Shown here: positions 1 to 64,000 of the stretch, one piece after another
Layout of the letters: the number at the start of each line of letters is the position of its first letter
Position numbering within the stretch: the first letter of the stretch is position 1
DNA from: an uncultured Acidimicrobiia bacterium
GTDB lineage: Bacteria; Actinomycetota; Acidimicrobiia; Acidimicrobiales; JAHEJN01
Reading direction: 5' to 3'
Length of the DNA stretch: 64,000 bases
Assembly (NCBI GenBank): GCA_964196475.1
Contig: CAXMUI010000026.1
Coordinates: forward strand, 1,058-65,057
Program-made: the position numbers and the translations under genes
Notes under the pieces: generated by a model
What the model saw: only the letters and a program-made list of their open reading frames with translations
What the model was told of the DNA's origin: nothing
The model's database searches: none

Positions 1-364
1 CGAGGACGGAGCTCAATTCTTGGTTTCTCCTGGGCTCTCAACCACGGTTGTCCAGACCGCCCGCACCCTTGGTGTCCCAATTCTCGCTGGGGTGGCGACT
101 CCATCGGAGGTTCAACAAGCCTCGGCGCTCGGACTCACCACCGCGAAGCTGTTTCCGGCGGCACAACTCGGCGGGCCCGGGTATCTTCGTGCCCTCGGCG
201 GACCATTTCCCATGATGAAGTTCGTTCCGACCGGCGGCGTGAACTTCGAGAATGCCGAGGCTTATCTCGCTACGGGAGCACTAGCGATTGGTATCGGCGG
301 AGAACTCACTCAGCCGTCGGGTTTGGAATCTCTGCGCCGCTGGATCGCTCGATCTAAGGGTTGA
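1..364 (+). CDS. eda: KDPG / 4-hydroxy-2-oxoglutarate aldolase, C-terminal part (5' end outside window)
   Basis: The reading frame stays open to the window edge (EDGAQFLVSPGL...). GAQFLVSPG, PILAGVATPSEV, AKLFPA and KFVPTGGV segments match the Eda class I aldolase pattern. Confidence 0.85.
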   Translation, partial: EDGAQFLVSPGLSTTVVQTARTLGVPILAGVATPSEVQQASALGLTTAKLFPAAQLGGPGYLRALGGPFPMMKFVPTGGVNFENAEAYLATGALAIGIGGELTQPSGLESLRRWIARSKG

Positions 365-385
365 GCAGAGGGCCGATGCGGTCGG

Positions 386-1378
386 TCAGTTGGACGAGGC
401 GTCGGTGTAGACCAGAGAGGCCCAATCCTTGGCAGGCAGGTCCAGGATTTGATCAATAGTCGGCCAGCTTGGTGGGCGGCCGACGTCGTTGTGATTTGAC
501 ACGGAACTCATCGCAACGATGTGTCCGAGTCGTTGGCATCGCTGGACATCATCGGGATGCCTCACGATTCCGTACAAAAACCCGGCGGCAAATGCATCGC
601 CGGCTCCCATAGGATCGATGACCGCTCCGCTGAGTGCAGGTTCGAACTGAACGATGCCATGCACATAGGTATAGACGCCGGCGGCGCCGTCCTTGACAAC
701 CAGGTATTTCGGTCGATCGAGAAGTGCTCGAACATCGGCGGGGTCCGACAATCCCCACACTGCTTCGGCCTCATCCAATCCCACGAAAACAATGTCGGCC
801 CGATTTGCTACGCCAGCCAAGAACTCCGCCGGTGCCTTAGAGGGCCACAATGCCGGACGCCAATTGAGATCAAATGAGCGAAGAGCGCTCGCTTGCGCAT
901 TCAACAGAGCAAGCACCAGATCGCTGCAACTCTCCGACAATGCCAAGGTGATGCCGCTCAAATGAAGGACAGCGGTATCGAGACACTGTGGAATATCGAC
1001 GGAAGTCTCCGACATTTGGGACGCCGCTGAGAACCGTCGGTAGTACTGCACCCGGGGCTGTGACTCTGGCGAATCTTTGATCATCAACCCCGTTGGGGCA
1101 TCTTCGGAGAAGGTGACAGCTGACGTATCGATGCCGTCGCCCGCAATGACATCGTGGACCATTGGTCCAGCGACTCCAGGGCCGAGGCGACTGACCCAGC
1201 TGGTGCGCAGCCCAAGCGCGGCACAGTTTCTCACGACATTTGATTCGGCACCGCCGACATCCCACGAGAACCCGCTGGAGTCGGAATCGCGAAATAGGGT
1301 CAGCATTGATTCCCCGAGGCCGACGACGTCGAATCGCGTATCTCGTTGGTCTCGCGCCGACGGCGTTGTCATGTTCAT
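386..1378 (-). CDS. kdgK: PfkB-family sugar kinase, 2-dehydro-3-deoxygluconokinase-like
   Basis: 330 aa. Has the N-terminal VVGLGESMLTL and the C-terminal DPMGAGDAFAAGFLYG anion-hole/ATP motif of ribokinase-like kinases. Convergent with eda and overlaps the upstream sulfatase stop by 4 nt. Confidence 0.8.
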   Translation of the reverse strand: MNMTTPSARDQRDTRFDVVGLGESMLTLFRDSDSSGFSWDVGGAESNVVRNCAALGLRTSWVSRLGPGVAGPMVHDVIAGDGIDTSAVTFSEDAPTGLMIKDSPESQPRVQYYRRFSAASQMSETSVDIPQCLDTAVLHLSGITLALSESCSDLVLALLNAQASALRSFDLNWRPALWPSKAPAEFLAGVANRADIVFVGLDEAEAVWGLSDPADVRALLDRPKYLVVKDGAAGVYTYVHGIVQFEPALSGAVIDPMGAGDAFAAGFLYGIVRHPDDVQRCQRLGHIVAMSSVSNHNDVGRPPSWPTIDQILDLPAKDWASLVYTDASSN

Positions 1379-2811
1379 GTCGAGTTTCGATTCGGTTTCG
1401 GGACGGGTGTGTAGGCAACCGTGTGGGCCTCGGCGGCTTCTTCGCCACCCACCTCGGCGATCCTTCGTGCCTGGTCACTTTTGGCGAGGGCGTTTACCGC
1501 TGTTGGGTCACAGATCTGACGGAGTCGAGCTGCGCAATCGGAAATAACATCGATTAGATCGTCGCGGCCGGACAGATCGAACATCTCGTCTGGGTCGGCT
1601 ACGAGATCGAAGAGTTGGGGGCGTTCATCGATGTACTCGATGTATTTGTATCGTCCGTGTCGCACCATGAAGCTGGCGGCGATTGACCCGTTGGCGTGAT
1701 ACTCGGCAAAGACCGACCGGTCGGTGTCGAGGAGCGCATCGTGGTCCAGCAGCGAGATTCCTGGTGTTGAATCGCTCTCTCCTAGTCCGATGTCTGCCAC
1801 AGAGAGAAACGTCGGAAGTAGGTCGATGTGGGAGACCGGTGCGTCGATTACGCCGTTACCGATTCCGGGTCCGGCGAGTAGGAGCGGTACACGGACGGAT
1901 TCTTCGTTCATCAGATGCTTGAACCACAACCCATGTGCGCCAGCACTTTCGCCGTGGTCTGACGTATACATCACCACCGTGTCGTCGGCGTGTCCCGACG
2001 CTTCGAGTGAAGCCAGCACCGCACCGACATTCGCGTCCATAAAGCTGCACAGTCCGAGGTATGCCTGCATGGCTCGCTGCTTCTCGCTGCGGGAGAAGTC
2101 GCGGTCGATTCCGAATGACTCGCGGAACACGTGCACCGCTGGATGGTCCCAGGCGCCGAGGACATCGGACGGAAGGTCCAGGTCTTGGTCGCTATACAAC
2201 TCAAAGAACTCATCAGGTGCAACAAGCGGAAAGTGAGGGGCCACAAACGACACCATCAGCGCCCAAGGCTGCTGATCGGCTTCGCGCTCAAGGAAAAGCG
2301 CAGCAGTGTCAACCACAGAGCGGTCGTAGCGCGTGTAGTCGGTCTCGCCGGCGCCAGCATCGAGGATTGCTCGAAAACCAGGCACCGTGGGCACACGTCC
2401 GTCCGGCCGTTGGGCGATGCCGCGCAGATCGCCGCGTCCACTGATGTGCATCGCCAGGCGCTGATCGGGAAAGCCTGTGTCGTCTTCGACATCTCGATAG
2501 TGAAGTTTGCCGATCGTGGTCACCTGGTAGCCGGCCCGAGCGAGGTGATGTCCCCAACTCGATGGGTTGCCGACGTAGGGGGTTGCGTTATCCCATGCAC
2601 CGATCTCGTGAACATACCGACCGGTGGCAATGCTGGCCCGGGCGGGCACGCATATCGGGCTCGTGCAGTAAGCGTTGGAGAACGAGGTTCCGCCGAGGGC
2701 GAGCCGATCAAGGTGGGGCGTTTTGACAACAGTGTTGCCGAAGTATCCGGCCATCTTCGGGTTGTGCTGATCGGACATCACCAACAAGATGTTGGGCCGG
2801 GATTTTGGCAT
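1375..2811 (-). CDS. formylglycine-type sulfatase family protein (choline/aryl-sulfatase-like)
   Basis: 478 aa. PNILLVMSDQHN metal-binding start and a CxPxR motif in CTSPICVPARASIATGRY. MYTSDHGE segment present further on. Confidence 0.85.
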   Translation of the reverse strand: MPKSRPNILLVMSDQHNPKMAGYFGNTVVKTPHLDRLALGGTSFSNAYCTSPICVPARASIATGRYVHEIGAWDNATPYVGNPSSWGHHLARAGYQVTTIGKLHYRDVEDDTGFPDQRLAMHISGRGDLRGIAQRPDGRVPTVPGFRAILDAGAGETDYTRYDRSVVDTAALFLEREADQQPWALMVSFVAPHFPLVAPDEFFELYSDQDLDLPSDVLGAWDHPAVHVFRESFGIDRDFSRSEKQRAMQAYLGLCSFMDANVGAVLASLEASGHADDTVVMYTSDHGESAGAHGLWFKHLMNEESVRVPLLLAGPGIGNGVIDAPVSHIDLLPTFLSVADIGLGESDSTPGISLLDHDALLDTDRSVFAEYHANGSIAASFMVRHGRYKYIEYIDERPQLFDLVADPDEMFDLSGRDDLIDVISDCAARLRQICDPTAVNALAKSDQARRIAEVGGEEAAEAHTVAYTPVPKPNRNST

Positions 2812-3279
2812 TCGAGTGCTCCGGTTGATCTACATGAAAGAGCGGGCTTCGTAGCGAGCAGTGCGCCAGCACTACAGGTTGGGCCGGGTCCGCCCTGTTC
2901 ACGATCAAATGGACGAACCGGCCCGCTGAGTTCCATAAGGTATCAGTCTTGCTGAATCTTCTGTGAATGCGTCTGCTAGTCGGTTTCACAAACAACGCGC
3001 CATGTCGCTAAGTCAACGAAGGCGGGCGTAGCGTTCGCAATCACCAAGCCGGTCGCCGGTACTGGTCCGTGTCAGGGCTTCCCACCACCGCTGGGGAGCC
3101 CTTCTCTCGCGCAATAATCGCTGCGTGGCAAGCGTGGCTGCCGTGATCGGTGATAATTGCGCCGAACGGCGCAGGACATAATCGACACGGCTCGGCGGCC
3201 GTTGTCTAACAAAGGGTCGGCGATACTACCTGGCCGATTGCATGGAATTGGATGAGTCGCGGAGTCCTGGGTTCGTCAT

Positions 3280-4242
3280 TCAATGCGCAGGGAGAGTCCC
3301 CAATGACTGAGCACCAACTGATGGATCCAGATTCGCCGATGACCGAAGTTCCTGGAGCCTGCTTCGGAGAAGGTCGGCCGATGACCCTTCTAGCTGCCAA
3401 TCGATTCGGATAGCGGTGGTTGCCCGCTCGATGTCGTGGTCCGCAAGCTGTAACGCGTTGACATAGACCAAAACGTCGAAACTGTTGAGATTGTTTATGC
3501 GGTCGGGTTCGTCGAAATACAGCTCTACCTCCCCGCGAAAGACTGTGTGCACTAGCCCGGCGATGCGTTCAGCGCCGCCAGAGTTTGTTGCGGCGACAGT
3601 TATCACTCGGTCGGGCGAAAGGGTCGCGATCTGGCGAAGGGTTTTTGAGGAAGCGCCGAAGTTGAGCTCGAGAATCCTCGACTCGTCGCCGGTCACCTCA
3701 AGGATCTCAGCGAAGTGAAACAAGGGTGTGACGATCAGGTCGTAATGCTCGGTCGCATCCTTGCTCGCAAGATCCCCGATTAGTACGGGTTCGAGCTTTG
3801 CGCCGGTGGCATTAGCAATGAGAGCGGTCATTTGCGTCAGGTCGGTTATGTTGCACTCGGCGAAGGCAACCGTTTGTTCAAAAGAGCCAAACGCAGTAGT
3901 GACGAGTCCAATGACGTCTTCTAGTGCAAGCCCTATCGCTCTGGCCCGGCGAGCGAGACCCTCGACCTCTTCATGTAGCCCGGTATTCAGAATTGCAGCA
4001 CCGCTCGTGCCGGTGACATAGGTGCCTCTCCGGGGTTCGGATCGGACGAGTCCTTCGGTGGCCAGGCGCTGAAGTTCGCGGTTTACCGTGTTCGCGTTAC
4101 TACCCAATTCGTCAGCGATTTGGCGACACGACGGCAGTCGCTCGCCCGGTTGCCATGATCCGTTCAAGATTCTTCGTAGTACCTCGCGACGGACTTCTTC
4201 GCCATTTACACCGGTTTTGTTGTTCGGGGGCATTGACATCAC
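3280..4242 (-). CDS. GntR-family transcriptional regulator
   Basis: N-terminal winged HTH (LPSCRQIADELGSNANTVNRELQRLATEGLVRSEPRRGTYV). Divergent from the ABC transporter operon. The ~230 aa C-terminal effector domain was not recognised. Confidence 0.8.
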   Translation of the reverse strand: MMSMPPNNKTGVNGEEVRREVLRRILNGSWQPGERLPSCRQIADELGSNANTVNRELQRLATEGLVRSEPRRGTYVTGTSGAAILNTGLHEEVEGLARRARAIGLALEDVIGLVTTAFGSFEQTVAFAECNITDLTQMTALIANATGAKLEPVLIGDLASKDATEHYDLIVTPLFHFAEILEVTGDESRILELNFGASSKTLRQIATLSPDRVITVAATNSGGAERIAGLVHTVFRGEVELYFDEPDRINNLNSFDVLVYVNALQLADHDIERATTAIRIDWQLEGSSADLLRSRLQELRSSANLDPSVGAQSLGTLPAH

Positions 4243-4297
4243 CTTGACGACTGTTGAGTGTTGTTGCCGACCACAGTGGCCCGGCCCGGCATTAACT

Positions 4298-4312
4298 GAT
4301 CATTTTATGATC
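4298..4312. promoter_or_regulatory. candidate operator: perfect 6-3-6 inverted repeat GATCAT-TTT-ATGATC in the GntR/ABC divergent promoter
   Basis: Read directly from the sequence. It lies in an AT-rich patch of the 219-bp divergent intergenic region (4243-4461). Confidence 0.3.
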
Positions 4313-4461
4313 CACAAGACGAGCATAGGTGGCCCCGAGACGAATCTGAAGGTTGATGACAATTTAACGTTTATGGACAAACCACTTGCCGAAGATGTAA
4401 CACGTGGCTACGGTGAGGGTACTGTCACTTACAGAGAGACAGATATCGCTAGGGGAATTCT

Positions 4462-5457
4462 ATGAAGAAGACACTGCTAATGCTGCTCGCCATACTGGGA
4501 GTGTTCGCACTCCTAGCTGGTGCATGTGGCTCAGACGATGACGACGGGGCTGATGGGCTTCGTGTTGCTTTGGTCCTGCCCGGCTCGGCGAACGACAAGG
4601 GCTTTAACCAGCTCGCGTTCGAGTCTCTACCGATTCTTGAGGCCAAATTTGGAGCGGAGACAGCGTTCTCCGAGTTGACGCCGGTCAATGAATTTGTCCA
4701 GGCGTTTGAGGATTACGCGAACGATGGCTATGACGTCGTAATCGGGCAGGGATTCGAGTTTGGTGAGATTGCGGCCGAGGTCGCTCCCGAATTCCCTGAC
4801 ACGATCTTCCTCGTGACAAACCATCCCGATACCTCCGGGCCAAATATGCAGGGGCTCCAGCCCGCATCCCAACATGCTGCGTTCCTGGCCGGTGTGGCTG
4901 CAGGCATGGCAACGGAAACGAACAAGGTCGGCGGCATCGCCGGATTCGCATTCCCAGTAATCGTTGCCCAGATGGAGGCCTTCGCACTCGGGGCCAAGTC
5001 GGTCAATCCCGACATTGAGGCGACAATCACCTACCTCGGAACGTTCGACGACGTTGAGGCCGGCAAGGAGACCGCCCGCGCGATGATTTCAGCTGACGTC
5101 GATGTCGTCTACCACATCGCTGATGCTGCTGGTCTCGGAGTAATCCAGGCCGCTCGAGAAGAGGGTGTCTACGCAATTGGCTGGGGTGGTGACCAAACCG
5201 AGGTCGCTCCCGAAACGGTCCTTACATCACAGATCGTCGATCAGACGCTCCTAATTGTCGAGGCAATCCAGTCGGTCGTCGATGGGACGTTCGAAGGCCA
5301 GCAGCGTTTCTTCAGCCTGGCTTCACCAGTGCTGGGGTTGGCCCCGATTCGTGTGATCGACAACGCAGCTGAAATCGAGGCGAGAGTTGCAGAGGTCGAG
5401 GCCGGAATCCTCGATGGCTCGATCGAGGTTCCGTTCATCACTGAGCCAACAAGTTAA
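4462..5457 (+). CDS. BMP-family (PnrA/Med-like) ABC transporter substrate-binding lipoprotein
   Basis: Lipoprotein signal MKKTLLMLLAILGVFALLAGAC. LVLPGSANDKGFNQ, GYDVVIGQGFEF and GGIAGFAFPVI segments are typical of basic-membrane-protein nucleoside binders. RBS AGGGGA lies upstream. Confidence 0.85.
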   Translation: MKKTLLMLLAILGVFALLAGACGSDDDDGADGLRVALVLPGSANDKGFNQLAFESLPILEAKFGAETAFSELTPVNEFVQAFEDYANDGYDVVIGQGFEFGEIAAEVAPEFPDTIFLVTNHPDTSGPNMQGLQPASQHAAFLAGVAAGMATETNKVGGIAGFAFPVIVAQMEAFALGAKSVNPDIEATITYLGTFDDVEAGKETARAMISADVDVVYHIADAAGLGVIQAAREEGVYAIGWGGDQTEVAPETVLTSQIVDQTLLIVEAIQSVVDGTFEGQQRFFSLASPVLGLAPIRVIDNAAEIEARVAEVEAGILDGSIEVPFITEPTS

Positions 5458-5475
5458 TCCAAGCGAGCCGTACAG

Positions 5476-7005
5476 ATGGGACCCCCGCCGAAGCCCGCGC
5501 CCGGGTCCCATCTGCTCGCGCTCGCCGACATCTGGAAACGTTATGACGCCACGGTCGCGCTAAGCGGCGCATCACTCGAAATCGAGCGGGGCGAAATCCA
5601 TGCCCTTCTCGGCGAGAACGGTGCCGGCAAGACAACGTTGATGAATGTCCTCGATGGCATCACGCTGCCGGACTCGGGCACCATCACCTGGTCGGACACT
5701 GAGGTGGAAATCGACTCGCCGAAGAGCGCGGTGAGCCTCGGCATTGGCATGGTCCATCAGCACGATCGGCTGGTCCCGGCCCTTACGGTGTGGGAGAACA
5801 TTGCACTCGCCGTCGGTACGTCTTTTAAAATCTCGCGAGACGAGATCGCCGAACATCTCGCCGAACTGACCGAACGTTATGGCGGCGTTATCAATCCGGA
5901 TGCACTCGTCAGCGATCTGTCTGTGGGGGAACGGCAATGGGTAAGCCTTCTCCGAGCGTTGGCGGGAGAGGTCAAGTTGCTGGTGCTCGACGAGCCCACG
6001 TCGACGCTGACCCCAATTGAACGAGATCGCTTGTTCGTAGCCCTGCGGCACTATCGGGCGGCTGGGCTGAGTGTGATCTTCATTACCCACAAGCTCGATG
6101 AGGTCTTCGCCCTTTGCGACCGGGTCACGGTGATGCGCGGAGGAGAAACGGTGTCTACGTTTGACGTTGCATCGACTACCCACGCGCAGTTGGTGCAGTC
6201 GATGGTTGGCCGGGCAGTGGACACAGACTTCGACCGCGCTCCATCGGAGCGTGGCGAAATTCTCCTGCAAGTCGAGTCGCTGTCGGTGCAAGGAGCACGA
6301 CAAACGATTGTGAACCTAGATCTCGAGGTGTCCCGAGGAGAGGTAGTCGGTATCGCCGGTGTTGATGGCAACGGCCAAGGGGAACTGATCGAAGTGATCT
6401 GCGGTGTCCGAGAGGCCGCTGCAGGTGCGGTGACGTTCGGAGATGAACACCACGGCTGGCACAATGGGCGAGCGGCATCGGTGGCCCGAATCCCCGAAGA
6501 TCGCCATCGGCATGGTCTCGCGTTGGGGCTGCCACTCTGGGAGAACGTTCACCTTGGGCGATTCCGAAATCGAGGACTCGTCCGCAATGGCTTCCTGAAT
6601 AGCCGGCGTGCCTATGAGGCGTCAGAAGCCATGCTCGAGGCATTCGATGTGCGCTGCAGCAGCCCAGATCAACCGTCTGGTGAGCTGTCCGGAGGCAATC
6701 AGCAAAAGGCCGTGCTGGCTCGTGAGCTAAGCGATGATCCGGACCTCGTTGTCGCTATGAATCCGTGTCGAGGACTTGATATCGGCGCGGCCAGATTTGT
6801 TTTGGATCAGCTTGTCGCCGTGCGCGACAGAGACGGCGGCGTCTTGTTCGTCTCCTATGACCTTGACGAGATACTCGCCATATCCGATCGGATCCTCGTT
6901 ATGGCCTCAGGCCGGATCGCTGGTGAGCTCAAGCCAGGGCCCGACGTTATTGAACAAATCGGTCTACTAATGGGTGGGGCAGAAATTGGAGTGAAGGCGC
7001 AGTGA
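5476..7005 (+). CDS. ABC transporter ATP-binding protein, duplicated ATPase cassette
   Basis: 509 aa. Walker A GENGAGKTT, signature LSVGERQ, Walker B LLVLDEPT. The second cassette has LSGGNQQK. Confidence 0.9.
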   Translation: MGPPPKPAPGSHLLALADIWKRYDATVALSGASLEIERGEIHALLGENGAGKTTLMNVLDGITLPDSGTITWSDTEVEIDSPKSAVSLGIGMVHQHDRLVPALTVWENIALAVGTSFKISRDEIAEHLAELTERYGGVINPDALVSDLSVGERQWVSLLRALAGEVKLLVLDEPTSTLTPIERDRLFVALRHYRAAGLSVIFITHKLDEVFALCDRVTVMRGGETVSTFDVASTTHAQLVQSMVGRAVDTDFDRAPSERGEILLQVESLSVQGARQTIVNLDLEVSRGEVVGIAGVDGNGQGELIEVICGVREAAAGAVTFGDEHHGWHNGRAASVARIPEDRHRHGLALGLPLWENVHLGRFRNRGLVRNGFLNSRRAYEASEAMLEAFDVRCSSPDQPSGELSGGNQQKAVLARELSDDPDLVVAMNPCRGLDIGAARFVLDQLVAVRDRDGGVLFVSYDLDEILAISDRILVMASGRIAGELKPGPDVIEQIGLLMGGAEIGVKAQ

Positions 7006-8099
7006 CTTCAAAACGCGACGCGTTGGGTTTGGTGTTGCTCGGACGAGAGTCGTTCGTCGTCAGCGCGGTAATCATTCTCGGACTCTTGCTGTCCCTCGTC
7101 ATGCTGGCCGTTACGGGAGCCGACCTGGGCGAAGCGCTCCCGGCCCTGCTATCTGGCTCAGTCGGCGATGCTCGGGCGATCGAGGAGACGCTCAGCCAGT
7201 CGGTGCCGATCATGTTCGTCGGGTTGGGTGTAGCGGTCGGCCTTCGTGCGGGACTGTTTAACATCGGTGGCGAAGGACAGATTTATGTGGCGGCGCTAGC
7301 CGGGATTGTGGTGTCGCAATGGCTGCCAGTCGACGTGCCGGTTCTCGCCGTGGCGTTGCTGTTGGTCGTCGGGTTCATCGCGGGCGGCATTTGGGCCGCC
7401 GCTGCTGGTTGGATGCGAGCGTACTTGCACATGAATGAGGTCATAACGACGATCTTGTTGAATGGCATCGGCTTCCTGCTCGCAAGCTGGGCCATCCACG
7501 GTCCACTTCGAGATCGAGATGGAGGCGGATTTCCGTGGTCGGAGAAGATCGGTGAGCCCTTCCGCTTGCCCATACTCGACATCGGCCCGCTGACTATGCC
7601 CTCCGGGTTCCTATTGGCCTTGTGCGCTGCGGTCATCGTCTGGATCTTTCTTGACAAAACGGTGATCGGTGTTGAGCTACGAACCCTGGGCGACAACCGA
7701 GATGCCGCCGCTTACGCCGGCGCCCGGGTTCCGTTGCTCGTCATCGTTGCCATGGGTTGTGCCGGTGCGTTGGCCGGGATCGCTGGCGTTGTTGAACTAT
7801 CAGGTAGTCAGGAGCGACTTAGCGATTTCTTCTCTCCTGGATACGGCTTCACTGCTATCGCCGTTGCCCTCGTAGGAAATGCGCGAGCGGGCGGGGTTGT
7901 GCTTGCCGCACTGTTCTTTGGGGCGCTGACCGCTGGAGCGTCTTCGATGGAGCGCATCGCTCAAGTGCCCGCGTCGACGAGTCTGGTCGCCCAGGCAATC
8001 ATCGTCGCGCTTCTGGTCGTCGCCCGGTCAGAACGTCTCGGGCGCTGGGTTCGCGCCCGCCGGCAACTGGCCGCTGCCCTTGATGGGCAGGTGACATGA
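7002..8099 (+). CDS. ABC transporter permease (BMP/ribose-type)
   Basis: 365 aa polytopic hydrophobic protein. Its GTG start overlaps the upstream stop (GTGA). Confidence 0.85.
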   Translation: MTSKRDALGLVLLGRESFVVSAVIILGLLLSLVMLAVTGADLGEALPALLSGSVGDARAIEETLSQSVPIMFVGLGVAVGLRAGLFNIGGEGQIYVAALAGIVVSQWLPVDVPVLAVALLLVVGFIAGGIWAAAAGWMRAYLHMNEVITTILLNGIGFLLASWAIHGPLRDRDGGGFPWSEKIGEPFRLPILDIGPLTMPSGFLLALCAAVIVWIFLDKTVIGVELRTLGDNRDAAAYAGARVPLLVIVAMGCAGALAGIAGVVELSGSQERLSDFFSPGYGFTAIAVALVGNARAGGVVLAALFFGALTAGASSMERIAQVPASTSLVAQAIIVALLVVARSERLGRWVRARRQLAAALDGQVT

Positions 8100-9031
8100 T
8101 GGACGCGCTGATCGAACTCTTCATCTCGACGGCATTCGTCGCCAGCACGCTGCGACTTGCGGTCCCACTCATGCTGGCCGCTACTGGCGAGGTCATTTCC
8201 GAACGAGCCGGAATCCTGAACATCGGGCTTGAGGGAATGATGTTGATGGGGGCGTTTACCGCAGTCATCGGCGCTGATTTGACCGGGAGTCCGTGGCTGG
8301 GAGCGATCGCAGGTGCGGCCGGGGGAGCAGCGCTGGCATCAATCCACGGCGTAATCGTGATCAGGTGGGCCGGCGATCAAGTTGTAAGCGGGCTCGCTCT
8401 AAACCTCGGTGCGCTTGGGCTTACCACGTACCTGTCTCGCAAGATTCTGGGTACCGAGCAGACCGAGGTCGCACACTTTGAACCGGTAAATATCCCAATC
8501 TTGTCGGATCTGCCATTCTTCGGGCCCACTGTCTTCGGGCAATCCCCGTTCTTCTACTTCGCGATAGCTATGGCCGGCATGTTGAGTTGGGTTCTGTTCC
8601 GTACGCGTCTTGGCCTCGCGTGGCGGTCGGCGGGCGAAGATCCTGACGCCCTCGACAGCGTCGGCGTGTCGGTCGCTCGTACACGCTGGACGGCACTGCT
8701 GGTGTGCGGCGCGATGGCCGGCCTGGGCGGAGCCTCGATATCGTTGGCACAGCTGTTCACTTTCATCGAGAACATGACCGGCGGCAGTGGCTTCATCGCC
8801 CTGGCATTGGTGATCGTGACTAGGTGGCGTCCGCTGTGGGCTGTGGGTGTTGCCACCTTCTTCGCGAGTGCCGACGCATTGGCGCTCAGGATCCAAGCAC
8901 TTGACGTCGTCGATATACCGTTCCAGATCTCGCTCATGATTCCGCTCGTGCTGACCCTCGTCATGTACGGATTCGCGGCACGCGCTGGCCGCTCGCCGGC
9001 GGCACTCGGCCGTTCGTGGCTTAAGTCCTGA
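8096..9031 (+). CDS. ABC transporter permease (second subunit)
   Basis: 311 aa polytopic protein joined to the upstream permease by an ATGA overlap. Confidence 0.85.
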   Translation: MMDALIELFISTAFVASTLRLAVPLMLAATGEVISERAGILNIGLEGMMLMGAFTAVIGADLTGSPWLGAIAGAAGGAALASIHGVIVIRWAGDQVVSGLALNLGALGLTTYLSRKILGTEQTEVAHFEPVNIPILSDLPFFGPTVFGQSPFFYFAIAMAGMLSWVLFRTRLGLAWRSAGEDPDALDSVGVSVARTRWTALLVCGAMAGLGGASISLAQLFTFIENMTGGSGFIALALVIVTRWRPLWAVGVATFFASADALALRIQALDVVDIPFQISLMIPLVLTLVMYGFAARAGRSPAALGRSWLKS

Positions 9032-9044
9032 TCGGAGCGCTTGC

Positions 9045-10076
9045 TTGCTCGTATTTGCTTCCGAGGCCCATCGCCTGCACAACCCCACCGAGCCGCACCT
9101 CTTCGCGGGGATTGCTCAACCGCCCCGCGAGAACGTTGAGCGCGCCGACGTGATCCGAGAGGCGGTGCAGTCGCTGGTCACGCAAGACATCCGCGAACCC
9201 GCGCCGATCGATCTCGACCTGCTTGGGCAAGTGCACCAACTTCCGTACCTCGAGTTTCTTCGCACAGCTCATGCCAACTGGTGTGCGCTGGTCGGCAACG
9301 ATGGAAGTGGTGAGGCGATGCCATTTGTGCGGCCGATGCTCGGGTCGCCGTTCACCGCCTCAGATCACGTGCTGGCCCAGATGGGCCGATATTCGAACGA
9401 CGCCGATCCTATTCTCGCTGGGACGTGGGAAGCGGTGAACGCGGGAGCGGCATGCGCGGCCAGCGCCGCGGCGGCCGTGCTATCGGGCACTGCGGAGGCC
9501 GCATATGCGCTGGTCCGACCCCCGGGCCATCATGCCGGGCCCGAAACCTATGGTGGTTACTGCTATCTCAACAACACCGCCATCGCAGCTCAGTTGGCTT
9601 CAGATGCCGGCGGACGCGTCGCGACCCTTGACGTCGACACCCATGCCGGCAACGGAACTCAAGCGGTATTTTGGGAGCGCTCCGACGTGATGTCGGTGTC
9701 TCTACACGTTGATCCTGCGGTTGAGTACCCCTACTTTCAAGGCCACGCCCACGAACACGGTGCTGGCGCGGGGGAGGGGTTCAACCGAAACTTTCCTATG
9801 GCAAAGGGCACCGACTGGTCTGGGTACGAACCCGTGCTCGATGCAGCTTGCGAAGCGGTCACCGAATTCGGCGCAGAAGTGGTCATCGTGGCCCTGGGTG
9901 TCGACACCGCAGTCGAAGACGGTGTGTTGGCCTTGGCCGGAGACGACTACAGACGACTCGGAGCACGACTTGCACGGATCGGTCGACCAACCGTGCTCGT
10001 GCAAGAGGGTGGCTACGACCTGTCGGTGTTGGGGCGAAACGTCGCCGCTGTTCTTGAGGGCTTCGAAGCTGTCTGA
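9045..10076 (+). CDS. histone-deacetylase-family Zn amidohydrolase (acetylpolyamine/acetoin-utilisation type)
   Basis: RPPGHHAGPETYGGYCYLNN and LDVDTHAGNGTQ motifs of arginase/HDAC-fold deacetylases. TTG start with GGAGC RBS at 9034. Confidence 0.8.
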   Translation: MLVFASEAHRLHNPTEPHLFAGIAQPPRENVERADVIREAVQSLVTQDIREPAPIDLDLLGQVHQLPYLEFLRTAHANWCALVGNDGSGEAMPFVRPMLGSPFTASDHVLAQMGRYSNDADPILAGTWEAVNAGAACAASAAAAVLSGTAEAAYALVRPPGHHAGPETYGGYCYLNNTAIAAQLASDAGGRVATLDVDTHAGNGTQAVFWERSDVMSVSLHVDPAVEYPYFQGHAHEHGAGAGEGFNRNFPMAKGTDWSGYEPVLDAACEAVTEFGAEVVIVALGVDTAVEDGVLALAGDDYRRLGARLARIGRPTVLVQEGGYDLSVLGRNVAAVLEGFEAV

Positions 10077-10079
10077 GAG

Positions 10080-11459
10080 TCAGCGAGCCAGCAGAGAGAG
10101 GTCGGAAAGGCCCGCTCCCGCGACCAGTGAACGCGCCAGTTCCCTCGATCGAGCAACCACTTCGGCCTGGTCGACGTTTGTGATCTCGCCATCGTCCACC
10201 GAGCGCTCGCCCGCGACCCAGACCTGTTTCACGTCTGTGGGAGATGCGCAGTAGGCAATCTTCTGGAACGGGTCGTGCACGTTAACGAGTGCCGGTGCAT
10301 CGCCGTCGAACACCACGAGATCTGCCTGTTTACCGGTTTCGATCGAGCCGACGATGTGGTCGAGTTCGAGGGCGGCGGCTCCCTCGATAGTCGCCATCCG
10401 CAGCACGTCGCGGGCGCCAAGCGCAGTGGTTTCGAGATGTTCGATGCGTTGGAGAAGAACCGCCGACTTCATCGTCTCGAGATAGTTCTGACTGTCGTTG
10501 CTCGCGGGTCCGTCGACGCCCATACCAACGTCAATACCGAGGCGGCGGAGTTCTGGTACTGGGCACACCCCTGATGCAAGGATCATGTTGGCAACGGGAT
10601 TGTGGGCAACGCCGACTCCGTTGGCCGCCAGTATGTCGCGATCAGCAGCGTCGACCCAGACACAGTGCGCAGCAAGCGTTGGAGCGTTGAATGTGCCGAC
10701 TCGCTCGCAGTGCGCAATGGGGGTCACTCCATGCAAGTTGCGCGTCGCAGTGACTTCGTCGCGTATCTCTTGGAGGTGGATATGCACACCGTGACCCCCG
10801 TTGACCGCCAAGTCTGTGGTGTTCAAGAACATTTCGTCGGTCTGAGAGCCGAGCGCAGCGACCCCGACTCGGAATCGGCACAGTCGACTGGCTCGAGCCG
10901 CTTCGAGGAGCGCCGCGTGTTCGTCCATCACCATTGGGATCGATGCTGGTCCGATGTCGCTTGCACCGAAGGAAACCACCCCGCGCAGACCGATCTCGTC
11001 CAGCGCGTCGACGACGGCCGGCGTGATCGGGCCGTTTACCGGCGCACAGACGAACATGTCGTTCGCTGTGGTGATGCCGCTCCGGAGCATTTGCATGCTC
11101 GACAACAGCGTGCCGACGTAGGCCATTTCGTGGTTCAACACGGGGTTGATCGCCAGAATGACGTTCTGAATCCATTCCCACAGGGTGTACTGCTCGGCGA
11201 TTCCCGCGACCAAGGCCTCAGAAAAATGACCGTGAGTATTCACGAATCCTGGTGTCACGATGTCGTGGGGTCCGCCGGTCACAGTATCGCCGGGGTATCT
11301 AGCCGAAAGTTCGACCCAGGTACCTACGTCGTCGATCATCTCGCCGACAATACGAACCGCTCCGTCGGTGATCACTTCCGGTGTGGCCGAGGTGATGATG
11401 TGGGCACCGCGGACGAGTATGCCGGATTCTTTTGAGCCCTGTCCCTCTGTCACTTGCAT
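10080..11459 (-). CDS. metal-dependent amidohydrolase, TRZ/ATZ / nucleobase-deaminase-like
   Basis: 459 aa. GFVNTHGHFSE (HxH), GHGVHIHLQE and VAHNPVANM segments are typical of the chlorohydrolase / MTA-SAH / guanine deaminase group. Confidence 0.8.
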   Translation of the reverse strand: MQVTEGQGSKESGILVRGAHIITSATPEVITDGAVRIVGEMIDDVGTWVELSARYPGDTVTGGPHDIVTPGFVNTHGHFSEALVAGIAEQYTLWEWIQNVILAINPVLNHEMAYVGTLLSSMQMLRSGITTANDMFVCAPVNGPITPAVVDALDEIGLRGVVSFGASDIGPASIPMVMDEHAALLEAARASRLCRFRVGVAALGSQTDEMFLNTTDLAVNGGHGVHIHLQEIRDEVTATRNLHGVTPIAHCERVGTFNAPTLAAHCVWVDAADRDILAANGVGVAHNPVANMILASGVCPVPELRRLGIDVGMGVDGPASNDSQNYLETMKSAVLLQRIEHLETTALGARDVLRMATIEGAAALELDHIVGSIETGKQADLVVFDGDAPALVNVHDPFQKIAYCASPTDVKQVWVAGERSVDDGEITNVDQAEVVARSRELARSLVAGAGLSDLSLLAR

Positions 11460-11568
11460 AGCCTACCGTGTTGGTGCGTTCTGTTCCTGCATGTCGATAC
11501 GGGTGCCAAGATTTGGGCCCGATCGACCGAGATGATTGCACTTGCGAGTGTCAGCCAGAGCCGATAAG

Positions 11569-11604
11569 GTGACTGTGTCACTCTGCTTGGGACAGGTGAC
11601 AGTG
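11569..11604. promoter_or_regulatory. candidate operator array: GTGAC-TGT-GTCAC palindrome plus a third GTGAC half-site
   Basis: Read in the divergent intergenic region 11460-11646. The sequence is GGTGACTGTGTCACTCTGCTTGGGACAGGTGACAGTG, which contains GT..AC-type half-sites of the kind GntR regulators use. Confidence 0.3.
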
Positions 11605-11646
11605 AAGATATTTAAATCGACCACAGCCCTAATTGGAGAGAACGAC

Positions 11647-13257
11647 ATGACACACGATGAACTTGACCTGGTTGTGATCAACGGGACGGTGGTGTTGGGT
11701 CAAGGGCAGCATCGCCTTGCAGTGGGGGTCAAAGACGGAAAGGTCGTTGCCCTCGCTCCCGAGGAATACCTCCCGAGGGCCAAAGAGACCATCGACGCAA
11801 GGGGCAACTACATCCTCCCCGGCATCGTTGACAGCGAAGCGCATCCTGGCTGCTACGTACCGTTCGAATACGACATGACCACCGAGTCCCGCGCCGCGGC
11901 CTGCGCGGGTGTAACAACCTGGGGCATTCAGGCTCCGACCACTCGACTGGGCAGCGAGCCTTTCAAGGAAGTTGTGTCAAAGAGCGATGTCGTGTCGTTC
12001 AACGAAACCTTCCCGGCCGGGCGTGACATTATTAACCGAGTCAGCCATGTCGACGCCTACCTGACCTACATGCTCGAAACCGACGAACAGGCTCACGAGA
12101 TCCCGCAGTACGCCGAAGAACACGGCGTCACCTCCTACAAGCTCTACCTCCAGACCCGCGGCATGAAGGGCATGGACGAGAAGATTGACACCAACTGGCC
12201 CAGTCGTCGCGCTGGTCTTGGCACCGGCATTGACGACGGCACGGTGTTCTTGGTCATGGAGAACGTCGCTTATTTGGGTGATCCCGGAATGGTGCACATT
12301 CATCCCGAGAACTGGGAAATTGGTCGCATCTTCGAGGATCGTCTCCGCGCCGCTGGCAGAACCGACTTCGGCGCCTGGACCGACCGGAGCCCTGACTTCC
12401 TAGAAGCCCAGCACATTCGTGCCTACTCCTATCTAGCCTCACAGACCCCTGGGCGAGTCCGTCTGTACTTGCAGCACTGCACCACGAAGCTTTCGTTCGA
12501 AGAAGTGGCGAAAGCCCGCGCTGAGGGCCTCGAGGTCTTCGCTCAAACCGGACCGGCATGGCTATGGGCCGAACCCGAAATGGGTTGGCGCATCAACGTG
12601 CCGCTGCGTCGTCGCGACAACATCGAAGCGCTCTGGGTTGCCATCGCTGAAGGAATCGTCGACGTTGTCGGTTCGGACCACGTCGTTGGCTGGGAGCCCT
12701 CATCCTATGAAGAGATGTACAGCCCCAACATCTGGGACTGTCGAACCGGTTTCAGCCGCGTTGAGCTCTTCCTCCCTGTGATGCTCTCTGAGGGTGTCAA
12801 TAAGGGTCGTATCCCGCTCGAACGGGTCGTGCAGGTCTCCTGCGAGAATCCCGCCAAGACCGCTGGATTGTGGGGCAAGAAGGGCTCGCTGCTACCGGGC
12901 TTTGATGCCGACATGGTTATCATTGATCTCGGCCGAGAGGTAACCGTGGGCAAGGAGCACCTCAACACCCGCTCGGGCTGGTCGATCATGGAAGGTCACG
13001 AGTTCACCGGATGGCCAATTAAGACCATCATGCGCGGGAAGGTAACCGCAGAATGGGCTGATGATTCACCGGGCATGCGCCCCGTTGGCGACGCCCGTGG
13101 CGAATACCTTCCCCGTACGCCGGGCACCAAGCGGCTTGGCCCCGAACTCACGAGCCAGACCCGCATCGCCAAGGGCGATCGTTGGTTGCCCGAGGACTGG
13201 ACACGGCCCGGATTCTGCGCAGAGACGCAGAAGTACACCGGCCCTAGGCAGGGCTGA
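11647..13257 (+). CDS. cyclic amidohydrolase, D-hydantoinase/dihydropyrimidinase-like (variant metal motif)
   Basis: Start moved to the ATG at 11647, which has a GGAGAG RBS. The family pattern is LPGIVDSEAHPG, TSYKLYLQ (carbamyl-Lys position), VHIHPEN and VGSDHVV. The first His of the usual HxH is Glu. Confidence 0.75.
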   Translation: MTHDELDLVVINGTVVLGQGQHRLAVGVKDGKVVALAPEEYLPRAKETIDARGNYILPGIVDSEAHPGCYVPFEYDMTTESRAAACAGVTTWGIQAPTTRLGSEPFKEVVSKSDVVSFNETFPAGRDIINRVSHVDAYLTYMLETDEQAHEIPQYAEEHGVTSYKLYLQTRGMKGMDEKIDTNWPSRRAGLGTGIDDGTVFLVMENVAYLGDPGMVHIHPENWEIGRIFEDRLRAAGRTDFGAWTDRSPDFLEAQHIRAYSYLASQTPGRVRLYLQHCTTKLSFEEVAKARAEGLEVFAQTGPAWLWAEPEMGWRINVPLRRRDNIEALWVAIAEGIVDVVGSDHVVGWEPSSYEEMYSPNIWDCRTGFSRVELFLPVMLSEGVNKGRIPLERVVQVSCENPAKTAGLWGKKGSLLPGFDADMVIIDLGREVTVGKEHLNTRSGWSIMEGHEFTGWPIKTIMRGKVTAEWADDSPGMRPVGDARGEYLPRTPGTKRLGPELTSQTRIAKGDRWLPEDWTRPGFCAETQKYTGPRQG

Positions 13258-13258
13258 T

Positions 13259-14014
13259 ATGGAAATGCCATGGGACGACGTCGTCTCAGATGAGGATCGC
13301 GAGATATTCGATATAGCTGGCTGGGGTAAGCGTGCTGGCTTCGGCGAGCGGCCTGCATTGCTGGTGATTGACGTCAACTACAACTTTTGCGGAGACAAGG
13401 AAGAGCCGGCTCTCGACTCGATCAAGAAGTGGCGCTACGCCTGCGGTCCGCAGGCGTGGCACACAGGGATTCCAGCGATTCAGCGAGTGCTGTCCGCTGG
13501 ACGAGCCAAGCGCCTGCCGGTGATTTACACCACCAACCCGCGACGCGACGATGGCTTCGACCTTGGTATCTGGACCCTTAAGAGCCACCGCTCCGACGAT
13601 GTTGTCGATGTCAGTGGCCACAAAGGCAACGACATCGTCGACGAGGTCAGCCCGGCTGAAGGCGACCTCTTCATAGAGAAGTGCAAGCCATCAGCGTTCT
13701 TCGGAACGACCCTTATGAGCCACCTCAACAATCTGCGGGCCGACTCGCTGATCGTGATGGGCACTACAACTAGCGGTTGTGTCCGGGCAACAGCAGTCGA
13801 CGCGCTATCCTTTGACATCAAGGTGACGATTCCGCACGAGACGGCGTTTGATCGTTCGCAGTTGTCGCACAAGGTCGCCTTGATGGATCTGCACATGAAG
13901 TACGTCGATGTCACCGATACAGACGATGTTGTCAATTATCTGGATTCGCTCGACACTGGCATATTTGACGAAGTCTGGCCCCCGGCGGCCAAGGCTGCGA
14001 AGGTCTCCGCATGA
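13259..14014 (+). CDS. isochorismatase-family cysteine hydrolase (RutB / N-carbamoylsarcosine-amidase-like)
   Basis: Start trimmed to the ATG at 13259 (MEMPWDD...). PALLVIDVNYNF supplies the Asp, EKCKPSAFF the Lys and GTTTSGCVRATAVDA the nucleophile Cys. Confidence 0.8.
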   Translation: MEMPWDDVVSDEDREIFDIAGWGKRAGFGERPALLVIDVNYNFCGDKEEPALDSIKKWRYACGPQAWHTGIPAIQRVLSAGRAKRLPVIYTTNPRRDDGFDLGIWTLKSHRSDDVVDVSGHKGNDIVDEVSPAEGDLFIEKCKPSAFFGTTLMSHLNNLRADSLIVMGTTTSGCVRATAVDALSFDIKVTIPHETAFDRSQLSHKVALMDLHMKYVDVTDTDDVVNYLDSLDTGIFDEVWPPAAKAAKVSA

Positions 14015-14586
14015 GCATTGTCATCCGCAGTTGGAGAGTTCAGATAACCGAGCAGCTTGTTGCTGAAGGAATCGAAGCCGAGACCCCATTACGCAAGGTC
14101 GTCGTTGCTGCCGTCATCGAGAACCCGTTTCTCGGGGGATACGTCGAAGATTTGTCCGAGGCGGTCGAATGGTCGGTTGGCTTCGGCTCAGACATCGGGC
14201 AGCGCGCAGTTGAGGCACTCGGCGAACCTGTGCAGGCCTATGGCAAGGGCGGAATCGCGGGCACGTCCGGTACGCAGGAACACGTGGTCGCGTTTGTGAC
14301 AACGCCATTCGGCAACGCTTTTCGCGATGCCGTGGGTGGTGGTGCGGCGTGGATCTCATCTGCGTCGATCTCCGGCTCAGCCGGGACGCCGCTCACGCTT
14401 CCGCTGGCAAACAAAGACGCTCTATTCGTTCGTGACAACTATGACGCTGTCACGCTATATCCCGGTGACGCACCGCGGCCCGACGAGATCGTCGTCGCTG
14501 TCGCAGTAGCTAATCGGGGTCGACTTAACGCCCGGCTCGGGGGCCTTGCGGCCAACGATCTTGTCGGGGAGGATGGGCTTTGGTGA
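14011..14586 (+). CDS. 'amino acid synthesis' family protein (PF06684/DUF1185-like), function unknown
   Basis: 191 aa. The pattern PLRKVVVAAVIENPF...AYGKGGIAGTSGTQEH...PLANKDALFVRDNYDA matches my recollection of the AA_synth family. ATGA overlap with the upstream gene. Confidence 0.65.
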   Translation: MSIVIRSWRVQITEQLVAEGIEAETPLRKVVVAAVIENPFLGGYVEDLSEAVEWSVGFGSDIGQRAVEALGEPVQAYGKGGIAGTSGTQEHVVAFVTTPFGNAFRDAVGGGAAWISSASISGSAGTPLTLPLANKDALFVRDNYDAVTLYPGDAPRPDEIVVAVAVANRGRLNARLGGLAANDLVGEDGLW

Positions 14587-14608
14587 CCACGGCTTTTAGG
14601 GAGACAAG

Positions 14609-15637
14609 ATGACCCAGTTAAACAAAGATGACCGACTGGCCGATTCGGCCTCAAAGATCAAAGCGCCCTTCACGGTTGATCCGACCATGCGGTTCTACTC
14701 TCCGCAGGAAAACGTCGACGCATTTGACCACCCTCGTGTAGCGCCCTACCTCGATTGGATCGCTAATAAATGGGAACCCCCCTCCGGGTCACCGAGGTTG
14801 GCACTCATTATTCCCTGCACCAAGTCAAAGCCGTATTCCACCAGCCGTGAGCACCGGAGCATCAATGGTGCCTTGCTCGATGCTGGTTGGGAGCCCGAAG
14901 GTACGGGCAAGCCGCCGGAGGGTCTCTACGACGCTATCGACGAAGGTGATGATCCTCGACTGCTCGATCTCAGCACAATGACCCGCAATGGTGTATCGCT
15001 CGATCGCATCGTGGTGTCGGAGCCGCTCGGTCTCGTGCCGTACACCGATGTGTACTCCTGGCAGGATGGCCCAAGCCCGGCGTCGGGATATGACGATCCT
15101 GGGTTGTTCGAATCTCGTGGTACTTCGGTGTCACCTTGGCGGGCCGATCACAGCGCTACACAGAACGCATCGGGCAAATGGACCTGGGGCCCTGCGGAAC
15201 GTGAGGCCTACGTCAGTGCCCACAACACTCTCGTCGACGTGATTCATACGACGCTGACCCGTGTGCGTGATCGTTACCTGGGTGTGGCTGCCTGGACATC
15301 GCCGGGCCTCACCCACCGAAGCTTCTTGATGGGCGAAGATCAGCGTCGCGCCGAGGGACTACCGCTTACTAGGCAGGGCACGACGGGTCCCTGCGCTTTG
15401 CGTGGAGTGTCGGATCTCACCCCGGGCCTGGTTGATATCTTGCCGACCACCGATCAGCTCAAGCAGTCGCGTGTCGATCTCGCGAAACGCCTGAAGAGCG
15501 AAGGCAGGACGCACTCTCCCGGGGCAGTCCGTGCCGTGTACGCCCGCGGCGACGGTCACGACACCCCGCTTGGGCTGCCAGAACTGCTTACCAATCTCAT
15601 GGCCTGGATCGACGAGCGGGCCAGCAGCGGCGCATGA
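14609..15637 (+). CDS. conserved hypothetical protein with ArcS/DUF5591 signature motif
   Basis: 342 aa with RBS GGGAGA upstream. Residues 69-82 read PCTKSKPYSTSREH, an exact match to PC-X3-KPY-X2-S-X2-H (nt 14813-14854). Confidence 0.7.
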   Translation: MTQLNKDDRLADSASKIKAPFTVDPTMRFYSPQENVDAFDHPRVAPYLDWIANKWEPPSGSPRLALIIPCTKSKPYSTSREHRSINGALLDAGWEPEGTGKPPEGLYDAIDEGDDPRLLDLSTMTRNGVSLDRIVVSEPLGLVPYTDVYSWQDGPSPASGYDDPGLFESRGTSVSPWRADHSATQNASGKWTWGPAEREAYVSAHNTLVDVIHTTLTRVRDRYLGVAAWTSPGLTHRSFLMGEDQRRAEGLPLTRQGTTGPCALRGVSDLTPGLVDILPTTDQLKQSRVDLAKRLKSEGRTHSPGAVRAVYARGDGHDTPLGLPELLTNLMAWIDERASSGA

Positions 15638-16839
15638 CCGACCATCCACACGGTCCCACAACAGCGATCGTCAATATTGGCACGCTCTTAACTGGAGATG
15701 TCGCAGAACCCCACGGCACCGCCGACTCGATCCTTATCGAAGAGGGCCTCATAACTGAACTGGGCGGCGTCGACGCGGCTCGGGCCGAACGAGTGATCAA
15801 CGTCGGCGGGGCCACGGTCGCGCCCGGCTTGATTGACTCCCACTGCCACGTTGTGCTGGGTGACTACACGCCTCGCCAACGAGCGATCGGGTTCCTCGAG
15901 TCCTACGTGCACGGCGGGATCACCTCATGTATCTCGCCGGGTGAAATTCACCTACCGGGACGACCTCATGATGCCGCAGGGGTCAAAGCCCTGGCGGTCC
16001 TCGCTCAACGGTCTTGGGCCAACTATCGACCCAACGGTATGAAGGTGCACGGTGGAGCAATCATCCTCGAACCGGTTCTGACCCGGTCTGATTTCGACGA
16101 AGTGGTTGCCGAAGGCGTCTGGTTGGCCAAATTCGGCTTCGGACTCTACGACGACCCCGCCGATGGTCTACAGCAAGTACGAGACGCGAAAGCGGCTGGC
16201 ATAAAGGTGATGGCGCACAGCGGTGGCGCTTCAATTCCAGGCTCAAAGCCAATTACCGCCGATCACCTCATGCTGCTGCAGCCTGATGTATGCGGTCACG
16301 TCAACGGTGGCCCCAGCTCGCTCGACGACGAAAAGCTTGATGTCCTTGTTCGCGAGACCGACCTCATACTTCAGCTAGTACAGGCTGGCAACCTCCGGTC
16401 GTCGTTGCGCATTATCGACACGGTGCGCGACATTGGAGCCGAACACCGGGTGATCATCGGGTCCGACACGCCAACCGGAACCGGCGTGATGCCTCTCGGA
16501 ATGATCAAAACCGTCGCCGAGCTTGCGTCGTTGGGTAATGTCGATCCCGGACTCGTTTGGGCTTGGGCATCCGGCGCTATCGCCGACGTATACGACCTGC
16601 CGACTGGCAAGATCGAGATAGGCCGCCAGGCCGACCTCGTTGTGGCCGACGCGCCATGGGGTTCTCACGGCGTGGGAGCGGTCGGCGCCCTTGCTCGCGG
16701 CGATATTCCTGGTATCAGTGCCGTGCTTATCGATGGAGAAGTACGAGCGCTCACTAGCCGCAATACACCAGCATCTGCTACACCCGTGGTGGTCGATCCG
16801 CACATGGATGACCCTTGCGGGTCTGAGCACGTGTGTTGA
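15634..16839 (+). CDS. metal-dependent amidohydrolase (enamidase / EF_0837-like subgroup)
   Basis: 401 aa. APGLIDSHCHVVLGDY (HxH), VMAHSGG and a C-terminal GKIEIGRQADLVV beta-sandwich closure. ATGA overlap with the upstream gene. Confidence 0.75.
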   Translation: MTDHPHGPTTAIVNIGTLLTGDVAEPHGTADSILIEEGLITELGGVDAARAERVINVGGATVAPGLIDSHCHVVLGDYTPRQRAIGFLESYVHGGITSCISPGEIHLPGRPHDAAGVKALAVLAQRSWANYRPNGMKVHGGAIILEPVLTRSDFDEVVAEGVWLAKFGFGLYDDPADGLQQVRDAKAAGIKVMAHSGGASIPGSKPITADHLMLLQPDVCGHVNGGPSSLDDEKLDVLVRETDLILQLVQAGNLRSSLRIIDTVRDIGAEHRVIIGSDTPTGTGVMPLGMIKTVAELASLGNVDPGLVWAWASGAIADVYDLPTGKIEIGRQADLVVADAPWGSHGVGAVGALARGDIPGISAVLIDGEVRALTSRNTPASATPVVVDPHMDDPCGSEHVC

Positions 16840-16865
16840 GATCCAATTCCAACTAAAGGACTGTG

Positions 16866-17471
16866 ATGGAAAACGTTGTCGAGGAAGTGCTCGTGCCAGC
16901 CTCTGAAGGGCGCGGAATCCGAGTCAAAGCGGGGCAGATACTTGACATCGTTGATGTCGAGGGTCATCAGGTTGGCGACCTTGTCGCCTACGTCGAAGCA
17001 GATCCGACCGAGTATCTCTCGCCGACCCATACGGTTTCGTGCAATCAGTCGGTGCAGTTGACTACGGGTTCAGAGGTGTTCACGAACCATCGGAACCCGA
17101 TCTTCACCATCGAACGCGATGATGTCGAAAAGCACGACATCATCGTCCCATGTTGTGACTATGAGCGATTCTTTCGTGATTACGGCCTCACCGACCACAG
17201 GCATTGCCTTGGCAATCTTGAGCAAGCTCGTGACCTGCTGGGTGTCGATTATGAGCTTCACGGAGAGCAGGCGTGGAACGTCTTCATGCACAATCGGGTC
17301 ACCGATGATGGCGCTGTGCTAACCGACCCGGCTGCCCACGAGGCTGGAGCCACGATCTCGCTGCGCGCCCACGTCGATTTGGTTGCGTTGCTCTCCGCGT
17401 GTCCCCAAGATCTGACTCCCTGCAACGACTTTAATTGCACACCAATGTTGTTGCGCGTGCGCGACGCATGA
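16866..17471 (+). CDS. DUF1989 (urea-carboxylase-associated / carboxyguanidine-deiminase-like) family protein
   Basis: VPASEGRGIRVKAGQILDIVDVEGHQVGDLVAY...HDIIVPCCD...HRHCLGNL...LLSACPQD matches the DUF1989 pattern. The ORF track starts at GTG 16863; I prefer the ATG at 16866. Confidence 0.8.
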   Translation: MENVVEEVLVPASEGRGIRVKAGQILDIVDVEGHQVGDLVAYVEADPTEYLSPTHTVSCNQSVQLTTGSEVFTNHRNPIFTIERDDVEKHDIIVPCCDYERFFRDYGLTDHRHCLGNLEQARDLLGVDYELHGEQAWNVFMHNRVTDDGAVLTDPAAHEAGATISLRAHVDLVALLSACPQDLTPCNDFNCTPMLLRVRDA

Positions 17472-18151
17472 CCGCCAGAGACCTTGCTAACGAGGTCGCG
17501 CACACGGCTCGCATGCTGGCCGCCGCTGGCTTGGTCGAGGCGTTTGGACACGTTTCAGCGCGGCGACCGGACGGCGGATTTCTTATCACCCCGACATCGC
17601 CACTCCATGAGGCCACCGCAGCCTCGATCATCACCGTTGATGACGACGGTGTCGTCGTAGACGATCCAAGTTCGGCCGCACCGATCGAGATCCCGCTTCA
17701 CACCGCGGTGTATCAAGCACGCCCCGATGTTGTAGCGATTTGCAGAGGGCATGGTCCATCCATGGTCGCCTGGGGTGTATCGCTCGATGATGTGCCACTG
17801 CTGCACGGCCTTGGGGCCATCGCCGGCGAGACCATCCCGGTGCATAACGACCTCGATTTAATCTCTTCTCCGGAGGCCGGTGATCGTGCAGCCCGAACCC
17901 TCTCCGACAACCATGCGGCCCTTCTGCTCGCAAATGGCGGCTTCGCCGTAGGTGCCAGCCTCCTGGAGGCGGCGACCCGCTTGTGGTTTACCGAAGAGCG
18001 TGCAACGGTTGCGCTCGCGGCCCGCACTGTCGAGCCGCCTGTCGGCGACTGGGGGCATCGGCTGACTCACAGCCGTATCGAACTCATTCGGGCCGAGGCC
18101 TGGTTCTCATCCCGTTTCACGTATTTAGCATCAACTACATCTCAGGAGTAA
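17468..18151 (+). CDS. class II aldolase/adducin-domain protein (aldolase or decarboxylase)
   Basis: Start trimmed to the ATG at 17468 (ATGA overlap). AAAGLVEAFGHVSARRPDGGFLITP and LHTAVYQARPDVVAICRGHG are typical class II aldolase segments. Confidence 0.8.
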   Translation: MTARDLANEVAHTARMLAAAGLVEAFGHVSARRPDGGFLITPTSPLHEATAASIITVDDDGVVVDDPSSAAPIEIPLHTAVYQARPDVVAICRGHGPSMVAWGVSLDDVPLLHGLGAIAGETIPVHNDLDLISSPEAGDRAARTLSDNHAALLLANGGFAVGASLLEAATRLWFTEERATVALAARTVEPPVGDWGHRLTHSRIELIRAEAWFSSRFTYLASTTSQE

Positions 18152-18153
18152 AC

Positions 18154-19443
18154 ATGGGACTCGAACGCCCCGAACCCGGTTCATCAATGAACGAAGCGGA
18201 GATGGAGTCTTACCGCGACGGGTTCATGGCGCACCTCGCCCAGACCGTGCCGGGACGCAAGGAACTCGTGGTCGAACAGGCACGAGGCTGCACGATCAAG
18301 ATGGCCGACGGTCACCTATATCTCGATTTCATCTCCGGTATCGCAGTCGCCAATATTGGCCACAGCCATCCGAAGGTCGTGGCCGCGGTGCAGGAACAGA
18401 TGGCCAACTACGCCCACGTAAATGTGTATGGCCGTTTTGCCCTCCCGCCGCAGGTGGAGATTGCCGAGCGGTTAGCACGAGTTGCTCCGGGCGATCTCGA
18501 TGTGGCCTTCCTCACCTCGACAGGCACCGAGGCCATCGAGGGCTCACTCAAACTGGCGCGCAAATACACCGGACGAAAACGATTCATCGCGTTTGAACGA
18601 GGATTCCATGGGCGTACTTTCGGGGCGTTGTCGGTGAGCTGGAAGCTGGCATACCGCGAGCCGTTCGAACCCCTCCTCGAAGGCGTTGACTTCGTTCCTT
18701 TCGACGATCTAGACGCCGTTGCCGCGATCATCGGCGACGACACAGCGGCCGTCATTATCGAGCCCATTCAGGGCGAAGGTGGCGTCCGCGTGCCCAGCGA
18801 CGACTTTCTTCCTGGACTTCGCAAGCTCTGCGACGACGCAGGAGCGCTGCTCATCTTCGATGAGGTGCAAGGAGCGATGGGCCGTACAGGTCATTGGTTC
18901 TCGTTCCAGTTATGGGATGTTGTCCCCGACATCGTCGTTTTGGCGAAGGCCTTCGGTGGCGGGCTCCCACTCGGAGCGTTTCTGTCGACAAGCGACATCT
19001 TCTCCACGTTCCTCGATCCGCCGTTGTCGCATCTGACCACGTTCGGTGGTAATCCAGTGGCCTGTGCTGCGGCTGTTGCGGCCTTCGACGTTATTGAGGA
19101 GGAAGATCTTCTCGCAGCGGCGCAACAAAAGGGAATCGAACTCAAGCGTCGCCTCGAGACGACAATGGAGCAGTTCCCGGAGTTCATCTCTGATGTGCGC
19201 GGCCGTGGCCTTTGGTTGGCTATCGACCTCCCACCAGATCTCAGTATGCCGATCGTGCGCGAGATGGAACGTCGCGGGGTCATCGTTGGAGCGATGTTGA
19301 GTTCTGACGGCACCGTGAGGATCGCCCCGCCCCTCACCGTCGCCGAGGCGGAACTCGATGTCTTCATCGGCGTACTCCGGGCATCGCTTCTCGCCGCTCG
19401 GGCCGGCAAACTCCCGGAACAGGCAGACGAAACAGACACGTAG
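18154..19443 (+). CDS. class III PLP aminotransferase (omega-amino acid / acetylornithine type)
   Basis: Start trimmed to the ATG at 18154 with an AGGAG RBS at 18144. LIFDEVQGAMGRTGHWF and the Schiff-base region DIVVLAKAFGGGLP are present. Confidence 0.85.
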   Translation: MGLERPEPGSSMNEAEMESYRDGFMAHLAQTVPGRKELVVEQARGCTIKMADGHLYLDFISGIAVANIGHSHPKVVAAVQEQMANYAHVNVYGRFALPPQVEIAERLARVAPGDLDVAFLTSTGTEAIEGSLKLARKYTGRKRFIAFERGFHGRTFGALSVSWKLAYREPFEPLLEGVDFVPFDDLDAVAAIIGDDTAAVIIEPIQGEGGVRVPSDDFLPGLRKLCDDAGALLIFDEVQGAMGRTGHWFSFQLWDVVPDIVVLAKAFGGGLPLGAFLSTSDIFSTFLDPPLSHLTTFGGNPVACAAAVAAFDVIEEEDLLAAAQQKGIELKRRLETTMEQFPEFISDVRGRGLWLAIDLPPDLSMPIVREMERRGVIVGAMLSSDGTVRIAPPLTVAEAELDVFIGVLRASLLAARAGKLPEQADETDT

Positions 19444-19504
19444 TATCTCTCAGAGCGCCAGTTGGGTGGCCCGAGTCCGTAGCCGGCCGACCCTCACCTG
19501 CCAA

Positions 19505-21856
19505 TCAGGTTGCGGGTATGTCGGTGATGGCAGTGAGTGCGGCGTTGACGATGTTCCCGGCGGAGATTCCGGTAATTTCGTGGAGGTCGGCGATGGTTCC
19601 GGATTCTCCGAAGCGGTCGACGCCAAGCGCGTATTGTTTGGTGCCGATGGCCGAGCCGATCCAGGCCAGGCTGTGGCTTGCGGCGTCGTGCACGCTCACG
19701 ATGGGTCGAGTTCGTTCGGTGGCGGGGATCAGTCGGTGAAGGTGACTGGGTGCTCGCACATTTGACCCGGATGCCAGGGCTTCGCTGTAGGTGGCATGCC
19801 AGTTGGTGTAGGCCCTGTCGGGGCTGGTCAAGTGGATAACGGTGGCCTGTACCCCTTCGTTGTCAAGCTCTTTGGCAGCGGCGATGGCTTCGACGGTCAT
19901 GACGCCGGTAGTGACGATGGTGACTGCTGGGCGGCCGTCTTCGGGCCCGTCGATTAGGCGGTATCCGCCCGCAAGAACGTGGGTGCGGAGTTGTTGCTCA
20001 CCGTGGCGTTCGAGCGCGTTGGCGAACGGTTTCTGGTCGATCGGACGGGTGGAAAGTCGAAGGTAGGTGCTTGTCCCGTTCGTCTCCGACAATTGTTTGA
20101 TGGCGTCACAGAGCAGCCAATCGACCTCGGTTGCATAAGCAGGTTCGGCGTAGTGCAAGTTCGGGAGTTCGGCTCCGACGGACGCGGTAATTGTGGACTG
20201 GTGGGCGCCGCCTTCGGGGGCAAGGGTGACACCAGCGGGAGTCCCAGCGACGATGAATCGGGCGTCGTTGTAGACGCCGTAGATGAGGGCGTCGAGGCCA
20301 CGGAGCACAAACGGGTCATAGACCGTCCCGATCGGGATGAGGTGTTCGCCATGGTGATCGTGGCTTAAGCCGAGCTGGCCCAGCAGCATGAACAGGTTCA
20401 TCTCGGAAATGCCGAGCTCGATGTGTTGCCCCGTGGGTCCAGGCGCCCATTTGAGAAGCTGGTTCTCACCACCGTGGGTGTTGACGTGATCCGGGGCGTA
20501 GACGCCTCGCTTGTTGATCCAGCCTCCAAGATTCGTCGAGATAGAGACGTCGGGAGCGGTGGTAACAATTCGGGGGCCAACGCTGGGGTCATCAGCGAGG
20601 CTTGCGAGTACGCGTCCGAAGGACTCTTGCGATGACGGCGAACCATTGGTCACAATTGGCCGAGCGTTCATTGCCAGCGCGGGACGAGGGCGGCTCGCTG
20701 GTTTAGCGTTGTTAATCTGCCCACCGACCAAGTCGCAGAGAAGCCCCGGGTCGGATTGCGGCGAGAACCGGTCCCATTCGGTGTCATCAGTGAGGCCGGC
20801 TTCGGCGCGCAGCGTGTTGATCTGTTCGGGCGCCATCAGCGCTGCGTGATTCATGGGGTCGCCGGCCATGGGAAGACCCCAACCTTTGATCGTGTAGGCA
20901 AAGACGACCGACGGTTGGTCTTGGTGTTTGTCGCACTCGGCATAGGTGTCGACCAACATGCCAAGGTCGTGGCCACCGAGATCCGTGACGAGTGTTTTCA
21001 GCGCATCATCTTCGTAGTTTGCGGCGAACCGTCTGACAGCAGGGTCGGCACCGTCGAGCAGTTTGGTCCGGGCATCCGTGGGGCTTAGGGCGAACAGTGA
21101 CTGGTACTGCTCGTTGGGCATTTCGTCGATGCGGGCGCCGAGCGCGTCACCGTCGGGGTCACGAAACGCCTGCTGCAGTCGGCTTCCATATTTTGCTTCC
21201 GCCACATGCCAACCGGCGTCTCCAAAGAACCGCTTTAGCCGCTCGGCCGCGATCTCTGGGATCACGCGATCGAGGCTTTGTCGATTCAGATCCACCACCA
21301 TCGTAAAATTGCCGAGTCCCTTGGTCGCTGGGTCAGCGATTGCCTCCCACACGTTTCCCTCGTCCAGTTCCGCGTCGCCCACCAAAGCAAAGAAGCGCGC
21401 CGGGTCGCGCTCGCCGAAGTGCGAGTCGACGTAACGCCTAGTCAGCGCACTGAACAGAGGGGCCACGGCTCCTAGACCGACCGAACCGGTCGAAAAGTCC
21501 GCCACATCAGGGTCCTTTGTCCGAGATGGGTAGGCCTGCAACCCACCTCGTTGACGCAGGGTCGTGAGGTAGGACTGGTCGAGTTCGCCGGTCAGATACT
21601 TGATGGCGTGGTACACCGGGGAAGCGTGCGGTTTCACCGCCACCTTGTCCTCGCCCCCGATGTGGCCAAACCACAATGCTGTCATGATCGAAACTATCGA
21701 CGCGCACGATGCCTGGTGTCCGCCGACCTTGACCTCGCCACTGCGCTGGTTGGCGACATCGATCATTCGGCTAGCGATCCATAGCACGCGACGCTCAATA
21801 TCGCGCAGCGTGTCGAGATCGCGCGGCGTGCCTGTAGCAAGATTTTGACTACTCAT
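19505..21856 (-). CDS. ThDP-dependent 2-oxoacid dehydrogenase E1 / transketolase-like protein (homodimeric AceE-like, short form)
   Basis: 783 aa. The N-terminal LRDIERRVLWIASRMIDVANQR...KVGGHQASCAS resembles AceE-type E1. Includes a GDAELDEGNVWEA ThDP region. No E2 or E3 genes lie nearby. Confidence 0.75.
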   Translation of the reverse strand: MSSQNLATGTPRDLDTLRDIERRVLWIASRMIDVANQRSGEVKVGGHQASCASIVSIMTALWFGHIGGEDKVAVKPHASPVYHAIKYLTGELDQSYLTTLRQRGGLQAYPSRTKDPDVADFSTGSVGLGAVAPLFSALTRRYVDSHFGERDPARFFALVGDAELDEGNVWEAIADPATKGLGNFTMVVDLNRQSLDRVIPEIAAERLKRFFGDAGWHVAEAKYGSRLQQAFRDPDGDALGARIDEMPNEQYQSLFALSPTDARTKLLDGADPAVRRFAANYEDDALKTLVTDLGGHDLGMLVDTYAECDKHQDQPSVVFAYTIKGWGLPMAGDPMNHAALMAPEQINTLRAEAGLTDDTEWDRFSPQSDPGLLCDLVGGQINNAKPASRPRPALAMNARPIVTNGSPSSQESFGRVLASLADDPSVGPRIVTTAPDVSISTNLGGWINKRGVYAPDHVNTHGGENQLLKWAPGPTGQHIELGISEMNLFMLLGQLGLSHDHHGEHLIPIGTVYDPFVLRGLDALIYGVYNDARFIVAGTPAGVTLAPEGGAHQSTITASVGAELPNLHYAEPAYATEVDWLLCDAIKQLSETNGTSTYLRLSTRPIDQKPFANALERHGEQQLRTHVLAGGYRLIDGPEDGRPAVTIVTTGVMTVEAIAAAKELDNEGVQATVIHLTSPDRAYTNWHATYSEALASGSNVRAPSHLHRLIPATERTRPIVSVHDAASHSLAWIGSAIGTKQYALGVDRFGESGTIADLHEITGISAGNIVNAALTAITDIPAT

Positions 21857-22117
21857 TCACTGTTCCGTCTGCTTCGAGGTAGCCCCTGAGTGCTTTCCCA
21901 CCATAGAAGCACAACGCAGGTTGCGACACTCTTGTCTCGATCGGCGGGATCCAGTCCAACCACACCGGTCAAGTCACCGGCGTTGCGTGTCACCTCGGAC
22001 TGAAGGCGGTGACGGTGCCGGAAGGGTGGGGTTGACTACAAGTGTCATCTTTTCCGGCTAGTCACAGGTTTAACTGCATCACAATCTGAGCTGTGCTACT
22101 TTCGAAAACACCCAGGA

Positions 22118-23131
22118 ATGGAGACGTCAATGGAGACAAGCCGTCGAAACTGGACCACCAAACTTGCGGCATTTATGTTGCTGCTCGCCGTGTTAACTAT
22201 GGCGGGCAAGTGCGATCCCGATGATGATGACGACGACGACGTTGTCGAGACCGACGATATTTCTGTTCCGACGGACGAAGACATCACGGTGACCGATGAG
22301 CCCGGCGATGTCTCGGTTTCGGATGACGATACCGGTGCCGACGAGACGTCGGATGGGCCGGAAACCGAGCTGACGGCCACCGCTGTGCCAGAAGTGCAGG
22401 TGCAGTCTTGGGGCACTCTTCCCGTGGAATCGACGCTGAATTTGGTCGGCGAAACCTCTGCGCTCGCCGACTGTCCGTATGCGGCGGACCCTGTCATAGA
22501 CGTGCCAGTGAGCCTTGCCACATCACCACGGGGAGCGTCAGGATTCGCCTCGATTCCAGGCTTGGCGAGCGCGCGTATGTATTTTGGTGATGGGGCCATT
22601 GAGGGCGACAGCTTTCCGGTCCACACGGAAGTCGACGGCGAGCCTTTCACCGAACAAAGCCATATCGAAGTGAGCGAAGTTTCCTCTAGCGGATTTGTGA
22701 TGGATTGGCGTCGGTACCGGGTGTCGGGCGACGTCGAAACGGTCGATCCTTCAGGTTTGGAATGTCAGGAAGGTCTCTCGGTGTTCTTCCGCCCTGTCGA
22801 TTTGGCGCTCTTTCAACTGATGCTCGATCAGCCTGCCTTGGACATGGAGGTGGGTGGCGTTGACAACTGGTCATGTTCAGCTACATCGGACTCAGTCGGT
22901 ATTGCCGGGACAGCGACCGAACTTCCTCCGGGAAGCCTCGTGACAGTCACACTGGTGATAAGCGGCGAAGATGGATCCAGTGATCCTGTCGAGGTCGAAG
23001 CGGTGGTCCAGGAGGACGGCACTTTTCTGGCCCCATTTGATATCGACGGCGTAACCGGCGAGGTTTCGATCAGCGCTCGACACGGCGTGTATTCGTTGGG
23101 CGGAAATTTCTTTGAAACCTGTAACTCTTAG
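22118..23131 (+). CDS. secreted/lipoprotein-like acidic hypothetical protein
   Basis: 337 aa. Signal-anchor AAFMLLLAVLTMAGKC is followed by a poly-Asp run and an Asp/Glu/Thr-rich linker. No family recognised. Confidence 0.6.
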   Translation: METSMETSRRNWTTKLAAFMLLLAVLTMAGKCDPDDDDDDDVVETDDISVPTDEDITVTDEPGDVSVSDDDTGADETSDGPETELTATAVPEVQVQSWGTLPVESTLNLVGETSALADCPYAADPVIDVPVSLATSPRGASGFASIPGLASARMYFGDGAIEGDSFPVHTEVDGEPFTEQSHIEVSEVSSSGFVMDWRRYRVSGDVETVDPSGLECQEGLSVFFRPVDLALFQLMLDQPALDMEVGGVDNWSCSATSDSVGIAGTATELPPGSLVTVTLVISGEDGSSDPVEVEAVVQEDGTFLAPFDIDGVTGEVSISARHGVYSLGGNFFETCNS

Positions 23132-23220
23132 CTGAGGCATGTTGCTACTGGCCACGCCGCTGTAGTGATGCCGGTCGCGCGACAACACAAATAACGCGCC
23201 GATGATGAGCATGGTCCATA

Positions 23221-23631
23221 ATGGGCGCTACGAACTCATCCACTTGCCAGGAGACACCCATGGAACGCGGAAATCAGCCATCAAACACACCAGGATCATC
23301 TACCCCCGGTGAGGGGCCAACCACTGACCCTGCCGCAACCGGCGGAGCGGGTGGCGGAGCATCCACCGTCGGGGGTGCTGATGAGCCTGAGGTCAGTTGG
23401 GACGATATTGACTTTGACCAAGTGGAAGAGGGACCTGATGGCAACTTGCGAGCCCCATTCGTAGATCCCGATTCGGGTGAAATTGTAGGTTGGGCGGAGG
23501 CAACAGTAACAGAGGGTGGGGGCGGCGCTCTCGGGCCGGACGATTTCCATATGCAAGACACGGCTGACGGAATCATTATTCGGCGTGGCGACGGCACGTG
23601 GAGCTTGGATCCGTACCCGAGCGCCGAATGA
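23221..23631 (+). CDS. small acidic hypothetical protein
   Basis: 136 aa with a Gly/Pro/Thr-rich N-terminus and an acidic C-terminal domain. Ends 13 nt before the next gene. No family recognised. An alternative start is the ATG at 23260. Confidence 0.5.
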   Translation: MGATNSSTCQETPMERGNQPSNTPGSSTPGEGPTTDPAATGGAGGGASTVGGADEPEVSWDDIDFDQVEEGPDGNLRAPFVDPDSGEIVGWAEATVTEGGGGALGPDDFHMQDTADGIIIRRGDGTWSLDPYPSAE

Positions 23632-23644
23632 CAAGGGTCGAGTA

Positions 23645-26083
23645 ATGGGGGCGAGACGGCGTCCAACGAACACAGTTTTATCGGTCGGAATCGAGCACGA
23701 GTTCGTTGTTACCCGCGCCGGCGAGCAGATCGATTTTCGTAACCTTGTGGCCGAGGGCAAGGTGCCGGGCATTCGTATTGACCCCGGAGACCGCAATGCC
23801 TTTCGTACGCCGACCGGACTTGCAATCACCGCCGACGGCGCCGAAGCAGAATATGCCAGTCCTCCGGTCGAGGTAGCGGCCGGATTCGTTGCTGAGGTGC
23901 TTGCGTGGGCTGCAACGGGTGGCTCTTTGGTTGGAAATGTTGTTGGCACCGACGCACAGTTGGAGGGTGTCTCTAGCCACATTTCAGTAACCGTTCCGTT
24001 TGGTAAAGAAAGCGATGTGGCCCGGCGGTTTGCACGTACGTTCGCGCCCGCCCTGATGTTGCTTACCGACAGCAATGAGTCACCCGGGCTATTGGTCCGT
24101 CCCAGGTATGGCCGGGTCGAGTTGGGTACCGACTACGCCATTGGGGATTCACTTGCCGCTGCGCTGGTAGTTGCTGTTGGTGGTGTAGTGGCTTGCACCT
24201 CTGATTCGTTCGATTTGCCCACGCTCCAGGTCGATCTGGAGCCCGCGGTGGATCGGTTTGGTTGGTATGTCGACCGCACCGCATTTGGCGGTGACCTCTA
24301 CGACTTGGGGCGTGACTGTAGTCTTCGATCAACGAACAGCGAGCAGGTGTCCGCTCAAGACCACCTCGAACGGTGCTGGAAATTGGCCCAAGATTCGTTG
24401 CTTGGGTTGGTTGGGCCCGATGACCTCGTCGCCGCATTTGATTTGGTCAGCGGGATGGCCTCGCTTCCTTGTGAGACAGCACACAATCGGCTTCCCGCCT
24501 CAGGCGCGTTGGCGCCCTTCGCTCCCGAAAGCCTTACGACCAGCGCCATTAAGCGGCCAAATTTTGTGCTCAATGCGGTAGTCGGAACCTGGGCGTATAC
24601 CGTTTTTGAGATCGCCGGGCCAAGACAAATGTACGTGTCGGTGCCGCGCCCATGTCTGGCGGACTTCTGCCAACAGGCCGTAGACGGTGAGCTGGATGCC
24701 ATTGTTGGTGCGCGTATGGCCAAGAGGTCTAGTGGCCAACTACTTGAACGGTTTGAGCATGGTTCAAAGAAGGTCGCCTACTTCGATGGAATCGGTGGAT
24801 GGGAGTCACTCGCTCCACCCGAACCGCGTCGTGACGGAATCATGCGCGTGGCGGCGACAACCTCGTCGGGGTCACCAACCTCGGGTCTCGGTGCCGCGGC
24901 TACCGAAGGCACAGCACCAGGGTCAGGTTCAGTAATCGCCATTGTTGGTGGCGGTGACGAGCCGCCGGCTCGGCCGTCGAAGTTTCTCCCACCAATCGAA
25001 GAGGAAGTCATCATTGGTGGCTTCCCGTGGCGCTGGATTATCGGCAGCCTCATCGGTATTGGTGTGATCATCGCGCTTATTTCGCTAATTGGCGGCGGCG
25101 GTGAACAGGAGATCGAAATCGTTACGCCTCCGGTGCCAACAGCCGAACAGGAGGCCACGGCAGTTCCCGAACCTACCGAGGTTCCTACTGTGGAGCCGAC
25201 TAGTGTGCCGAGCCCTACGGCTACCGCCGTTCCGTGGGTGCCGCCTGAGCAGTACGCTCCGGCGGTTTCGGTTCTTCGGGGTGCCTTTGTGGATGATTCG
25301 CTCAGTCGGTCGCTGGTGGGGGGAAGCTTCGAGGATGGAATGTTTGATTGGGTTTACAGCAGCAGCGACTACATCGCCGGAAATCCCGGTGGTGATGTTG
25401 ATCTTTGGGATGTCGGTGCCGGGCAATTTCCTGTGACGAGGGGTTGGGCCGACACGGTCTTTAACCAAAGCGTCTTTGAGTGTGGTGAGACCACGTCGTT
25501 GGGTACCACGGTTTGTGGGAGCGGCGATGATGTTGGAGAAGGCGAAATGATTGTTACTTTGCAGGTGCTTTCGGGACCGGTAGCCGGTGAGGACTGGACC
25601 TATCAGTACGCCGCCGTATTCGATGCCGACAATTCACCTGCCAATAATTGGCAGCCCCAAGGAATGTTTGACTGGGACTACTTCCAGGGCACCGACACGT
25701 GGTTTGTCATCGATTATGCGCAAGGCCAATGGTCCGGCGGCGTGTATGGGGGAAGCTTTAGCAACCCGGTTGCGTCGGCATTTCGTGCGGTAATTCTTGA
25801 CAACGTGATCGTGTGGTTTGTGCCCAAGAGCGAGGTCCCGCAGGCCCAGGGCGTCCAAGTGACCTCGTTTCGCCACGACGGCTCATTTGCACCCGAATTT
25901 TCTGGTGGCGATGTAGCCGGCGCCAACCCAACCGGACCGCTCATCGCCTTTATTGAATTAGATACACCCGGACCTGTTGACGTGCCAACACCGACCGATG
26001 AATCACCCGTCGATGATGGCGCCACGGCAGTAGAACCTGGTGAACCAATGGTTGAAGTGCAGACCACAGACTCCACTGAGTAG
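23645..26083 (+). CDS. single-pass membrane protein: cytoplasmic GCS2/amidoligase-like domain, TM helix, Pro/Thr/Glu linker, extracytoplasmic domain of unknown fold
   Basis: Start trimmed to the ATG at 23645. N-terminal LSVGIEHEF, EAEYASPP and SSHISV fall in the order and spacing of carboxylate-amine-ligase strand motifs. The TM helix WRWIIGSLIGIGVIIALISLIGG lies at ~25024-25098. Confidence 0.65.
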   Translation: MGARRRPTNTVLSVGIEHEFVVTRAGEQIDFRNLVAEGKVPGIRIDPGDRNAFRTPTGLAITADGAEAEYASPPVEVAAGFVAEVLAWAATGGSLVGNVVGTDAQLEGVSSHISVTVPFGKESDVARRFARTFAPALMLLTDSNESPGLLVRPRYGRVELGTDYAIGDSLAAALVVAVGGVVACTSDSFDLPTLQVDLEPAVDRFGWYVDRTAFGGDLYDLGRDCSLRSTNSEQVSAQDHLERCWKLAQDSLLGLVGPDDLVAAFDLVSGMASLPCETAHNRLPASGALAPFAPESLTTSAIKRPNFVLNAVVGTWAYTVFEIAGPRQMYVSVPRPCLADFCQQAVDGELDAIVGARMAKRSSGQLLERFEHGSKKVAYFDGIGGWESLAPPEPRRDGIMRVAATTSSGSPTSGLGAAATEGTAPGSGSVIAIVGGGDEPPARPSKFLPPIEEEVIIGGFPWRWIIGSLIGIGVIIALISLIGGGGEQEIEIVTPPVPTAEQEATAVPEPTEVPTVEPTSVPSPTATAVPWVPPEQYAPAVSVLRGAFVDDSLSRSLVGGSFEDGMFDWVYSSSDYIAGNPGGDVDLWDVGAGQFPVTRGWADTVFNQSVFECGETTSLGTTVCGSGDDVGEGEMIVTLQVLSGPVAGEDWTYQYAAVFDADNSPANNWQPQGMFDWDYFQGTDTWFVIDYAQGQWSGGVYGGSFSNPVASAFRAVILDNVIVWFVPKSEVPQAQGVQVTSFRHDGSFAPEFSGGDVAGANPTGPLIAFIELDTPGPVDVPTPTDESPVDDGATAVEPGEPMVEVQTTDSTE

Positions 26084-26218
26084 GCCATCCGGTCCTTTAT
26101 TCCCGACTTTGATGCGGCCTAACAGACAGGCGATCTGGATTTCCTGGTTACGCACCTCGACCCACTCGTCGTTGAGCGCTATGACGCTACGCAATGTGCT
26201 GGCTATGTTGAATCGATT

Positions 26219-26398
26219 ATGGACCCCCAGGAAATCTCCTACGACACCGACGGACTCTCAACCTTGATCCCGGATGGTGGGTACCGTTTGGAGTTGAACT
26301 TCGATGCCGACGACACCCGAAGTACCGCAACACCGTCGCACCGCATGGTCGATGACACCGTTCGCTGGTTCACCGACTGCGGCGAGATCTCCCCATAA
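26219..26398 (+). CDS. possible unannotated small ORF (59 aa, below the ORF-track cutoff)
   Basis: MDPQEISYDTDGLSTLIPDGGYRLELNFDADDTRSTATPSHRMVDDTVRWFTDCGEISP. The third codon position is GC-enriched like the neighbouring genes. No RBS or homology was checked. Confidence 0.3.
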   Translation: MDPQEISYDTDGLSTLIPDGGYRLELNFDADDTRSTATPSHRMVDDTVRWFTDCGEISP

Positions 26399-26457
26399 AT
26401 TGACTTCGCAGAAACTTTCGATTGACGGGACGCGGTCCACGATATAGACACTGGTGA

Positions 26458-27741
26458 ATGAGTGGAATATCTTCGTCCCAGCTTGCCCCTCGAAGTCTTC
26501 AACAAACGGCGGTAGCGCAGTTTCATCGCGCCGCTGATTTGGTAGACCTCAGCGAACCGTACCGGTCGATTCTGTCGCATCCGAAGAACGAGGTGATTGT
26601 TAACTTTCCCGTGCAACTCGACGACGGATCGTGGAGAATCTTTCGGGGCTATCGCATCCAGCACAACAACATCATTGGCCCATTCAAAGGTGGATTGCGG
26701 TTTCATCCCGACGTCAACTTGGACGAGGTGCGGGCCCTAGCAGCATGGATGACGTTCAAGTGTGCCCTAGTCGGGGTTCCCTTTGGCGGGGCCAAGGGAG
26801 GGGTCACCATAGACCCCCGCGACTACTCCGATTCTGAGATGGAGCGCATCGTCCGCCGTTTCACCCACGCCCTGGGATCAAACATCAGCCCAGAGCACGA
26901 CATCCCTGCCCCCGATGTCGGCACCAATGCCAAGATGATGGATTGGATCATGGATACCTACGCCAACATGGCGGGCCCTGGGCGCCGGCAGACACTGCGC
27001 GGTGTCGTCACTGGCAAGTCCGTGGCGGTCGGTGGTTCGTTGGGCCGAGAAGCAGCAACAGGTCAAGGTGTGCTGTACTCGTTGCGGCACTGGTGTGGCG
27101 AGACCGGTCGCCGACTGGACGAGCTTTCGATCTCGGTCCAAGGCTTCGGAAATGTCGGCGGTCACTTCGCCCGGCTAGCTCAGGAAGAAGGATGCGAAGT
27201 CCGCGTAATTGGCGATCACAGCGGCACGATCTATAACCCCGCAGGCATCGACGTAGCAGCCTTGGCCGAGTGGTGTGCGGTCAACGATGGCGTGGCGGGG
27301 TTCCCCGATGGCGAGGCGGTTGCTGCCGATTTCGTGTTCTCTGCTGATGTTGATGTGGTGGTGCCAGCGGCACTCCAAAATCAGCTCACGGTCGAGAGGG
27401 CACAAACAATGACTTGTGACCTTGTCATCGAGGCAGCGAATGGCCCCACAACACCCGAAGCCGAAATTCTGCTAGCCGAGAAGGGTATTCCGGTGGTCCC
27501 CGACATCTTGGCCAACGCGGGCGGTGTCATTGTTTCCTACTTCGAATGGCTACAGAATAAATCGTTTCAGTACTGGACCGAGGAAGAAGTAGACGATCGC
27601 CTTCGCTCCACCGTGTGGGACGCCCACGACGCGGTGCTGGTCATGAAGCACAAACTCCTATGCAGTCGACGCGAAGCCGCCTATGCCGTGGCGTTGGAAC
27701 GACTGGCCGACGTCCATGATCGTCGCGGCATATTCCCATAA
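26458..27741 (+). CDS. gdhA: NAD(P)-glutamate dehydrogenase (Glu/Leu/Phe/Val dehydrogenase family)
   Basis: 427 aa. FKGGLRFHP, the catalytic-Lys box VPFGGAKGG and the GFGNVG dinucleotide fold are present. Confidence 0.9.
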   Translation: MSGISSSQLAPRSLQQTAVAQFHRAADLVDLSEPYRSILSHPKNEVIVNFPVQLDDGSWRIFRGYRIQHNNIIGPFKGGLRFHPDVNLDEVRALAAWMTFKCALVGVPFGGAKGGVTIDPRDYSDSEMERIVRRFTHALGSNISPEHDIPAPDVGTNAKMMDWIMDTYANMAGPGRRQTLRGVVTGKSVAVGGSLGREAATGQGVLYSLRHWCGETGRRLDELSISVQGFGNVGGHFARLAQEEGCEVRVIGDHSGTIYNPAGIDVAALAEWCAVNDGVAGFPDGEAVAADFVFSADVDVVVPAALQNQLTVERAQTMTCDLVIEAANGPTTPEAEILLAEKGIPVVPDILANAGGVIVSYFEWLQNKSFQYWTEEEVDDRLRSTVWDAHDAVLVMKHKLLCSRREAAYAVALERLADVHDRRGIFP

Positions 27742-27813
27742 GCGGGTCGGAGTTGTTCACCGCAACGAAGCGATCGTTCGTCGGCCGTTCGTTATCGTTG
27801 GCGGCGAGTTGAA

Positions 27814-28755
27814 ATGGTGGATTTGACTAGTCAAACATGGCACGATCAGGGCATGTCGTCCCGTCAACTCATCAGCACCGCCGAAGGAAGCCGGACCGAG
27901 GCGTTCGGATCTTCGGAATGGGGACTGCTCGCCTTTGCTGGCATCACCTGGGGTGCATCCTTTCTCTTCATCGCCGAAGGACTCGAAGCTTTCACTCCAG
28001 CGCAGATTGGCTTCATACGCGTCGTCTTTGCTTTCGTTACGTTTGCGTTGGTACGCAAGGCAAGAGACACGAAGATCGACCGCGAAGACTGGCCACGTGT
28101 CGCGTTACTCGGTGTGTGCTGGATGGCGTTCCCCTTCTGGCTATTTCCATTGGCTGAACAGCGAGTTTCGTCTGGGCTTGCCGGGATGCTTAACGGAGCG
28201 GTCCCGCTATTCGCCGCTGGTATAGCCGCGTTGTTGTTGCGGCGACTTCCCGGCCGCAAACAAATGATGGGTCTCGGAGTGGGACTGGTAGGCCTGATTC
28301 TCATCGGACTACCGGCATTTGAAGGTGGTGGTAGTTCGACGATCGGTGTGCTGCTCATCCTGGTGGCTCTCATGTCCTACGGACTCTCAATTAATGTGTC
28401 CGTCCCTCTAACGCAGAAGTACGGTGCGCTACCCGTGTTGTGGCGCGCGCAGTTTGTTGCGTTATTGATTAGCGCCCCCGGAGCGGCGGTCGGACTGCAG
28501 ACATCACACTTTGAATGGGGTGCGTTTTTCGCCATGGTTGCGCTCGGTGTAGGTGGGACTGCATTGGCCTACGTAGCGATGACCACGCTGGCGGCAAGGG
28601 TGGGCTCCACCCGAGCCTCGGTCACCATCTACATTTCGCCACCCGTTGCGTTGTTGTTGGGCTACCAGTTCCGCGACGAACCGATCCAAGTCCTCAGTGT
28701 GATTGGCACGGTCATCGTTCTCGGAGGAGCCTGGTTGACGTCGCGCTCCGAGTAG
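27814..28755 (+). CDS. EamA/DMT-family transporter
   Basis: 313 aa with about 10 TM segments and duplicated EamA-like halves. An alternative start is the ATG at 27853. Confidence 0.8.
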   Translation: MVDLTSQTWHDQGMSSRQLISTAEGSRTEAFGSSEWGLLAFAGITWGASFLFIAEGLEAFTPAQIGFIRVVFAFVTFALVRKARDTKIDREDWPRVALLGVCWMAFPFWLFPLAEQRVSSGLAGMLNGAVPLFAAGIAALLLRRLPGRKQMMGLGVGLVGLILIGLPAFEGGGSSTIGVLLILVALMSYGLSINVSVPLTQKYGALPVLWRAQFVALLISAPGAAVGLQTSHFEWGAFFAMVALGVGGTALAYVAMTTLAARVGSTRASVTIYISPPVALLLGYQFRDEPIQVLSVIGTVIVLGGAWLTSRSE

Positions 28756-28766
28756 GTTGGGCCACC

Positions 28767-29366
28767 ATGTTTGCCAAAGAGATCGACACGTCCGCATCTA
28801 TTTATCCACTGCTGGCATCCCGCTGGAGTGGCGTGGCCTTCGACCCTGACCGCACCATTGGCGACGACGATCTTCGATCCATGATCGAAGCAGCACGCTG
28901 GGCTCCATCGGCTTTTGGTGATGAACCATGGCGGTTTGTGGTGTGCAACAAAGCAACAAGTCCGGAGAGTTGGCGCCGAGCATTCGAGTGCCTGGGCGAG
29001 GGCAATAAAGCGTGGTGTGAAAATGTACCCGTACTGTTGTTGGTGTGTCATGACACCGCGCTGACCCGCAATGACAAGCCCAACCCGTGGGCTCAGTACG
29101 ACGCGGGGGCTGCGTCGGTTTCCTTGGCGCTGCAGGCCGCGAGTCTGGGCATCATGGTGCACCAAATGGCTGGATTCGATACTGAAGCCGCTCGTGAGGT
29201 GTTCAATGTGCCGGAGCGCTACATCCCGCTGGTTATGGTTGCCGCTGGACACCAAGTAGCGGAGGCTGATATCGATGAGCGATTTGCCGATCGGGAGAAT
29301 AGACCTCGCGCTCGTAACCCCATCGGCGACAACTTCTTCGCCGGTACCTGGGGCGAGGCCTTCTAG
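28767..29366 (+). CDS. nitroreductase-family protein
   Basis: Start trimmed to the ATG at 28767. SRWSGVAFDP...MIEAARWAPSAFGDEPWRFVV is the typical nitroreductase N-terminus. Confidence 0.8.
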   Translation: MFAKEIDTSASIYPLLASRWSGVAFDPDRTIGDDDLRSMIEAARWAPSAFGDEPWRFVVCNKATSPESWRRAFECLGEGNKAWCENVPVLLLVCHDTALTRNDKPNPWAQYDAGAASVSLALQAASLGIMVHQMAGFDTEAAREVFNVPERYIPLVMVAAGHQVAEADIDERFADRENRPRARNPIGDNFFAGTWGEAF

Positions 29367-30277
29367 TTAGCAGCGGAAGATTTGGTGCTAGCAGTCACGA
29401 CGATGCTGACGCCGATAAGCACTAACACCCCGCCTACGAAGGCGCTTGATCTTAGAACCTCATCGCGGATGAGCCAGGCGAACACGACGCCGAACACCGG
29501 GATCATGTAGGCCGTCGATGCCGCTTGTGTCGGAGTGGCTTTTCTAACCAATAGTGCCAACAGTGCAAAGGTGATGGCGTTGGCTGGGATGGCGGCATAG
29601 AGCAGAGGACCAAAGAACCCCCATGACCAATCGGTCTCAGAGGTGCCTTCGGTGATGAGCGCAAACGGCAACAACATGCACGCCGACATGATCAATTGCA
29701 CGCCTACCAACATGATCGGACTTACCGCGCTGAAGTCCTTCCACTTCATGAACACGATGCCGTAGGCCCAAGCAAGGGCGGAGATGATCAGGGAAACCAC
29801 ACCGACGACGCTGACGGTCCCCGATAGTGACGGCGATGCCAACACGGCAATGCCGATGAAGCCGAGCATTAGTCCACCTGTTGCGATGCGGGTGACCCGA
29901 GATCCAAGGATAAAGAAGCTCAGGCAAGCAACAAACAGGGGAGTAGTACTGGAAATGAGGGCAGCAAACCCGGCTGGTACTCGGCTGATGCCATAGACCA
30001 GAAGACCGCTGGACAATGTAGTGATGGACAGGCCGACGACGAAGATGCGTTTCAGGATGGTGGGGTCCCTTGGGATCGTCTCGCGGCGCACCAACGCCAA
30101 AACAATAAGGAACGTGCCGCCAAAAATCGTGCGTCCCGCAGCGAACAACATGGGCGTGGTGTGATCGAGGCCAAATTTTATGATCGAAAAGTTGGCACCA
30201 ATCAAAGCAGCCACCAAAACGATCGTGGCCAGAACCGCTCGGGGTGTGGCGGCTGGGTTCGCTGTCGGGGTGGTCAT
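29363..30277 (-). CDS. EamA/DMT-family transporter
   Basis: The ORF-track N-terminus (to 30493) overlaps the upstream gene. Trimmed to the ATG at 30277 (MTTPTANP...). Polytopic protein with EamA repeats. Confidence 0.75.
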   Translation of the reverse strand: MTTPTANPAATPRAVLATIVLVAALIGANFSIIKFGLDHTTPMLFAAGRTIFGGTFLIVLALVRRETIPRDPTILKRIFVVGLSITTLSSGLLVYGISRVPAGFAALISSTTPLFVACLSFFILGSRVTRIATGGLMLGFIGIAVLASPSLSGTVSVVGVVSLIISALAWAYGIVFMKWKDFSAVSPIMLVGVQLIMSACMLLPFALITEGTSETDWSWGFFGPLLYAAIPANAITFALLALLVRKATPTQAASTAYMIPVFGVVFAWLIRDEVLRSSAFVGGVLVLIGVSIVVTASTKSSAAN

Positions 30278-30317
30278 GGACCCACTTGACCATGAGTGGA
30301 CCGCGTTGCGAGGGTGC

Positions 30318-31319
30318 TCATCCCAGGATTGCGGAGGTGAATTCTTGGTGGCCAACCACGAGTTCGTCGGCATTGAGAATCTCGGGATTTGTCCAATCCG
30401 CCAACTGCCCGGCCTCATCGGCGGTGAGCAAGTCGAACCGCTGCAGAAGGGCAAGGACGGCGGGTTCGCGGGCCCGCTCGCCGGCGTCGTCAATTTTTAT
30501 TACCAAGCCGCGATTCGCGCCCACAGCACCCACAAAGTAAACCCCTTCAGCTCCGCTCTTGGCGAACAACCGACCGTTTGTGACCCTTATTAGATCGGTG
30601 CAGAGGCGTCCGACCGAACCGGCGATTAATTCGGGGTAGGTCTTAGCGGCATCGGTAATACGTTGGCATGCCGCGACGCGTGACGGCGCGAGCATCGCCA
30701 TCTCGGGGCTGGTAATGCGGGCGATACCTGCAGCCATGGCTCGTAGTGGAAGGCGGAATGTGGGGGCGCTGCATCCATCGATGGCACGCGTGACCGTCGA
30801 CGGGTCGGCTCCGGTGATTTCGAGAACCGCTTGATGAACCAGCATTTGGACCACCCCGCCGAACGCCAAATAATCACCCGGCTCTGCATTCAGGTGCTGC
30901 GATAGGGCAAGGAAACCAGCGTGTTTCGCCGAACAGCAATGCATGATCCGCTGCTTTTCGGCCGTGGGTGCGCTGAGAAATGGTGCTGCGGGTCCACATT
31001 GCAATGCGTCAACGCCCAGGCCAATGGCCGTAAGTGTTTTACTGACGGCCGCAACGTGTTGCGCTTCGCCGGAGTGCGAGGACACCGCACCGGCAATGGA
31101 TTGGTTCGACAAATCGAAAGCATCGGCTGCGCCTGACTCGATCAGAGGCAGAGCTTGGAAACTCTTGGTAGCGCTGCGACCAAAGACCAACTGTTCGGGT
31201 TCGCCCGCATGGGCAAGCACTGTTCCAGACGTGTCGGCGAGGACCCACGCGCCGCGGTGGATCGATTCGACCCCATCGCCGCGCCAGCGCCGAACAATAA
31301 CAGGATTGGTGTCGATCAT
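30318..31319 (-). CDS. asparaginase II family protein (PF06089-like)
   Basis: 333 aa. VESIHRGAWVLAD...FGRSATKSFQALPLIESGA matches the rhizobial-type asparaginase family pattern. Confidence 0.75.
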   Translation of the reverse strand: MIDTNPVIVRRWRGDGVESIHRGAWVLADTSGTVLAHAGEPEQLVFGRSATKSFQALPLIESGAADAFDLSNQSIAGAVSSHSGEAQHVAAVSKTLTAIGLGVDALQCGPAAPFLSAPTAEKQRIMHCCSAKHAGFLALSQHLNAEPGDYLAFGGVVQMLVHQAVLEITGADPSTVTRAIDGCSAPTFRLPLRAMAAGIARITSPEMAMLAPSRVAACQRITDAAKTYPELIAGSVGRLCTDLIRVTNGRLFAKSGAEGVYFVGAVGANRGLVIKIDDAGERAREPAVLALLQRFDLLTADEAGQLADWTNPEILNADELVVGHQEFTSAILG

Positions 31320-31392
31320 CTCGTCAGCCTAATTCCCTCAAACCAGGGAGAAGTATTCAGTGTTGTTGAGACTCCCGCATTAGGGTCACAGC

Positions 31393-32760
31393 ATGGAAAT
31401 CGCTGATTCGGTACTCGATCTCATAGGGAACACACCTTTGGTGCGGTTTCGGCGCGTGGTTGACGACATTTCCTGTCCAGTCGTTGCCAAAGTTGAGACA
31501 ACAAACCCCGGAGGATCGGCTAAGGACCGACCGGCGCTGGCCATGATTCTTGCTGCTGAAGAAGCAGGCCTAATCAAGCCAGGCGGTACGATCGTTGAAC
31601 CCACGTCGGGCAATACCGGGGTGGGTCTGGCCATTGTGGCAGCGCAACGTGGTTATAAATGCGTGTTTGTAACGACCGACAAAGTTGGCCCAGAAAAGAC
31701 TTCCCTCCTCGAGGCCTACGGCGCCGAAGTCATTGTGTGCCCGGTTGCTGTTGCTCCTGACGATCCGCAGTCGTACTACAGCACTGCCGCACGATTGGCC
31801 AAGGAAATTCCGGATGCTTTTCGCCCCGATCAGTACTCCAACCTCGCCAACCCCCAAGCGCACTACGACACGACGGGGCCAGAGATTTGGCGCCAGACGG
31901 ACGGAAAGATCACCCACTTTGTTTGTGGCGTAGGAACCGGAGGAACGATCTCCGGAATTGGGCGCTATCTCAAAGAGCAGAACCCCGACATCAAGATTGT
32001 GGCGGCTGACCCTGAGGGTTCGGTGTACAGCGGAGGTTCTGGCCGGCCGTACCTGGTCGAAGGTGTAGGCGAAGATTTTTGGCCGACCACATACGACACG
32101 TCTGTGGTTGACATGACAATCGCCATCAGCGACGCCGACAGCTTTAGCACCGCACGCCGAGTCAGTCGCGAAGAAGGCCTACTTATCGGAGGCTCGTGTG
32201 GCACGGCTGTGGCAGCTGCCCTGCAACTGGCTGCGGGATGCACAGGTGATCATCTTGTTGTCGTGCTCATCCCTGATTCCGGGCGTGGCTATCTCAGCAC
32301 GGTGTTTAACGAAAAATGGATGGCAACGTTCGGCTTCATCACCAGCGAGGGTGCGGTGGTAGGCGACGTGCTTGGTGGCCGGAGAACCAACATCAAGAAT
32401 CTTGAATATGTCCAGCCCGAGGACTCGGTACGTAGTGTTATCGGCGTGCTCCGTGGTCTGGATATTTCGCAGATTCCAGTAGCAAAAGGTGAGTGGCCCT
32501 TGTCGGCGGCCGAGGTCGTAGGGTCGCTTGACGAGTTGCACCTTATGGAACGAGCCTTCGAAGACGAGGGTTTGTTAGATAGGCAGGTTTCGGAGGTCAT
32601 GCAGCCCCCGCTGACTACTATCGGGATCGGTCAACCGGTGCATATGGCTGTCGAAAAGCTCGACTCCTGCCAAGCACTACTTGTTCTCGACGGTGGGCGT
32701 CCGCACGCCGTCATCACCCGTAGCGATCTGCTGCGCTTTGTCTCACCGGAGGAATCCTGA
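31393..32760 (+). CDS. cbs: cystathionine beta-synthase (PLP domain plus CBS pair)
   Basis: 455 aa. NPGGSAKDRPA (PLP Lys), the GTGGTISG loop and a C-terminal Bateman domain are present. Confidence 0.85.
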   Translation: MEIADSVLDLIGNTPLVRFRRVVDDISCPVVAKVETTNPGGSAKDRPALAMILAAEEAGLIKPGGTIVEPTSGNTGVGLAIVAAQRGYKCVFVTTDKVGPEKTSLLEAYGAEVIVCPVAVAPDDPQSYYSTAARLAKEIPDAFRPDQYSNLANPQAHYDTTGPEIWRQTDGKITHFVCGVGTGGTISGIGRYLKEQNPDIKIVAADPEGSVYSGGSGRPYLVEGVGEDFWPTTYDTSVVDMTIAISDADSFSTARRVSREEGLLIGGSCGTAVAAALQLAAGCTGDHLVVVLIPDSGRGYLSTVFNEKWMATFGFITSEGAVVGDVLGGRRTNIKNLEYVQPEDSVRSVIGVLRGLDISQIPVAKGEWPLSAAEVVGSLDELHLMERAFEDEGLLDRQVSEVMQPPLTTIGIGQPVHMAVEKLDSCQALLVLDGGRPHAVITRSDLLRFVSPEES

Positions 32761-33923
32761 TGGCTAATCCAACGGGTGGCGAGGCTTGGGGTTTCGAAAC
32801 CCGAGCCATCCACGCTGGTTATGAACCCGACCCAACCACTGGCGCTGTTGTGGTGCCAATTTCGTTGTCGACTACTTTCGCGCAAGAGGGCGTCGGCAAT
32901 CACAAGGGGTACGAATATTCGCGCAGCGGTAACCCCACTCGTACGGCGCTCGAAGAATGCGTGGCATCGCTGGAAGGAGCCACCACCGGGTTGTCATTTG
33001 CCAGCGGTCTGGCCGCCGAAGATGCCATCTTGAGACTGCTGCGCCCGGGTGATCATCTTCTGCTCGGAAACGATGCGTACGGCGGAACTTTCCGCCTTAT
33101 CGACGCAGTTTTCGCCGATTGGGGTATTACCTATACGCCGGTTGATCTCAACGATCTCGATGGCATCGAAGCGGCGATGCAGGACAACACCAAGATGGTG
33201 TGGCTCGAAACCCCAACTAATCCCAATCTCACCGTTTTTGACATTGCGGCAGTAGCTTCGATCGCCCGAAGTCACGGCGCTATAGCGGTTGTTGACAACA
33301 CTTTTGCTACGCCTTACCTGCAACAGCCGTTGTCGCTTGGTGCCGACATTGTGTTGCACTCCGCTACCAAATATCTCGGTGGTCATTCTGACGTCGTTGG
33401 AGGCTTTGTTGCAGTGAGCGACGAGTCGCTCGCTGAACGGCTCCGGTACCTGCAAAACGCTGCTGGCGCAGTACCTGCCCCGTTTGATTGTTATCTCACT
33501 TTGCGCGGGGTCCGCACGTTGTCGGTTCGGGTTGATCGGTCTTGCGACAACGCTGAAGCCATCGTCGACTTTTTGGTAGGTCACCCGGCCGTGGAGACGG
33601 TTTTGTACCCGGGTCTTGAAGGCCACATCGGTCACGAAGTTGCCAAACGTCAGATGAAACGTTTCGGCGGCATGATCAGCTTTGTGATGAAGGGTGGTAA
33701 AGATGCCGCCCACAAGGTGGCCGAGACTACTGAACTGTTTACCTTGGCTGAGTCCCTGGGAGCGGTGGAGTCGTTGATCGAAGTGCCAGCGGCAATGACG
33801 CATATGTCCACCACGAACTCGCCTCTCGAAGTCGATGCCGGGCTTGTGCGCTTGTCTGTCGGAATTGAGTCCGGCGACGACCTGCTTGCCGACCTTCGAG
33901 CAGCGTTAGATGCGGTACGTTAG
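32760..33923 (+). CDS. cystathionine gamma-lyase / gamma-synthase family PLP enzyme
   Basis: 387 aa. YSRSGNPTR, DNTFATPYLQQPL and HSATKYLGGHSD (PLP Lys) are present. The start overlaps the cbs stop. Confidence 0.85.
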   Translation: MANPTGGEAWGFETRAIHAGYEPDPTTGAVVVPISLSTTFAQEGVGNHKGYEYSRSGNPTRTALEECVASLEGATTGLSFASGLAAEDAILRLLRPGDHLLLGNDAYGGTFRLIDAVFADWGITYTPVDLNDLDGIEAAMQDNTKMVWLETPTNPNLTVFDIAAVASIARSHGAIAVVDNTFATPYLQQPLSLGADIVLHSATKYLGGHSDVVGGFVAVSDESLAERLRYLQNAAGAVPAPFDCYLTLRGVRTLSVRVDRSCDNAEAIVDFLVGHPAVETVLYPGLEGHIGHEVAKRQMKRFGGMISFVMKGGKDAAHKVAETTELFTLAESLGAVESLIEVPAAMTHMSTTNSPLEVDAGLVRLSVGIESGDDLLADLRAALDAVR

Positions 33924-34059
33924 CTGCATCCACATCGGGCGGTGCAGCTAACGTTGGAACTTGCTTGCACAGGTGGGCACAGGGTATTTCGGCCCATAGT
34001 CCAGTAAGACGACAATTTTTGTAAAGACGCCTTTACTATTTGTCTTTCGTGGCGTTACC

Positions 34060-35133
34060 GTGCAGATAATGAAACCACGAATTGCCGCTGTGCTTCTGAC
34101 CATCGCTATCTTCGCGTCCGCATGCGGCAGTGCATCGACCAACGTAACCGGGGTTGCTGGCGACATATATGGCGGCGAATGTGCAGACCGTGTTGACGAA
34201 TCGGTCACCGTCTACTCGGGACGAGCAGAAAACTTACTCGCTCCGGTTCTCGATGCCTTCCAATGCGAGACAGGGATCGATGTTGAGGTCCGGTGGGGTA
34301 GTTCCACCGATCTTGCATTGCTGCTCGCCGAAGAAGGCGACAAAACTAGTGCCGACGTTTTCTTATCCAAATCACCCGGGCCCGTCGGTTTTCTCGAATC
34401 CAAGGACCTCCTTGGGATGATCAGCCAGGACGTTCTGGATCTGGTTGAACCGCAGAATCGGTCGGCCGAAGGACGATGGGTCGGTTTCTCCGGACGCAAA
34501 CGAGTTCTCGTTGCCAACCTCGACGCGGTTGAAGACTCCGAACTCCCAGAGTCGGTGTTCGACCTCACTGACCCCCTGTATAAGGGTCGTGTCGCCATAG
34601 CAGCTACCAATGGTTCGTTCCTCGATTGGTTCACGGTATTCCGCGATCAATTCGGCACCGAGACTGCCACCGAATGGCTGGATGCCATGGTCGAAAACGA
34701 TGCGCACTCCTACGCCAACAATCGGGCAATTGTCTCGGCGGTTGGCCTCGGCGAAGTCGACATGGGGCTAGTGAATCATTACTACAATTATCAAGTTGCG
34801 GCTGCCGAGGGCGAAAGTCACCGAGCGCAGAACCACGACCTTGGTGATGATGATATTGGTTCGCTCTTGATCATCACCGCAGCGTCTGTTACGCAGACTA
34901 GTGAGAACGATCCAGTGGCGGAACAACTCCTTAGCTATCTGCTCTCAACCCCAGTTCAGGAGTATTTCACCAACGAAACGTTCGAATACCCGCTTGCTTC
35001 GGGTGTTGCCTTAAACCCAGTCCTCCCCGAACTTGTCGCCCTTGAAATCGGGTCCGTCGATTTTGATGCCCTAGGTGGTGGCTTTGAGGAGACCCTCGCA
35101 ATCATCGAGGCAAGCGGCATTTTGAATCAGTGA
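34060..35133 (+). CDS. Fe(3+)-type ABC transporter substrate-binding lipoprotein
   Basis: Lipoprotein signal MKPRIAAVLLTIAIFASAC, so the ATG at 34069 may be the true start. VTVYSGRAENLLAPVLDAF and VNHYYNY are typical of FbpA/AfuA-like binders. Confidence 0.8.
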   Translation: MQIMKPRIAAVLLTIAIFASACGSASTNVTGVAGDIYGGECADRVDESVTVYSGRAENLLAPVLDAFQCETGIDVEVRWGSSTDLALLLAEEGDKTSADVFLSKSPGPVGFLESKDLLGMISQDVLDLVEPQNRSAEGRWVGFSGRKRVLVANLDAVEDSELPESVFDLTDPLYKGRVAIAATNGSFLDWFTVFRDQFGTETATEWLDAMVENDAHSYANNRAIVSAVGLGEVDMGLVNHYYNYQVAAAEGESHRAQNHDLGDDDIGSLLIITAASVTQTSENDPVAEQLLSYLLSTPVQEYFTNETFEYPLASGVALNPVLPELVALEIGSVDFDALGGGFEETLAIIEASGILNQ

Positions 35134-36749
35134 TGCCAGGGTTGTTGAAGTTGCCCCAGAGGTCGCCTCGTAAATCGGGACCGAGCTTCGTACTGCGATC
35201 ACTAAGCATGATCGTCGTCATTGGGTTCGCATTTCCCGCGTCCTATTTGGTGTGGCGAAACTTCACCGATGGTGGACAACCCTTCGATCTACTGACTTCG
35301 CGCCGGACAACCGAGCCGCTGATTCGCACACTCAAGCTTGCGTTTGCTGTATCGCTGACGTCGATGTTGTTGGGGTCCTGCCTTGCCTGGCTTACGGCCC
35401 GAACCGATCTTCCGCTGTTGCGGTTCTGGCGAGTCATTCTCCCGGTGCCATTGGTTTTCCCGACGTTCATAGGCGCAGCGGCATTCATTCGCACATTCGC
35501 TCCTGGGGGACTAGCCCACCAAGCCTTGGGGTGGGTTGGTATTGACGCTGTGTTGCAATTCCGTGGATTCTTCGGGGCCTGGTTCGTGCTGACGCTCTTT
35601 ACCTATCCCTATGTGTACCTCCCTGTAAGTTCACGGTTTCGGCAACTGCCATCATCAATGGAAGAGAGTGCTCGACTGCTGGGCGATGCGCCGTTTACTA
35701 TGTTTCGCCGCGTCATCTTGCCCCAGACCGCCGGCGCTATCGGCGCCGGGACACTCCTGGTTTTTTTGTACACCATCAGTGACTTTGGTGCGGTGCAACT
35801 CCTCCGCTACGACACGTTAACGCGAGCAATTGCTACCAACCAGCTGGCCAACCCACCTGCGGCGTTGGCCCTCAGTTTGGCGCTTCTGATCCTGGCGGCG
35901 ATAGTCGTCTCGGCCGAACGGGCTACCTCTCGACGGCTACCGACATTTGGGGATACCCAAGCTGGTCGTACGGTTCGTTATTCATTAGGCAGGTGGAAGG
36001 CTCCGTCGATTGGCCTGGCAACTCTTGCGGCTGGCCTGGGCGTTGTGGCGCCATTCGTTGCGCTGCTCGATTGGGCATCTGGGGCGTTGAATCCTGGGAG
36101 TCGAGGTCTCACCGTCGACACCGGAAAGGTTGTGGACGCTACGTGGAACACACTGCATATTAGTGTTCTTGCTGCAGTAGCAGCGATCTTGGCCGTGTTA
36201 CCGATCGCTTTGCTCGTTGGTCGGTATCAGACCCGTGGCGGGGCGTTCGCCCATGCCGTAGTGATCTCGTCGTTCGCGCTTCCCGGCATCTTGATTGCCC
36301 TTGCCATGCGGTTTTGGACTCTGCGATCAGATGTCGCGTTCGACCTGTTCAGCGACACCAAAGCGTTGCTTGTTTTTGCCTACGTCGTACGTTTCGGTTC
36401 ATTGGCTATGGGTGTAACGCTGCTAGCGGTGAAGGCGGTCCCTCAACAACTCAATGATGCTGCCCGGATACTTGGAGCCACGTCATTTCGCCGGTTTGTG
36501 TCCATTGACCTTCCCCTAATGCGACCAGGTCTTTTGGCGGCTGCTGGTCTGGTGCTGCTCTCGACCATGAAAGAACTGCCCATCAGCCTGCTAATTGCCC
36601 CGCTCGGATTCTCGACGCTAACGACACGCACATTCTCTTCGTTCGAAGAGGCATTTGTCGTCGAGGCGGGAATTATGGCAGTCGTATTGGTTGTCCTCTC
36701 CTTCGTACTTTCGTGGGCACTCGTACTCCGTAGGGCCGATGATCTCTAG
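35130..36749 (+). CDS. iron ABC transporter permease (duplicated FbpB-type)
   Basis: 539 aa with two permease halves. The start overlaps the stop of the binding-protein gene. Confidence 0.8.
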   Translation: MMPGLLKLPQRSPRKSGPSFVLRSLSMIVVIGFAFPASYLVWRNFTDGGQPFDLLTSRRTTEPLIRTLKLAFAVSLTSMLLGSCLAWLTARTDLPLLRFWRVILPVPLVFPTFIGAAAFIRTFAPGGLAHQALGWVGIDAVLQFRGFFGAWFVLTLFTYPYVYLPVSSRFRQLPSSMEESARLLGDAPFTMFRRVILPQTAGAIGAGTLLVFLYTISDFGAVQLLRYDTLTRAIATNQLANPPAALALSLALLILAAIVVSAERATSRRLPTFGDTQAGRTVRYSLGRWKAPSIGLATLAAGLGVVAPFVALLDWASGALNPGSRGLTVDTGKVVDATWNTLHISVLAAVAAILAVLPIALLVGRYQTRGGAFAHAVVISSFALPGILIALAMRFWTLRSDVAFDLFSDTKALLVFAYVVRFGSLAMGVTLLAVKAVPQQLNDAARILGATSFRRFVSIDLPLMRPGLLAAAGLVLLSTMKELPISLLIAPLGFSTLTTRTFSSFEEAFVVEAGIMAVVLVVLSFVLSWALVLRRADDL

Positions 36750-36784
36750 GTCAGTTAGTTCCCGATGTTTGGTCTGCTAGTGGT

Positions 36785-38023
36785 CTAGTCCGCTGACGCG
36801 GAATGGTTCTGGTTGCGCAGCAGGCTCGCGACGAGCCAGGGTCGTCGCGGGTTAGCCGTGTCCCCAAGAAAGAGCACGATCCAGCCGATTGCGGCCGTCA
36901 TCACCACAGCCAGAACTACCGCCGAAGTCCGGAGTCCCGCTGCGTCGGCCAACCAACCAACCAGAATTGGACCGAGAACCGCACCGAGGTTTTGCATTGT
37001 TCCTAGTGCGGCGAAGAAAGGACCCGGTTCTGGTGGTGCGAGGTCAGCGCCCAGCGTCATCATGGTGCCGGCGCTCATTCCATTGCCTATGCCCATCACG
37101 ACTCCAGCAACGACTGCACCGGTGACCGTTGTCGTTACACCAAGAATGAGCAAACCGACGGCCAGCAATAGGAACGCCGGAATGATGGCGAATAGTCGTC
37201 CAAATCGATCCATCAACCAGCCGGCGACGGGAAATAACAGGACGTCTGCGCCGGTCCCAACCGCGACTATCGCACCCACTTGTGTGGCGGTGAGACCCAG
37301 GTCGTCGCCGATGAGGGGAACCACCACTTGGCGGCCGGTTCGCACGGTCATTACAAGCGCTGGACCGAAACCCGCAAGGAGTACAAGCTTTCGGTTTCGT
37401 CGCAATGCTTGCAGCACGGAGTCCTGAGCCCGCGCTTGGGGTTTCGGCTCGGTCGTCAGGCGGCGGTGGGCCGCAATGGTCGGCGCCATGCCGAGTGCAG
37501 TAGCGATGCCGGAGGCAAGGAACGTTGTCCGATAACCCACGGTGTCGACTAGGAATCCACCGAGCAGTGGCCCGATGAAGAACACCATTCGGTTAACGCC
37601 TCCGAGCAACGACATTCGTCGACCGCGCATGTGGGCGGCGGCCCCATGGGCAACCATTATTTGCGACGCAATCCGAATTCCTACGCTGCCCACGCCGTAG
37701 GTCATTCGAAACACGGCGAGCGCTATGACGCTAGTACTGACACCAAGAAGCACGGTTGTGACGGCCATTGCTGCGGCTGCACCAGCGAACAGTGCTGGTG
37801 GTCCCGATCTCCCAACTAGGGCGCCCGCTGGCAGTCCTCCGAGCACAGCTCCGACACCAAGTGCAGCGATGACTGCGGTTACCTGGGTATAGGACATTCC
37901 CTGGTCGCGCAGATAGAGCGGGACGACCGGCAAGAGCATGCCTCGCCCAAGTTGAGCGAGTGCCCAAGGGACGTAAATGTCGATTCCCATGCGTCGCGGC
38001 GGTATCGAAGTGGGGCGGCTCAT
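36785..38023 (-). CDS. MFS transporter
   Basis: 412 aa, about 12 TM segments, with an MFS loop motif region. Confidence 0.8.
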   Translation of the reverse strand: MSRPTSIPPRRMGIDIYVPWALAQLGRGMLLPVVPLYLRDQGMSYTQVTAVIAALGVGAVLGGLPAGALVGRSGPPALFAGAAAAMAVTTVLLGVSTSVIALAVFRMTYGVGSVGIRIASQIMVAHGAAAHMRGRRMSLLGGVNRMVFFIGPLLGGFLVDTVGYRTTFLASGIATALGMAPTIAAHRRLTTEPKPQARAQDSVLQALRRNRKLVLLAGFGPALVMTVRTGRQVVVPLIGDDLGLTATQVGAIVAVGTGADVLLFPVAGWLMDRFGRLFAIIPAFLLLAVGLLILGVTTTVTGAVVAGVVMGIGNGMSAGTMMTLGADLAPPEPGPFFAALGTMQNLGAVLGPILVGWLADAAGLRTSAVVLAVVMTAAIGWIVLFLGDTANPRRPWLVASLLRNQNHSASAD

Positions 38024-38166
38024 GAGCTAGTGGAGGGCGGAAACGAGGCGATGTCTCGCAGGGTACTTGCGAACGCAGTTGGGTTCGTCGACATGTGCCC
38101 GCGATCCGGTAAAGGTGACGTGATTCCTAGTCAGTAATGTTGCTCATCTTGAGATAGACCGAAAGC

Positions 38167-38457
38167 ATGCTTGGTTTCCTTCGTCGTATTTCGGTTATCG
38201 AATCTGTTTCCTATTTGGCTCTGCTTGTTGCGGTTATCGTCAAACGAACCGGCGGAACAGAGTTGGGTGTGCAGCTCATCGGTCCGATCCATGGTGTGTT
38301 GTTTCTCGCGTTTGTGTGGGCCGTGCTTCAGACGTTCAAACAAATTGGCTGGTCGTTTCTTCGGGCCGTGCAAGCAGTAGTTCTTGGTTCGCTGCCACTT
38401 GGTGGAATCTGGCTGGAACGTAACTGGCTCGCCGAGGCCGAGTCCGACGCTGGCTAG
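38167..38457 (+). CDS. DUF3817-domain small membrane protein
   Basis: 96 aa. ESVSYLALL...GPIHGVLFLAFVW...LGSLPLGG matches the DUF3817 pattern. Confidence 0.7.
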   Translation: MLGFLRRISVIESVSYLALLVAVIVKRTGGTELGVQLIGPIHGVLFLAFVWAVLQTFKQIGWSFLRAVQAVVLGSLPLGGIWLERNWLAEAESDAG

Positions 38458-39362
38458 GCAGGGGAAACGAGATTACTCGGAAGTTGCCGGAAGATCTGCG
38501 CAATTTCGGTGAGGAAATCGTGCAATGGAGTGGTCTTACGCCAGAACATTGCGATGTCGCGTGAAGGTACGGGTTCGGCGAACGGTACAAGCGTCAGGTG
38601 TTCGGGCTGAGGTACTGGTGGCTGGACAGACAAGTTTGGCAGCAACGTTATGCCTGCCCCTGCGGCGACCATCTGACGCAACGTCTCCAGACTGGTGGCG
38701 CGGAATCCGCTGTACTCAGTGCTGCCGGTCATCTGGCATACCGCCAAGGCCTGGTCGCGTAGGCAATGGCCTTCGGTGAGAAGTAAGACGTCGTGATCCT
38801 GTAAAACCGACGCCGGGACCGGTCCGGACTGCTTGGCCAACGTGTGGTCATCAGGAACAGCGAGGACAAAGTCCTCGGCGAACAGCGAGACGGACTCGAG
38901 ATCGTCACCGTTGACAGGCCGGGCGAGTACGACGGCGTCCAGATCGCCGTTGCGAAGTTGCCGGAGAATCTCGTCGGACTTTTCTTCGACGAGTTGGAGT
39001 TTGAGATTCGGAAACTGATCGCGGATCTGCGGGATGACGTGCGGCAGCAGGTAAGGCCCGAGGGTTGGAAACATGCCCAAACGGACGATCCCTGCCGAGG
39101 GATCCTTCATGTGGCGCGCAATGGTGACAATGTTGTCTGCCTCGCGCAACATGATCTGTGCTCGTTCAATCACAGCCTCGCCAGCGGCGGTCATGCGGAT
39201 ATGGCGGGGACTTCGTTCGATGAGCTCAACACCCAATTCGGTTTCGAGTTTTTTGATTTGCGTCGACAACGTGGGCTGACTAACAAAGCACGCCGCCGCG
39301 GCCCGGCCAAAGTGGCGGTGTTCAGCCACAGCGACGAGGTAGCGGAGATCGCGCAAGTTCAT
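38454..39362 (-). CDS. oxyR: LysR-family peroxide sensor OxyR
   Basis: Start trimmed to the ATG at 39362 (MNLRDLRYLVAVAEHRHFGRAA...). The redox Cys pair context LLTEGHCLRDQALAVC and FRATSLETLRQMVAAGAGITLLP closely parallel E. coli OxyR. Confidence 0.9.
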   Translation of the reverse strand: MNLRDLRYLVAVAEHRHFGRAAAACFVSQPTLSTQIKKLETELGVELIERSPRHIRMTAAGEAVIERAQIMLREADNIVTIARHMKDPSAGIVRLGMFPTLGPYLLPHVIPQIRDQFPNLKLQLVEEKSDEILRQLRNGDLDAVVLARPVNGDDLESVSLFAEDFVLAVPDDHTLAKQSGPVPASVLQDHDVLLLTEGHCLRDQALAVCQMTGSTEYSGFRATSLETLRQMVAAGAGITLLPNLSVQPPVPQPEHLTLVPFAEPVPSRDIAMFWRKTTPLHDFLTEIAQIFRQLPSNLVSPA

Positions 39363-39369
39363 GATTCTG

Positions 39370-40929
39370 CTACGCCGGGGCGCTTGTCCGGATGAGATGG
39401 TCGAATGCGCTGAGTGCGGCGGTAGATCCTGCACCCATCGCTATCACGATCTGCTTGTACGGCACGGTTGTGGCGTCACCAGCGGCGAATACGCCGGGTA
39501 TTGATGTTTGTCCTCGGTCGTCGATGACGATTTCGCCACGAGGCGAGAGGTCGATGGCGCCCTCGAGCCACTCGGTGTTGGGTAGCAACCCGATCTGGAC
39601 GAAGATGCCATTGAGGTCGACTTGATGGCGCTCGTCAGTGGTTCGGTCGGTGTAGGTAAGTCCGGTGACTTGTTCGCCGTCGCCAAGTACTTCGGTCGTA
39701 GCGGCGGACAAAATTACGGTCACATTGGGCAGGCTGTAGAGCTTGCGTTGGAGGACATCGTCGGCCAGCAGGGCGTCGGCGAATTCGAGCACGGTGACGT
39801 GCGACGTAATTCCGGCCAGGTCGATGGCTGCTTCGATTCCGGAGTTACCTCCACCGACAACGGCGACGGGCTTGCCCTTGAAAAGCGGCCCATCACAATG
39901 GGGGCAATAGGCGACGCCCTTGTTGAGATATTCATCCTCGCCCGGGACATTGAGGTGACGCCAGCGCGCCCCGGTGGACAAGATGACTGATCGTGAGGTG
40001 AGTTGGGCGCCATTGGCCAAACCCACGGTTATTTCTCCGGAGTCACTCTGGCTGAGTGACTCGGCCCGTTGAAGATTCATAACGTCGACATCATATTCGA
40101 ATACATGCGTTTCGAGGGCCGATGCCAATTTCGGGCCGTCGGTTTTCGGTACAGATACAAGGTTCTCGATGCTCATCGTGTCGAGGACCTGACCGCCGAA
40201 TCGCTCGGCCACCACACCAGTGTTGATGCCTTTGCGCGCCGCGTAGATCGCAGCCGATGCGCCGGCGGGTCCGCCGCCGACAACGAGTACATCGAACGTT
40301 TCTTTGCCGTTGAGTGTGTCGACCATGCGGTCTGCGCTCGCGGTGTCGAGCTTGTTGACGATTTGCTCGAGGGTCATACGGCCCTGATCGAACTTCTCGC
40401 CATTGAGAAAAATCATCGGAACGGCAAGAATCTTGCGTTCCTCGACCTCGTCTTGGAAAAGAGCGCCGTCGATCGCGGTGTGGGTGATACCGGGATTGAG
40501 AACGCTCATGAGGTTGAGGGCTTGGACCACATCGGGGCAGCTTCGGCAGGTGAGGGAAAAGAACGTTTCGAAGGCGTATGTGCCTTCGAGTGACTGAATT
40601 TGTGCGACCAACTCATCGGAGGCTTTACCTGGATGGCCTCCCACGTGCAGTAGCGCCAACACAAGTGAGGTGAATTCGTGGCCGAGAGGCAGTCCAGCAA
40701 ATTCAACGGAGGTTTGGCTGTCGATGCGGCTGATGATGAATGATGGTGTGCGTTTCCCAGTGCCGTCGAAGCGGGCGGTGACTTGTTCGGACGTGCTGGC
40801 AATTTGGTTGAGGAGTTCTACCAGTTGGGTGGAGTCGGCCGATTGGTCGGTTGTAGCGACGAGTTCGATCGGGGTCCGGATATTGGTGAGGTGGGTGGTG
40901 AGTTGACCAACCAGGGCGTCGTTAAGCAT
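39370..40929 (-). CDS. ahpF: alkyl hydroperoxide reductase subunit F
   Basis: 519 aa with an N-terminal thioredoxin-like CxxC (CRSCPD), an FAD GxGxxG (VVGGGPAG) and a CPHCDG redox centre. Confidence 0.92.
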
Positions 40930-40983
40930 GGCTTGGAGTCCATTCTTCTATAGAAGAAAGCGGGGGGAAGAAAGAGTGACCGA

Positions 40984-41021
40984 GCCGCCGTATCGCATCG
41001 GAGGGTTTGCGATACGGCGGC
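40984..41021 (-). terminator. 14-bp stem hairpin between ahpC and ahpF (attenuator / partial terminator candidate)
   Basis: GCCGCCGTATCGCA-N10-TGCGATACGGCGGC, read directly. On the minus-strand transcript it is followed by a U-rich CUCUUUCUU stretch. Confidence 0.5.
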
Positions 41022-41039
41022 CTGGGTAACACGTGTGAC

Positions 41040-41603
41040 TTAGATCTTGCCTACGAGATCAAGGGAGGGAGCGAGGGTGGCGTCGCCGGCTTCCCAAGCT
41101 GCTGGGCAAACCTCGTTGGGGTTCTCGCGTACGTACTGAGCTGCCTTGATTTTACGAAGGAGTTCGGAGGCACTGCGACCGATATTGCCGGCGTTGAGTT
41201 CGGTGACCTGAATGATGCCGTCGGGGTCGATGACGAAGGTGCCGCGCTCAGCAAGACCCTTGGCCTTGATGAGCACTTCGAAGTTTTTGGAGATGCGGCC
41301 GGTTGGGTCGCCCACCATGGGGTAGTTGATTTTGGCGATGGTCTCAGATGTGTCGTGCCACGCCTTGTGGGCGAAGTGGGTGTCGGTTGACACTGAGTAG
41401 ATCTCGACACCGATTTCCTGGAACTGAGCGTAAGCATCGGCAAGGTCACCGAGTTCGGTGGGGCAGATGAAGGTGAAGTTGGCGGGGTAGAAGAACACAA
41501 CGGACCAGCCACCCTTGAGGGTTTCGTCGGTTACGGCGATCTGTTCTCCGTTGTGGTACGCCGTTGCGGCGAAGGGAAGAATTTCGGTGTCAAGAAGGGA
41601 CAT
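41040..41603 (-). CDS. ahpC: peroxiredoxin AhpC (typical 2-Cys)
   Basis: 187 aa. [13 protein letters not shown] holds the peroxidatic Cys and EVCPAAW the resolving Cys. Confidence 0.93.
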
Positions 41604-41664
41604 TTGTAAAGCCTTGTATGTAGTGATCTGTTTGAACAGTCATCATTGTACGCGGCAGCACAGA

Positions 41665-41701
41665 ATATAGATGTTCGATTGACTTGATCGAATCGATTGA
41701 C
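41665..41701. promoter_or_regulatory. candidate OxyR/LysR operator region upstream of ahpC
   Basis: AT-rich stretch with the direct repeat TCGATTGAC (x2) and the inverted repeat TTCGAT-N7-ATCGAA. Assignment to OxyR is by context only. Confidence 0.3.
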
Positions 41702-41753
41702 AACACCTATGACGACGCGAAGCTGATGGTCGCTCTGTTACGACGTGTCGCAG

Positions 41754-44501
41754 CTACTCGCTGGCTTCGAGTAGCTGTAAAAGGTACTGATCAGCTGAGC
41801 GATACATTTGCCGGGCGCTACATCCGTCTTGGCTGGCGCTGGCGCCGTCGGGCCGCGAGCCGATAGTGAACGGGTTCTCGGTGTAACCCATATCTGGGCT
41901 GGCTAGGGGATCGCTGTAGACCTCGATCCAGCTGTCTTCAGCACAGGAAACGCGCTGTATGAGAACCGAGCGGACCAGAAGGTCTTCGGGGATGGAGAGG
42001 TCGGTGACGACTTCGGGAAGGTTCGCTCGTCCTGGATCAAGGCTGCGAGCTTGCTTGATTACCAACTGGGTTGCGTTAGTGGCGGAACCAGACCAGGCAC
42101 CCGCCATCGTCTTGAACTCAAAGTCAAGGGTGATGACCTGTCGATGCAGATCCGTGGCGAGACCAACATTCAAACGTTCCCGCCACAAAATCGCAATGGA
42201 GAACAAGTCATCGAACAAGCGAGTTGTGGTCGTATCACCCAGAACCGCGGCACCACCAGGAATCGTGGACTCCGCCAGTCGCGTAATAGTGACGCTTTCG
42301 TTTGCGGAACGAACTTCAATAATCTCGGGCAGTTGAAAATCGGTGGGATCGGGATTGGTAACACTGACCGCGCCGCGCTGTGTATTGATTGTGAGGAGTG
42401 CGCCACCACCCTGACCAGTGGGAAGCAACGTGAGCGTCGCCACGCCGTTGTTGATCTCGTGCTCATCATCGAAGCGGGCATGAACCAGTAACGCCATAGC
42501 GCCGCTGCGATGTTCGACGTTTTCAAGATTGCGTTCCTCAAATGCTTCGACCCCCCAGTACGACGCCCAGGTCTTCTTGATGGCCCACTCAATCGTCCGT
42601 TTCTGGTCCTTCTCTGGTTGGCTTTCTGGGTGTAAATAGCCGGTATTTGAGTCGTAGAGCCCGGCTCCGCTAAAGCCCTCAATGTCCTCCACCGTGCTGG
42701 AGGATCGGAACCGCAGACCTTGACCCTCGGGGTAGCGGCCAAAGGTAGTTTCCAGTTCGGACTCGATCTGAGCCAACGTCTGCGCCGTTATGGGGACAGC
42801 TCGAAAGAGGGCCTTAAAGCCACCAGCAGCCAGTATGTCGCCCAATGGCGATCCGGCAGGATGACTGGCGGTGTAGTCGCGGGCGAATTTGACATCGTTG
42901 GTGTCCGCGTAGACGTCGGCGTAGTCGCTCGGACCCTCCAGCAGCAGGTAACGCAGGCGGGCCTCATCGCCGAACTTGGGATCCTCAAGCATGGCATTGA
43001 GTTCGCGACTCACGAGTGCCAGGTGTTCGAGGTACGGGGCGGTGCTGACAGCTAAAGGTGTTTCCGGAGTGGTTACCCCCGCCGTAAGCAAGCTGAGGAA
43101 GCCGGTGGCTTTGCCACCGATGGTGAGGCGCCACGGATCAAGGTCGGTGTCGGAACCGATAGTTGGTGCAATGTCAGTGAGGTTGATGACCATCGGCACT
43201 GATGCTGGATCAACATACGGAACCGAGATGGCGGACCGTGATTGCAGGTTGACCCACTCTTCGTATTGCGCCTTGGTGATTAGCTCTATCTCGAGGGTGT
43301 TTGCCTCGGCCCGAACGATGGCGTAGGCGCTGCCACGAGCCGCCTGACGGATCTCGGCGTCGAACAAGACACCGGCCTGAGAAGCGTTGGGGATGCCCCG
43401 GTTACGGGCCAACAGATTGACGTGCGCCAGTGGTGTTTGGGGAGCCGAAGAGATGAGGGCTGCCGCCGGGGGAAGCCAATCAGGAACGGTGTCTACCAAC
43501 AAGATTCGGTCGGCCGTGGAGTCGGTCAATTCGGCCCTGCCGTCCTCGATGAGGAGGAGACGCCCGGCGGTAATGCCTTCGTTGTAAACGGCAACAGTCC
43601 CGGGACGGACGAGTTCGGAATAGCGCACGATCTGGTCGGCGTAGGGTGCTTCGTCCGTCTGCATTTCTACCGCAAGCGCCTCTTGCGTGGGGGAGCGGAC
43701 TACCCACTCGAGTGCATCGGCAATCTCGGTGGGAAGGCGGGCACCGAGAACCTCAAAAAAGCGAACCATCTCGATTGGATTGACGTCATCGGAGTATTCG
43801 AGTTCGAATAGCCACCGCTCACGAAGATCGCCATCGGCCGGCCGGTAAATGACGGTGCCTAGACCGTAGTTACGAGGGTCGGTGTGCAAGCCGAGAGAAT
43901 AGAAATTGTTCGAATAGAGTCTCTGGCGTCCCAGCGAGGCACTGTCCGTCCAGCGAAGATCGAGGGGCAAATCGCCTGGAGGGGTATCGCTGAAGCGCTC
44001 GTAGATGGCCTCAACAGTGGCAAACTGCTCGCCCGCATAGACGGTGGCGTCGCTGTTCGGAATGGTCTTGCCATTCAACAGGCGAAACCAGTACCACTCG
44101 TCGTGCAGTGCATAAAAGTTACTGTCGGCAAAATTGACGGCATTGTCCGCCAACATGTTGGGAATGGTGAACTTGACTGCCGCAGTGCCGTCAGGGCTGC
44201 GGTTGGCCAGAGCGAAGAACTCGTCCGTCGAGTTGATGGACGCAACGGTGTGGTCGTTGAAGCCATCGGCATCGAGACGGACCGGAACTTGAACAGTTGG
44301 CGTCGGCGTCACCGAAGATTCTGGGGTTGGGGTTGGAATTTTCGGTGGGGCAGTCGTGGGCTCCACTGTTGGTTCGCCTTGCGGAGGCGGCTCTTGCGCT
44401 TGTTCCGCAGGAGTACTGCTGCACGCCAAAAAAGTCAAGGGGGCGATCAACGCGAGGGCGAGCCAAAAATGAAACGGCGAGTGGTGACGATTGTTGCGCA
44501 T
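41754..44501 (-). CDS. predicted lipoprotein with PEP-utilising swivel-like and PPDK_N (ATP-grasp-like) domains
   Basis: 915 aa. Signal plus lipobox-like LTFLAC, then a Pro/Thr/Glu linker. The mid region ILLVDTVPDWLPPAAALISSAPQTPLAHVNLLARNRGIPNA resembles a phosphohistidine swivel. Later GGKATGFLSLL, RFRSSSTVEDIEGFSGAGLYDS and WASYWGVEAFEER resemble the PPDK_N domain. Confidence 0.7.
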   Translation of the reverse strand: MRNNRHHSPFHFWLALALIAPLTFLACSSTPAEQAQEPPPQGEPTVEPTTAPPKIPTPTPESSVTPTPTVQVPVRLDADGFNDHTVASINSTDEFFALANRSPDGTAAVKFTIPNMLADNAVNFADSNFYALHDEWYWFRLLNGKTIPNSDATVYAGEQFATVEAIYERFSDTPPGDLPLDLRWTDSASLGRQRLYSNNFYSLGLHTDPRNYGLGTVIYRPADGDLRERWLFELEYSDDVNPIEMVRFFEVLGARLPTEIADALEWVVRSPTQEALAVEMQTDEAPYADQIVRYSELVRPGTVAVYNEGITAGRLLLIEDGRAELTDSTADRILLVDTVPDWLPPAAALISSAPQTPLAHVNLLARNRGIPNASQAGVLFDAEIRQAARGSAYAIVRAEANTLEIELITKAQYEEWVNLQSRSAISVPYVDPASVPMVINLTDIAPTIGSDTDLDPWRLTIGGKATGFLSLLTAGVTTPETPLAVSTAPYLEHLALVSRELNAMLEDPKFGDEARLRYLLLEGPSDYADVYADTNDVKFARDYTASHPAGSPLGDILAAGGFKALFRAVPITAQTLAQIESELETTFGRYPEGQGLRFRSSSTVEDIEGFSGAGLYDSNTGYLHPESQPEKDQKRTIEWAIKKTWASYWGVEAFEERNLENVEHRSGAMALLVHARFDDEHEINNGVATLTLLPTGQGGGALLTINTQRGAVSVTNPDPTDFQLPEIIEVRSANESVTITRLAESTIPGGAAVLGDTTTTRLFDDLFSIAILWRERLNVGLATDLHRQVITLDFEFKTMAGAWSGSATNATQLVIKQARSLDPGRANLPEVVTDLSIPEDLLVRSVLIQRVSCAEDSWIEVYSDPLASPDMGYTENPFTIGSRPDGASASQDGCSARQMYRSADQYLLQLLEASE

Positions 44502-44604
44502 TGTTTTCTATGACGACGCTACGCCATCGGTGGTTCCCGGGGGAGGCAATCGACGGACCCCATTAATGCCGGTGTGCAAAGCCGACCTTGCCTACAGTCA
44601 AGGG

Positions 44605-45420
44605 ATGCCTACCGAACAAGAAATCATTTCTGCCACGAGCACGCCCGGAACGATTGTTTCGCTCACCGCTGATCTCGTCGCGCTGGGTCTAGAACAGAGT
44701 GACGTCGTGGTTGTCCACTCATCGCTTTCGTCATTGGGGTGGGTCGCTGGTGGGGCACAGGCGGTAATCGAAGCGTTGTTTATGGCAGTCGGAACCTCGG
44801 GCACCATCGTGATGCCAAGCCAGACGGGGCATTTGACTGATCCTGCGAATTGGAGCCATCCGCCCGTGCCAGCGGCGTGGTTTCCTAGCATTCGTGACCA
44901 CACTCCGGCCTTCGATCGCAATATCACGCCACCCCGTCAGATGGGCAAAATTGTCGAGTCGTTCCTTCAACACCCGGACACGGTGCGGAGTGACCACCCG
45001 ACGGTTTCCTTTGCCGCCCGGGGAAGCCAGGCAGACGAGATTGTGGCATCACATCCTCTAGTCCCCGAGTTAGGTGTTACCTCGCCGGTGGGCTGGCTAT
45101 ATCAAAATCGGGCCAAAGTGCTGTTGCTTGGCGTTACCCATGGCAACAATACGTCGCTGCACCTGGCCGAGTATCGAGCAACGTGGCCGAGCAAGGCAAC
45201 CCGCCAGACGGGCGCGCCGATGATCGTTGATGGAATCCGCCAGTGGGTGGCCTACGAGGACATAGCCATGAACGACGACGACTTCGAAGTCATCGGCGAT
45301 GCGTTCGCCGAGACCGGCGCCGAATCGGCTGGTCCCGTAGGTATTGGAACGGGACGCTTGTGCAACCAACACGAAGTTGTGGACTTTGCCACCGATTGGA
45401 TGAACCTCAATCGCAGTTAA
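44605..45420 (+). CDS. AAC(3)-family aminoglycoside N-acetyltransferase-like protein
   Basis: Start trimmed to the ATG at 44605. VVVHSSLSSLGWVAGGAQAVIEAL, GTIVMPSQT and GNNTSLHLAEY are typical of the Antibiotic_NAT family. Confidence 0.8.
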   Translation: MPTEQEIISATSTPGTIVSLTADLVALGLEQSDVVVVHSSLSSLGWVAGGAQAVIEALFMAVGTSGTIVMPSQTGHLTDPANWSHPPVPAAWFPSIRDHTPAFDRNITPPRQMGKIVESFLQHPDTVRSDHPTVSFAARGSQADEIVASHPLVPELGVTSPVGWLYQNRAKVLLLGVTHGNNTSLHLAEYRATWPSKATRQTGAPMIVDGIRQWVAYEDIAMNDDDFEVIGDAFAETGAESAGPVGIGTGRLCNQHEVVDFATDWMNLNRS

Positions 45421-46004
45421 TTGGAGGACAATTTGATCGCGGAAAGTACCGCATCAGCCACCTCGTCCGGCGTACGCCCTGAAGTATTTACTTGTGGGAA
45501 TTTGGCGTAAGCATCAGCTCGTTCAGCCAGCAGATTGGCGATCTGACCGAATGGATCTTCGCCGGAAAGTAACGGTCGGTCCGGTCCGTCGGTGTCGGCG
45601 GTTACCCGAGCATAGATCTCGTCGATGGTGGCGGTGAGGCACACGATCTTGCCATTGGCTTGCAGTGCGGCGGCGTTATTTGGGTCGAGAGCCATACGCC
45701 CGCCGGTAGCAATGACTTGGCCGTCGTCGCCCCCCAGCATGGCCGCGGCACCTCGTTCCAGGAGACGAAAGGTTTCCTCGCCTTGCTCGGCAAAGATGGT
45801 GGCGATGGGGCCATGAATATGCTCAATGAACGCATCGGTGTCCATGAATTCGTAGCCCAGGCGTTCGGCCAGAATTCGGCCCACGGTCGACTTGCCCGTC
45901 CCCATAAAACCGGTGAGAACTACGTTTGGGCGTTGGCGTGGGGTGGCACTGGTCATAGGTCGACACGATAGTTGCCCGCCTTCCGTGTCGTTCTCGTTTA
46001 TCAT
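45417..46004 (-). CDS. aroK: shikimate kinase
   Basis: VVLTGFMGTGKSTVGRILAERLGYEFMDTD carries the P-loop and Mg Asp. The true start may be the internal ATG at 45956. Confidence 0.85.
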   Translation of the reverse strand: MINENDTEGGQLSCRPMTSATPRQRPNVVLTGFMGTGKSTVGRILAERLGYEFMDTDAFIEHIHGPIATIFAEQGEETFRLLERGAAAMLGGDDGQVIATGGRMALDPNNAAALQANGKIVCLTATIDEIYARVTADTDGPDRPLLSGEDPFGQIANLLAERADAYAKFPQVNTSGRTPDEVADAVLSAIKLSSN

Positions 46005-46011
46005 CGTCGAT

Positions 46012-46452
46012 GTGACTCACGAGATTCTCATCCTCAACGGACCCAACCTCAACCTGCTGGGCGAACGCGAACCCGACGTGTATGGCCACGAGACCTTGGC
46101 GGACATCTTGGCCGATCTCGGCGACTTCGCCGCTGAGCGGGGTGCGACCCTGCGAAACTTCCAGTCCAATGTTGAGGGTGACCTCATCAACGCCTTACAC
46201 GAATGCCGATCGTGGGCCGCTGGGGTCGTCTTTAACCCGGGGGCATTTACCCATACTTCGATCGCCTTACGCGATGCGGTAGCCGGAATCGAACTGCCGG
46301 TCGTCGAAACCCACCTCTCTAACGTCCATGCTCGCGAAGAATTTCGTCACACGTCGGTTCTGAGTGCGGTGTGCCTCGGAGTGGTCGGTGGTTTCGGTCG
46401 GCACAGCTACTTCGCGGCACTCGACGGTCTCATCCGTCACCTCGACACCTAG
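46012..46452 (+). CDS. aroQ: type II 3-dehydroquinate dehydratase
   Basis: ILILNGPNLNLLGEREPDVYG and the HLSNVHAREEFR motif are present. I chose the GTG start at 46012 because the ORF-track N-terminus overlaps aroK. Confidence 0.85.
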   Translation: MTHEILILNGPNLNLLGEREPDVYGHETLADILADLGDFAAERGATLRNFQSNVEGDLINALHECRSWAAGVVFNPGAFTHTSIALRDAVAGIELPVVETHLSNVHAREEFRHTSVLSAVCLGVVGGFGRHSYFAALDGLIRHLDT

Positions 46453-46487
46453 CCAACCCGGCCACTTCATCTCGTTCTCGTCGTCGT

Positions 46488-46548
46488 TTTCTCGTTCTCG
46501 GAGTGGTGGCAGTGCGGAACGCACTGCCACCACTCCGAGAACGAGAAA
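46488..46548. repeat. perfect 29-bp-arm inverted repeat with a 3-nt spacer, between convergent genes
   Basis: Base-by-base pairing of 46488-46516 with 46520-46548 was verified by eye. No flanking U-tract exists on either strand. The direct repeat CTCGTTCTCG occurs at 46471 and 46491. Confidence 0.9.
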
Positions 46549-46559
46549 TATTGGCGGGT

Positions 46560-47282
46560 CTACTGGGCCAAGAACGATTTGATGGCGAGGTCGGCGGCGA
46601 CGAGAGCTTCGCCTTCTTTCCACGACTCGATGAACTCGATGTTGGGTGCGAGTTTGGCTACGGCACGGGAAATTGATTCGGGATGGTAGATGTCGTTGCC
46701 CATGAGCACGATGAGTGGGGTGTGGCAACCGGCTATGTCGTCGGGTGAGGTGTTGTACATGAAATCGCCGCCGAACATGTTGTGGGCGAATTGTTCCCAG
46801 GCAGCGTCGCTAGTTTCGGGATGAAGTTGACCAATTTCGTCTTTCCACCCGTTCACAAGATCGGTGAACACTTCACGGTTGTTGTGGACACCGATTGGTT
46901 GCAACATCACCGCTCGGGTTACGCGTTCGGGGGCGGCGGCAATAAGGCCCATGATGTAGGGACCGCCGATGCACATGCCAGCGATGGCAAAGGTGTCAAT
47001 TTGGAGGTGGTCCAGCAGGGCGAGTTGATCGTCGGTATAGGTTTCCCAGCCGTGGTGGCCAAGTAGCGGGCCGAACGAGTTGCCGGCGTTGCGTTGATCC
47101 ATGGCGATCACCGTGTGGGTGTCGGCCAGTGCCGTGATCGGGTTCCAGGGCATGTTGGCCCAGACAGCAAGTGTTGATCGCAACCCACCCGGCGCAATAA
47201 GCAAAATCGGTGGGCCATTGCCGGTGACTTCGTAGTTGAGTCGGACAAGTCCTTCGTCGGTGGTGCGTTCAAAAGTCGCCAT
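46560..47282 (-). CDS. alpha/beta-fold hydrolase
   Basis: Start trimmed to the ATG at 47282. The oxyanion PILLIAPGG and the nucleophile elbow AGMCIGG (GxCxG, Cys in the Ser position) are present. Confidence 0.7.
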   Translation of the reverse strand: MATFERTTDEGLVRLNYEVTGNGPPILLIAPGGLRSTLAVWANMPWNPITALADTHTVIAMDQRNAGNSFGPLLGHHGWETYTDDQLALLDHLQIDTFAIAGMCIGGPYIMGLIAAAPERVTRAVMLQPIGVHNNREVFTDLVNGWKDEIGQLHPETSDAAWEQFAHNMFGGDFMYNTSPDDIAGCHTPLIVLMGNDIYHPESISRAVAKLAPNIEFIESWKEGEALVAADLAIKSFLAQ

Positions 47283-47416
47283 GTTGTGTTTTAGCAGATG
47301 TAGTCCGCTTGCCCCGGTCGAAATGGCCGCGGTCATCCCTACATCCTTCTGCGGAACGCCGCAGTTGGGGAACGGAGGGACGTGCGCCATTGGATGGAAT
47401 ACGCGACACTTGGCCT

Positions 47417-48415
47417 ATGACGTTCGATGGCCCCTACTTTGACGACTTCTCCGTGGGGCAGGTACTTCCGACCGCGCCGTCAATCACCATCGACGAAGGT
47501 GTGGCCGCGCAGTATCAGGCCATCTGTGGTGACGCGTTACGCCCGTCGATCTCACTGTCTATGGCCGAGGCCATCACCGGCGTCGATCATGCCTTGATAA
47601 ATCCGGCTCTGGTCATGCATATGGCGATAGGGCAGAGCACGGTGGCCACCCGTCAGGTCATTGCCAACCTGTTCTACCGCGGCGTGCGTATGCAGAAGAC
47701 TTGTCGCGTCGGTACGACGCTGAGCAGTTCGGTCACCATCGTGGCCCTAGCTGAGGCAAAGCGTAAAGCAGGACGGCCGCCTCGAGGGAAAGTGGTACTT
47801 GGCATCCAGACCATCGATGAACTGGGTGAGATTGTTGTCGATTTCGAACGGTGTGCGTTGCTCCCATTCCGTGATCGTGATGCCGGCCCAAGTGGCCAGG
47901 ACGACGAAATTGGCTCGGCCGAGGTCGATCTTGATCTGGCTCAGTGGCACGAATGGGTGCCCGATGATTGGGATCTCACCGCGCTCGGCGACCCCACCGA
48001 CTGGCAAGTTGGCGAGGCCCGAACCGACCCGTTGCGCGACACCGTGACCAACGCGGTCGAACTTGTGCGACTTACCCAAAACCAGGCCGCAATCCACCGC
48101 GATGTCAGCCGGAGTCGAAACGGTAAGCGGTTGGTCTATGGCGGTCACACGATTGGCCTAGCGCAGGCCTCGCTGACCAGATTGTTGCCGACTGCGGCGA
48201 CGGTAATTGGATGGCATTCCTGTGATCACCTCGCCCCCGTTTACGAAAACGATGTGTTGTCGTTTCAGATCACGCTGACGGCGGAAGACAATACGCCTAC
48301 CGGACGACTATTGGCGTTTGCGATCGTGGTGCAGTCCCATCGCTATGGTCCCGAGGGTCAACGAGGCGAAACATCAACGGTGCTTGATTGGCGACCAGTG
48401 GTGTTGGCTGTCTAA
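47417..48415 (+). CDS. MaoC-like double hot-dog (enoyl/mesaconyl/itaconyl-CoA) hydratase
   Basis: Start trimmed to the ATG at 47417. About 330 aa with two hot-dog halves. The second half carries LTQNQAAIHRD...YGGHTIGLA. Confidence 0.7.
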   Translation: MTFDGPYFDDFSVGQVLPTAPSITIDEGVAAQYQAICGDALRPSISLSMAEAITGVDHALINPALVMHMAIGQSTVATRQVIANLFYRGVRMQKTCRVGTTLSSSVTIVALAEAKRKAGRPPRGKVVLGIQTIDELGEIVVDFERCALLPFRDRDAGPSGQDDEIGSAEVDLDLAQWHEWVPDDWDLTALGDPTDWQVGEARTDPLRDTVTNAVELVRLTQNQAAIHRDVSRSRNGKRLVYGGHTIGLAQASLTRLLPTAATVIGWHSCDHLAPVYENDVLSFQITLTAEDNTPTGRLLAFAIVVQSHRYGPEGQRGETSTVLDWRPVVLAV

Positions 48416-49617
48416 GACGGCCCCGCCACGACTCCACCGTCGTGGAGGTGACCAATCTCTGCGTCAGACAGAGACAAAATCTGGCTCAGGATCTGATCGG
48501 TGTGTTCGCCCAGCGCGGGGGCGGCTGTGGGTTCCACGGGGATGTCGGCGTTGAACGCCACGGGCGAACCCGGGGTGAGGTAGGTGCCAATATTGGGCTG
48601 TTCGACATTACGAAACAAGGTACTTTCGACTGAGGCCCGGGGGTCGTTAGCGACGAGTTCTTCGAACGTTTGATATGGGCCCCAGCACACACCAAGATCG
48701 TCGAACACCGCAGCGGTCGCCGTCAGCGTGTGTTGGCCAATCCAGGCCTGCATTACTGCCTTAATGTCGGCCCGAGCCGTAAAGCGGTGGCCCTCGTCGC
48801 GGAAGTTCAACCCATCACGGTTAGCAATGGCGGTGATTGCTTCGGTTGACTCGGTGGCTTCTTGCAAGACCTTCCACTGCTTCGGGCTGATGCCGACTGC
48901 GTAGAGGTGACGGTTATCGACGGTCACGAACTCGGCCCCAAAAGCACCGTAGAGGTCGTTGCCGTAGCGCTCCCGTTGGGTTCCGTTGATTTGTGCTTCG
49001 CCGATGTGACCGAGCGCACTCACTGCAGCCAGCGCCACATCAGAAAGTGCCAAAGTCATGGACGATCCTTCGCCGGTTCGCAGGCGGTGGCGGTCGGCTG
49101 CTAACAGGCCAAGTGCGGCGGTCTGGCCACACACCAAGTCCCACGCAGGGAGCACATGGTTAATGGGTTTGTCGTCATCAACGGGACCCGTTGCGTACGG
49201 ATAGCCAATGGCGGAGTTGACCGTGTAGTCGAGGGCCGTTGAACCGTCGCGGTTGCCGGTAATGGCCAACATTACGAGATCGGGACGTGGCGCCGAAAGG
49301 GCCTCGTAACTCATCCATCCACGGGTCGGGAAGTTGGTGAGAAAGGTGCCGGTGGTCGCGACTAGGGCGGCGAGAATTTCCTGGGCACGCGGGTCACGGA
49401 GGTTGACGGCGATGGACCGTTTGCCTTTGTTAAGACCGGCCCAATACAACGACTCGCCTTGCTCCGTAAGCGGCCAGCGTTTGTAATCGAGCCCGCCCCC
49501 AATGTTGTCAAACCGGATCACGTCGGCGCCAAGTTGGGCCAGCGTCATGCCACCAGAAGGGGCCGCGACGAATGCCGAACCCTCGATGACGGAAAATCCT
49601 TCGAGTGGTGCGATCAC
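48412..49617 (-). CDS. family III CoA-transferase (CaiB/BaiF), mesaconyl-CoA C1-C4 transferase-like
   Basis: 401 aa. VIEGSAFVAAPSGGMTLAQLGADVIRFD, WAGLNKGKRSIA and GEHTDQIL are present. I recall a close resemblance to the intramolecular Mct-type transferases. Confidence 0.8.
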   Translation of the reverse strand: MIAPLEGFSVIEGSAFVAAPSGGMTLAQLGADVIRFDNIGGGLDYKRWPLTEQGESLYWAGLNKGKRSIAVNLRDPRAQEILAALVATTGTFLTNFPTRGWMSYEALSAPRPDLVMLAITGNRDGSTALDYTVNSAIGYPYATGPVDDDKPINHVLPAWDLVCGQTAALGLLAADRHRLRTGEGSSMTLALSDVALAAVSALGHIGEAQINGTQRERYGNDLYGAFGAEFVTVDNRHLYAVGISPKQWKVLQEATESTEAITAIANRDGLNFRDEGHRFTARADIKAVMQAWIGQHTLTATAAVFDDLGVCWGPYQTFEELVANDPRASVESTLFRNVEQPNIGTYLTPGSPVAFNADIPVEPTAAPALGEHTDQILSQILSLSDAEIGHLHDGGVVAGPS

Positions 49618-49620
49618 GGC

Positions 49621-50172
49621 TTACTGCATCCCTTTGGGTGCGACATTGCGTTGGCTGACCTCGACGAGTTGGCCTTTTCGAACCTCGTAGCTAATGACGT
49701 GATCAACGGAGTGCTGGCCGGACCGGGCTCGGCCGGTGACGACATCGAGTTCCATACGTTCAATCTTGGGCAACAACGCCACGGCACGAAAGCCATCGGT
49801 CTTGCCGGGCGAGGAGCGTTTCTCTTCGTGGATGAGTTCGGCACAGTCCCAGATCCAGGTGTCGTTGACGCTCACAAATCGGCACCGATGGTTGACCCTG
49901 CTCTTGGAGATGATGGCGCCAGGGCAAACCACGTACGGGCCATTGATCCACGGACGCGAGGCCATGCCATCCTTGCTGAATCCGTGTTCGAACGCCTCGG
50001 CTATAACGGCGTCTTGGTCGCCATCTTCGACGGCTCGACGTTGTACTTCGTCGGCGATGGCTTCGCCGAGGTGTAATAAGATTTCGTCGTTCAACTTGCC
50101 ACACAGTTCGACCGCGGTGTCGGGGTCGTCGGTCAGGTGCTTAACGATCGTTCCATACCGCCGTGTTGCCAT
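49621..50172 (-). CDS. hypothetical protein (no family recognised)
   Basis: 183 aa. It sits 3 nt upstream of the CoA-transferase gene and 11 nt downstream of the ACAD gene on the same strand. Codon third positions are GC-rich. Confidence 0.55.
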   Translation of the reverse strand: MATRRYGTIVKHLTDDPDTAVELCGKLNDEILLHLGEAIADEVQRRAVEDGDQDAVIAEAFEHGFSKDGMASRPWINGPYVVCPGAIISKSRVNHRCRFVSVNDTWIWDCAELIHEEKRSSPGKTDGFRAVALLPKIERMELDVVTGRARSGQHSVDHVISYEVRKGQLVEVSQRNVAPKGMQ

Positions 50173-50183
50173 AGAAGCAGACC

Positions 50184-51326
50184 TTACAGGCCGAGGTCCT
50201 TGGCAACGATGGTCTTGAGAATCTCGTTGGTTCCGCCGTAGATAGAACTGACGCGAGAGTCGGCGTAAATGCGTGCGATTGGGTATTCCATCATGAAGCC
50301 ATAGCCGCCAAAGAGTTGGAGGCAGCGATCGACTGCTCGATTTTGCAAGTCAGTGGCTAGCACCTTGGCCGCGGCTGCCTTCGCCGGAGTGAGCGTGTCG
50401 TCGTTGAGTTCGATCACACATTCGCGCATAAACGCTTCGGCAGATTCGATCTCGATCGACACTTCCGCTAGGACGAACTTCGTGTTCTGGAACGATGAAA
50501 TAGGTTTGCCAAAAGCGGTGCGCTCTTTGACGTATTCGATCGTCCAGTTGAGGGCTTCGCGGGCGACGGCCACGCTCCCGACAGCAAGGGACAAACGTTC
50601 TTGGGAAAGGTTTTGGGTGAGTTGGCGGAAACCAGAGCCCTCGTCACCCAAAAGGTTCGTCACAGGGACCCGCACATCGGTGAAAAACAGTTCCGCAGTG
50701 TCCTGGGCATGGAGGCCGAGTTTCTCAAGATTGCGACCCCGTTCGAACCCGGGCATGCCTCGCTCGATGACCAACAAACTCATGCCGCCATGGCGTTGAG
50801 ACGGATCAGTCTTGGCCACCACAACAATGAGGTCGGAATTGATGCCGTTGGTGATGAAGGTCTTGGAGCCGTTGACGATGTACTCGTCGCCATCTCGAAT
50901 GGCTGTGGTGATAACCCCAGCGAGATCTGATCCGGTTCCAGGTTCGGTCATGGCGACAGCGGTGATGAGTTCGCCGCTCGCTATGCCGGGCAACCAGCGG
51001 GCTTTTTGTTCGTCGTTGCAGAACTTGGTGAAGTAAGGGATCAAGATGTCCACGTGCAACGGGAAGCCAGCGCCAGAACCACCGGCCGCCGCGTAAGCCA
51101 ACTCCTCGGCCCAAATATGGTTGAATCGAAAATCGTCGATTCCGCCACCACCAAACTTCTCGGCGATCGCCATGCCGAGGAAACCTTGCGAACCAGCATC
51201 GGCAAACAGTTGCCGGGGAACGATGCCGTCGGCTTCCCATTGGTCAATGTTCGGTACCACGTTTGTCGCCAGCCAACCTCGCAAGCTAGAGCGGAACATT
51301 TCGTGGTCGTCGTCGTAGTAACTCAT
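50184..51326 (-). CDS. acyl-CoA dehydrogenase
   Basis: 380 aa. AMTEPGTGSDLAG, GSKTFITNG and GGYGFMMEYPIARIYADSRVSSIYGGTNEI are present. Confidence 0.9.
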   Translation of the reverse strand: MSYYDDDHEMFRSSLRGWLATNVVPNIDQWEADGIVPRQLFADAGSQGFLGMAIAEKFGGGGIDDFRFNHIWAEELAYAAAGGSGAGFPLHVDILIPYFTKFCNDEQKARWLPGIASGELITAVAMTEPGTGSDLAGVITTAIRDGDEYIVNGSKTFITNGINSDLIVVVAKTDPSQRHGGMSLLVIERGMPGFERGRNLEKLGLHAQDTAELFFTDVRVPVTNLLGDEGSGFRQLTQNLSQERLSLAVGSVAVAREALNWTIEYVKERTAFGKPISSFQNTKFVLAEVSIEIESAEAFMRECVIELNDDTLTPAKAAAAKVLATDLQNRAVDRCLQLFGGYGFMMEYPIARIYADSRVSSIYGGTNEILKTIVAKDLGL

Positions 51327-51676
51327 GGAGTGTCCTTGGCCGGGGAGGTCGGGCGATTAGGTAAGACGCATCGACGGCTCAAACTGGCCGTGGCGACGCC
51401 GCGCACCAATGCCGCGTCGACGCGCCCAAAGTGCTGACTGTGCGAACCTTGGGGGCTCCAGAGGTCGATGAGTTCGGTGTCGAGACCACGAACCCACTTG
51501 ACGACATCGATCTGTTTCCAAGGGTGACCACAAACCACAATGGAGTTCACCCGTACCTGCGCCGACGGACTGATCAAAATGATCTCTCCGTCGACCAGGT
51601 CGGGATGCATACTGTCACCAGAAACGCGGTACCGGTAGCGTCGCCGAAGCGACCACTTCAGTAACTCGCGCAACAT
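51323..51676 (-). CDS. sodX: NiSOD maturation protease (S26/S24-like)
   Basis: 117 aa. The catalytic-Ser motif VSGDSMHPDLVDGEIIL is present. It lies immediately downstream of sodN. Confidence 0.8.
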   Translation of the reverse strand: MLRELLKWSLRRRYRYRVSGDSMHPDLVDGEIILISPSAQVRVNSIVVCGHPWKQIDVVKWVRGLDTELIDLWSPQGSHSQHFGRVDAALVRGVATASLSRRCVLPNRPTSPAKDTP

Positions 51677-51685
51677 GCGGTTGAA

Positions 51686-52135
51686 CTAGCCAGCGAGGTA
51701 GAAGTTGACGTCGCGACCCTTGGCACCCCAGAAGATGTTGTGGATCTTTTCACATGATGCAATCAGAGCATCGCAGGCCTCGAGGTCGAGACCCTGTTTG
51801 ACGGCGGAACACTGCTTGGCGGCGTTCCAGAAAGTGTCGTGAAGATCGGGGTTGGCTTCGAGGTGCTCAGGCTTGAAGAAGTCGGTCCACAAGATCAGCA
51901 ATTCGTGCTTGGTGGCTTCGGCTTGTTCTTCTTTGATGAGCGCAAAGCGCGCCATGGTGTTGGCGTAGTTCGCGCGGGCAGCATCGTCGCCTGCTGGGGC
52001 GTGCGTATCGAGCATTTTCTTGGTCATTGAGCGGGCAGCCTCGGCGGTGATGCGGGCTGCTGCTGGGTCATAAATGCCGCATGGACCATCGCAATGGGCC
52101 TCGGCTACGGGAAGGTTGGATGTGAAGAAAGCCAC
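51686..52135 (-). CDS. sodN: nickel-containing superoxide dismutase precursor
   Basis: A 13-residue propeptide (MAFFTSNLPVAEA) is followed by the Ni-hook HCDGPCGIYDP. GTG start with an AGGAG RBS. Confidence 0.92.
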   Translation of the reverse strand: MAFFTSNLPVAEAHCDGPCGIYDPAAARITAEAARSMTKKMLDTHAPAGDDAARANYANTMARFALIKEEQAEATKHELLILWTDFFKPEHLEANPDLHDTFWNAAKQCSAVKQGLDLEACDALIASCEKIHNIFWGAKGRDVNFYLAG

Positions 52136-52147
52136 GGGTGCTCCTAG

Positions 52148-52165
52148 GGCAATGGGGGCATTGCC
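52148..52165 (-). promoter_or_regulatory. 7-4-7 inverted repeat GGCAATG-GGGG-CATTGCC abutting the sodN RBS
   Basis: Read directly. Either a 5'-UTR hairpin or a metalloregulator (Nur/Fur-type) site. Function is inferred only. Confidence 0.3.
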
Positions 52166-52438
52166 ACAATCGGGGTTAGTTGGTATCTCGCGAAACTAGC
52201 GGGTGATGGGTTCAAGAGCGACTCATAGTCCTAAGAATGGTGAATTTGCGCCGCAGGGTTGTCCTAACGCCCACTTCGGTTACGCTTTACACATAACACA
52301 GCCGGAACGCCGGGCCTCGGGAGGTCCAGACGAAACGCCGTGTTAATCCAGACTCCGGCACAACCATTGTGCGCAGTCCACATTCCCGTGGGTTGTTGGG
52401 GTCGAGTACAGCTGTAGCTGGAGAAGACGATTTCCACC

Positions 52439-55400
52439 GTGACGTTAGACGGAACTGCAATCGAAGATGGCGACGTAACAGACGATGTTGTCAGTAGCGA
52501 CGCCGAAAATGCGGCGCCTACGGAGGGGGTCGTAGCTTCTCCGCTATCGCCTGATTTTGCTGCAATAGTGCGCAATCAACTTGATGGCTTGGCGAGCCCT
52601 GCCGACGTTGCTTTGTTGCAATCCGCTGATGGTGCTTGGTTAGGTGCGCTCTGGGACATTCTGGACGATGTTGAAGATCTCGCTGAATTTGCCCGCGGCC
52701 TCGATGCCGATATTCGGGCGCAGGTACTTAGTGACGTCGATATTGAGCGAGATGCGGTGAAGGCAGCGATCACCGACGTTCGCCGCAGGATTCTCGGTGA
52801 GAAAGCCGTTCCCGAAGCTAATCCTGAAGAAGAACTAGTAACGAGTGGCCTGCAACTTTCGTGGTTCCCCGGTCATGTAGTCGCATGGACAGGCGGACCT
52901 CGGACACCGCCCGGAACCGAAAAACAGACCATCAAGTTGCTCGCCGAGGCGGGAGCACCCTCGGTTGGCTGGACGAAACACGACCCCGTTCCGCTGCCTG
53001 GTGGTGGCCGAGCCGACGCTCTTGTGGCCAAGATTGGCGATGTGCTTGGATGGCTGGTGGCTGTCGGAGCCAAGGCCGAGACCGAAAACATCACCTCAAG
53101 TTTGGGTTGGCTTGGACGAGTCGCAGTTATGGCGGTCGATATCACCTCCCGCGGCGCAATGGTGCCGTTGCTCGTGCAAGCCAAGGGTGGTCGCAATGCC
53201 GGCAACACTGGCACGTATCACGTTCGCTGGGAGCCAGCTCTTACTGATCCTCGTGAACTCGAGTTGCTCGCCACGTCGTTGCCCGGGGCGAGCGCGGCGT
53301 ACGACCGTCAAGCCGACCGCCGTCATATCGCGCGAGGGGCGCTCAACGACCTCGTTGGCGCCATTTGTGAAACGGCAGCTAGTCAGATTCCGGTTTCTAC
53401 ACCGCCACCAATGCCCACCAATGCCCAAGACGTTGCCGAGTCCGTGCTGTCGCGCCTTGATGGTTCGTCGTTCCAAGCACCGCAGAACGCAGGTGGCGAG
53501 GTGGTGCGCCGGCTTGATCAATGGGCGCATCCCATCACGTCTCCATCGAAGAGCACCCTGGTGGTCCAACTTGATCCACCCGACTCTTCCGAAGCCTGGC
53601 TACTTCAGGTGTTGGCGCCTAACTCCGAAGGGCATCTAGAACCAGTCGAAGTGGCGCAGGTCACGGCGTCGCCGAACCGACGCAAAGAAGTTAAGGACAA
53701 CCTTAAGCGGCTCGAACAACTCGTACCGGTCTTAATGCGCCCCGGATCGCATCGCCGTGGCGAGGTCTTGCTTGGTCAAGACGAAGCCTGGGAACTCATG
53801 ACCGTCATCGGCCCAACGCTGCAAGCGGCTGGCTTCGACGTTCGGGTTCCTCAACTCAGCCGTCGTAAGGCCACTGCGTCGTTACGACTTACCGCCGACG
53901 AAGCACAAGACACCGTGGTTGGTGCGCAACAGTTGGCGAACGTTCGTTGGTCAGCGGTGTTCGACGATGTCGAACTGACCGTCGACGAAATCCGCGCCCT
54001 GGCATCACAAGCTAAACCGCTCGTAAAGTCGCGAGGCAAATGGGTCGAAATCGACCAAGCCGACCTCAAGGAGGCCGCGGCGGCATTGGCCGAGCGGGCC
54101 GACAAGACGCAGCTTTCCGGGGCCGAGATGTTACGTCTGGCTTTGGGGATCGACGAATCGCCATTGGCTGGTGGTGTATCGCTATCTGGCGCCGGTTGGG
54201 CTACCGAATTGCTCGAATCGGCCAGGCAACTGCCCGTAGAACCCCCAACCGAACCCGAAGGATTTGACGGCACGTTGCGCAGCTATCAGGCGGAGGCGCT
54301 GGCGTGGATGGGCTTCCTCGATCAGGCCAGCTTGGGTGGGTGTTTGGCGCTTGACATGGGTCTTGGTAAGACGCCCACGATGTTGGCTCATCTCAACATG
54401 CAAAAAGGCAAGGGTCCGGCGCTGGCTATTTTGCCGCCTGCTGTACTTGGCAACTGGTTTATCGAGGCCCAAAAGTTTGTTCCGGATCTTAAGGTTCGCG
54501 TGCATCACGGCGCCAGTCGCGTGTCACCGGACAAGATTGCCGACATGGTCGGCAAGGTCGATTTAGTGCTCACCACTTACGGTACGGCTGTTCGCGATAT
54601 GGATGCTATGGCGAAGCTCGATTGGGATTGTGTCTTGCTCGATGAGGCCCAGGTCATCAAGAACTCTGCCAGCGAGACTGCTCAGCAGTTGCGCCGACTG
54701 AATGCCCGAACCCGTTTCGCCCTTACCGGTACACCAATCGAAAACGGCCTGGGTGACCTTTGGTCGATTATGGACTTTGTTAATCCCAAGCTTGTGGGGG
54801 CGCGTGGCCCGTTCATTAATGCCTTGTCGGTAACGGGCGATGCAAAGGCTGGCGCCGAGTCTGCCCTCAAGGCGCTTAATGGCATCTTGGTGTTCCGACG
54901 GACCAAGGCCGAGCCGGCAATTGCCGCCGAGCTTCCTGATCGTATTGACGAGTTGGATCATTGCCCAATGACCCCCGAACAAATTGGGTTATATCAGGCG
55001 GTGCTTGACAGTCTCATTGTTGATTCGGAGTCAGGCGAAGACACCCGAAAGGGAGCGGTATTGGCGGCGATTACTGCACTCAAACAAATTTGCAATCACC
55101 CGGTCAACTACCAAGATGATGACAAGGGTTTGCCGGGTCGATCCGGCAAATTGGCCCGTCTCGAAGAAATTGTCGATCGGGTATACGCCGCGGGCGAGAA
55201 GGTACTGGTCTTCACCCACTTTGCAAGTTGGGGCGAGAAACTTGCCACCCATCTCAGTGACCGGATGGAAACCGAGATCGAGTGCTATCACGGTGGTCTG
55301 TCGCGCGGCGCGCGCGACAAAATGATCGACAAGTTTCAAGAGGCCGACGGTGCCGGTTGTCTCGTGCTCTCTCTTAAGGCGGGTGGTACCGGCCTTAACC

Positions 55401-55726
55401 TCACAGCAGCCAGTCACGTCGTGCTGTACGACCGCTGGTGGAATCCGGCGGTAGAAGACCAAGCCCGAGATCGAGTGTGGCGTATAGGGCAGACCAAGAC
55501 CGTGATTGCTCACCGTCTGGTGTGTCCGGGCACGATCGATGAACGGGTCGAGGAAGTTGTGCAAGGCAAGCGTCGCATTGCCGACATGGTGTTGCCAAAA
55601 TCCAGTTCGATTGGTGATCTTGACAACGATCAGTTGCGCCAGGCACTGGGCCTGAAGACCGACTCAATGTTGGTCGATGATGAGCCTGATGCCACGGTAG
55701 GCAAAGCCGAGAAGGTGAACGCGTAA
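52439..55726 (+). CDS. SNF2-family helicase with N-terminal SNF2-associated region (HelZ-like)
   Basis: 1095 aa. LADDMGLGKT-like ALDMGLGKTP, DExx box LLDEAQVIKN, LTGTPIENGL and motif VI QARDRVWRIGQ are present. The N-terminal ~600 aa includes the LVKSRGKWVEIDQ segment typical of bacterial SNF2-associated domains. Confidence 0.9.
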   Translation: MTLDGTAIEDGDVTDDVVSSDAENAAPTEGVVASPLSPDFAAIVRNQLDGLASPADVALLQSADGAWLGALWDILDDVEDLAEFARGLDADIRAQVLSDVDIERDAVKAAITDVRRRILGEKAVPEANPEEELVTSGLQLSWFPGHVVAWTGGPRTPPGTEKQTIKLLAEAGAPSVGWTKHDPVPLPGGGRADALVAKIGDVLGWLVAVGAKAETENITSSLGWLGRVAVMAVDITSRGAMVPLLVQAKGGRNAGNTGTYHVRWEPALTDPRELELLATSLPGASAAYDRQADRRHIARGALNDLVGAICETAASQIPVSTPPPMPTNAQDVAESVLSRLDGSSFQAPQNAGGEVVRRLDQWAHPITSPSKSTLVVQLDPPDSSEAWLLQVLAPNSEGHLEPVEVAQVTASPNRRKEVKDNLKRLEQLVPVLMRPGSHRRGEVLLGQDEAWELMTVIGPTLQAAGFDVRVPQLSRRKATASLRLTADEAQDTVVGAQQLANVRWSAVFDDVELTVDEIRALASQAKPLVKSRGKWVEIDQADLKEAAAALAERADKTQLSGAEMLRLALGIDESPLAGGVSLSGAGWATELLESARQLPVEPPTEPEGFDGTLRSYQAEALAWMGFLDQASLGGCLALDMGLGKTPTMLAHLNMQKGKGPALAILPPAVLGNWFIEAQKFVPDLKVRVHHGASRVSPDKIADMVGKVDLVLTTYGTAVRDMDAMAKLDWDCVLLDEAQVIKNSASETAQQLRRLNARTRFALTGTPIENGLGDLWSIMDFVNPKLVGARGPFINALSVTGDAKAGAESALKALNGILVFRRTKAEPAIAAELPDRIDELDHCPMTPEQIGLYQAVLDSLIVDSESGEDTRKGAVLAAITALKQICNHPVNYQDDDKGLPGRSGKLARLEEIVDRVYAAGEKVLVFTHFASWGEKLATHLSDRMETEIECYHGGLSRGARDKMIDKFQEADGAGCLVLSLKAGGTGLNLTAASHVVLYDRWWNPAVEDQARDRVWRIGQTKTVIAHRLVCPGTIDERVEEVVQGKRRIADMVLPKSSSIGDLDNDQLRQALGLKTDSMLVDDEPDATVGKAEKVNA

Positions 55727-56139
55727 TGGCCCGAAATCGTGGCGGTCGCAACCGCAATCAGAATTCGGGTGCCAAGAATTCGGGTGCCAAGAATTCGGGC
55801 ACTAACAAATCGGGTGCCAAGAATTCGGGTGCGAAGGGGTCCGGAGCCAAGAATGCGCCGGGCAAGAACAATTCCAAATCCAGTCGCACCGGTAACAAGC
55901 GGCGCGGTAAGTCACAGAAAATTACCGCCCGTACGTACTGGGGTGGGCATATCAATGAGTTGCCCGAACCTCCGGTGATCCACCCATCAGCTGATCCATC
56001 AGCAATTGTTCGTTCGTTGGGGACTCCGCCACTAACTGGCCAAGCCCACAAAACCGATGAGGTATTTACCGCGGTTTACGACCGGGCCGTATTGCTTGCA
56101 ACCGCGCTAGCGGCAGCTGGCGAACTGCTCGAGGACTAG
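55726..56139 (+). CDS. small basic protein with (N/K)SGAK pentapeptide repeats and a structured C-terminal domain
   Basis: 137 aa. TAATG overlap with the helicase stop. No family recognised. Confidence 0.6.
   Translation: MARNRGGRNRNQNSGAKNSGAKNSGTNKSGAKNSGAKGSGAKNAPGKNNSKSSRTGNKRRGKSQKITARTYWGGHINELPEPPVIHPSADPSAIVRSLGTPPLTGQAHKTDEVFTAVYDRAVLLATALAAAGELLED
55762..55866 (+). repeat. 15-bp head-to-tail tandem repeat (AATTCGGGTGCCAAG consensus, ~7 decaying units)
   Basis: Read directly. The repeat is in frame, encodes NSGAK units, and four units carry GAATTC. Confidence 0.9.
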
Positions 56140-56248
56140 CCGAGCCTGTCTAACCTTGGGTGTCCGCTGACCTAAGATAACTCGGAGACCTACCGCTTAT
56201 TGCGGTGATGAGGCACAATAGGGCGTCCACTAATAGGAGACTTTCTCT

Positions 56249-58141
56249 ATGGCTCGCCAACGCATAACCACGCCGCTTGTGCGTGTTGACGGCGAACTTC
56301 GTCCCGCTACGTGGGAACAGGCGATAGCGCGGGCTTCGCAAGGTCTGCAGCGAGTAATTAGTCGATCCGGACCCGATGCAGTGGGGATGTTTAGCTGCTC
56401 GAAGGCCACCAACGAAATGAACTACGTGGCCCAGAAGTTCATTCGGACGGTGGTAGGGACCAACAACATTGACTCGTGCAACCGAACTTGACATGCTCCT
56501 TCGGTGGTCGGTCTGGCCACAGTGTTCGGAGCCGGCGGCGGCACGTCGTCTTACGAAGAAATTGAGCAAACGGATTGCATTTTGTTGTGGGGTTCAAATG
56601 CCCGCGAAGCGCACCCCATTTTCTTCCACCACCTGATCAAGGGCATTCGCAACGGCGCCAAGATGTATGCGGTCGATCCTCGACGTACAAGTTCGGCCAA
56701 GTGGGCCGACATGTGGCTGGGGCTAGAAGTTGGCTCCGATATTGTGCTGGCCAATGCCATCGGTCGCGAGATCATCGCGGCTGGATTGGCTAATCGCGAG
56801 TTCATCGAGCGAGCAACCGACGGTTTCGCGGCCTATGAGTCCCATGTCGATTCCTACACGTTGGACTATGCCGAAATGATTACCAAGATTCCAGCCGAAG
56901 CAATCCGTGAGGTGGCGCATGCTTACGCCAAAGCACCAACCGCCCAGATTCTGTGGACGTTGGGCATCACCGAACATGCCACGGGTAGCGACAATGTTTT
57001 CTCGTTGTGCAATCTTTCGCTGCTTACCGGCCATGTGGGACGTTGGGGTTCCGGGCTGGTTCCTCTGCGGGGTCAAAACAACGTGCAAGGCGGCGGCGAC
57101 ATGGGTTCGCTGCCGAACAAGCTCCCAGGGTTCGCTGATATTACTGACGTTCAGGCGAGGGGTCGTTTCGAAGAGGTCTGGGGCGTTCCTGTCCCGTCGG
57201 AACCGGGCAAACATCTCACATTAATGTTCGAAGCAATGGAACAGGGCGAATTAGAAGCCGTGTGGGTAATTGGAGAGAACCCAGCCGATTCCGAAGCCGA
57301 CGTCAGCCATGCCCGGAAACTCCTATCAGGGTTGGACACCCTGATTGTTTCTGACATTGTGATGACCCGGACGGTGGAACTAGCCGATGTCGTGTTCCCG
57401 GCCGCTGCCGGTTGGGCCGAGACTGATGGCACGGTCACGTCGAGCGAGCGTCGGGTCCAACGAGTACGCAAGGCACTTAATCCACCGGGAGAAGCGGTCG
57501 ACGACATCGAAATTCTCGTGCGCATGGCCAAGGCCATGGGCCACGATTGGTCCAACATGGACAATGAGGCGTGGTGGGATGAGTTACGTTCGCTGTCTCC
57601 AATGCACGGAGGCATGAGCTACGACCGTCTCGAATCGTCGGGCGGACTGCAATGGCCGTGTCCCGACGAAGATCATCCAGGAACCATTTTCTTGCATGCA
57701 CGCCTTTGGGCGGACCCTGTTGGAGGTCCCCGGGCCCCATTTACGTGTGTCGATTGGGTTGCACCTGCCGACGCACTTGACGATGACTTCCCGCTGCGTC
57801 TTACCACGGGCCGAGCGCTTGATTCGTACAACACCGGTGTGCAGTCCGGATCGATGAACTCGCCCATACGTTACGGCGACACGCTTGATGTCTCCCAACT
57901 TGATGCCGATCGGTTCGACGTGACTGATGGCGAGCGAGTGCTGGTCTCGTCGCGCCGCGGGTCAATCGAAATGGACGTGCGCATCGTTGGCGACATGTCA
58001 CCTGGCCTCGCCTTCACTACCTTTCATTTTCCCGAGAAGGTTGATATCAACTTGCTTACCATTGACGCTTGGGATCCCAAGTCGGGTACAGCCGAGTTCA
58101 AAGCCACTGCTATTAACGTAACGAAGTTGGCGGAGGTCTAG
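56249..58141 (+). CDS. formate dehydrogenase catalytic (Mo/W-bisPGD) module, selenocysteine-containing (TGA at 56489-56491 read as Sec)
   Basis: ORF-track entries 56249..56491 and 56504..58141 are in the same frame. The junction reads NNIDSCNRT-TGA-HAPSVVGLATVFG, which parallels the CARV-U-HGPSVAGL site of FdhF. It has its own AGGAG RBS (56235) and ATG. Confidence 0.8.
56495..56532 (+). promoter_or_regulatory. putative bacterial SECIS element
   Basis: Upper stem GUGGUC/GGCCAC (56504-09/56515-20, one G-U pair) with apical loop GGUCU. Lower stem GCUCC/GGAGC (56495-99/56528-32). The element starts 4 nt after the UGA. Confidence 0.55.
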
Positions 58142-59874
58142 TGGATCTTAAGGTTGGAACCGATCAAGCAACCGAGGCTGAAATTGCCGCCGTTGAGACC
58201 GTCGTAGGTGCGGTCGGGCCTGCGGTTGTCCTTCAATCAGATCGCGTTGTGGTTGGTGGCTTTCATCGGTCCGCTGAGCGCCGTCATTTGCTGTTACCTG
58301 GGTTGCATGCTTTGCAACAGGCCAATGGGTGGATCAGTCCCGGGGGACTACAACACCTGTGCACCGAACTCGGTGTGCCGCCCGCTGAGGCCTATGGCGT
58401 GGCCACGTTCTACGACATGTTGGCGACCGAAATTGCTCCCGATGTGGTTGTTCGTCGTTGTGACGACATCGGCTGCCGCACGCAAGGGTTCGACAAGATC
58501 GATACCACGCTGGGAGCCGCCGGACTAGGTGGCGAACACGTTGAGGACTCGCCGTGTTTGGGGCTTTGTGATCATGGGGGAGCAGCGGTTGTCCAACGCA
58601 AAGGTGCCCCGGTTGAGGGGTACCGAGTTGTGGCAGGGGCCAACGAACCTGTCATCGAGTCGCATCTCGCTTCTGGGGCCCGCCTATTGGCTCGCGTCGG
58701 CAAAGTTGATCCGTCGTCGCTCGAGTCCTATATAGCTGAGAGCGGCTACCAGGCGCTGAACACAGCCATCGAGCAGGGTCCCGATGCCATTGTTGCTTCG
58801 ATCAGTGATGCGGGTCTCCGCGGCCGAGGTGGCGCCGCGTTTCCCGCCGGTATTAAGTGGCGAGGTATGGCCGACCAAAATCAGTCTCGCAAACATGTCG
58901 TGGCCAACGCCGACGAGTCCGAACCCGGAACGTTCAAAGATCGCGTTCTGATGGAGCACGACCCGTTCGCCCTGGTTGAGTCGCTAACGGTCACTGGCTT
59001 TGCCACGGGGGCCACGGATGGCTGGATCTACATTCGCGGCGAGTATCCGCTGGCTATCGAACGCGTGCGCAATGCTGTCGTTGAAGCTCGACGCAGCGGG
59101 TTGCTTGGTAGGGACATCCTGGGTTCGGGGTGGGACTTCGACATCGAGGTTCGTGTGGGGGCTGGCGCCTATATTTGCGGCGAAGAGACCGCTTTGTTTA
59201 ATTCGATCGAAGGATTCAGGGGCGAGCCTCGGCAAAAGCCGCCGTTCCCAACGACGCATGGGCTCTTCAACGAGCCGACGGTCATCAACAATGTTGAGAC
59301 GCTGTTTAATGTGCTCGACATTGTCAACTATGGCGTTGACCATTTCCGTTCGATTGGCTCCGAGGCTTCGGCTGGGCCGCGACTGTTTTGTCTGAGCGGA
59401 GCGGTTGCCCGACCCGGGGTTTACGAACACCCGATGGGTGTGACACTGCGCCAGGTTATTGCTGCGGCCGGAGGAGTAGCGCACGAAGCGCAGCTCAAGA
59501 CGATTCTGCTTGGCGGTGCGGCGGGCAGTTTCGTAAATGATTCGGTGCTCGATCTCCCGCTCACGTTCGAAGACACCCGTTCCGCGGGTGTCTCGCTCGG
59601 GTCCGGGGTAGTGATGTTGTTCGACGAAACCGCCAACATGGCAGACATCGTTGGACGCATCACCAAATTCTTCTCCCACGAATCATGCGGCCAATGCGTG
59701 CCGTGTCGAATCGGCACCCAACGCCAGGTCGAAATGGTTGGATCGGACGAACCCATTGACCGAGATCTGTTTGATGATCTTGCCGCGGTGATGGGTGATG
59801 CCTCTATCTGTGGATTGGGCCATACCGCAGCTTCGGCGTTGCGATCCGCACTCGATTTGGAGCTTCTCTCATGA
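58141..59874 (+). CDS. NuoE-like [2Fe-2S] / NuoF-like (FMN, NAD, [4Fe-4S]) fusion, diaphorase subunit of NAD-linked FDH
   Basis: 577 aa. The N-terminal AEAYGVATFYDM...CDDIGC...SPCLGLCDHG is NuoE-like. GLRGRGGAAFPAGIKW and ESCGQCVPCRIG are NuoF-like. The GTG start overlaps the upstream stop. Confidence 0.88.
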   Translation: MDLKVGTDQATEAEIAAVETVVGAVGPAVVLQSDRVVVGGFHRSAERRHLLLPGLHALQQANGWISPGGLQHLCTELGVPPAEAYGVATFYDMLATEIAPDVVVRRCDDIGCRTQGFDKIDTTLGAAGLGGEHVEDSPCLGLCDHGGAAVVQRKGAPVEGYRVVAGANEPVIESHLASGARLLARVGKVDPSSLESYIAESGYQALNTAIEQGPDAIVASISDAGLRGRGGAAFPAGIKWRGMADQNQSRKHVVANADESEPGTFKDRVLMEHDPFALVESLTVTGFATGATDGWIYIRGEYPLAIERVRNAVVEARRSGLLGRDILGSGWDFDIEVRVGAGAYICGEETALFNSIEGFRGEPRQKPPFPTTHGLFNEPTVINNVETLFNVLDIVNYGVDHFRSIGSEASAGPRLFCLSGAVARPGVYEHPMGVTLRQVIAAAGGVAHEAQLKTILLGGAAGSFVNDSVLDLPLTFEDTRSAGVSLGSGVVMLFDETANMADIVGRITKFFSHESCGQCVPCRIGTQRQVEMVGSDEPIDRDLFDDLAAVMGDASICGLGHTAASALRSALDLELLS

Positions 59875-60752
59875 CCATCGTCGAACCATCGGTAACAACG
59901 GTCGAACTCACCATTAATGGCGAGACCATCGAAATTAGCGAAGGGGCCACGATTCTTGACGCGTGCACTGCAGCGGGTCTGGACACACCCACGCTTTGTT
60001 ATGGCGACACCGTTACCCCGGTCAATGCTTGCCGTGTCTGCGTTGTTGAGGTCGAAGGTTCGGGACCACTGGTGCCGTCGTGTTCTCGCCCCGTCGAGCC
60101 AAATATGGTGGTAGCCACTGGCTCCGAGCGAGTCGATCGTTCCCGTCGCATGGTGTTGGAGTTGCTCGCCTCGTCGGTCGAACTTGATCGGGCCGGTGAC
60201 GAACTTCAAGGGTGGCTCACCCAGTACGAGGCCGATACCGAACGGTTTGGACCCGATGCAGCCACGGTAGCGCAGTCTGCCAAAGTGCACGACGACCTGT
60301 ACGTGCGCGACTATCAACGGTGCATTCTCTGTTACAAATGTGTTGAAGCGTGTGGTGAAGATGCCCAGAACACGTTCGCTATTGCGGTTGCCGGTCGGGG
60401 ATTTGATGCCGAGATCAGCACCGAATTCGACATCAACTTGGCCGAATCTGCTTGCGTTTACTGTGGCAACTGTATTGAGGTTTGCCCTACCGGTGCGTTA
60501 ACTCCGCTGACCCAATACAAGTTGGCCGAGGCCGATAATTGGCGTCCCGAAGACCAAGATATTACCCGTACGGTCTGCAGCTACTGCGGGGTGGGCTGCA
60601 ACCTCGAGCTCCATGTGCAAGACGACGAGATCGTTCGGGTTACCTCACCACACGACCACAGTGTCACGCACGGCAACCTCTGCGTAAAGGGCCGATTCGG
60701 CTGGCAATACTTGGGAAACAACATCAAACGTAAGAAGCACCGCACGCCATAG
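59871..60752 (+). CDS. NuoG-like Fe-S module = detached N-terminal part of the FDH alpha subunit ([2Fe-2S], 2x[4Fe-4S], MopB Fe4S4 domain)
   Basis: 293 aa. LCYGD...ACRVCVVEV, CILCYKCVEAC, CVYCGNCIEVCP and CSYCGVGCNLELH...GNLCVKGRFGWQYL are present. It ends exactly where the bisPGD domain normally continues. ATGA overlap with the upstream gene. Confidence 0.88.
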   Translation: MTIVEPSVTTVELTINGETIEISEGATILDACTAAGLDTPTLCYGDTVTPVNACRVCVVEVEGSGPLVPSCSRPVEPNMVVATGSERVDRSRRMVLELLASSVELDRAGDELQGWLTQYEADTERFGPDAATVAQSAKVHDDLYVRDYQRCILCYKCVEACGEDAQNTFAIAVAGRGFDAEISTEFDINLAESACVYCGNCIEVCPTGALTPLTQYKLAEADNWRPEDQDITRTVCSYCGVGCNLELHVQDDEIVRVTSPHDHSVTHGNLCVKGRFGWQYLGNNIKRKKHRTP

Positions 60753-60779
60753 CCACGCTTGGGAGCGGTGGACTTTTGG
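60753..60779 (+). terminator. candidate intrinsic terminator of the FDH operon
   Basis: CCACGCT-TGGG-AGCGGTGG hairpin (one bulge) followed by ACTTTTGG. Confidence 0.45.
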
Positions 60780-60849
60780 CCCTACGTGTGCCCAGGACCA
60801 GGCGTCATAATGGGATTGTTCCACCTATTTTGATGTAGAGGTTTTTACT

Positions 60850-61275
60850 ATGCTTCGTCATGCTGATCCCAAGGTGACCCGTATTCAGGGCTTACCGATG
60901 TTCAAGAATGCTGATATTTTGGCCTGCAAACATGTGGCTTCAGCGGCCGACATTGTCGAGGTTGCCGCTGGGCAAAATCTTATCGTTGCCGGGCAATTGA
61001 ATTATGATGCCTATGTGGTGGAGTCAGGCACCGCTGTCGTGCTCGTGAATGGTGAAGAGGTGGCCGAAATCTCCGAGGGCGAAATGATCGGCGAACTCGG
61101 TCTCTTTGATCGTGGAGCGGCGACCGCCACGGTGAAGACGAAGACAGCTATGAGTCTTCTTGTTATTCCCTATAACCGGTTCGGACAGATTCTTGACGAG
61201 AACCCGAGCCTGGTGTTGGAGATGGCCAAGGAGTTGGCCCAACGGTTACGGGCCATGGATGAGCGACACCATTAA
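60850..61275 (+). CDS. stand-alone cyclic-nucleotide-binding domain protein
   Basis: 141 aa. The GEMIGELGLFDRGAATATVKT phosphate-binding-cassette-like segment is present. No HTH or other output domain. Confidence 0.75.
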   Translation: MLRHADPKVTRIQGLPMFKNADILACKHVASAADIVEVAAGQNLIVAGQLNYDAYVVESGTAVVLVNGEEVAEISEGEMIGELGLFDRGAATATVKTKTAMSLLVIPYNRFGQILDENPSLVLEMAKELAQRLRAMDERHH

Positions 61276-61332
61276 ATTGGGCGGCCTGCACTTGGCCCAT
61301 CCGCCTGCTGTTGATGCTGTCTGCCGGGTGGT

Positions 61333-63036
61333 TTAGTTGTCTCCAACGAGTGTCTCGCGGAGCTGTCGTTTGAGGAATTTGCCGCTCGCATTACGAGGCA
61401 AATCTTCGGTGAGGAACCAAACATGTTCGGGGATCTTGAATTTGGCGATCTTGGGCACCGTGTAGGCCCGCAGTTCGTCAAAGGACATCTCGTGGCCGTC
61501 GTGCAGGACCACTGCGACGCCAACTGCTTCACCCAAACGATCATCGGGCACCGAGAACACGGCACACTCGCGAATGCTTTCGTGTTCGAAGATAGCGGCT
61601 TCGACCTCGGCGCAATACACGTTTTCGCCGCCGCGTAGCACCATGTCTTTGGCACGGTCGACGATGGTGATGAAGCCATCTTCGTCCAGGGTGGCTAAGT
61701 CGCCGGTCATGAACCATCCGCCAGGGAAGGCTTCGGCAGTGGCTTCGGGCTTGTTGAGGTAGCCGCGTACGTTGTTCGGACCTAAGACACAAAGCTCGCC
61801 TACTTCGCCCTGTGGAAGCGTTTTGCCATCGATGTCGACGACCTTGGCCTCGATTGTGGGCATTGGTGGCCCAACGGTTTTGGGTTTCTCTAGGAACCAG
61901 TCGGCTGAATTGATGGAAATGACGCCACACACCTCGGTGAGTCCGTAGCCCGTGGATGGGCGTCCTTTTTCGAGCGAGTTTTCAATCTTCTCAACGAGGT
62001 CGGGTTGTACGGCAGCGCCGCCGCCGCCGAGTGTGGCCAGTGTTGAAGTGTCCGTGGTTGCGAAATCTGGGTGTTCGACAATTTCGCGCGACATGACTGG
62101 CACGCCGGTGAAGGTCGTGACTTTTTCGCGTTCGATAATTTCGAGGGCTTCGCCTGCATCCCAGCGGTAGAGCAGGATGATCTTGCCGCCCACCCCAGTG
62201 ACAAGGTGCATGCAGCAGTTGCAGCCGGTGACGTGGAACAACGGCACGGCCAATAAGGCGGTGGTTGCTACGGGTGAATCATCGGAGCCGAGGAGTTCGT
62301 CGGCCTCGGGGTCCGACGTTTTGCCGAGCGCGTTCCAGAAACTGAAGTTCATGATGTTGCTGGTGCAGCCGCGATGGGTGAGGGCGGCGCCCTTGGGGAA
62401 GCCTGTGGTTCCCGATGTATAGAAGATTGAGCAGTCGCTCTCGGGATCAATTTCCGCAGCAGGAAGGCCCTCGTGGGGGGTATTGATAGCCGTCGCCCAG
62501 TTGATGGCATCGTCGGGAAGTTCGTCGTCGGTGCGCACAGCGATGACGTGCAAGGGGCCGGTGGAGCGAAGCGTGTCGAGGATGGGGGCAATGGTGGCGA
62601 TGCGTGAGCGGTCGGCGATGAGCACTTTGGGAGCCGAATCTTTGAGCCCGTACTCCATCTCGGGGGTAGTCCACCATGCGTTCATTCCAACGACAGCGGC
62701 GCCTATGGAGACCGTTGCCCAGTAGGCGAGTACCCATTCGGGGTAGTTGCGCATGGCGATTGCTACCCGGTCACCACTGCCGACCCCATGATTGACGAGG
62801 TACGTAGCTAGCGCCGCTACGTGATCGTGGGCTTCGGTGTAGGTGAGCGTTTCATCTTGAAATTGCAAGTACGGTCGGTCCCCGTAGCCGGCCGACATTT
62901 CCCAAATGAACCGCATGTGTGGTGGAGCATTGTTATAGGTGCGGGTGGGCACGCCGCGAATGTCTTTGACGGTCCAGCCAAACGGCGCGCCGTCGGCAGT
63001 GAGCGTGTCCCAAGCGGTGTGAAAACTGGCTTCCAT
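61333..63036 (-). CDS. AMP-dependent acyl-CoA synthetase/ligase
   Basis: 567 aa. YTSGTTGFPKGA, TGDLATLDEDGFITIVDRAKD and the C-terminal PRNASGKFLK are present. Confidence 0.9.
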   Translation of the reverse strand: MEASFHTAWDTLTADGAPFGWTVKDIRGVPTRTYNNAPPHMRFIWEMSAGYGDRPYLQFQDETLTYTEAHDHVAALATYLVNHGVGSGDRVAIAMRNYPEWVLAYWATVSIGAAVVGMNAWWTTPEMEYGLKDSAPKVLIADRSRIATIAPILDTLRSTGPLHVIAVRTDDELPDDAINWATAINTPHEGLPAAEIDPESDCSIFYTSGTTGFPKGAALTHRGCTSNIMNFSFWNALGKTSDPEADELLGSDDSPVATTALLAVPLFHVTGCNCCMHLVTGVGGKIILLYRWDAGEALEIIEREKVTTFTGVPVMSREIVEHPDFATTDTSTLATLGGGGAAVQPDLVEKIENSLEKGRPSTGYGLTEVCGVISINSADWFLEKPKTVGPPMPTIEAKVVDIDGKTLPQGEVGELCVLGPNNVRGYLNKPEATAEAFPGGWFMTGDLATLDEDGFITIVDRAKDMVLRGGENVYCAEVEAAIFEHESIRECAVFSVPDDRLGEAVGVAVVLHDGHEMSFDELRAYTVPKIAKFKIPEHVWFLTEDLPRNASGKFLKRQLRETLVGDN

Positions 63037-63193
63037 GTAGTCCCCCCGGACTCATTGAGTACCCGGCACGGTAGCCGCTGCGGCGACTGGCCCAGAAACC
63101 CGATTGAGCCCATCGAGCCGAGTTTCATTTCTGCCCACATCATCCACGGAGTGATTGTGTGTTTGGTGCCGCCGACGTGGCAGGATTGGGCCA

Positions 63194-64000
63194 ATGCCTG
63201 GCCTTGATGAATCAGTAGCGACCGAAATGCGGACGGTTCTAAATAGCACCGTTGCGCCTCGTACCGCCGATAGCCGCACTGGTGTAATGGGTGCGGGATC
63301 CGACGACCTTGCCACCGGCCTTGCCTACCTGTCCGCCACCGCACCGGGAGGGTGGCACCTGCCATCGTGGCCGCAAGGTCTAGGTGGTCGTGGGGTCGAT
63401 GACGAGACGGCCGATGCGATCGACGCAATTCGAGATGAGTACGACGTTCCGGATCTGTACCCATGGCTAATCGGCACGATCATGGTCGGACCGACATTGG
63501 TCGAATATGGCACCACTGAACAGCAGCAACGGTGGATGCCACCGATTGCCGATGGGTCCCAGATCTGGTGCCAAATGTTCTCCGAACCAGACGCCGGTTC
63601 CGATTTGGCCAATGTGGCCATGCGAGCCGATCGCAATGGTGACGAATGGACACTCTCGGGTCAAAAGGTTTGGACCAGTCGCGGCAGCTATGCCGATTGG
63701 GCAATATGTGTGGCCCGGTCCCATCCGGAACTTCCCAAGCACAAGGGCCTCACGATGTTCGCGGTGCGTATGGACCAACCCGGGATCGAGGTTCGCACGC
63801 TCAATCAGATGAACGGCGATACCCATTTCAGCGAGATCTTCTTCGACGACGTGAAGGTGTCCGATGCAGATCGTATTGGGTCCGAAGGTGACGGTTGGAA
63901 GCTCTCGCTTGCTGTTTTGGCCCATGAACGTAGTGGTGGCGTGATCAGCGCCGGGTTGGATCTTGCTGGGCTTACCGGACCGCTCCCGGGGTGGCTTGCA
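63194..64000 (+). CDS. acyl-CoA dehydrogenase, N-terminal part (runs off the window; absent from the ORF track)
   Basis: I translated this frame manually. It runs from the stop at 63152 to the window end: MPGLDESVATEMRTVL...QQRWMPPIADGSQIWCQMFSEPDAGSDLANV...WTLSGQKVWTS. The start could also be GTG 63167 or 63176. Confidence 0.8.
   Translation, partial: MPGLDESVATEMRTVLNSTVAPRTADSRTGVMGAGSDDLATGLAYLSATAPGGWHLPSWPQGLGGRGVDDETADAIDAIRDEYDVPDLYPWLIGTIMVGPTLVEYGTTEQQQRWMPPIADGSQIWCQMFSEPDAGSDLANVAMRADRNGDEWTLSGQKVWTSRGSYADWAICVARSHPELPKHKGLTMFAVRMDQPGIEVRTLNQMNGDTHFSEIFFDDVKVSDADRIGSEGDGWKLSLAVLAHERSGGVISAGLDLAGLTGPLPGWLA

Follow-up and report, generated by a model that had tools for sequence, protein, structure and literature searches.

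Fifteen genes occupy positions 3280 to 19443 of the window, the whole analysed stretch of 64,000 nucleotides (Table 1). They are arranged as two divergent pairs: a GntR-family regulator gene and a unit running from Bmp to the HDAC-fold deacylase gene, followed by the TRZ gene and an eight-gene operon. Intergenic gaps range from -4 to 18 nt in the transporter unit, where the double ABC ATPase gene overlaps that of permease 1 by 4 nt, and from -4 to 23 nt in the tightly coupled eight-gene operon. The 15-gene set in two divergent units, as proposed by the first-pass annotation, agrees with the coordinates, the layout and the gaps: an ORF check found all 15 genes in place, and only the exact starts of five were corrected, the listed ORFs having reached too far at their 5' end. 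Its family calls were also correct, every named family being matched in Pfam, NCBIfam and PDB searches; none of the 15 proteins reached an NCBIfam equivalog cut-off.

Table 1. Genes and candidate regulatory sites of the island, by position in the window
Feature	Position	Strand	Evidence
GntR-family regulator	3280-4242	-	Pfam GntR, 60.6 bits
Candidate operator 5' of Bmp operon, one of three TGTCNCTCTG sites	4422-4441		TGTCTCTCTG on - strand, abuts TGTCAC
BMP-family lipoprotein, substrate-binding protein of ABC importer	4462-5457	+	Pfam Bmp, 203 bits; lipobox LLAGACGS
Double ABC ATPase	5476-7005	+	Pfam ABC_tran, two domains
Permease 1	7002-8099	+	Pfam BPD_transp_2, 132 bits
Permease 2	8096-9031	+	Pfam BPD_transp_2, 121 bits
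HDAC-fold deacylase, acetylpolyamine-amidohydrolase-like	9045-10076	+	Pfam Hist_deacetyl, 201 bits
TRZ/ATZ-type (cog0402-like) aminohydrolase	10080-11459	-	Pfam Amidohydro_1, 186 bits
Second TGTCNCTCTG site, 5' end of TRZ gene	11440-11449	+	Motif search
26-bp palindrome TGTCACTCTGCTTGGGACAGGTGACA, candidate GntR operator	11576-11601		About 45 nt upstream of eight-gene operon
Cyclic amidohydrolase, L-hydantoinase/dihydropyrimidinase-like	11647-13257	+	PDB L-hydantoinase 1gkr, E 4e-49
Isochorismatase-fold cysteine hydrolase	13259-14014	+	Pfam Isochorismatase, 92 bits
PF06684 (AA_synth/DUF1185) protein	14011-14586	+	Pfam, 183 bits
Stand-alone ArcS-core-like protein	14609-15637	+	Pfam DUF5591, 28.2 bits (cut-off 26), motif region only
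Enamidase-like amidohydrolase	15634-16839	+	Second Amidohydro_1 (Pfam); PDB enamidase 2vun, E 1e-103
DUF1989 protein	16863-17471	+	Pfam, 139 bits
Class II aldolase-fold protein	17468-18151	+	Pfam Aldolase_II, 101 bits
Class III aminotransferase, ArgD/putrescine-aminotransferase-like	18154-19443	+	Pfam Aminotran_3, 366 bits

The regulator combines an N-terminal winged helix with a C-terminal domain of about 230 aa; its Pfam match covers residues 15-76 only, and its PDB matches are confined to the HTH. The 10-mer TGTCNCTCTG is found at only three sites in the 64 kb, all inside the two regulatory regions of the island, against 0.5 expected, and a count of 3 was met in one of 100 shuffles. The candidate operator of the Bmp operon precedes the Bmp ATG by about 20-40 nt. 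In the closest relatives (loci L001-L006), the palindrome TGTCACyCTG-N6-ACAGrTGACA is kept upstream of the hydantoinase-like gene, and cluster operons in Nocardioides, Mycolicibacterium, Herbiconiux and Microbacterium have related repeats upstream of their first genes.

To evaluate conservation, the ArcS-motif gene served as anchor in 80 genome loci, and partners within 10 kb were counted. The TRZ gene is present in 61 of them, the aminotransferase gene in 54, DUF1989 in 46, the enamidase-like gene in 44 (each time beside DUF1989), the class II aldolase-like gene in 42, the hydantoinase-like and isochorismatase-like genes in 39 each, and PF06684 in 38; full-length orthologues of the regulator (27-40% identity) occur in 28. 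The genes flanking the island in the window (PfkB kinase, sulfatase, E1-like) were found within 10 kb in none of the 80 loci. Since the partners recur and the flanking genes never do, the grouping is not due to chance. The first-pass annotation had raised the question of whether the eight-gene block is conserved, and which regulator or transporter travels with it. The block recurs together with the TRZ gene and this type of GntR regulator in Acidimicrobiia, Actinocorallia and Chloroflexi, its gene order being shuffled. The BMP-ABC importer accompanies the block in two phyla, Bmp orthologues with 50-82% identity adjoining the cluster in Acidimicrobiia and Chloroflexi. The island is thus conserved across several bacterial phyla. 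Actinocorallia aurantiaca JCM 8201 and Microbacterium aquimaris KCTC 19124 are carriers of the cluster that are in culture. Tight gaps, recurrence in shuffled order, the TGTCNCTCTG sites and the conserved palindrome argue for a single functional unit, apparently co-regulated under GntR control.

Several of the encoded proteins are predicted to act on C-N bonds. In PDB searches the TRZ protein matched an MTA/SAH deaminase (4f0r, E 6e-56) and an 8-oxoguanine deaminase (7ww2, E 1e-49), its best NCBIfam matches all being below cut-off; it may deaminate the exocyclic amine of a heterocycle. The hydantoinase-like protein, a putative ring-opening enzyme, scores 190 bits with NCBIfam D-hydantoinase (cut-off 393) and carries an ExH motif in place of the expected HxH; the residues D62-S-E64-A-H66 are invariant in 38 orthologues. 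Its identity is 87-88% to loci L001-L005, 77-81% to Spongiisociaceae and Actinocorallia, and 60-64% to Chloroflexi. The isochorismatase-like gene adjoins it in every related locus having both, and the two form a triad with PF06684 in 38 loci. The isochorismatase-fold protein, matching N-carbamoylsarcosine amidohydrolase (1nba, E 2e-30) and an isochorismatase-family hydrolase (4l07, E 1e-28) in PDB, may remove a ureido or carbamoyl group. The PF06684 family, of unknown function, has a chorismate-mutase-like fold (PMC2954203); we would assign to it an enamine/imine-handling step. For the enamidase-like protein, we suggest ring opening of the cyclic enamide or lactam that remains, and a deiminase-type step for the DUF1989 protein (NCBIfam UAAP2, 110 bits, cut-off 285).

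In related loci, the importer next to the ArcS-like gene is exchanged among four types, namely BMP-ABC, a NitT/TauT-like ABC whose binding protein gave no match in Pfam, an NMT1-type binding protein with ABC, and an ECF transporter; this exchange argues that the cluster is catabolic, with uptake. The HDAC-fold deacylase, which matched acetylpolyamine amidohydrolase 9gkz (E 3.5e-85, PDB search), has homologues (34-70% identity) in 16 related loci, in several of which they directly adjoin the ArcS-like gene; it may deacylate an N-acyl substrate to a primary amine. The aminotransferase (NCBIfam acetylornithine transaminase, 402 bits, cut-off 457) would turn a primary amine into an aldehyde. For the class II aldolase-fold protein, a putative non-oxidative decarboxylase of a hydroxy/oxo-(hetero)aromatic carboxylate, the top NCBIfam match is 3,4-dihydroxyphthalate decarboxylase, below the equivalog cut-off, and the top PDB match is the vitamin B6-pathway decarboxylase Mlr6791 (2z7b, E 2.5e-14). 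Its gene never co-occurs with a homologue of 4,5-dihydroxyphthalate decarboxylase (PDB 9jp7, E 1.3e-50), the former being found in 42 loci and the latter in 13; the nearest characterised relatives of both mutually exclusive types are aromatic-acid decarboxylases. This exclusion, together with the usual gene order in related loci, ArcS-like, (aldehyde dehydrogenase), (decarboxylase), aminotransferase, argues for a side-chain funnel.

The ArcS-like protein belongs to a small family and keeps the full archaeosine-synthase motif PC-X3-KPY-X2-S-X2-H (P69 C70 ... H82), invariant in 56 homologues. Its sole PDB match is AF0587. The AlphaFold2 model (pLDDT 94.7) has as top fold match Vibrio phage nt-1 ArcS2 (probability 1.00, TM 0.51), which was shown experimentally to make dG+ from dPreQ0 (PMC10516641). 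We predict that the ArcS-like protein is a Cys-dependent enzyme with a nitrile or amidine carbon as its target. The window carries a reduced version of a larger supercluster found in relatives, which in ten related Actinomycetota loci (L035, L038, L040, L061, L083, L084, L086, L088, L089 and L090; all ten contexts read, at identities of at least 53%) also includes an operon of BMP-ABC, queuosine-salvage (PF10343) and nucleoside-hydrolase genes. The PF10343 protein is a bona fide queuosine-salvage match (152 bits), and in L083 and L086 the hydantoinase-like, isochorismatase-like and PF06684 genes follow directly downstream of its gene in the same orientation.

The link to 7-deazaguanines comes from the invariant ArcS motif, the ArcS2 fold match and the PF10343 operon in the supercluster; 7-deazapurines, a side remark in the first-pass annotation, are thereby the best-supported substrate class. 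N-formyl-, N-methyl-, carboxy-, amido- and cyano-substituted 7-deazaguanines all occur in nature (PMC10516641). Given the gene families, operon coupling, cross-phylum synteny, common operator-like motif and, in related loci, queuosine-salvage linkage observed here, the best reading is that 7-substituted 7-deazaguanines are catabolised hydrolytically along a xanthinase-like route, a reading to which we give slightly less than an even chance. The island would import an amino-substituted fused N-heterocycle with a one-carbon or aminoalkyl side chain, most likely preQ1, preQ0, their N-acyl, amide or carboxy forms, or queuine-derived bases, and dismantle it by hydrolysis alone. After uptake of the base by the BMP-type importer, the deacylase would free the side-chain amine, and the aminotransferase would convert the aminomethyl group to an aldehyde, to be oxidised to the carboxylate by an aldehyde dehydrogenase that most related loci encode and the window lacks. 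The class II aldolase-fold decarboxylase would then remove this carboxylate, and the ArcS-like enzyme would deal with this carbon where it is present as a nitrile or amidine. Removal of the exocyclic amine by the TRZ aminohydrolase would leave a 7-deazaxanthine-type dione, whose uracil-type ring the hydantoinase-like enzyme would open directly. The isochorismatase-fold hydrolase would strip the ureido group as NH3 and CO2, PF06684 and DUF1989 would convert the resulting 2-aminopyrrole (enamine/imine) to a lactam, and the enamidase-like enzyme would hydrolyse this cyclic enamide to an aldehyde acid. From 7-deazaguanine, the product would be succinate semialdehyde, with all four ring nitrogens released as ammonia.

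Several points count against the 7-deazaguanine reading. The evidence for ArcS kinship is a motif region of about 60 residues and a modest fold match (TM 0.26-0.51), NCBIfam ArcS scores being 26 against cut-offs of 440-600. ArgD, putrescine and LysJ enzymes are the nearest relatives of the aminotransferase, and acetylpolyamine amidohydrolases those of the deacylase; aliphatic omega-amines would suit the two at least as well as a heteroaryl-methylamine. With respect to the queuosine-salvage operons, the Bmp of the window is only about 30-35% identical to theirs and the HDAC only 35-40%. The window lacks the relatives' aldehyde dehydrogenase, CN-hydrolase, second deaminase, CrtI-like oxidase, O-methyltransferase, queuosine-salvage protein and nucleoside hydrolase, and the proposed route gives no role to the CrtI-like oxidase and O-methyltransferase of most relatives. 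A search for preQ1 or other riboswitches found none, and a census of 148 unlabelled neighbouring ORFs revealed no further recurrent 7-deazaguanine family. As nutrients, moreover, 7-deazaguanines are scarce in relation to how widespread the cluster is.

The most specific features of the island hint at 7-deazaguanine bases (the queuine/preQ family), for which no natural breakdown route is known. The suggestion of the first-pass annotation, a catabolic route not yet described for an N-heterocycle or modified nucleoside, is supported: the C-N hydrolases and the transaminase are confirmed at the family level, and full-text searches retrieved no description of the cluster. The island matches none of the described pathways. 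The predicted mismatch with the Pyd, Rut, creatinine and guanidine routes was borne out: PydA and PydC of the Pyd route, RutA of the Rut route, urea carboxylase and HyuAB are absent from the island, and partial look-alikes are far under the equivalog cut-offs (RutB, 36 against 378; also D-hydantoinase and UAAP2). The xanthinase pathway, in which the uracil ring of a fused heteroaromatic is opened by direct hydrolysis, followed by hydrolytic and decarboxylative steps (PMC12507026 and preprint), offers in xanthinase, acting on xanthine, a precedent for the direct ring opening proposed for the hydantoinase-like enzyme.

The island contains 15 ORFs arranged in two divergent units, as the first-pass annotation had claimed, and each of the families named there was matched by Pfam across the 15 products. 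The transporter unit and the TRZ/ATZ-type aminohydrolase gene (TRZ) account for GntR, Bmp, double ABC_tran, two BPD_transp_2, Hist_deacetyl and TRZ/ATZ-type Amidohydro_1; the operon products correspond to a hydantoinase-like amidohydrolase, Isochorismatase, AA_synth (PF06684), DUF5591 (motif region only), a second Amidohydro_1 (enamidase-like), DUF1989, Aldolase_II and Aminotran_3. None of the 15 proteins reaches an NCBIfam equivalog cut-off, and assignments are at family level. The DNA stems from a relative of uncultured Acidimicrobiales. Gaps, measured after correcting over-extended ORF starts, range from -4 to 23 nt within the eight-gene operon and from -4 to 18 nt within the unit running from Bmp to the HDAC gene.

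Nearest characterised relatives were taken from sequence searches against solved structures (PDB). The enamidase 2vun is the nearest solved structure for the enamidase-like product (E 1e-103). The hydantoinase-like enzyme matches L-hydantoinase (E 4e-49), the isochorismatase-like protein N-carbamoylsarcosine amidohydrolase (1nba, E 2e-30), TRZ both MTA/SAH deaminase (E 6e-56) and 8-oxoguanine deaminase (E 1e-49), and the class II aldolase-like protein the vitamin B6-pathway decarboxylase Mlr6791 (E 2.5e-14). The HDAC-fold deacylase, for which NCBIfam gave no match, resembles acetylpolyamine amidohydrolases (9gkz, E 3.5e-85; 6phr, E 6e-73). Residues 62-66 of the hydantoinase-like enzyme read D-S-E-A-H at the usual place of the HxH metal motif of cyclic amidohydrolases, a comparison that uses position and not a structure-based alignment; all 38 orthologues keep E64 and H66, and the pattern points to an atypical metal site. 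In the GntR regulator, the C-terminal domain (about 230 aa) drew no match from Pfam, NCBIfam or PDB searches; this architecture is kept, at 27-40% identity, in the clusters of Actinomycetes and Chloroflexi, and the domain may represent a new GntR effector-domain subfamily.

Coordinates of the features discussed, in the window or in related genome loci (L-numbers)
Feature	Sequence	Position	Strand	Remark
PfkB-family sugar kinase and choline-sulfatase-like sulfatase genes	window	386-2811	-	4-nt overlap; upstream of island
Island	window	3280-19443		15 genes
GntR regulator gene	window	3280-4242		
Candidate site	window	4422-4441		upstream of Bmp
Half-site TGTCNCTCTG	window	4432-4441		upstream of Bmp
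Half-site TGTCNCTCTG	window	11440-11449		TRZ 5' end
Half-site TGTCNCTCTG	window	11576-11585		upstream of operon
Conserved palindrome	window	11576-11601		26 bp; upstream of operon
Eight-gene operon	window	11647-19443		after start correction
Hydantoinase-like gene	window	11647-13257		
Enamidase-like gene	window	15634-16839		
Transketolase/PDH-E1-like gene	window	19505-21856	-	783 aa; directly 3' of operon, convergent
ORF	window	22118-23131	+	337 aa
ORF	window	23516-26083	+	855 aa
NMT1-like decarboxylase homologue	L068	13789-14763		
FCD-type GntR and ECF transporter genes	L064	5399-9905		Chloroflexia MAG
FCD-type GntR and ECF transporter genes	L080	212-4667		Chloroflexia MAG
Unit with distant PF10343 homologue	L087	7016-13197		
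Unit with distant PF10343 homologue	L085	9063-10996		

As to the surroundings of the island, the E1-like protein scores 214-215 bits against AceE/AKGDH equivalog cut-offs of 860-1408 and never co-occurs with the cluster. Neither the 337-aa nor the 855-aa ORF is matched by Pfam, the shorter one giving only a weak hint of a BGTF surface domain. The sulfatase scores 320 bits, below the cut-off of 433, and, together with the adjoining kinase gene, is by synteny unrelated to the island.

The ArcS-motif protein, encoded by the rarest gene of the island, was used as an anchor, and 80 genome loci with 10-kb flanks were searched by tblastn with the window proteins. The eight-gene block singled out by the first-pass annotation holds up in this comparison: partners recur in 38-61 of the 80 loci, in shuffled order and in several phyla. 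TRZ was found in 61 loci, the aminotransferase in 54, DUF1989 in 46, the enamidase-like gene in 44, Aldolase_II in 42, the hydantoinase-like and isochorismatase-like genes in 39 each, PF06684 in 38, GntR in 28, HDAC in 16 and Bmp in 15, whereas tblastn found the flanking kinase, sulfatase and E1-like genes in none of the 80. This recurrence, set against flanking genes that never recur, argues for functional linkage and fixes the island boundaries at 3280 and 19443. Gene arrangement is separate in each lineage (near-window Acidimicrobiia, sponge-associated Spongiisociaceae, Actinocorallia and Chloroflexi), and three sub-blocks stay intact across them: hydantoinase-like, isochorismatase-like and PF06684; enamidase-like and DUF1989; and ArcS-like, (aldehyde dehydrogenase), (decarboxylase) and aminotransferase. 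The hydantoinase-like protein is strongly conserved (77-88% identity across Actinomycetota classes, 60-64% to Chloroflexi), and BMP-ABC orthologues of 50-82% identity travel with the block in two phyla (Acidimicrobiia and Chloroflexi).

The intergenic regions between TRZ and the operon were aligned for the window and its five closest relatives, revealing the conserved palindrome TGTCACyCTG-N6-ACAGrTGACA. A default-seed inverted-repeat search of both intergenic regions had not detected any operator-like palindrome, which only the alignment of orthologous regions brought out. Over the 64 kb, there are exactly three copies of the half-site TGTCNCTCTG, all of them in the two regulatory regions of the island. 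Because the motif was partly derived from these same sequences, its count (0.5 expected; three reached in 1 of 100 shuffles) and its density over the 80 loci (0.137 per kb intergenic against 0.032 per kb coding) are indicative only. Related repeats precede the first genes of cluster operons in distant Actinomycetes, and, in Nocardioides and Mycolicibacterium loci, importer genes are preceded by related direct repeats, TGTCCCTCTGaCCCTCTGtgTGTAACA. The shared motif is consistent with a single regulon under the conserved GntR. A 12-mer, CTGTCACTTRCA, with two copies, one of them inside the TRZ coding start, was matched in 7 of 100 shuffles; it was judged weak and superseded by the 10-mer. Scans for sigma-70 promoters and terminators gave counts no higher than in shuffles.

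It is highly improbable that the island consists of adjacent unrelated units (importer with deacylase, deaminase, hydrolase operon), or that it is a biosynthetic cluster. An operator-like motif is common to both regulatory regions, the partners keep company across phyla as the flanking genes never do, the same BMP-ABC orthologues stand beside the block in Acidimicrobiia and Chloroflexi, and binding-protein-dependent importers together with six hydrolases indicate breakdown rather than synthesis; these points stand against a transporter type that differs among lineages, several supercluster genes that the window lacks, an O-methyltransferase and a CrtI-like oxidase in relatives that could be tailoring steps, and the uninformative promoter and terminator scans. 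A natural-product biosynthetic cluster was rejected on account of the binding-protein-dependent importers and the hydrolase content. Very probably, the 15 genes form one catabolic island for an amino-substituted N-heterocycle.

The ArcS motif PC-X3-KPY-X2-S-X2-H is complete in the window protein (IIPCTKSKPYSTSREH), and none of P69, C70, K74, P75, Y76, S79 or H82 varies among 56 homologues of otherwise 52-86% identity. A profile search matches the same motif in AF0587; another profile search, over 1.84 billion representative proteins, gave a compact family of 180 matches, mostly fragments, outside which only longer proteins were matched, in the motif region only. Pfam DUF5591 (PF17884) is matched at 28.2 bits against a cut-off of 26, over profile positions 3-44 of 150 only, and the NCBIfam ArcS equivalogs at 26-27 bits against cut-offs of 440 and 600; the protein (342 aa) has no TGT-like N-terminal or PUA domain and no second Pfam domain. 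Since both the equivalog and the domain-architecture tests failed, it is not called an ArcS. An AlphaFold2 model (pLDDT 94.7, pTM 0.92) has as its top BFVD match DUF5591/ArcS2 of Vibrio phage nt-1 (prob 1.00, TM 0.51 on target, E 1.6e-3) and as its only PDB fold match the ArcS C-terminal-like AF0587 (prob 0.90, TM 0.26-0.32); the fold match is modest and restricted to the core. The phage nt-1 ArcS2 makes dG+ when dPreQ0 is present (PMC10516641). The window protein is like ArcS and phage ArcS2 in its full catalytic motif and in a core fold matching that of nt-1 ArcS2; it is unlike ArcS in being a stand-alone bacterial protein with about 200 additional residues, free of TGT-like and PUA domains, whose gene is located in catabolic operons beside importers. 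Sequence and model together point to a distinct branch with the ArcS catalytic core, whose substrate is probably a free base and not tRNA or DNA. Two longer homologues, P0248 (730 aa, LacI plus ArcS-like) and P0302 (706 aa, ArcS-like plus low-complexity), look like frameshifted metagenomic gene calls and were not taken as Rosetta-stone evidence.

The larger gene set around the ArcS-like gene in relatives (the supercluster) was defined from Pfam-annotated Microbacterium and Actinocorallia loci and then followed by tblastn over the loci. Most relatives carry additional genes that the window lacks: aldehyde dehydrogenase (40 loci), a CrtI-like FAD oxidoreductase (41), an O-methyltransferase (39), a CN-hydrolase (21), a NitT/TauT-like ABC importer (about 28) and a second TRZ paralogue. 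Microbacterium, Herbiconiux, Mycolicibacterium and Nocardioides carry a 'side-chain module' without the ring-opening module. Alphaproteobacteria (Kaistia, Parvibaculum, Maritimibacter, Pseudooceanicola and Ciceribacter; loci L065, L066, L068, L069, L076 and L078) keep the ArcS-like gene, aminotransferase, aldehyde dehydrogenase, deaminases and sometimes HDAC, and here the ArcS-like gene is partnered by HpaB, flavin reductase, flavin monooxygenase, amidase, two polysaccharide-deacetylase-type hydrolases and asparaginase, with a CobW GTPase and an arylmalonate-decarboxylase/racemase-like protein also present. This HpaB-type set seems to do by oxidation what the ring-opening module does by hydrolysis. 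The importer beside the ArcS-like gene varies by lineage (BMP-ABC, NitT/TauT-like, NMT1-type or ECF), and a PDB search with the binding protein that has no Pfam match, of the kind encoded at L082:4729-5886 in Actinocorallia, gave no hit. As the importer type switches while the ArcS-like gene stays adjoining, the arrangement suggests that the ArcS-like enzyme performs an early, substrate-defining step. In two Chloroflexia MAGs, the genes immediately upstream of the ArcS-like gene encode an FCD-type GntR and an ECF transporter. Besides a CbiQ-type T component and a double ATPase, the transporter has a 212-aa membrane protein of no clear Pfam family, which may be a novel S component.

These arrangements bear on a non-clostridial variant of the xanthinase-type, oxygen-independent purine pathway, which we regard as an unlikely account of the island. 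The xanthinase pathway is found in purinolytic Clostridia and Bacilli (Rabinowitz), its genes having been reported by Tong et al. 2023, as cited in PMC12507026; its steps are direct hydrolytic opening of the uracil ring, ureido removal, decarboxylation, deamination of the amino-heterocycle and lactam opening (PMC12507026 and preprint). In a purine variant, TRZ would be a guanine-type deaminase, the hydantoinase-like enzyme would open xanthine, the isochorismatase-like enzyme would remove the ureido group, the aldolase-fold protein would decarboxylate 4-amino-5-imidazolecarboxylate, DUF1989 or PF06684 would deaminate 4-aminoimidazole, the enamidase-like enzyme would open the imidazolone and the ArcS-like enzyme would process the amidine formiminoglycine. 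The enzyme set matches the described sequence of steps, and TRZ is similar to deaminases of the 8-oxoguanine and adenosine type; BMP importers and the nucleoside hydrolases of relatives suit purine nucleosides, as the abundance of purines suits a cluster found in nearly all sampled sponge-associated Acidimicrobiia. However, in the four genera with a side-chain module and in Alphaproteobacteria, the ArcS-like gene lacks the ring-opening module and adjoins importer, aldehyde dehydrogenase and aminotransferase genes, which does not fit a late formiminoglycine step. The alphaproteobacterial HpaB/flavin-reductase/amidase oxidative module is not ordinary purine catabolism, and linkage to queuosine salvage is left unexplained. 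The known pathway, moreover, reportedly uses a prenyl-FMN (UbiD-type) decarboxylase, which the island lacks: no Pfam match to UbiD or UbiX turned up among the 15 products, and the candidate decarboxylase is Aldolase_II.

In Microbacterium and Nocardioides loci, genes for BMP-ABC, a PF10343 protein and a nucleoside hydrolase are divergent from the ArcS-like operon. The PF10343 queuosine-salvage protein scores 152 bits against a cut-off of 25; its gene is absent from the 64-kb window by tblastn with the Microbacterium protein. In a reciprocal test, searches were made with the PF10343 protein and genomic contexts were then read. For homologues of at least 53% identity, every context read lies in the supercluster (ten related loci), while two more distant ones (48% and 43%) show no such linkage. 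In L083 (on the same contig as L017) and L086, one strand carries, in order, BMP-ABC, Q_salvage, nucleoside hydrolase, hydantoinase-like, isochorismatase-like, PF06684, ABC, CN-hydrolase, TRZ and enamidase-like genes. In L084, L088, L089 and L090, an operon of Bmp-ABC, Q_salvage, nucleoside hydrolase and HDAC genes, followed by GntR in L084 and L088, adjoins either CN-hydrolase, TRZ, GntR, decarboxylase-like, HpaB and amidase genes, or importer, ArcS-like and aldehyde dehydrogenase genes, the ArcS-like protein encoded beside it being 57% identical. Distant PF10343 homologues in L087 and L085 occur in Bmp-ABC-Q_salvage-MFS-nucleoside hydrolase or PfkB-Q_salvage units without catabolic genes, which are probably plain salvage. 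The first unit of the window (GntR / Bmp-ABC-HDAC) matches the salvage-operon architecture minus the two nucleoside-cleaving genes, and its Bmp and HDAC proteins are about 30-40% identical to their salvage-operon counterparts, falling in different subgroups. A Pfam census of 148 unlabelled neighbouring ORFs found no further recurrent 7-deazaguanine family.

A 324-aa cytoplasmic 'NMT1-like' protein encoded beside the ArcS-like gene in 13 loci (including L035, L038, L040, L041, L065, L066, L068, L069, L073, L076, L078 and L079) is homologous to 4,5-dihydroxyphthalate decarboxylase (PDB 9jp7, E 1.3e-50). It never co-occurs with the class II aldolase-like gene of 42 loci, whose nearest characterised relatives are aromatic-acid decarboxylases, and the pair looks like a case of non-orthologous displacement. 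This displacement, with the aminotransferase and aldehyde dehydrogenase alongside, supports a side-chain funnel that we infer to run from R-CH2NH2 through R-CHO and R-COOH to R-H on a hydroxy/oxo-(hetero)aromatic ring.

The ArcS core and PF10343 families meet in one conserved supercluster, and, to our knowledge, the only substrates of both are 7-deazaguanines. Our main reading is the breakdown of 7-substituted 7-deazaguanines (preQ0, preQ1, queuine family) by a xanthinase-like hydrolytic route, all reactions of which we infer from sequence. The deacylase would act on N-acyl-aminomethyl side chains, the aminotransferase and dehydrogenase would handle aminomethyl forms, the ArcS-like enzyme nitrile or amidine forms and the CN-hydrolase of relatives amide forms, all variants being funnelled to the carboxylate and decarboxylated. 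TRZ would take off the 2-amino group, the hydantoinase-like enzyme would open the dione ring, the isochorismatase-fold enzyme would remove the ureido group, PF06684 and DUF1989 would turn the 2-aminopyrrole into a lactam, and the enamidase-like enzyme would open the cyclic enamide. In the xanthinase pathway, the uracil moiety loses so much aromatic stabilisation through its fusion to a five-membered aromatic ring that it can be hydrolysed directly (PMC12507026 and preprint), and the N-acyl-aminomethyl, aminomethyl, nitrile, amidine and amide variants of the 7-deazaguanine side chain are all natural (PMC10516641). No riboswitch or other RNA family was found by an Rfam scan of positions 1-24000 (E<=1), so that the proposed substrate is without preQ1 or purine riboswitch support.

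The same funnel would suit any heteroaryl-methylamine, and catabolism of some other aminomethyl- or amidine-bearing heterocycle or modified base is possible, if doubtful. Candidates are thiamine-derived pyrimidines (FAMP, 4-amino-5-aminomethyl-2-methylpyrimidine), 5-aminomethyl-uracil-type or lysidine/agmatidine-type tRNA bases, pterins, glycocyamidine or hydantoin compounds and a polyamine-heterocycle conjugate. In other lineages, the place of the BMP importer is taken by NMT1/ThiY-type binding proteins and an ECF transporter; the deacylase resembles acetylpolyamine amidohydrolases, and the aminotransferase is ArgD/putrescine-like; the isochorismatase-like enzyme, the ring opener and the nucleoside hydrolase of relatives are closest, respectively, to N-carbamoylsarcosine amidohydrolase, L-hydantoinase and pyrimidine-preferring enzymes. 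Each candidate, however, leaves several enzymes idle: a monocyclic pyrimidine offers no second ring to the enamidase-like/DUF1989 pair, vitamin B6 or hydantoins give no role to the two TRZ deaminases or the ArcS-like enzyme, and none of these substrates accounts for ArcS-core and PF10343 proteins in one supercluster. A BMP 'B6' NCBIfam match (111 bits, under the cut-off of 400) and the Mlr6791-like decarboxylase hinted at vitamin B6 catabolism, a reading rejected on account of the deaminases, ureide hydrolases and ArcS-like enzyme that it does not explain.

A 7-deazaguanine is accordingly named here as substrate with a confidence just short of even. Held a shade more tentatively is the full proposal of a first catabolic pathway for 7-deazapurines (queuine/preQ0/preQ1), in which a stand-alone ArcS-core enzyme would have been recruited from tRNA/DNA modification to attack a free base at its C7 nitrile or amidine, a Qng1-like protein would release the base in relatives, and a xanthinase-like hydrolytic cascade would yield succinate semialdehyde, CO2 and four ammonia from 7-deazaxanthine. 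Such a pathway would have a wide distribution, covering Acidimicrobiia associated with sponges, Actinomycetes from soil and Chloroflexi, and its alphaproteobacterial variant would be oxidative and HpaB-based.

7-Deazaguanines are eukaryote micronutrients, tRNA and phage-DNA modifications and antibiotic scaffolds; we know of no environmental fate for queuine and other members of the group. Literature searches found salvage and biosynthesis of 7-deazaguanines and no breakdown route for these bases, nor was a published description of the cluster found in the literature on its families and on queuine, 7-deazaxanthine or toyocamycin catabolism. There is a realistic chance that this hydrolytic N-heterocycle cluster is the first 7-deazapurine breakdown pathway and gives functions to several families; since cultured carriers of the conserved gene set exist, the cluster, and with it the fate of 7-deazaguanines, is directly testable. 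Such carriers include Actinocorallia aurantiaca JCM 8201, which has the full cluster, Microbacterium aquimaris KCTC 19124 with the version that includes queuosine salvage, Mycolicibacterium austroafricanum DSM 44191, and Maritimibacter alkaliphilus with the oxidative variant. First functions would go to a new branch of the ArcS/DUF5591 superfamily, PF06684, a DUF1989 subgroup, an ExH-type cyclic amidohydrolase and a GntR subfamily with its effector domain. Even with a different substrate, a large multi-phylum hydrolytic N-heterocycle pathway would be missing from current annotation. The cluster is prominent in sponge symbionts, in which nitrogen recycling from host metabolites is a central theme.

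The statement of the first-pass annotation that the island matches no Pyd, Rut, creatinine or guanidine route agrees with the family searches, in which defining enzymes were absent and scores fell under cut-offs. The cyclic amidohydrolase, the isochorismatase-fold hydrolase and the chorismate-mutase-like-fold protein recall PydB, RutB/N-carbamoylsarcosine amidase and RutC, respectively; unlike the Rut, Pyd and creatinine routes, the island has no RutA, RutF, PydA, PydC, HyuAB, creatininase or sarcosine oxidase. The reductase and beta-ureidopropionase families of the Pyd route are absent from the island (TIGR02033, 190 against a cut-off of 393), as are the luciferase-like and flavin-reductase genes of the Rut route (RutB, 36 against 378) and the HyuA/HyuB and oxidase families of creatinine/N-methylhydantoin degradation, of which only the amidase homologue related to 1nba is present. 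For guanidine degradation (urea carboxylase plus CgdAB), the carboxylase is absent and one DUF1989 gene stands where two subunits are needed, its product scoring 110 against 285 for UAAP2 and 71 against 206 for UAAP1 in NCBIfam. The enamidase-like product shows strong homology to the enamidase of Eubacterium barkeri nicotinate fermentation and has at least 7924 homologues, those among the matches listed being close orthologues only; unlike that system, the island lacks nicotinate dehydrogenase, 6-hydroxynicotinate reductase and downstream mutase genes, and its type of enamidase-like gene is always partnered by DUF1989. Judged by gene content, the island lies outside the Pyd, Rut, creatinine and guanidine routes, and probably outside the nicotinate route as well.

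Closer parallels are found elsewhere. As in Qng1/PF10343 queuosine salvage, related Actinomycetota loci hold an operon of PF10343, nucleoside hydrolase and BMP-ABC genes, here inside the supercluster, the window differing from such loci in having neither of the first two genes. Queuosine salvage returns the base to tRNA, whereas the supercluster neighbours are deaminases and ring-opening hydrolases, implying that the base is destroyed. With the xanthinase pathway the island shares an oxygen-independent logic and offers one candidate enzyme per step, a likeness drawn from step logic only. It differs in its hosts, which belong to other phyla (Acidimicrobiia, Actinomycetes and Chloroflexi), and in working without the prenyl-FMN-dependent decarboxylase said to belong to that pathway, its own being class II aldolase-fold or 4,5-dihydroxyphthalate-decarboxylase-like. 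Relative to the xanthinase pathway, the ArcS-like protein, the aminotransferase and the deacylase are additions of the island.

Follow-up and report, generated by a model that had tools for sequence, protein, structure and literature searches.

A divergent bacterial relative of the archaeosine synthase catalytic core belongs to a conserved, catabolic-looking gene cluster

Introduction

What does a protein with the signature of archaeosine synthase (ArcS) do among the hydrolase genes of a bacterium? To our knowledge, the only role on record for the DUF5591 domain is that of a catalytic core which makes an amidine from the nitrile of preQ0, on archaeal tRNA or on viral DNA. The window analysed here, a stretch of 64,000 nucleotides from an uncultured Acidimicrobiia bacterium (contig CAXMUI010000026.1), encodes a stand-alone DUF5591/ArcS-C1-like protein of 342 aa, here called D5591L. 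An earlier note, made from the letters of this DNA, had recognized the ArcS motif in this protein and proposed that it serves small-molecule rather than tRNA chemistry, for example on a 7-cyano-7-deazapurine. We have examined the gene, its homology to ArcS, its bacterial relatives and the genes that accompany it.

Results

The gene and its conserved motifs

The D5591L gene occupies positions 14609..15637 of the plus strand, stop codon included, with an ATG at 14609; the list of open reading frames and the translation confirm the frame of 342 aa that had been noted. Direct reading of the sequence places a Shine-Dalgarno-like GGGAG at 14599..14603 (plus strand), 5 nt 5' of the ATG, and the tetranucleotide ATGA at 15634..15637 (plus strand) overlaps the stop codon of D5591L with the start of the enamidase-like gene 3' of it. 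Given this overlap, the translational coupling to the downstream hydrolase gene proposed earlier is real. The AlphaFold model of the protein is confident (pLDDT 92.3, pTM 0.91).

Residues 68-82 read IIPCTKSKPYSTSREH, which fits exactly the PC-X3-KPY-X2-S-X2-H motif quoted for the C1 domain of ArcS (PMC10516641, PMC5699537). The codons for the motif proper, residues 69-82 (PCTKSKPYSTSREH), lie at 14813..14854 (plus strand), after the predicted strand beta-1, and the signature reported from the sequence is therefore borne out by the translation. It is complete in all 65 family members compared, which come from separate genomes and share 40-74% identity, and the Cys, Lys, Ser and His positions on which the earlier reading depended are intact throughout. 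Forty residues are invariant among these 65 members, including C70, K74, Y76, S79, H82 and E138 as well as D162, R170, H205, T235 and H236. The second motif of D5591L is S137-E138-P-L-G-x-V-P and the third Y161-D162-x-P164, while a motif scan of distant relatives showed that T235-H236 is common to stand-alone DUF5591 proteins. Beyond these, the family has the invariant blocks YDDPGLFExRGTSVSP, WxWGPxER, SPGLTH and ARGDGxDTPL.

For ArcS itself, the roles of Cys, Lys and His have been inferred from conservation, and our searches found no mechanistic or ligand-bound structure of ArcS. The phage ArcS2 enzyme that has been tested experimentally, from Vibrio phage nt-1, has a degenerate motif (LC-x3-RPY-x2-S-x2-W), so that conservation of the motif is no simple guide to activity. 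Glu versus Ser in motif 2 was also considered as a predictor of hydrolysis versus aminolysis, and was dropped because nt-1 breaks the pattern: Glu is found in STSV2, whose DNA contains the carboxy form, and Ser in canonical ArcS, but the nt-1 enzyme, which forms dG+, has Asn.

Homology to the ArcS catalytic core

Against D5591L the Pfam model PF17884 (DUF5591) scored 28.2 bits (gathering cutoff 26, E 2e-6) over profile positions 3-44 of 150, about one third of its length. Neither this match nor those in NCBIfam extend beyond the 45-57 residues that bear the motif. Profile-profile comparison reaches much further. Alignment of the family with six canonical ArcS sequences by hhalign gave a probability of 98.8% (E 4.8e-17, query residues 36-257); the values were 98.5-98.8% for ArcS C1 overall and 99.1-99.6% for five groups of stand-alone DUF5591 proteins. 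The homologous region, residues 36-281 (14714..15451, plus strand; hhalign 98.5-99.6%), covers the whole ArcS C1 domain with strands beta-1 to beta-4. The structural matches point the same way. The best Foldseek match in the PDB, a modest one, is 2q07 (AF0587; E 0.095, TM 0.25-0.31), seemingly the sole solved DUF5591 protein according to a PDB sequence search with canonical ArcS, and the best match among viral models is the DUF5591 protein of Vibrio phage nt-1 (probability 1.00, target TM 0.52); each is the only DUF5591 entry of its library. Pfam, profile-profile and fold evidence thus agree that the motif reflects real homology, and the doubt voiced earlier, that neither HMM nor structural similarity might be found, did not materialize.

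Outside this core the protein departs from ArcS. Gaps in the hhalign alignments delimit two family-specific insertions: the first, at about residues 95-128 (14891..14992, plus strand), is missing from ArcS and the other DUF5591 groups, and the second, at about residues 166-195 (15104..15193, plus strand), is highly conserved (LFExRGTSVSP...W.WGP). A C-terminal helical extension follows at about residues 282-342 (15452..15634, plus strand), with a conserved ARGDGxDTPLGLPE and no counterpart in the C2 or PUA domains of ArcS; it is about 60-85 aa long. Pfam yields DUF5591 alone, with no TGT-like, C2 or PUA domain, and of full-length ArcS only residues 262-433 align to D5591L, in keeping with the earlier impression that TGT-like and PUA-like regions are missing. 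The NCBIfam equivalog models for ArcS gave 26.3-26.8 bits, below their cutoffs of 440 and 600. D5591L is a true, very divergent relative of the ArcS catalytic core within the DUF5591 superfamily; from its domain layout, equivalog scores and gene context, it is not ArcS.

A tight clade of bacterial proteins

We collected 481 homologues of about 340 aa each. Relatives occur in 191 species, all of them bacterial, and the hosts are sponge symbionts of the Acidimicrobiia, actinomycetes, Chloroflexi and Alphaproteobacteria; no relatives were found in viral contigs. Cultured carriers include Microbacterium aquimaris, Actinocorallia aurantiaca, Mycolicibacterium austroafricanum, Parvibaculum sedimenti and Kaistia dalseonensis. 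D5591L is a tight bacterial clade without a name, whose genes are linked to those for a TRZ/ATZ deaminase and a class III aminotransferase. Among more distant proteins, the neighbourhoods of two stand-alone relatives (P0189 and P0201) gave no informative context. Of four distant DUF5591 queries run by tblastn against phage genomes, two had no match and two matched only Sulfolobus and Methanobacterium viruses.

Literature searches on DUF5591, PF06684, DUF1989, enamidase, ArcS homologues, queuine degradation and deazaguanine catabolism returned no description of this family or its cluster and no catabolic or salvage role for DUF5591, and the earlier note had likewise been aware of none. The stand-alone form of the domain, which that note had singled out, is already known from phage and viral ArcS2, archaeal C1 proteins and AF0587; what is new is the longer bacterial clade and its metabolic context.

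The gene cluster

In the window, D5591L lies within an amidohydrolase-rich operon downstream of a nucleoside-type importer, much as first described. A GntR-family regulator (3280..4242, minus strand), 33% identical to the GntR of the related locus L003 and homologous to the regulator that ends actinomycete clusters, is followed on the plus strand by a Bmp/PnrA-type ABC importer (4462..9031; binding protein, ATPase and two permeases) and a histone-deacetylase-family protein resembling acetylpolyamine amidohydrolase (9045..10076). A deaminase-type aminohydrolase of the TRZ/ATZ family is encoded on the minus strand (10080..11459). The remaining genes are again on the plus strand. Three of them precede D5591L: a hydantoinase/dihydropyrimidinase-like cyclic amidohydrolase (11641..13257, start approximate), an isochorismatase-family amidohydrolase with weak likeness to biuret hydrolase and RutB (13247..14014, start approximate) and, directly 5' of it, a protein assigned by Pfam to PF06684 (AA_synth/DUF1185; 14011..14586). 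Behind it come the enamidase homologue, an amidohydrolase of 401 aa that matches PDB 2vun over its full length (15634..16839; E 1.3e-103), a DUF1989 protein akin to urea-carboxylase-associated (UAAP) proteins (16863..17471), a class II aldolase-family protein that is probably a decarboxylase (17435..18151; Pfam Aldolase_II) and a class III aminotransferase (18151..19443, start approximate; Pfam 366 bits). The aldolase-family protein has 3,4-dihydroxyphthalate decarboxylase as its best NCBIfam model and 2z7b (Mlr6791) as its best PDB match, an enzyme that decarboxylates hydroxymethylpyridine-dicarboxylate in the catabolism of vitamin B6; the aminotransferase most resembles acetylornithine and putrescine aminotransferases. 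For the Bmp, TRZ/ATZ, hydantoinase-like and methyltransferase proteins, PDB and NCBIfam searches gave family-level matches that name no substrate.

The neighbourhood survey that had been proposed revealed a recurrent, catabolic-looking cluster. Partner genes were counted in 51 loci with full flanks, and transporter and queuosine-salvage genes in 80 loci. The most constant partners are the class III aminotransferase (45/51) and TRZ/ATZ deaminases (44/51), followed by DUF1989 (34/51), the enamidase-like, aldolase II and methyltransferase genes (33/51 each) and the hydantoinase-like, isochorismatase-like and PF06684 genes (31/51 each, with a median identity of 80% for the hydantoinase-like protein). 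Aldehyde dehydrogenase is also frequent, while CN_hydrolase (15/51) and the deacetylase-like gene (8/51) belong to a minority of loci. The enzymes of alphaproteobacterial clusters are for the most part different ones, and one cluster resides on a Rhizobium plasmid. Importers vary by lineage, with Bmp-type systems at 15 and NMT1/THI5-like proteins at about 35 of the 80 loci. At 4/80 loci (three species of Microbacterium and one of Nocardioides), the cluster adjoins a divergently oriented group of genes made up of a PF10343 queuosine-salvage gene, a nucleoside-hydrolase gene and a Bmp ABC transporter. The Pfam-annotated neighbourhoods of the window and related loci contained no folE, queC, queD, queE, dpdA, tgt or radical-SAM genes. 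An Rfam scan of the window and seven related loci returned no riboswitch that would name a ligand, the sole riboswitch match being an unrelated glycine riboswitch in locus L053. The D5591L family and the catabolic cluster, with its GntR regulator and ABC importer, are inherited together.

Discussion

Conservation of this catabolic-looking cluster across phyla favours a small-molecule rather than a tRNA substrate, as does the lack of nucleic-acid-binding modules, and the earlier proposal is upheld to that extent. A domain known from tRNA modification has apparently been put to a new use in small-molecule metabolism, in the breakdown of a nitrogen-rich ring compound. We see an even chance that D5591L is a cytoplasmic ArcS-core enzyme that takes a free heterocyclic pathway intermediate as its substrate within the catabolic cluster. 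From the company it keeps, we infer that this substrate is a free small molecule derived from an N-heterocycle with a one-carbon nitrogenous side group (aminomethyl, nitrile or amidine).

By analogy with the action of the ArcS core on the nitrile of preQ0, a core enlarged by the two conserved insertions and the helical C-terminal extension might work as follows. Cys70, which is invariant and lies where strand beta-1 ends, would attack the nitrile or amidine carbon to form a covalent thioimidate, with possible help from Lys74, His82, Glu138 and Asp162; the intermediate would then be resolved by water, giving ammonia and an amide or acid, or else by an amine. Around this step, the aminotransferase, aldehyde dehydrogenase and decarboxylase-like aldolase could trim the side chain and the TRZ/ATZ deaminases could remove ring amino groups. 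A pyrimidine-type ring would be opened and de-carbamoylated by the hydantoinase-like, isochorismatase-like and PF06684 proteins, and the remaining lactam might be opened by the enamidase homologue together with DUF1989. The methyltransferase and a CrtI-like oxidase of the cluster have no clear place in this scheme.

Which heterocycle is meant is a more tentative matter. The pathway could possibly degrade or recycle 7-substituted 7-deazaguanines (preQ0, preQ1, queuine/queuosine and the archaeosine base), with D5591L taking the nitrile or amidine form towards 7-carboxy-7-deazaguanine. Slightly more speculative still is the idea that the cluster constitutes the first catabolic or recycling route for 7-deazaguanine bases freed from tRNA and phage DNA, D5591L performing hydrolytic or reverse ArcS chemistry on the free base. 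The main support comes from the queuosine-salvage and nucleoside-hydrolase genes that adjoin the cluster in four species. 7-Deazaguanines are scarce nutrients, which counts against such a diet. The 7-cyano-7-deazapurine substrate suggested earlier is not established: the four loci with PF10343, nucleoside hydrolase and Bmp transporter speak for it, but importers differ between lineages and no riboswitch was detected. All characterised DUF5591 enzymes have preQ0 as their substrate (PMC10516641, PMC5699537), and a hydrolytic ArcS variant has already been proposed for phage homologues (PMC6884629).

Catabolism of a different heterocycle, with an aminomethyl group and an amidine carbon, is rather unlikely, yet it is the strongest competitor. 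The leading candidate is the pyrimidine of thiamine (4-amino-5-aminomethyl-2-methylpyrimidine or HMP), and a pyridine or vitamin-B6-like compound is another; D5591L would in this case hydrolyse or transfer an amidine fragment such as an acetamidine-type ring-opening product. NMT1/THI5-like binding proteins are indeed the commonest adjoining importers in actinomycetes and alphaproteobacteria, but these matches are weak (E 8.7e-5 in the actinomycete, and no Pfam match at E 1e-4 for the Parvibaculum protein), and the loci showed neither a TPP riboswitch nor thiamine-salvage genes. The aminotransferase, aldehyde dehydrogenase and Mlr6791-like decarboxylase would suit removal of an aminomethyl group from a heteroaromatic ring, enamidase is known from nicotinate fermentation, and the alphaproteobacterial clusters contain proteins typical of the breakdown of pyridine or pyrrole rings, namely a monooxygenase of the HpaB type, an amidase and a maleate-isomerase-like protein. 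Characterised DUF5591 enzymes, however, never act on such substrates, and the Bmp-type importers and queuosine-salvage genes of other loci would be left unexplained.

An amidino- or guanidino-group enzyme of polyamine or guanidino catabolism (agmatine-like compounds or acetylated polyamines), which would transfer or hydrolyse an amidino group by way of a Cys-amidine intermediate, appears improbable. ArcS entered the literature as an enzyme of the amidinotransferase type (PMC5699537), and several neighbours have polyamine-related kin: the aminotransferase, the CN_hydrolase, which is closest to N-carbamoylputrescine amidase, and the acetylpolyamine-amidohydrolase-like gene of the window, while DUF1989 relatives accompany urea and guanidine carboxylases. 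Against this, the hydantoinase-like enzyme, the enamidase and the decarboxylase-like aldolase indicate ring compounds, the CN_hydrolase and deacetylase-like genes occur at only 15 and 8 of the 51 loci, and the Rfam scans gave no guanidine riboswitch. More remote again is a bacterial analogue of ArcS or ArcS2 that turns preQ0 in tRNA or DNA into archaeosine or a related base. The exact motif and the DUF5591 homology would fit it, and stand-alone ArcS2 works on DNA without a PUA domain; but tgt, dpdA and preQ0-biosynthesis genes are absent from the Pfam-annotated neighbourhoods, the equivalog score of 26 bits compares with cutoffs of 440-600, viral relatives were not found, and the gene is linked across four phyla to hydrolases, an aminotransferase, a regulator and importers. 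That the motif is coincidental or the ORF not a real gene, as the short span of the Pfam and NCBIfam matches might suggest, can be dismissed in view of profile-profile and fold evidence over some 220 residues, the 481 homologues with 40 invariant residues, the conserved synteny and the confident structure model.

Returning to a metabolic role in N-heterocycle breakdown, the retention of all catalytic-motif residues, the lack of nucleic-acid-binding parts and the catabolic operon together suggest that the chemistry of the ArcS core has been taken over to act on a free metabolite. In that case an orphan domain would gain its first metabolic function, and an uncharacterised N-heterocycle degradation pathway would come to light that is common in sponge-symbiont Acidimicrobiia, soil actinomycetes, Chloroflexi and rhizobia. 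Should the substrate be a 7-deazaguanine, the cluster would show how micronutrients of the queuosine family are destroyed or recycled in nature, for which we found no describing paper; DUF5591 would then acquire a small-molecule substrate for the first time, together with a soluble and tractable model of its catalytic mechanism. Since cultured carriers exist, the question is directly testable.

Comparison with known systems

ArcS (alpha subunit; NCBIfam NF040592 and NF053620) and D5591L have homologous catalytic cores with an identical first motif and a common Rossmann-like alpha/beta fold. Motif 3 is YDxP in both, whereas motif 2 is xSPLGxVP in ArcS and SEPLGxVP in D5591L, with Ser replaced by Glu. 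ArcS adds a TGT-like N-domain, C2 and PUA to this core; D5591L has none of these and carries instead two insertions and a C-terminal extension. In archaeal tRNA, ArcS (EC 2.6.1.97) modifies the preQ0 at position 15, together with arcTGT and, in some archaea, the radical-SAM protein RaSEA, while D5591L has bacterial hosts, a metabolic context and neither TGT nor radical-SAM genes among its Pfam-annotated neighbours. Two other groups are mechanistic analogues only, with folds unrelated to D5591L and no homology claimed; what they would have in common with it is the proposed addition of a cysteine to a nitrile or amidine carbon. They are QueF and QueF-L, which form a thioimide on preQ0, and the Cys-Glu-Lys enzymes of the nitrilase superfamily, whose catalytic set Cys70, Lys74 and Glu138 recall in residue type.

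Stand-alone relatives come closer. The viral ArcS2 proteins (VPFG_00169 of Vibrio phage nt-1 and STSV2_16 of a Sulfolobus virus) consist, like D5591L, of a core without the other ArcS domains; the nt-1 protein is the best structural match, and STSV2_16 has both the SEP form of motif 2 and a complete motif 1. They are, however, core only (185-226 aa) compared with the 342 aa of D5591L with its insertions and extension, and their genes lie beside dpdA and the preQ0-synthesis genes folE, queD, queE and queC, as seen at nt-1, rather than in a catabolic operon; the nt-1 enzyme has been shown to act on DNA-borne preQ0. AF0587 (PDB 2q07), which has no known function and whose chain residues 30-296 match canonical ArcS up to its C-terminal end, is the top PDB match to D5591L by both sequence and fold. 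The closest profile match of all is the archaeal-like group of stand-alone DUF5591 proteins (99.6%, D5591L residues 33-289), which shares with D5591L the (S/T)-H-R motif after beta-3. The two insertions are absent from both this group and AF0587, as is the ARGDGxDTP block at the C-terminus.

The D5591L gene and its motif

The gene for D5591L, a stand-alone protein resembling the catalytic DUF5591 (C1) domain of archaeosine synthase (ArcS), is a real open reading frame (14609-15637, plus strand) encoding 342 aa, with a GGGAG ribosome-binding site 5 bases 5' of its ATG and a stop codon that shares an ATGA overlap with the start of the next gene. Residues 68-82 read IIPCTKSKPYSTSREH, an exact fit to PC-X3-KPY-X2-S-X2-H, the motif of the ArcS C1 domain (PMC10516641; PMC5699537). 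The earlier note's report of an exact ArcS motif in a stand-alone bacterial protein is thus borne out, and the motif Cys, Lys, Ser and His are kept, motif 1 being intact in all 65 family members (different genomes, 40-74% identity). Forty residues are invariant among these members, including C70, K74, Y76, S79, E81, H82, S137, E138, Y161, D162, R170, H205, T235 and H236.

Homology to the DUF5591 core

The Pfam DUF5591 profile (PF17884) scored 28.2 bits on D5591L (cutoff 26) over profile positions 3-44 of 150 only, and the NCBIfam ArcS equivalogs reached 26 bits against cutoffs of 440-600, so the single-sequence evidence spans the motif region only. When hhalign was used to compare an alignment of 25 family members with six canonical ArcS proteins in their C1 region, residues 36-257 matched with 98.8% probability (E 4.8e-17). 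Against full-length ArcS the alignment was confined to ArcS residues 262-433, corresponding to the DUF5591 domain that Pfam places at 270-420 of the same protein; no alignment to D5591L was obtained for the TGT-like, C2 and PUA regions. Five groups of stand-alone DUF5591 proteins matched it with 99.1-99.6% probability. In a motif scan, PC-x3-KP[YWF], [ST][SE]P[LIM]G-x-[VI]P (motif 2) and YD-x-P were common to the superfamily, and a fourth motif, (S/T)-H-R after strand beta-3, was found in D5591L and the stand-alone forms. At the level of sequence profiles, this comparison settles that the match to the ArcS core is not due to chance.

The AlphaFold model of D5591L (pLDDT 92.3, pTM 0.91) had 2q07 (AF0587) as its top PDB match (probability 0.82, E 0.095, TM 0.25-0.31), an entry that a search with canonical ArcS suggests is the sole solved DUF5591 protein. 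Among viral models its top match was the Vibrio phage nt-1 DUF5591 protein (probability 1.00, target TM 0.52), which is ArcS2, demonstrated to yield dG+ in DNA (PMC10516641). Pfam, hhalign and Foldseek-type matches all lead to DUF5591, as the earlier note had expected of a match beyond chance; D5591L is a member of this superfamily, not an ArcS, and neither Pfam nor the alignment to full-length ArcS revealed a nucleic-acid-binding domain in it.

Family architecture and distribution

Family and hhalign alignments mark out three family-specific features of D5591L: an insertion at residues ~95-128, a second, almost invariant one at ~166-195, and a C-terminal helical extension with an ARGDGxDTPLGLPE block. 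The family is tight: when 1.84 billion cluster representatives were searched with a profile, no more than a handful of full-length clusters (50% identity) emerged, and the hits ranked below them were other DUF5591 proteins, canonical ArcS among them. All named members are annotated 'hypothetical protein'. The window is itself part of an Acidimicrobiales metagenome-assembled genome. Relatives occur in 191 species genomes, among them those of Acidimicrobiia, including sponge-associated Candidatus Poriferisocius and Spongiisociaceae; Actinocorallia, Microbacterium, Herbiconiux, Nocardioides, Mycolicibacterium austroafricanum and Chloroflexi; and Alphaproteobacteria such as Kaistia, Parvibaculum, Maritimibacter, Pseudooceanicola and Ciceribacter. 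A Rhizobium plasmid carries one copy, and none was found in viral contigs.

In the metagenomic protein P0128 (730 aa), a LacI-type regulator (HTH and periplasmic-binding domain) is joined to a D5591L-like C-terminal part; this may be a genuine fusion or an artefact of gene calling. A large DUF5591-like group of 270-370 aa (distant hits P0213, P0226, P0233, P0238-P0240, P0243, P0248, P0256 and others) reads PCAKTKPW instead of KPY, is without the motif Ser and His, carries a conserved YDNPGLF block and gave no hits in the phage genome collection.

A conserved hydrolase-rich cluster

In the window, the cluster runs from a GntR regulator (minus strand) through a Bmp-type ABC importer, a deacetylase-family protein, a TRZ/ATZ aminohydrolase (minus strand), and hydantoinase-like, isochorismatase-like and PF06684 proteins to D5591L, followed by an enamidase homologue, a DUF1989 protein, a class II aldolase-family protein and a class III aminotransferase. 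The translational linkage to amidohydrolase-type neighbours, with an importer upstream, is as the earlier note described. The coupled gene product (15634-16839) matches enamidase, an enzyme known from the anaerobic fermentation of nicotinate by Eubacterium barkeri, over its full length (PDB 2vun, E 1.3e-103). In Acidimicrobiia this homologue is always paired with the DUF1989 protein. The aldolase-family protein (17435-18151) is closest in the PDB to Mlr6791 (2z7b), the decarboxylase of vitamin B6 catabolism, and its best NCBIfam match, 3,4-dihydroxyphthalate decarboxylase, likewise suggests an aromatic-acid decarboxylase and not a sugar-phosphate aldolase. PfkB-family kinase and sulfatase genes upstream of the GntR regulator (386-2811, minus strand) are not kept with the cluster in other loci.

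Partners were counted across the 51 related loci that have 10 kb of sequence flanking the D5591L gene on either side. Aminotransferases occur in 45 and TRZ/ATZ deaminases in 44, followed by DUF1989 (34), enamidase-like, aldolase II and O-methyltransferase-family proteins (33 each), the hydantoinase, isochorismatase and PF06684 trio (31), a CrtI/amine-oxidase-like flavoprotein (28), GntR (24), aldehyde dehydrogenase (21) and CN_hydrolase (15). Acidimicrobiia keep almost the full set; actinomycete loci always have aldehyde dehydrogenase and usually the TRZ/ATZ deaminase, aminotransferase and methyltransferase. Alphaproteobacterial loci share the aminotransferase, aldehyde dehydrogenase and TRZ/ATZ enzymes, together with a flavin monooxygenase, an HpaB-type monooxygenase and reductase, amidase, deacetylase-like and maleate-isomerase-like proteins, asparaginase, CobW and an NMT1-like binding protein. 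What stays constant across lineages is therefore the presence of an omega-amine aminotransferase, of TRZ/ATZ-type deaminases, and of an aldehyde dehydrogenase, a decarboxylase-like protein or both. As predicted functions, these are the signature of catabolism of an amino-substituted N-heterocycle with an aminomethyl-type side chain, and not of nucleic-acid modification.

The alphaproteobacterial version also lies on the 494-kb plasmid pRACO34Ac of Rhizobium sp. ACO-34A (L090, 4800-24800), where every core gene flanking the D5591L homologue is annotated 'hypothetical protein' and a gene annotated pyridoxal 4-dehydrogenase stands just upstream. In 5/7 alphaproteobacterial loci a CobW/COG0523-type metallochaperone gene directly precedes the homologue (for example L072, 8596-9624, Parvibaculum sedimenti), which hints that one cluster enzyme is metal-dependent.

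Proposed chemistry and substrate

In a 2019 study, Yokogawa et al. reportedly assigned lysine transfer to ArcS and the completion of archaeosine to the radical-SAM enzyme RaSEA. All characterised DUF5591 enzymes add an amine to the preQ0 nitrile, giving an amidine (PMC10516641; PMC5699537), and a hydrolytic variant has been proposed for phage homologues (PMC6884629). We infer the substrate and chemistry of D5591L from these precedents and its context. Cys70 would attack a free heterocyclic intermediate at its nitrile or amidine carbon, and the resulting thioimidate would be resolved by water or an amine; Lys74, His82, Glu138 and Asp162 may be acid-base or binding residues, and the conserved insertions probably form a lid in place of a nucleic-acid context. 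We regard the chances as about even that D5591L uses its ArcS-type core to act on the nitrile or amidine of a free catabolic intermediate.

That the substrates are 7-deazaguanines is a more tentative proposal, which we consider rather unlikely, but such a scheme accounts for most cluster partners. Nucleosides would be imported and cleaved, and the flavoprotein would cleave queuine's secondary amine oxidatively; the aminomethyl group would be converted through the aldehyde to the acid and decarboxylated, with D5591L and CN_hydrolase turning a nitrile or amidine into the acid. The ring amino group would be deaminated, the pyrimidine ring opened and de-carbamoylated, and the residual lactam opened by the enamidase homologue or, in Alphaproteobacteria, via a monooxygenase, amidase and maleate-isomerase route. 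The sole direct support from the genomes is a unit that adjoins the cluster in divergent orientation; it combines a PF10343 queuosine-salvage (Qng1-like) gene with an inosine-uridine-type nucleoside hydrolase and a Bmp-type ABC importer, and is present in three Microbacterium spp. (L041, L044 and L046, ~280-7200) and Nocardioides sp. YIM 152588 (L067, ~1-6500); these are different species, with 66-75% identity between them, and hence not near-identical strains. The 7-cyano-7-deazapurine-type substrate of the earlier note gains that much support; against it, the unit adjoins only 4/80 loci, the importer is more commonly an NMT1/THI5-like binding protein, the methyltransferase has no place in the scheme, and Rfam scans of the window and seven related loci found no riboswitch naming a ligand. 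The D5591L homologue of Mycolicibacterium austroafricanum has a glycine riboswitch aptamer (55 bits; L053, 679-777) ~9 kb away, which probably has nothing to do with the cluster.

Rival settings for D5591L are a pathway for thiamine pyrimidine or pyridines and one for guanidino compounds or polyamines. A nucleic-acid role is disfavoured, since D5591L is without the needed domains and its genomic context is metabolic.

Comparison with known DUF5591 systems

A stand-alone DUF5591 protein is not unprecedented in itself, such proteins having already been described. In the literature searched, no description was found of the bacterial D5591L clade or of the catabolic operon conserved with it, and the implied small-molecule role for the DUF5591 core appears to be new. 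Cultured carriers make the function open to testing, which should interest specialists in 7-deazapurine metabolism.

D5591L differs from ArcS in equivalog score, domains and partners, and from viral ArcS2 in size, context and host. By profile it is nearest to the archaeal-like group of stand-alone DUF5591 proteins; among proteins tested by experiment the nearest is nt-1 ArcS2, which has a degenerate motif 1 (LC-TTT-RPY-EN-S-RK-W). In a motif 2 comparison that also took in loci L091:626-1183 and L093:31416-32096, canonical ArcS (P0231, P0258, P0262, P0264, P0269) has T-S-P-L-G, whereas the D5591L family and nearly all stand-alone proteins, including STSV2_16, have S-E-P-[LIM]-[GA], and the dG+-forming nt-1 ArcS2 has I-S-N-G-G. 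From the shared core we infer, by analogy, that D5591L would work like that of ArcS.
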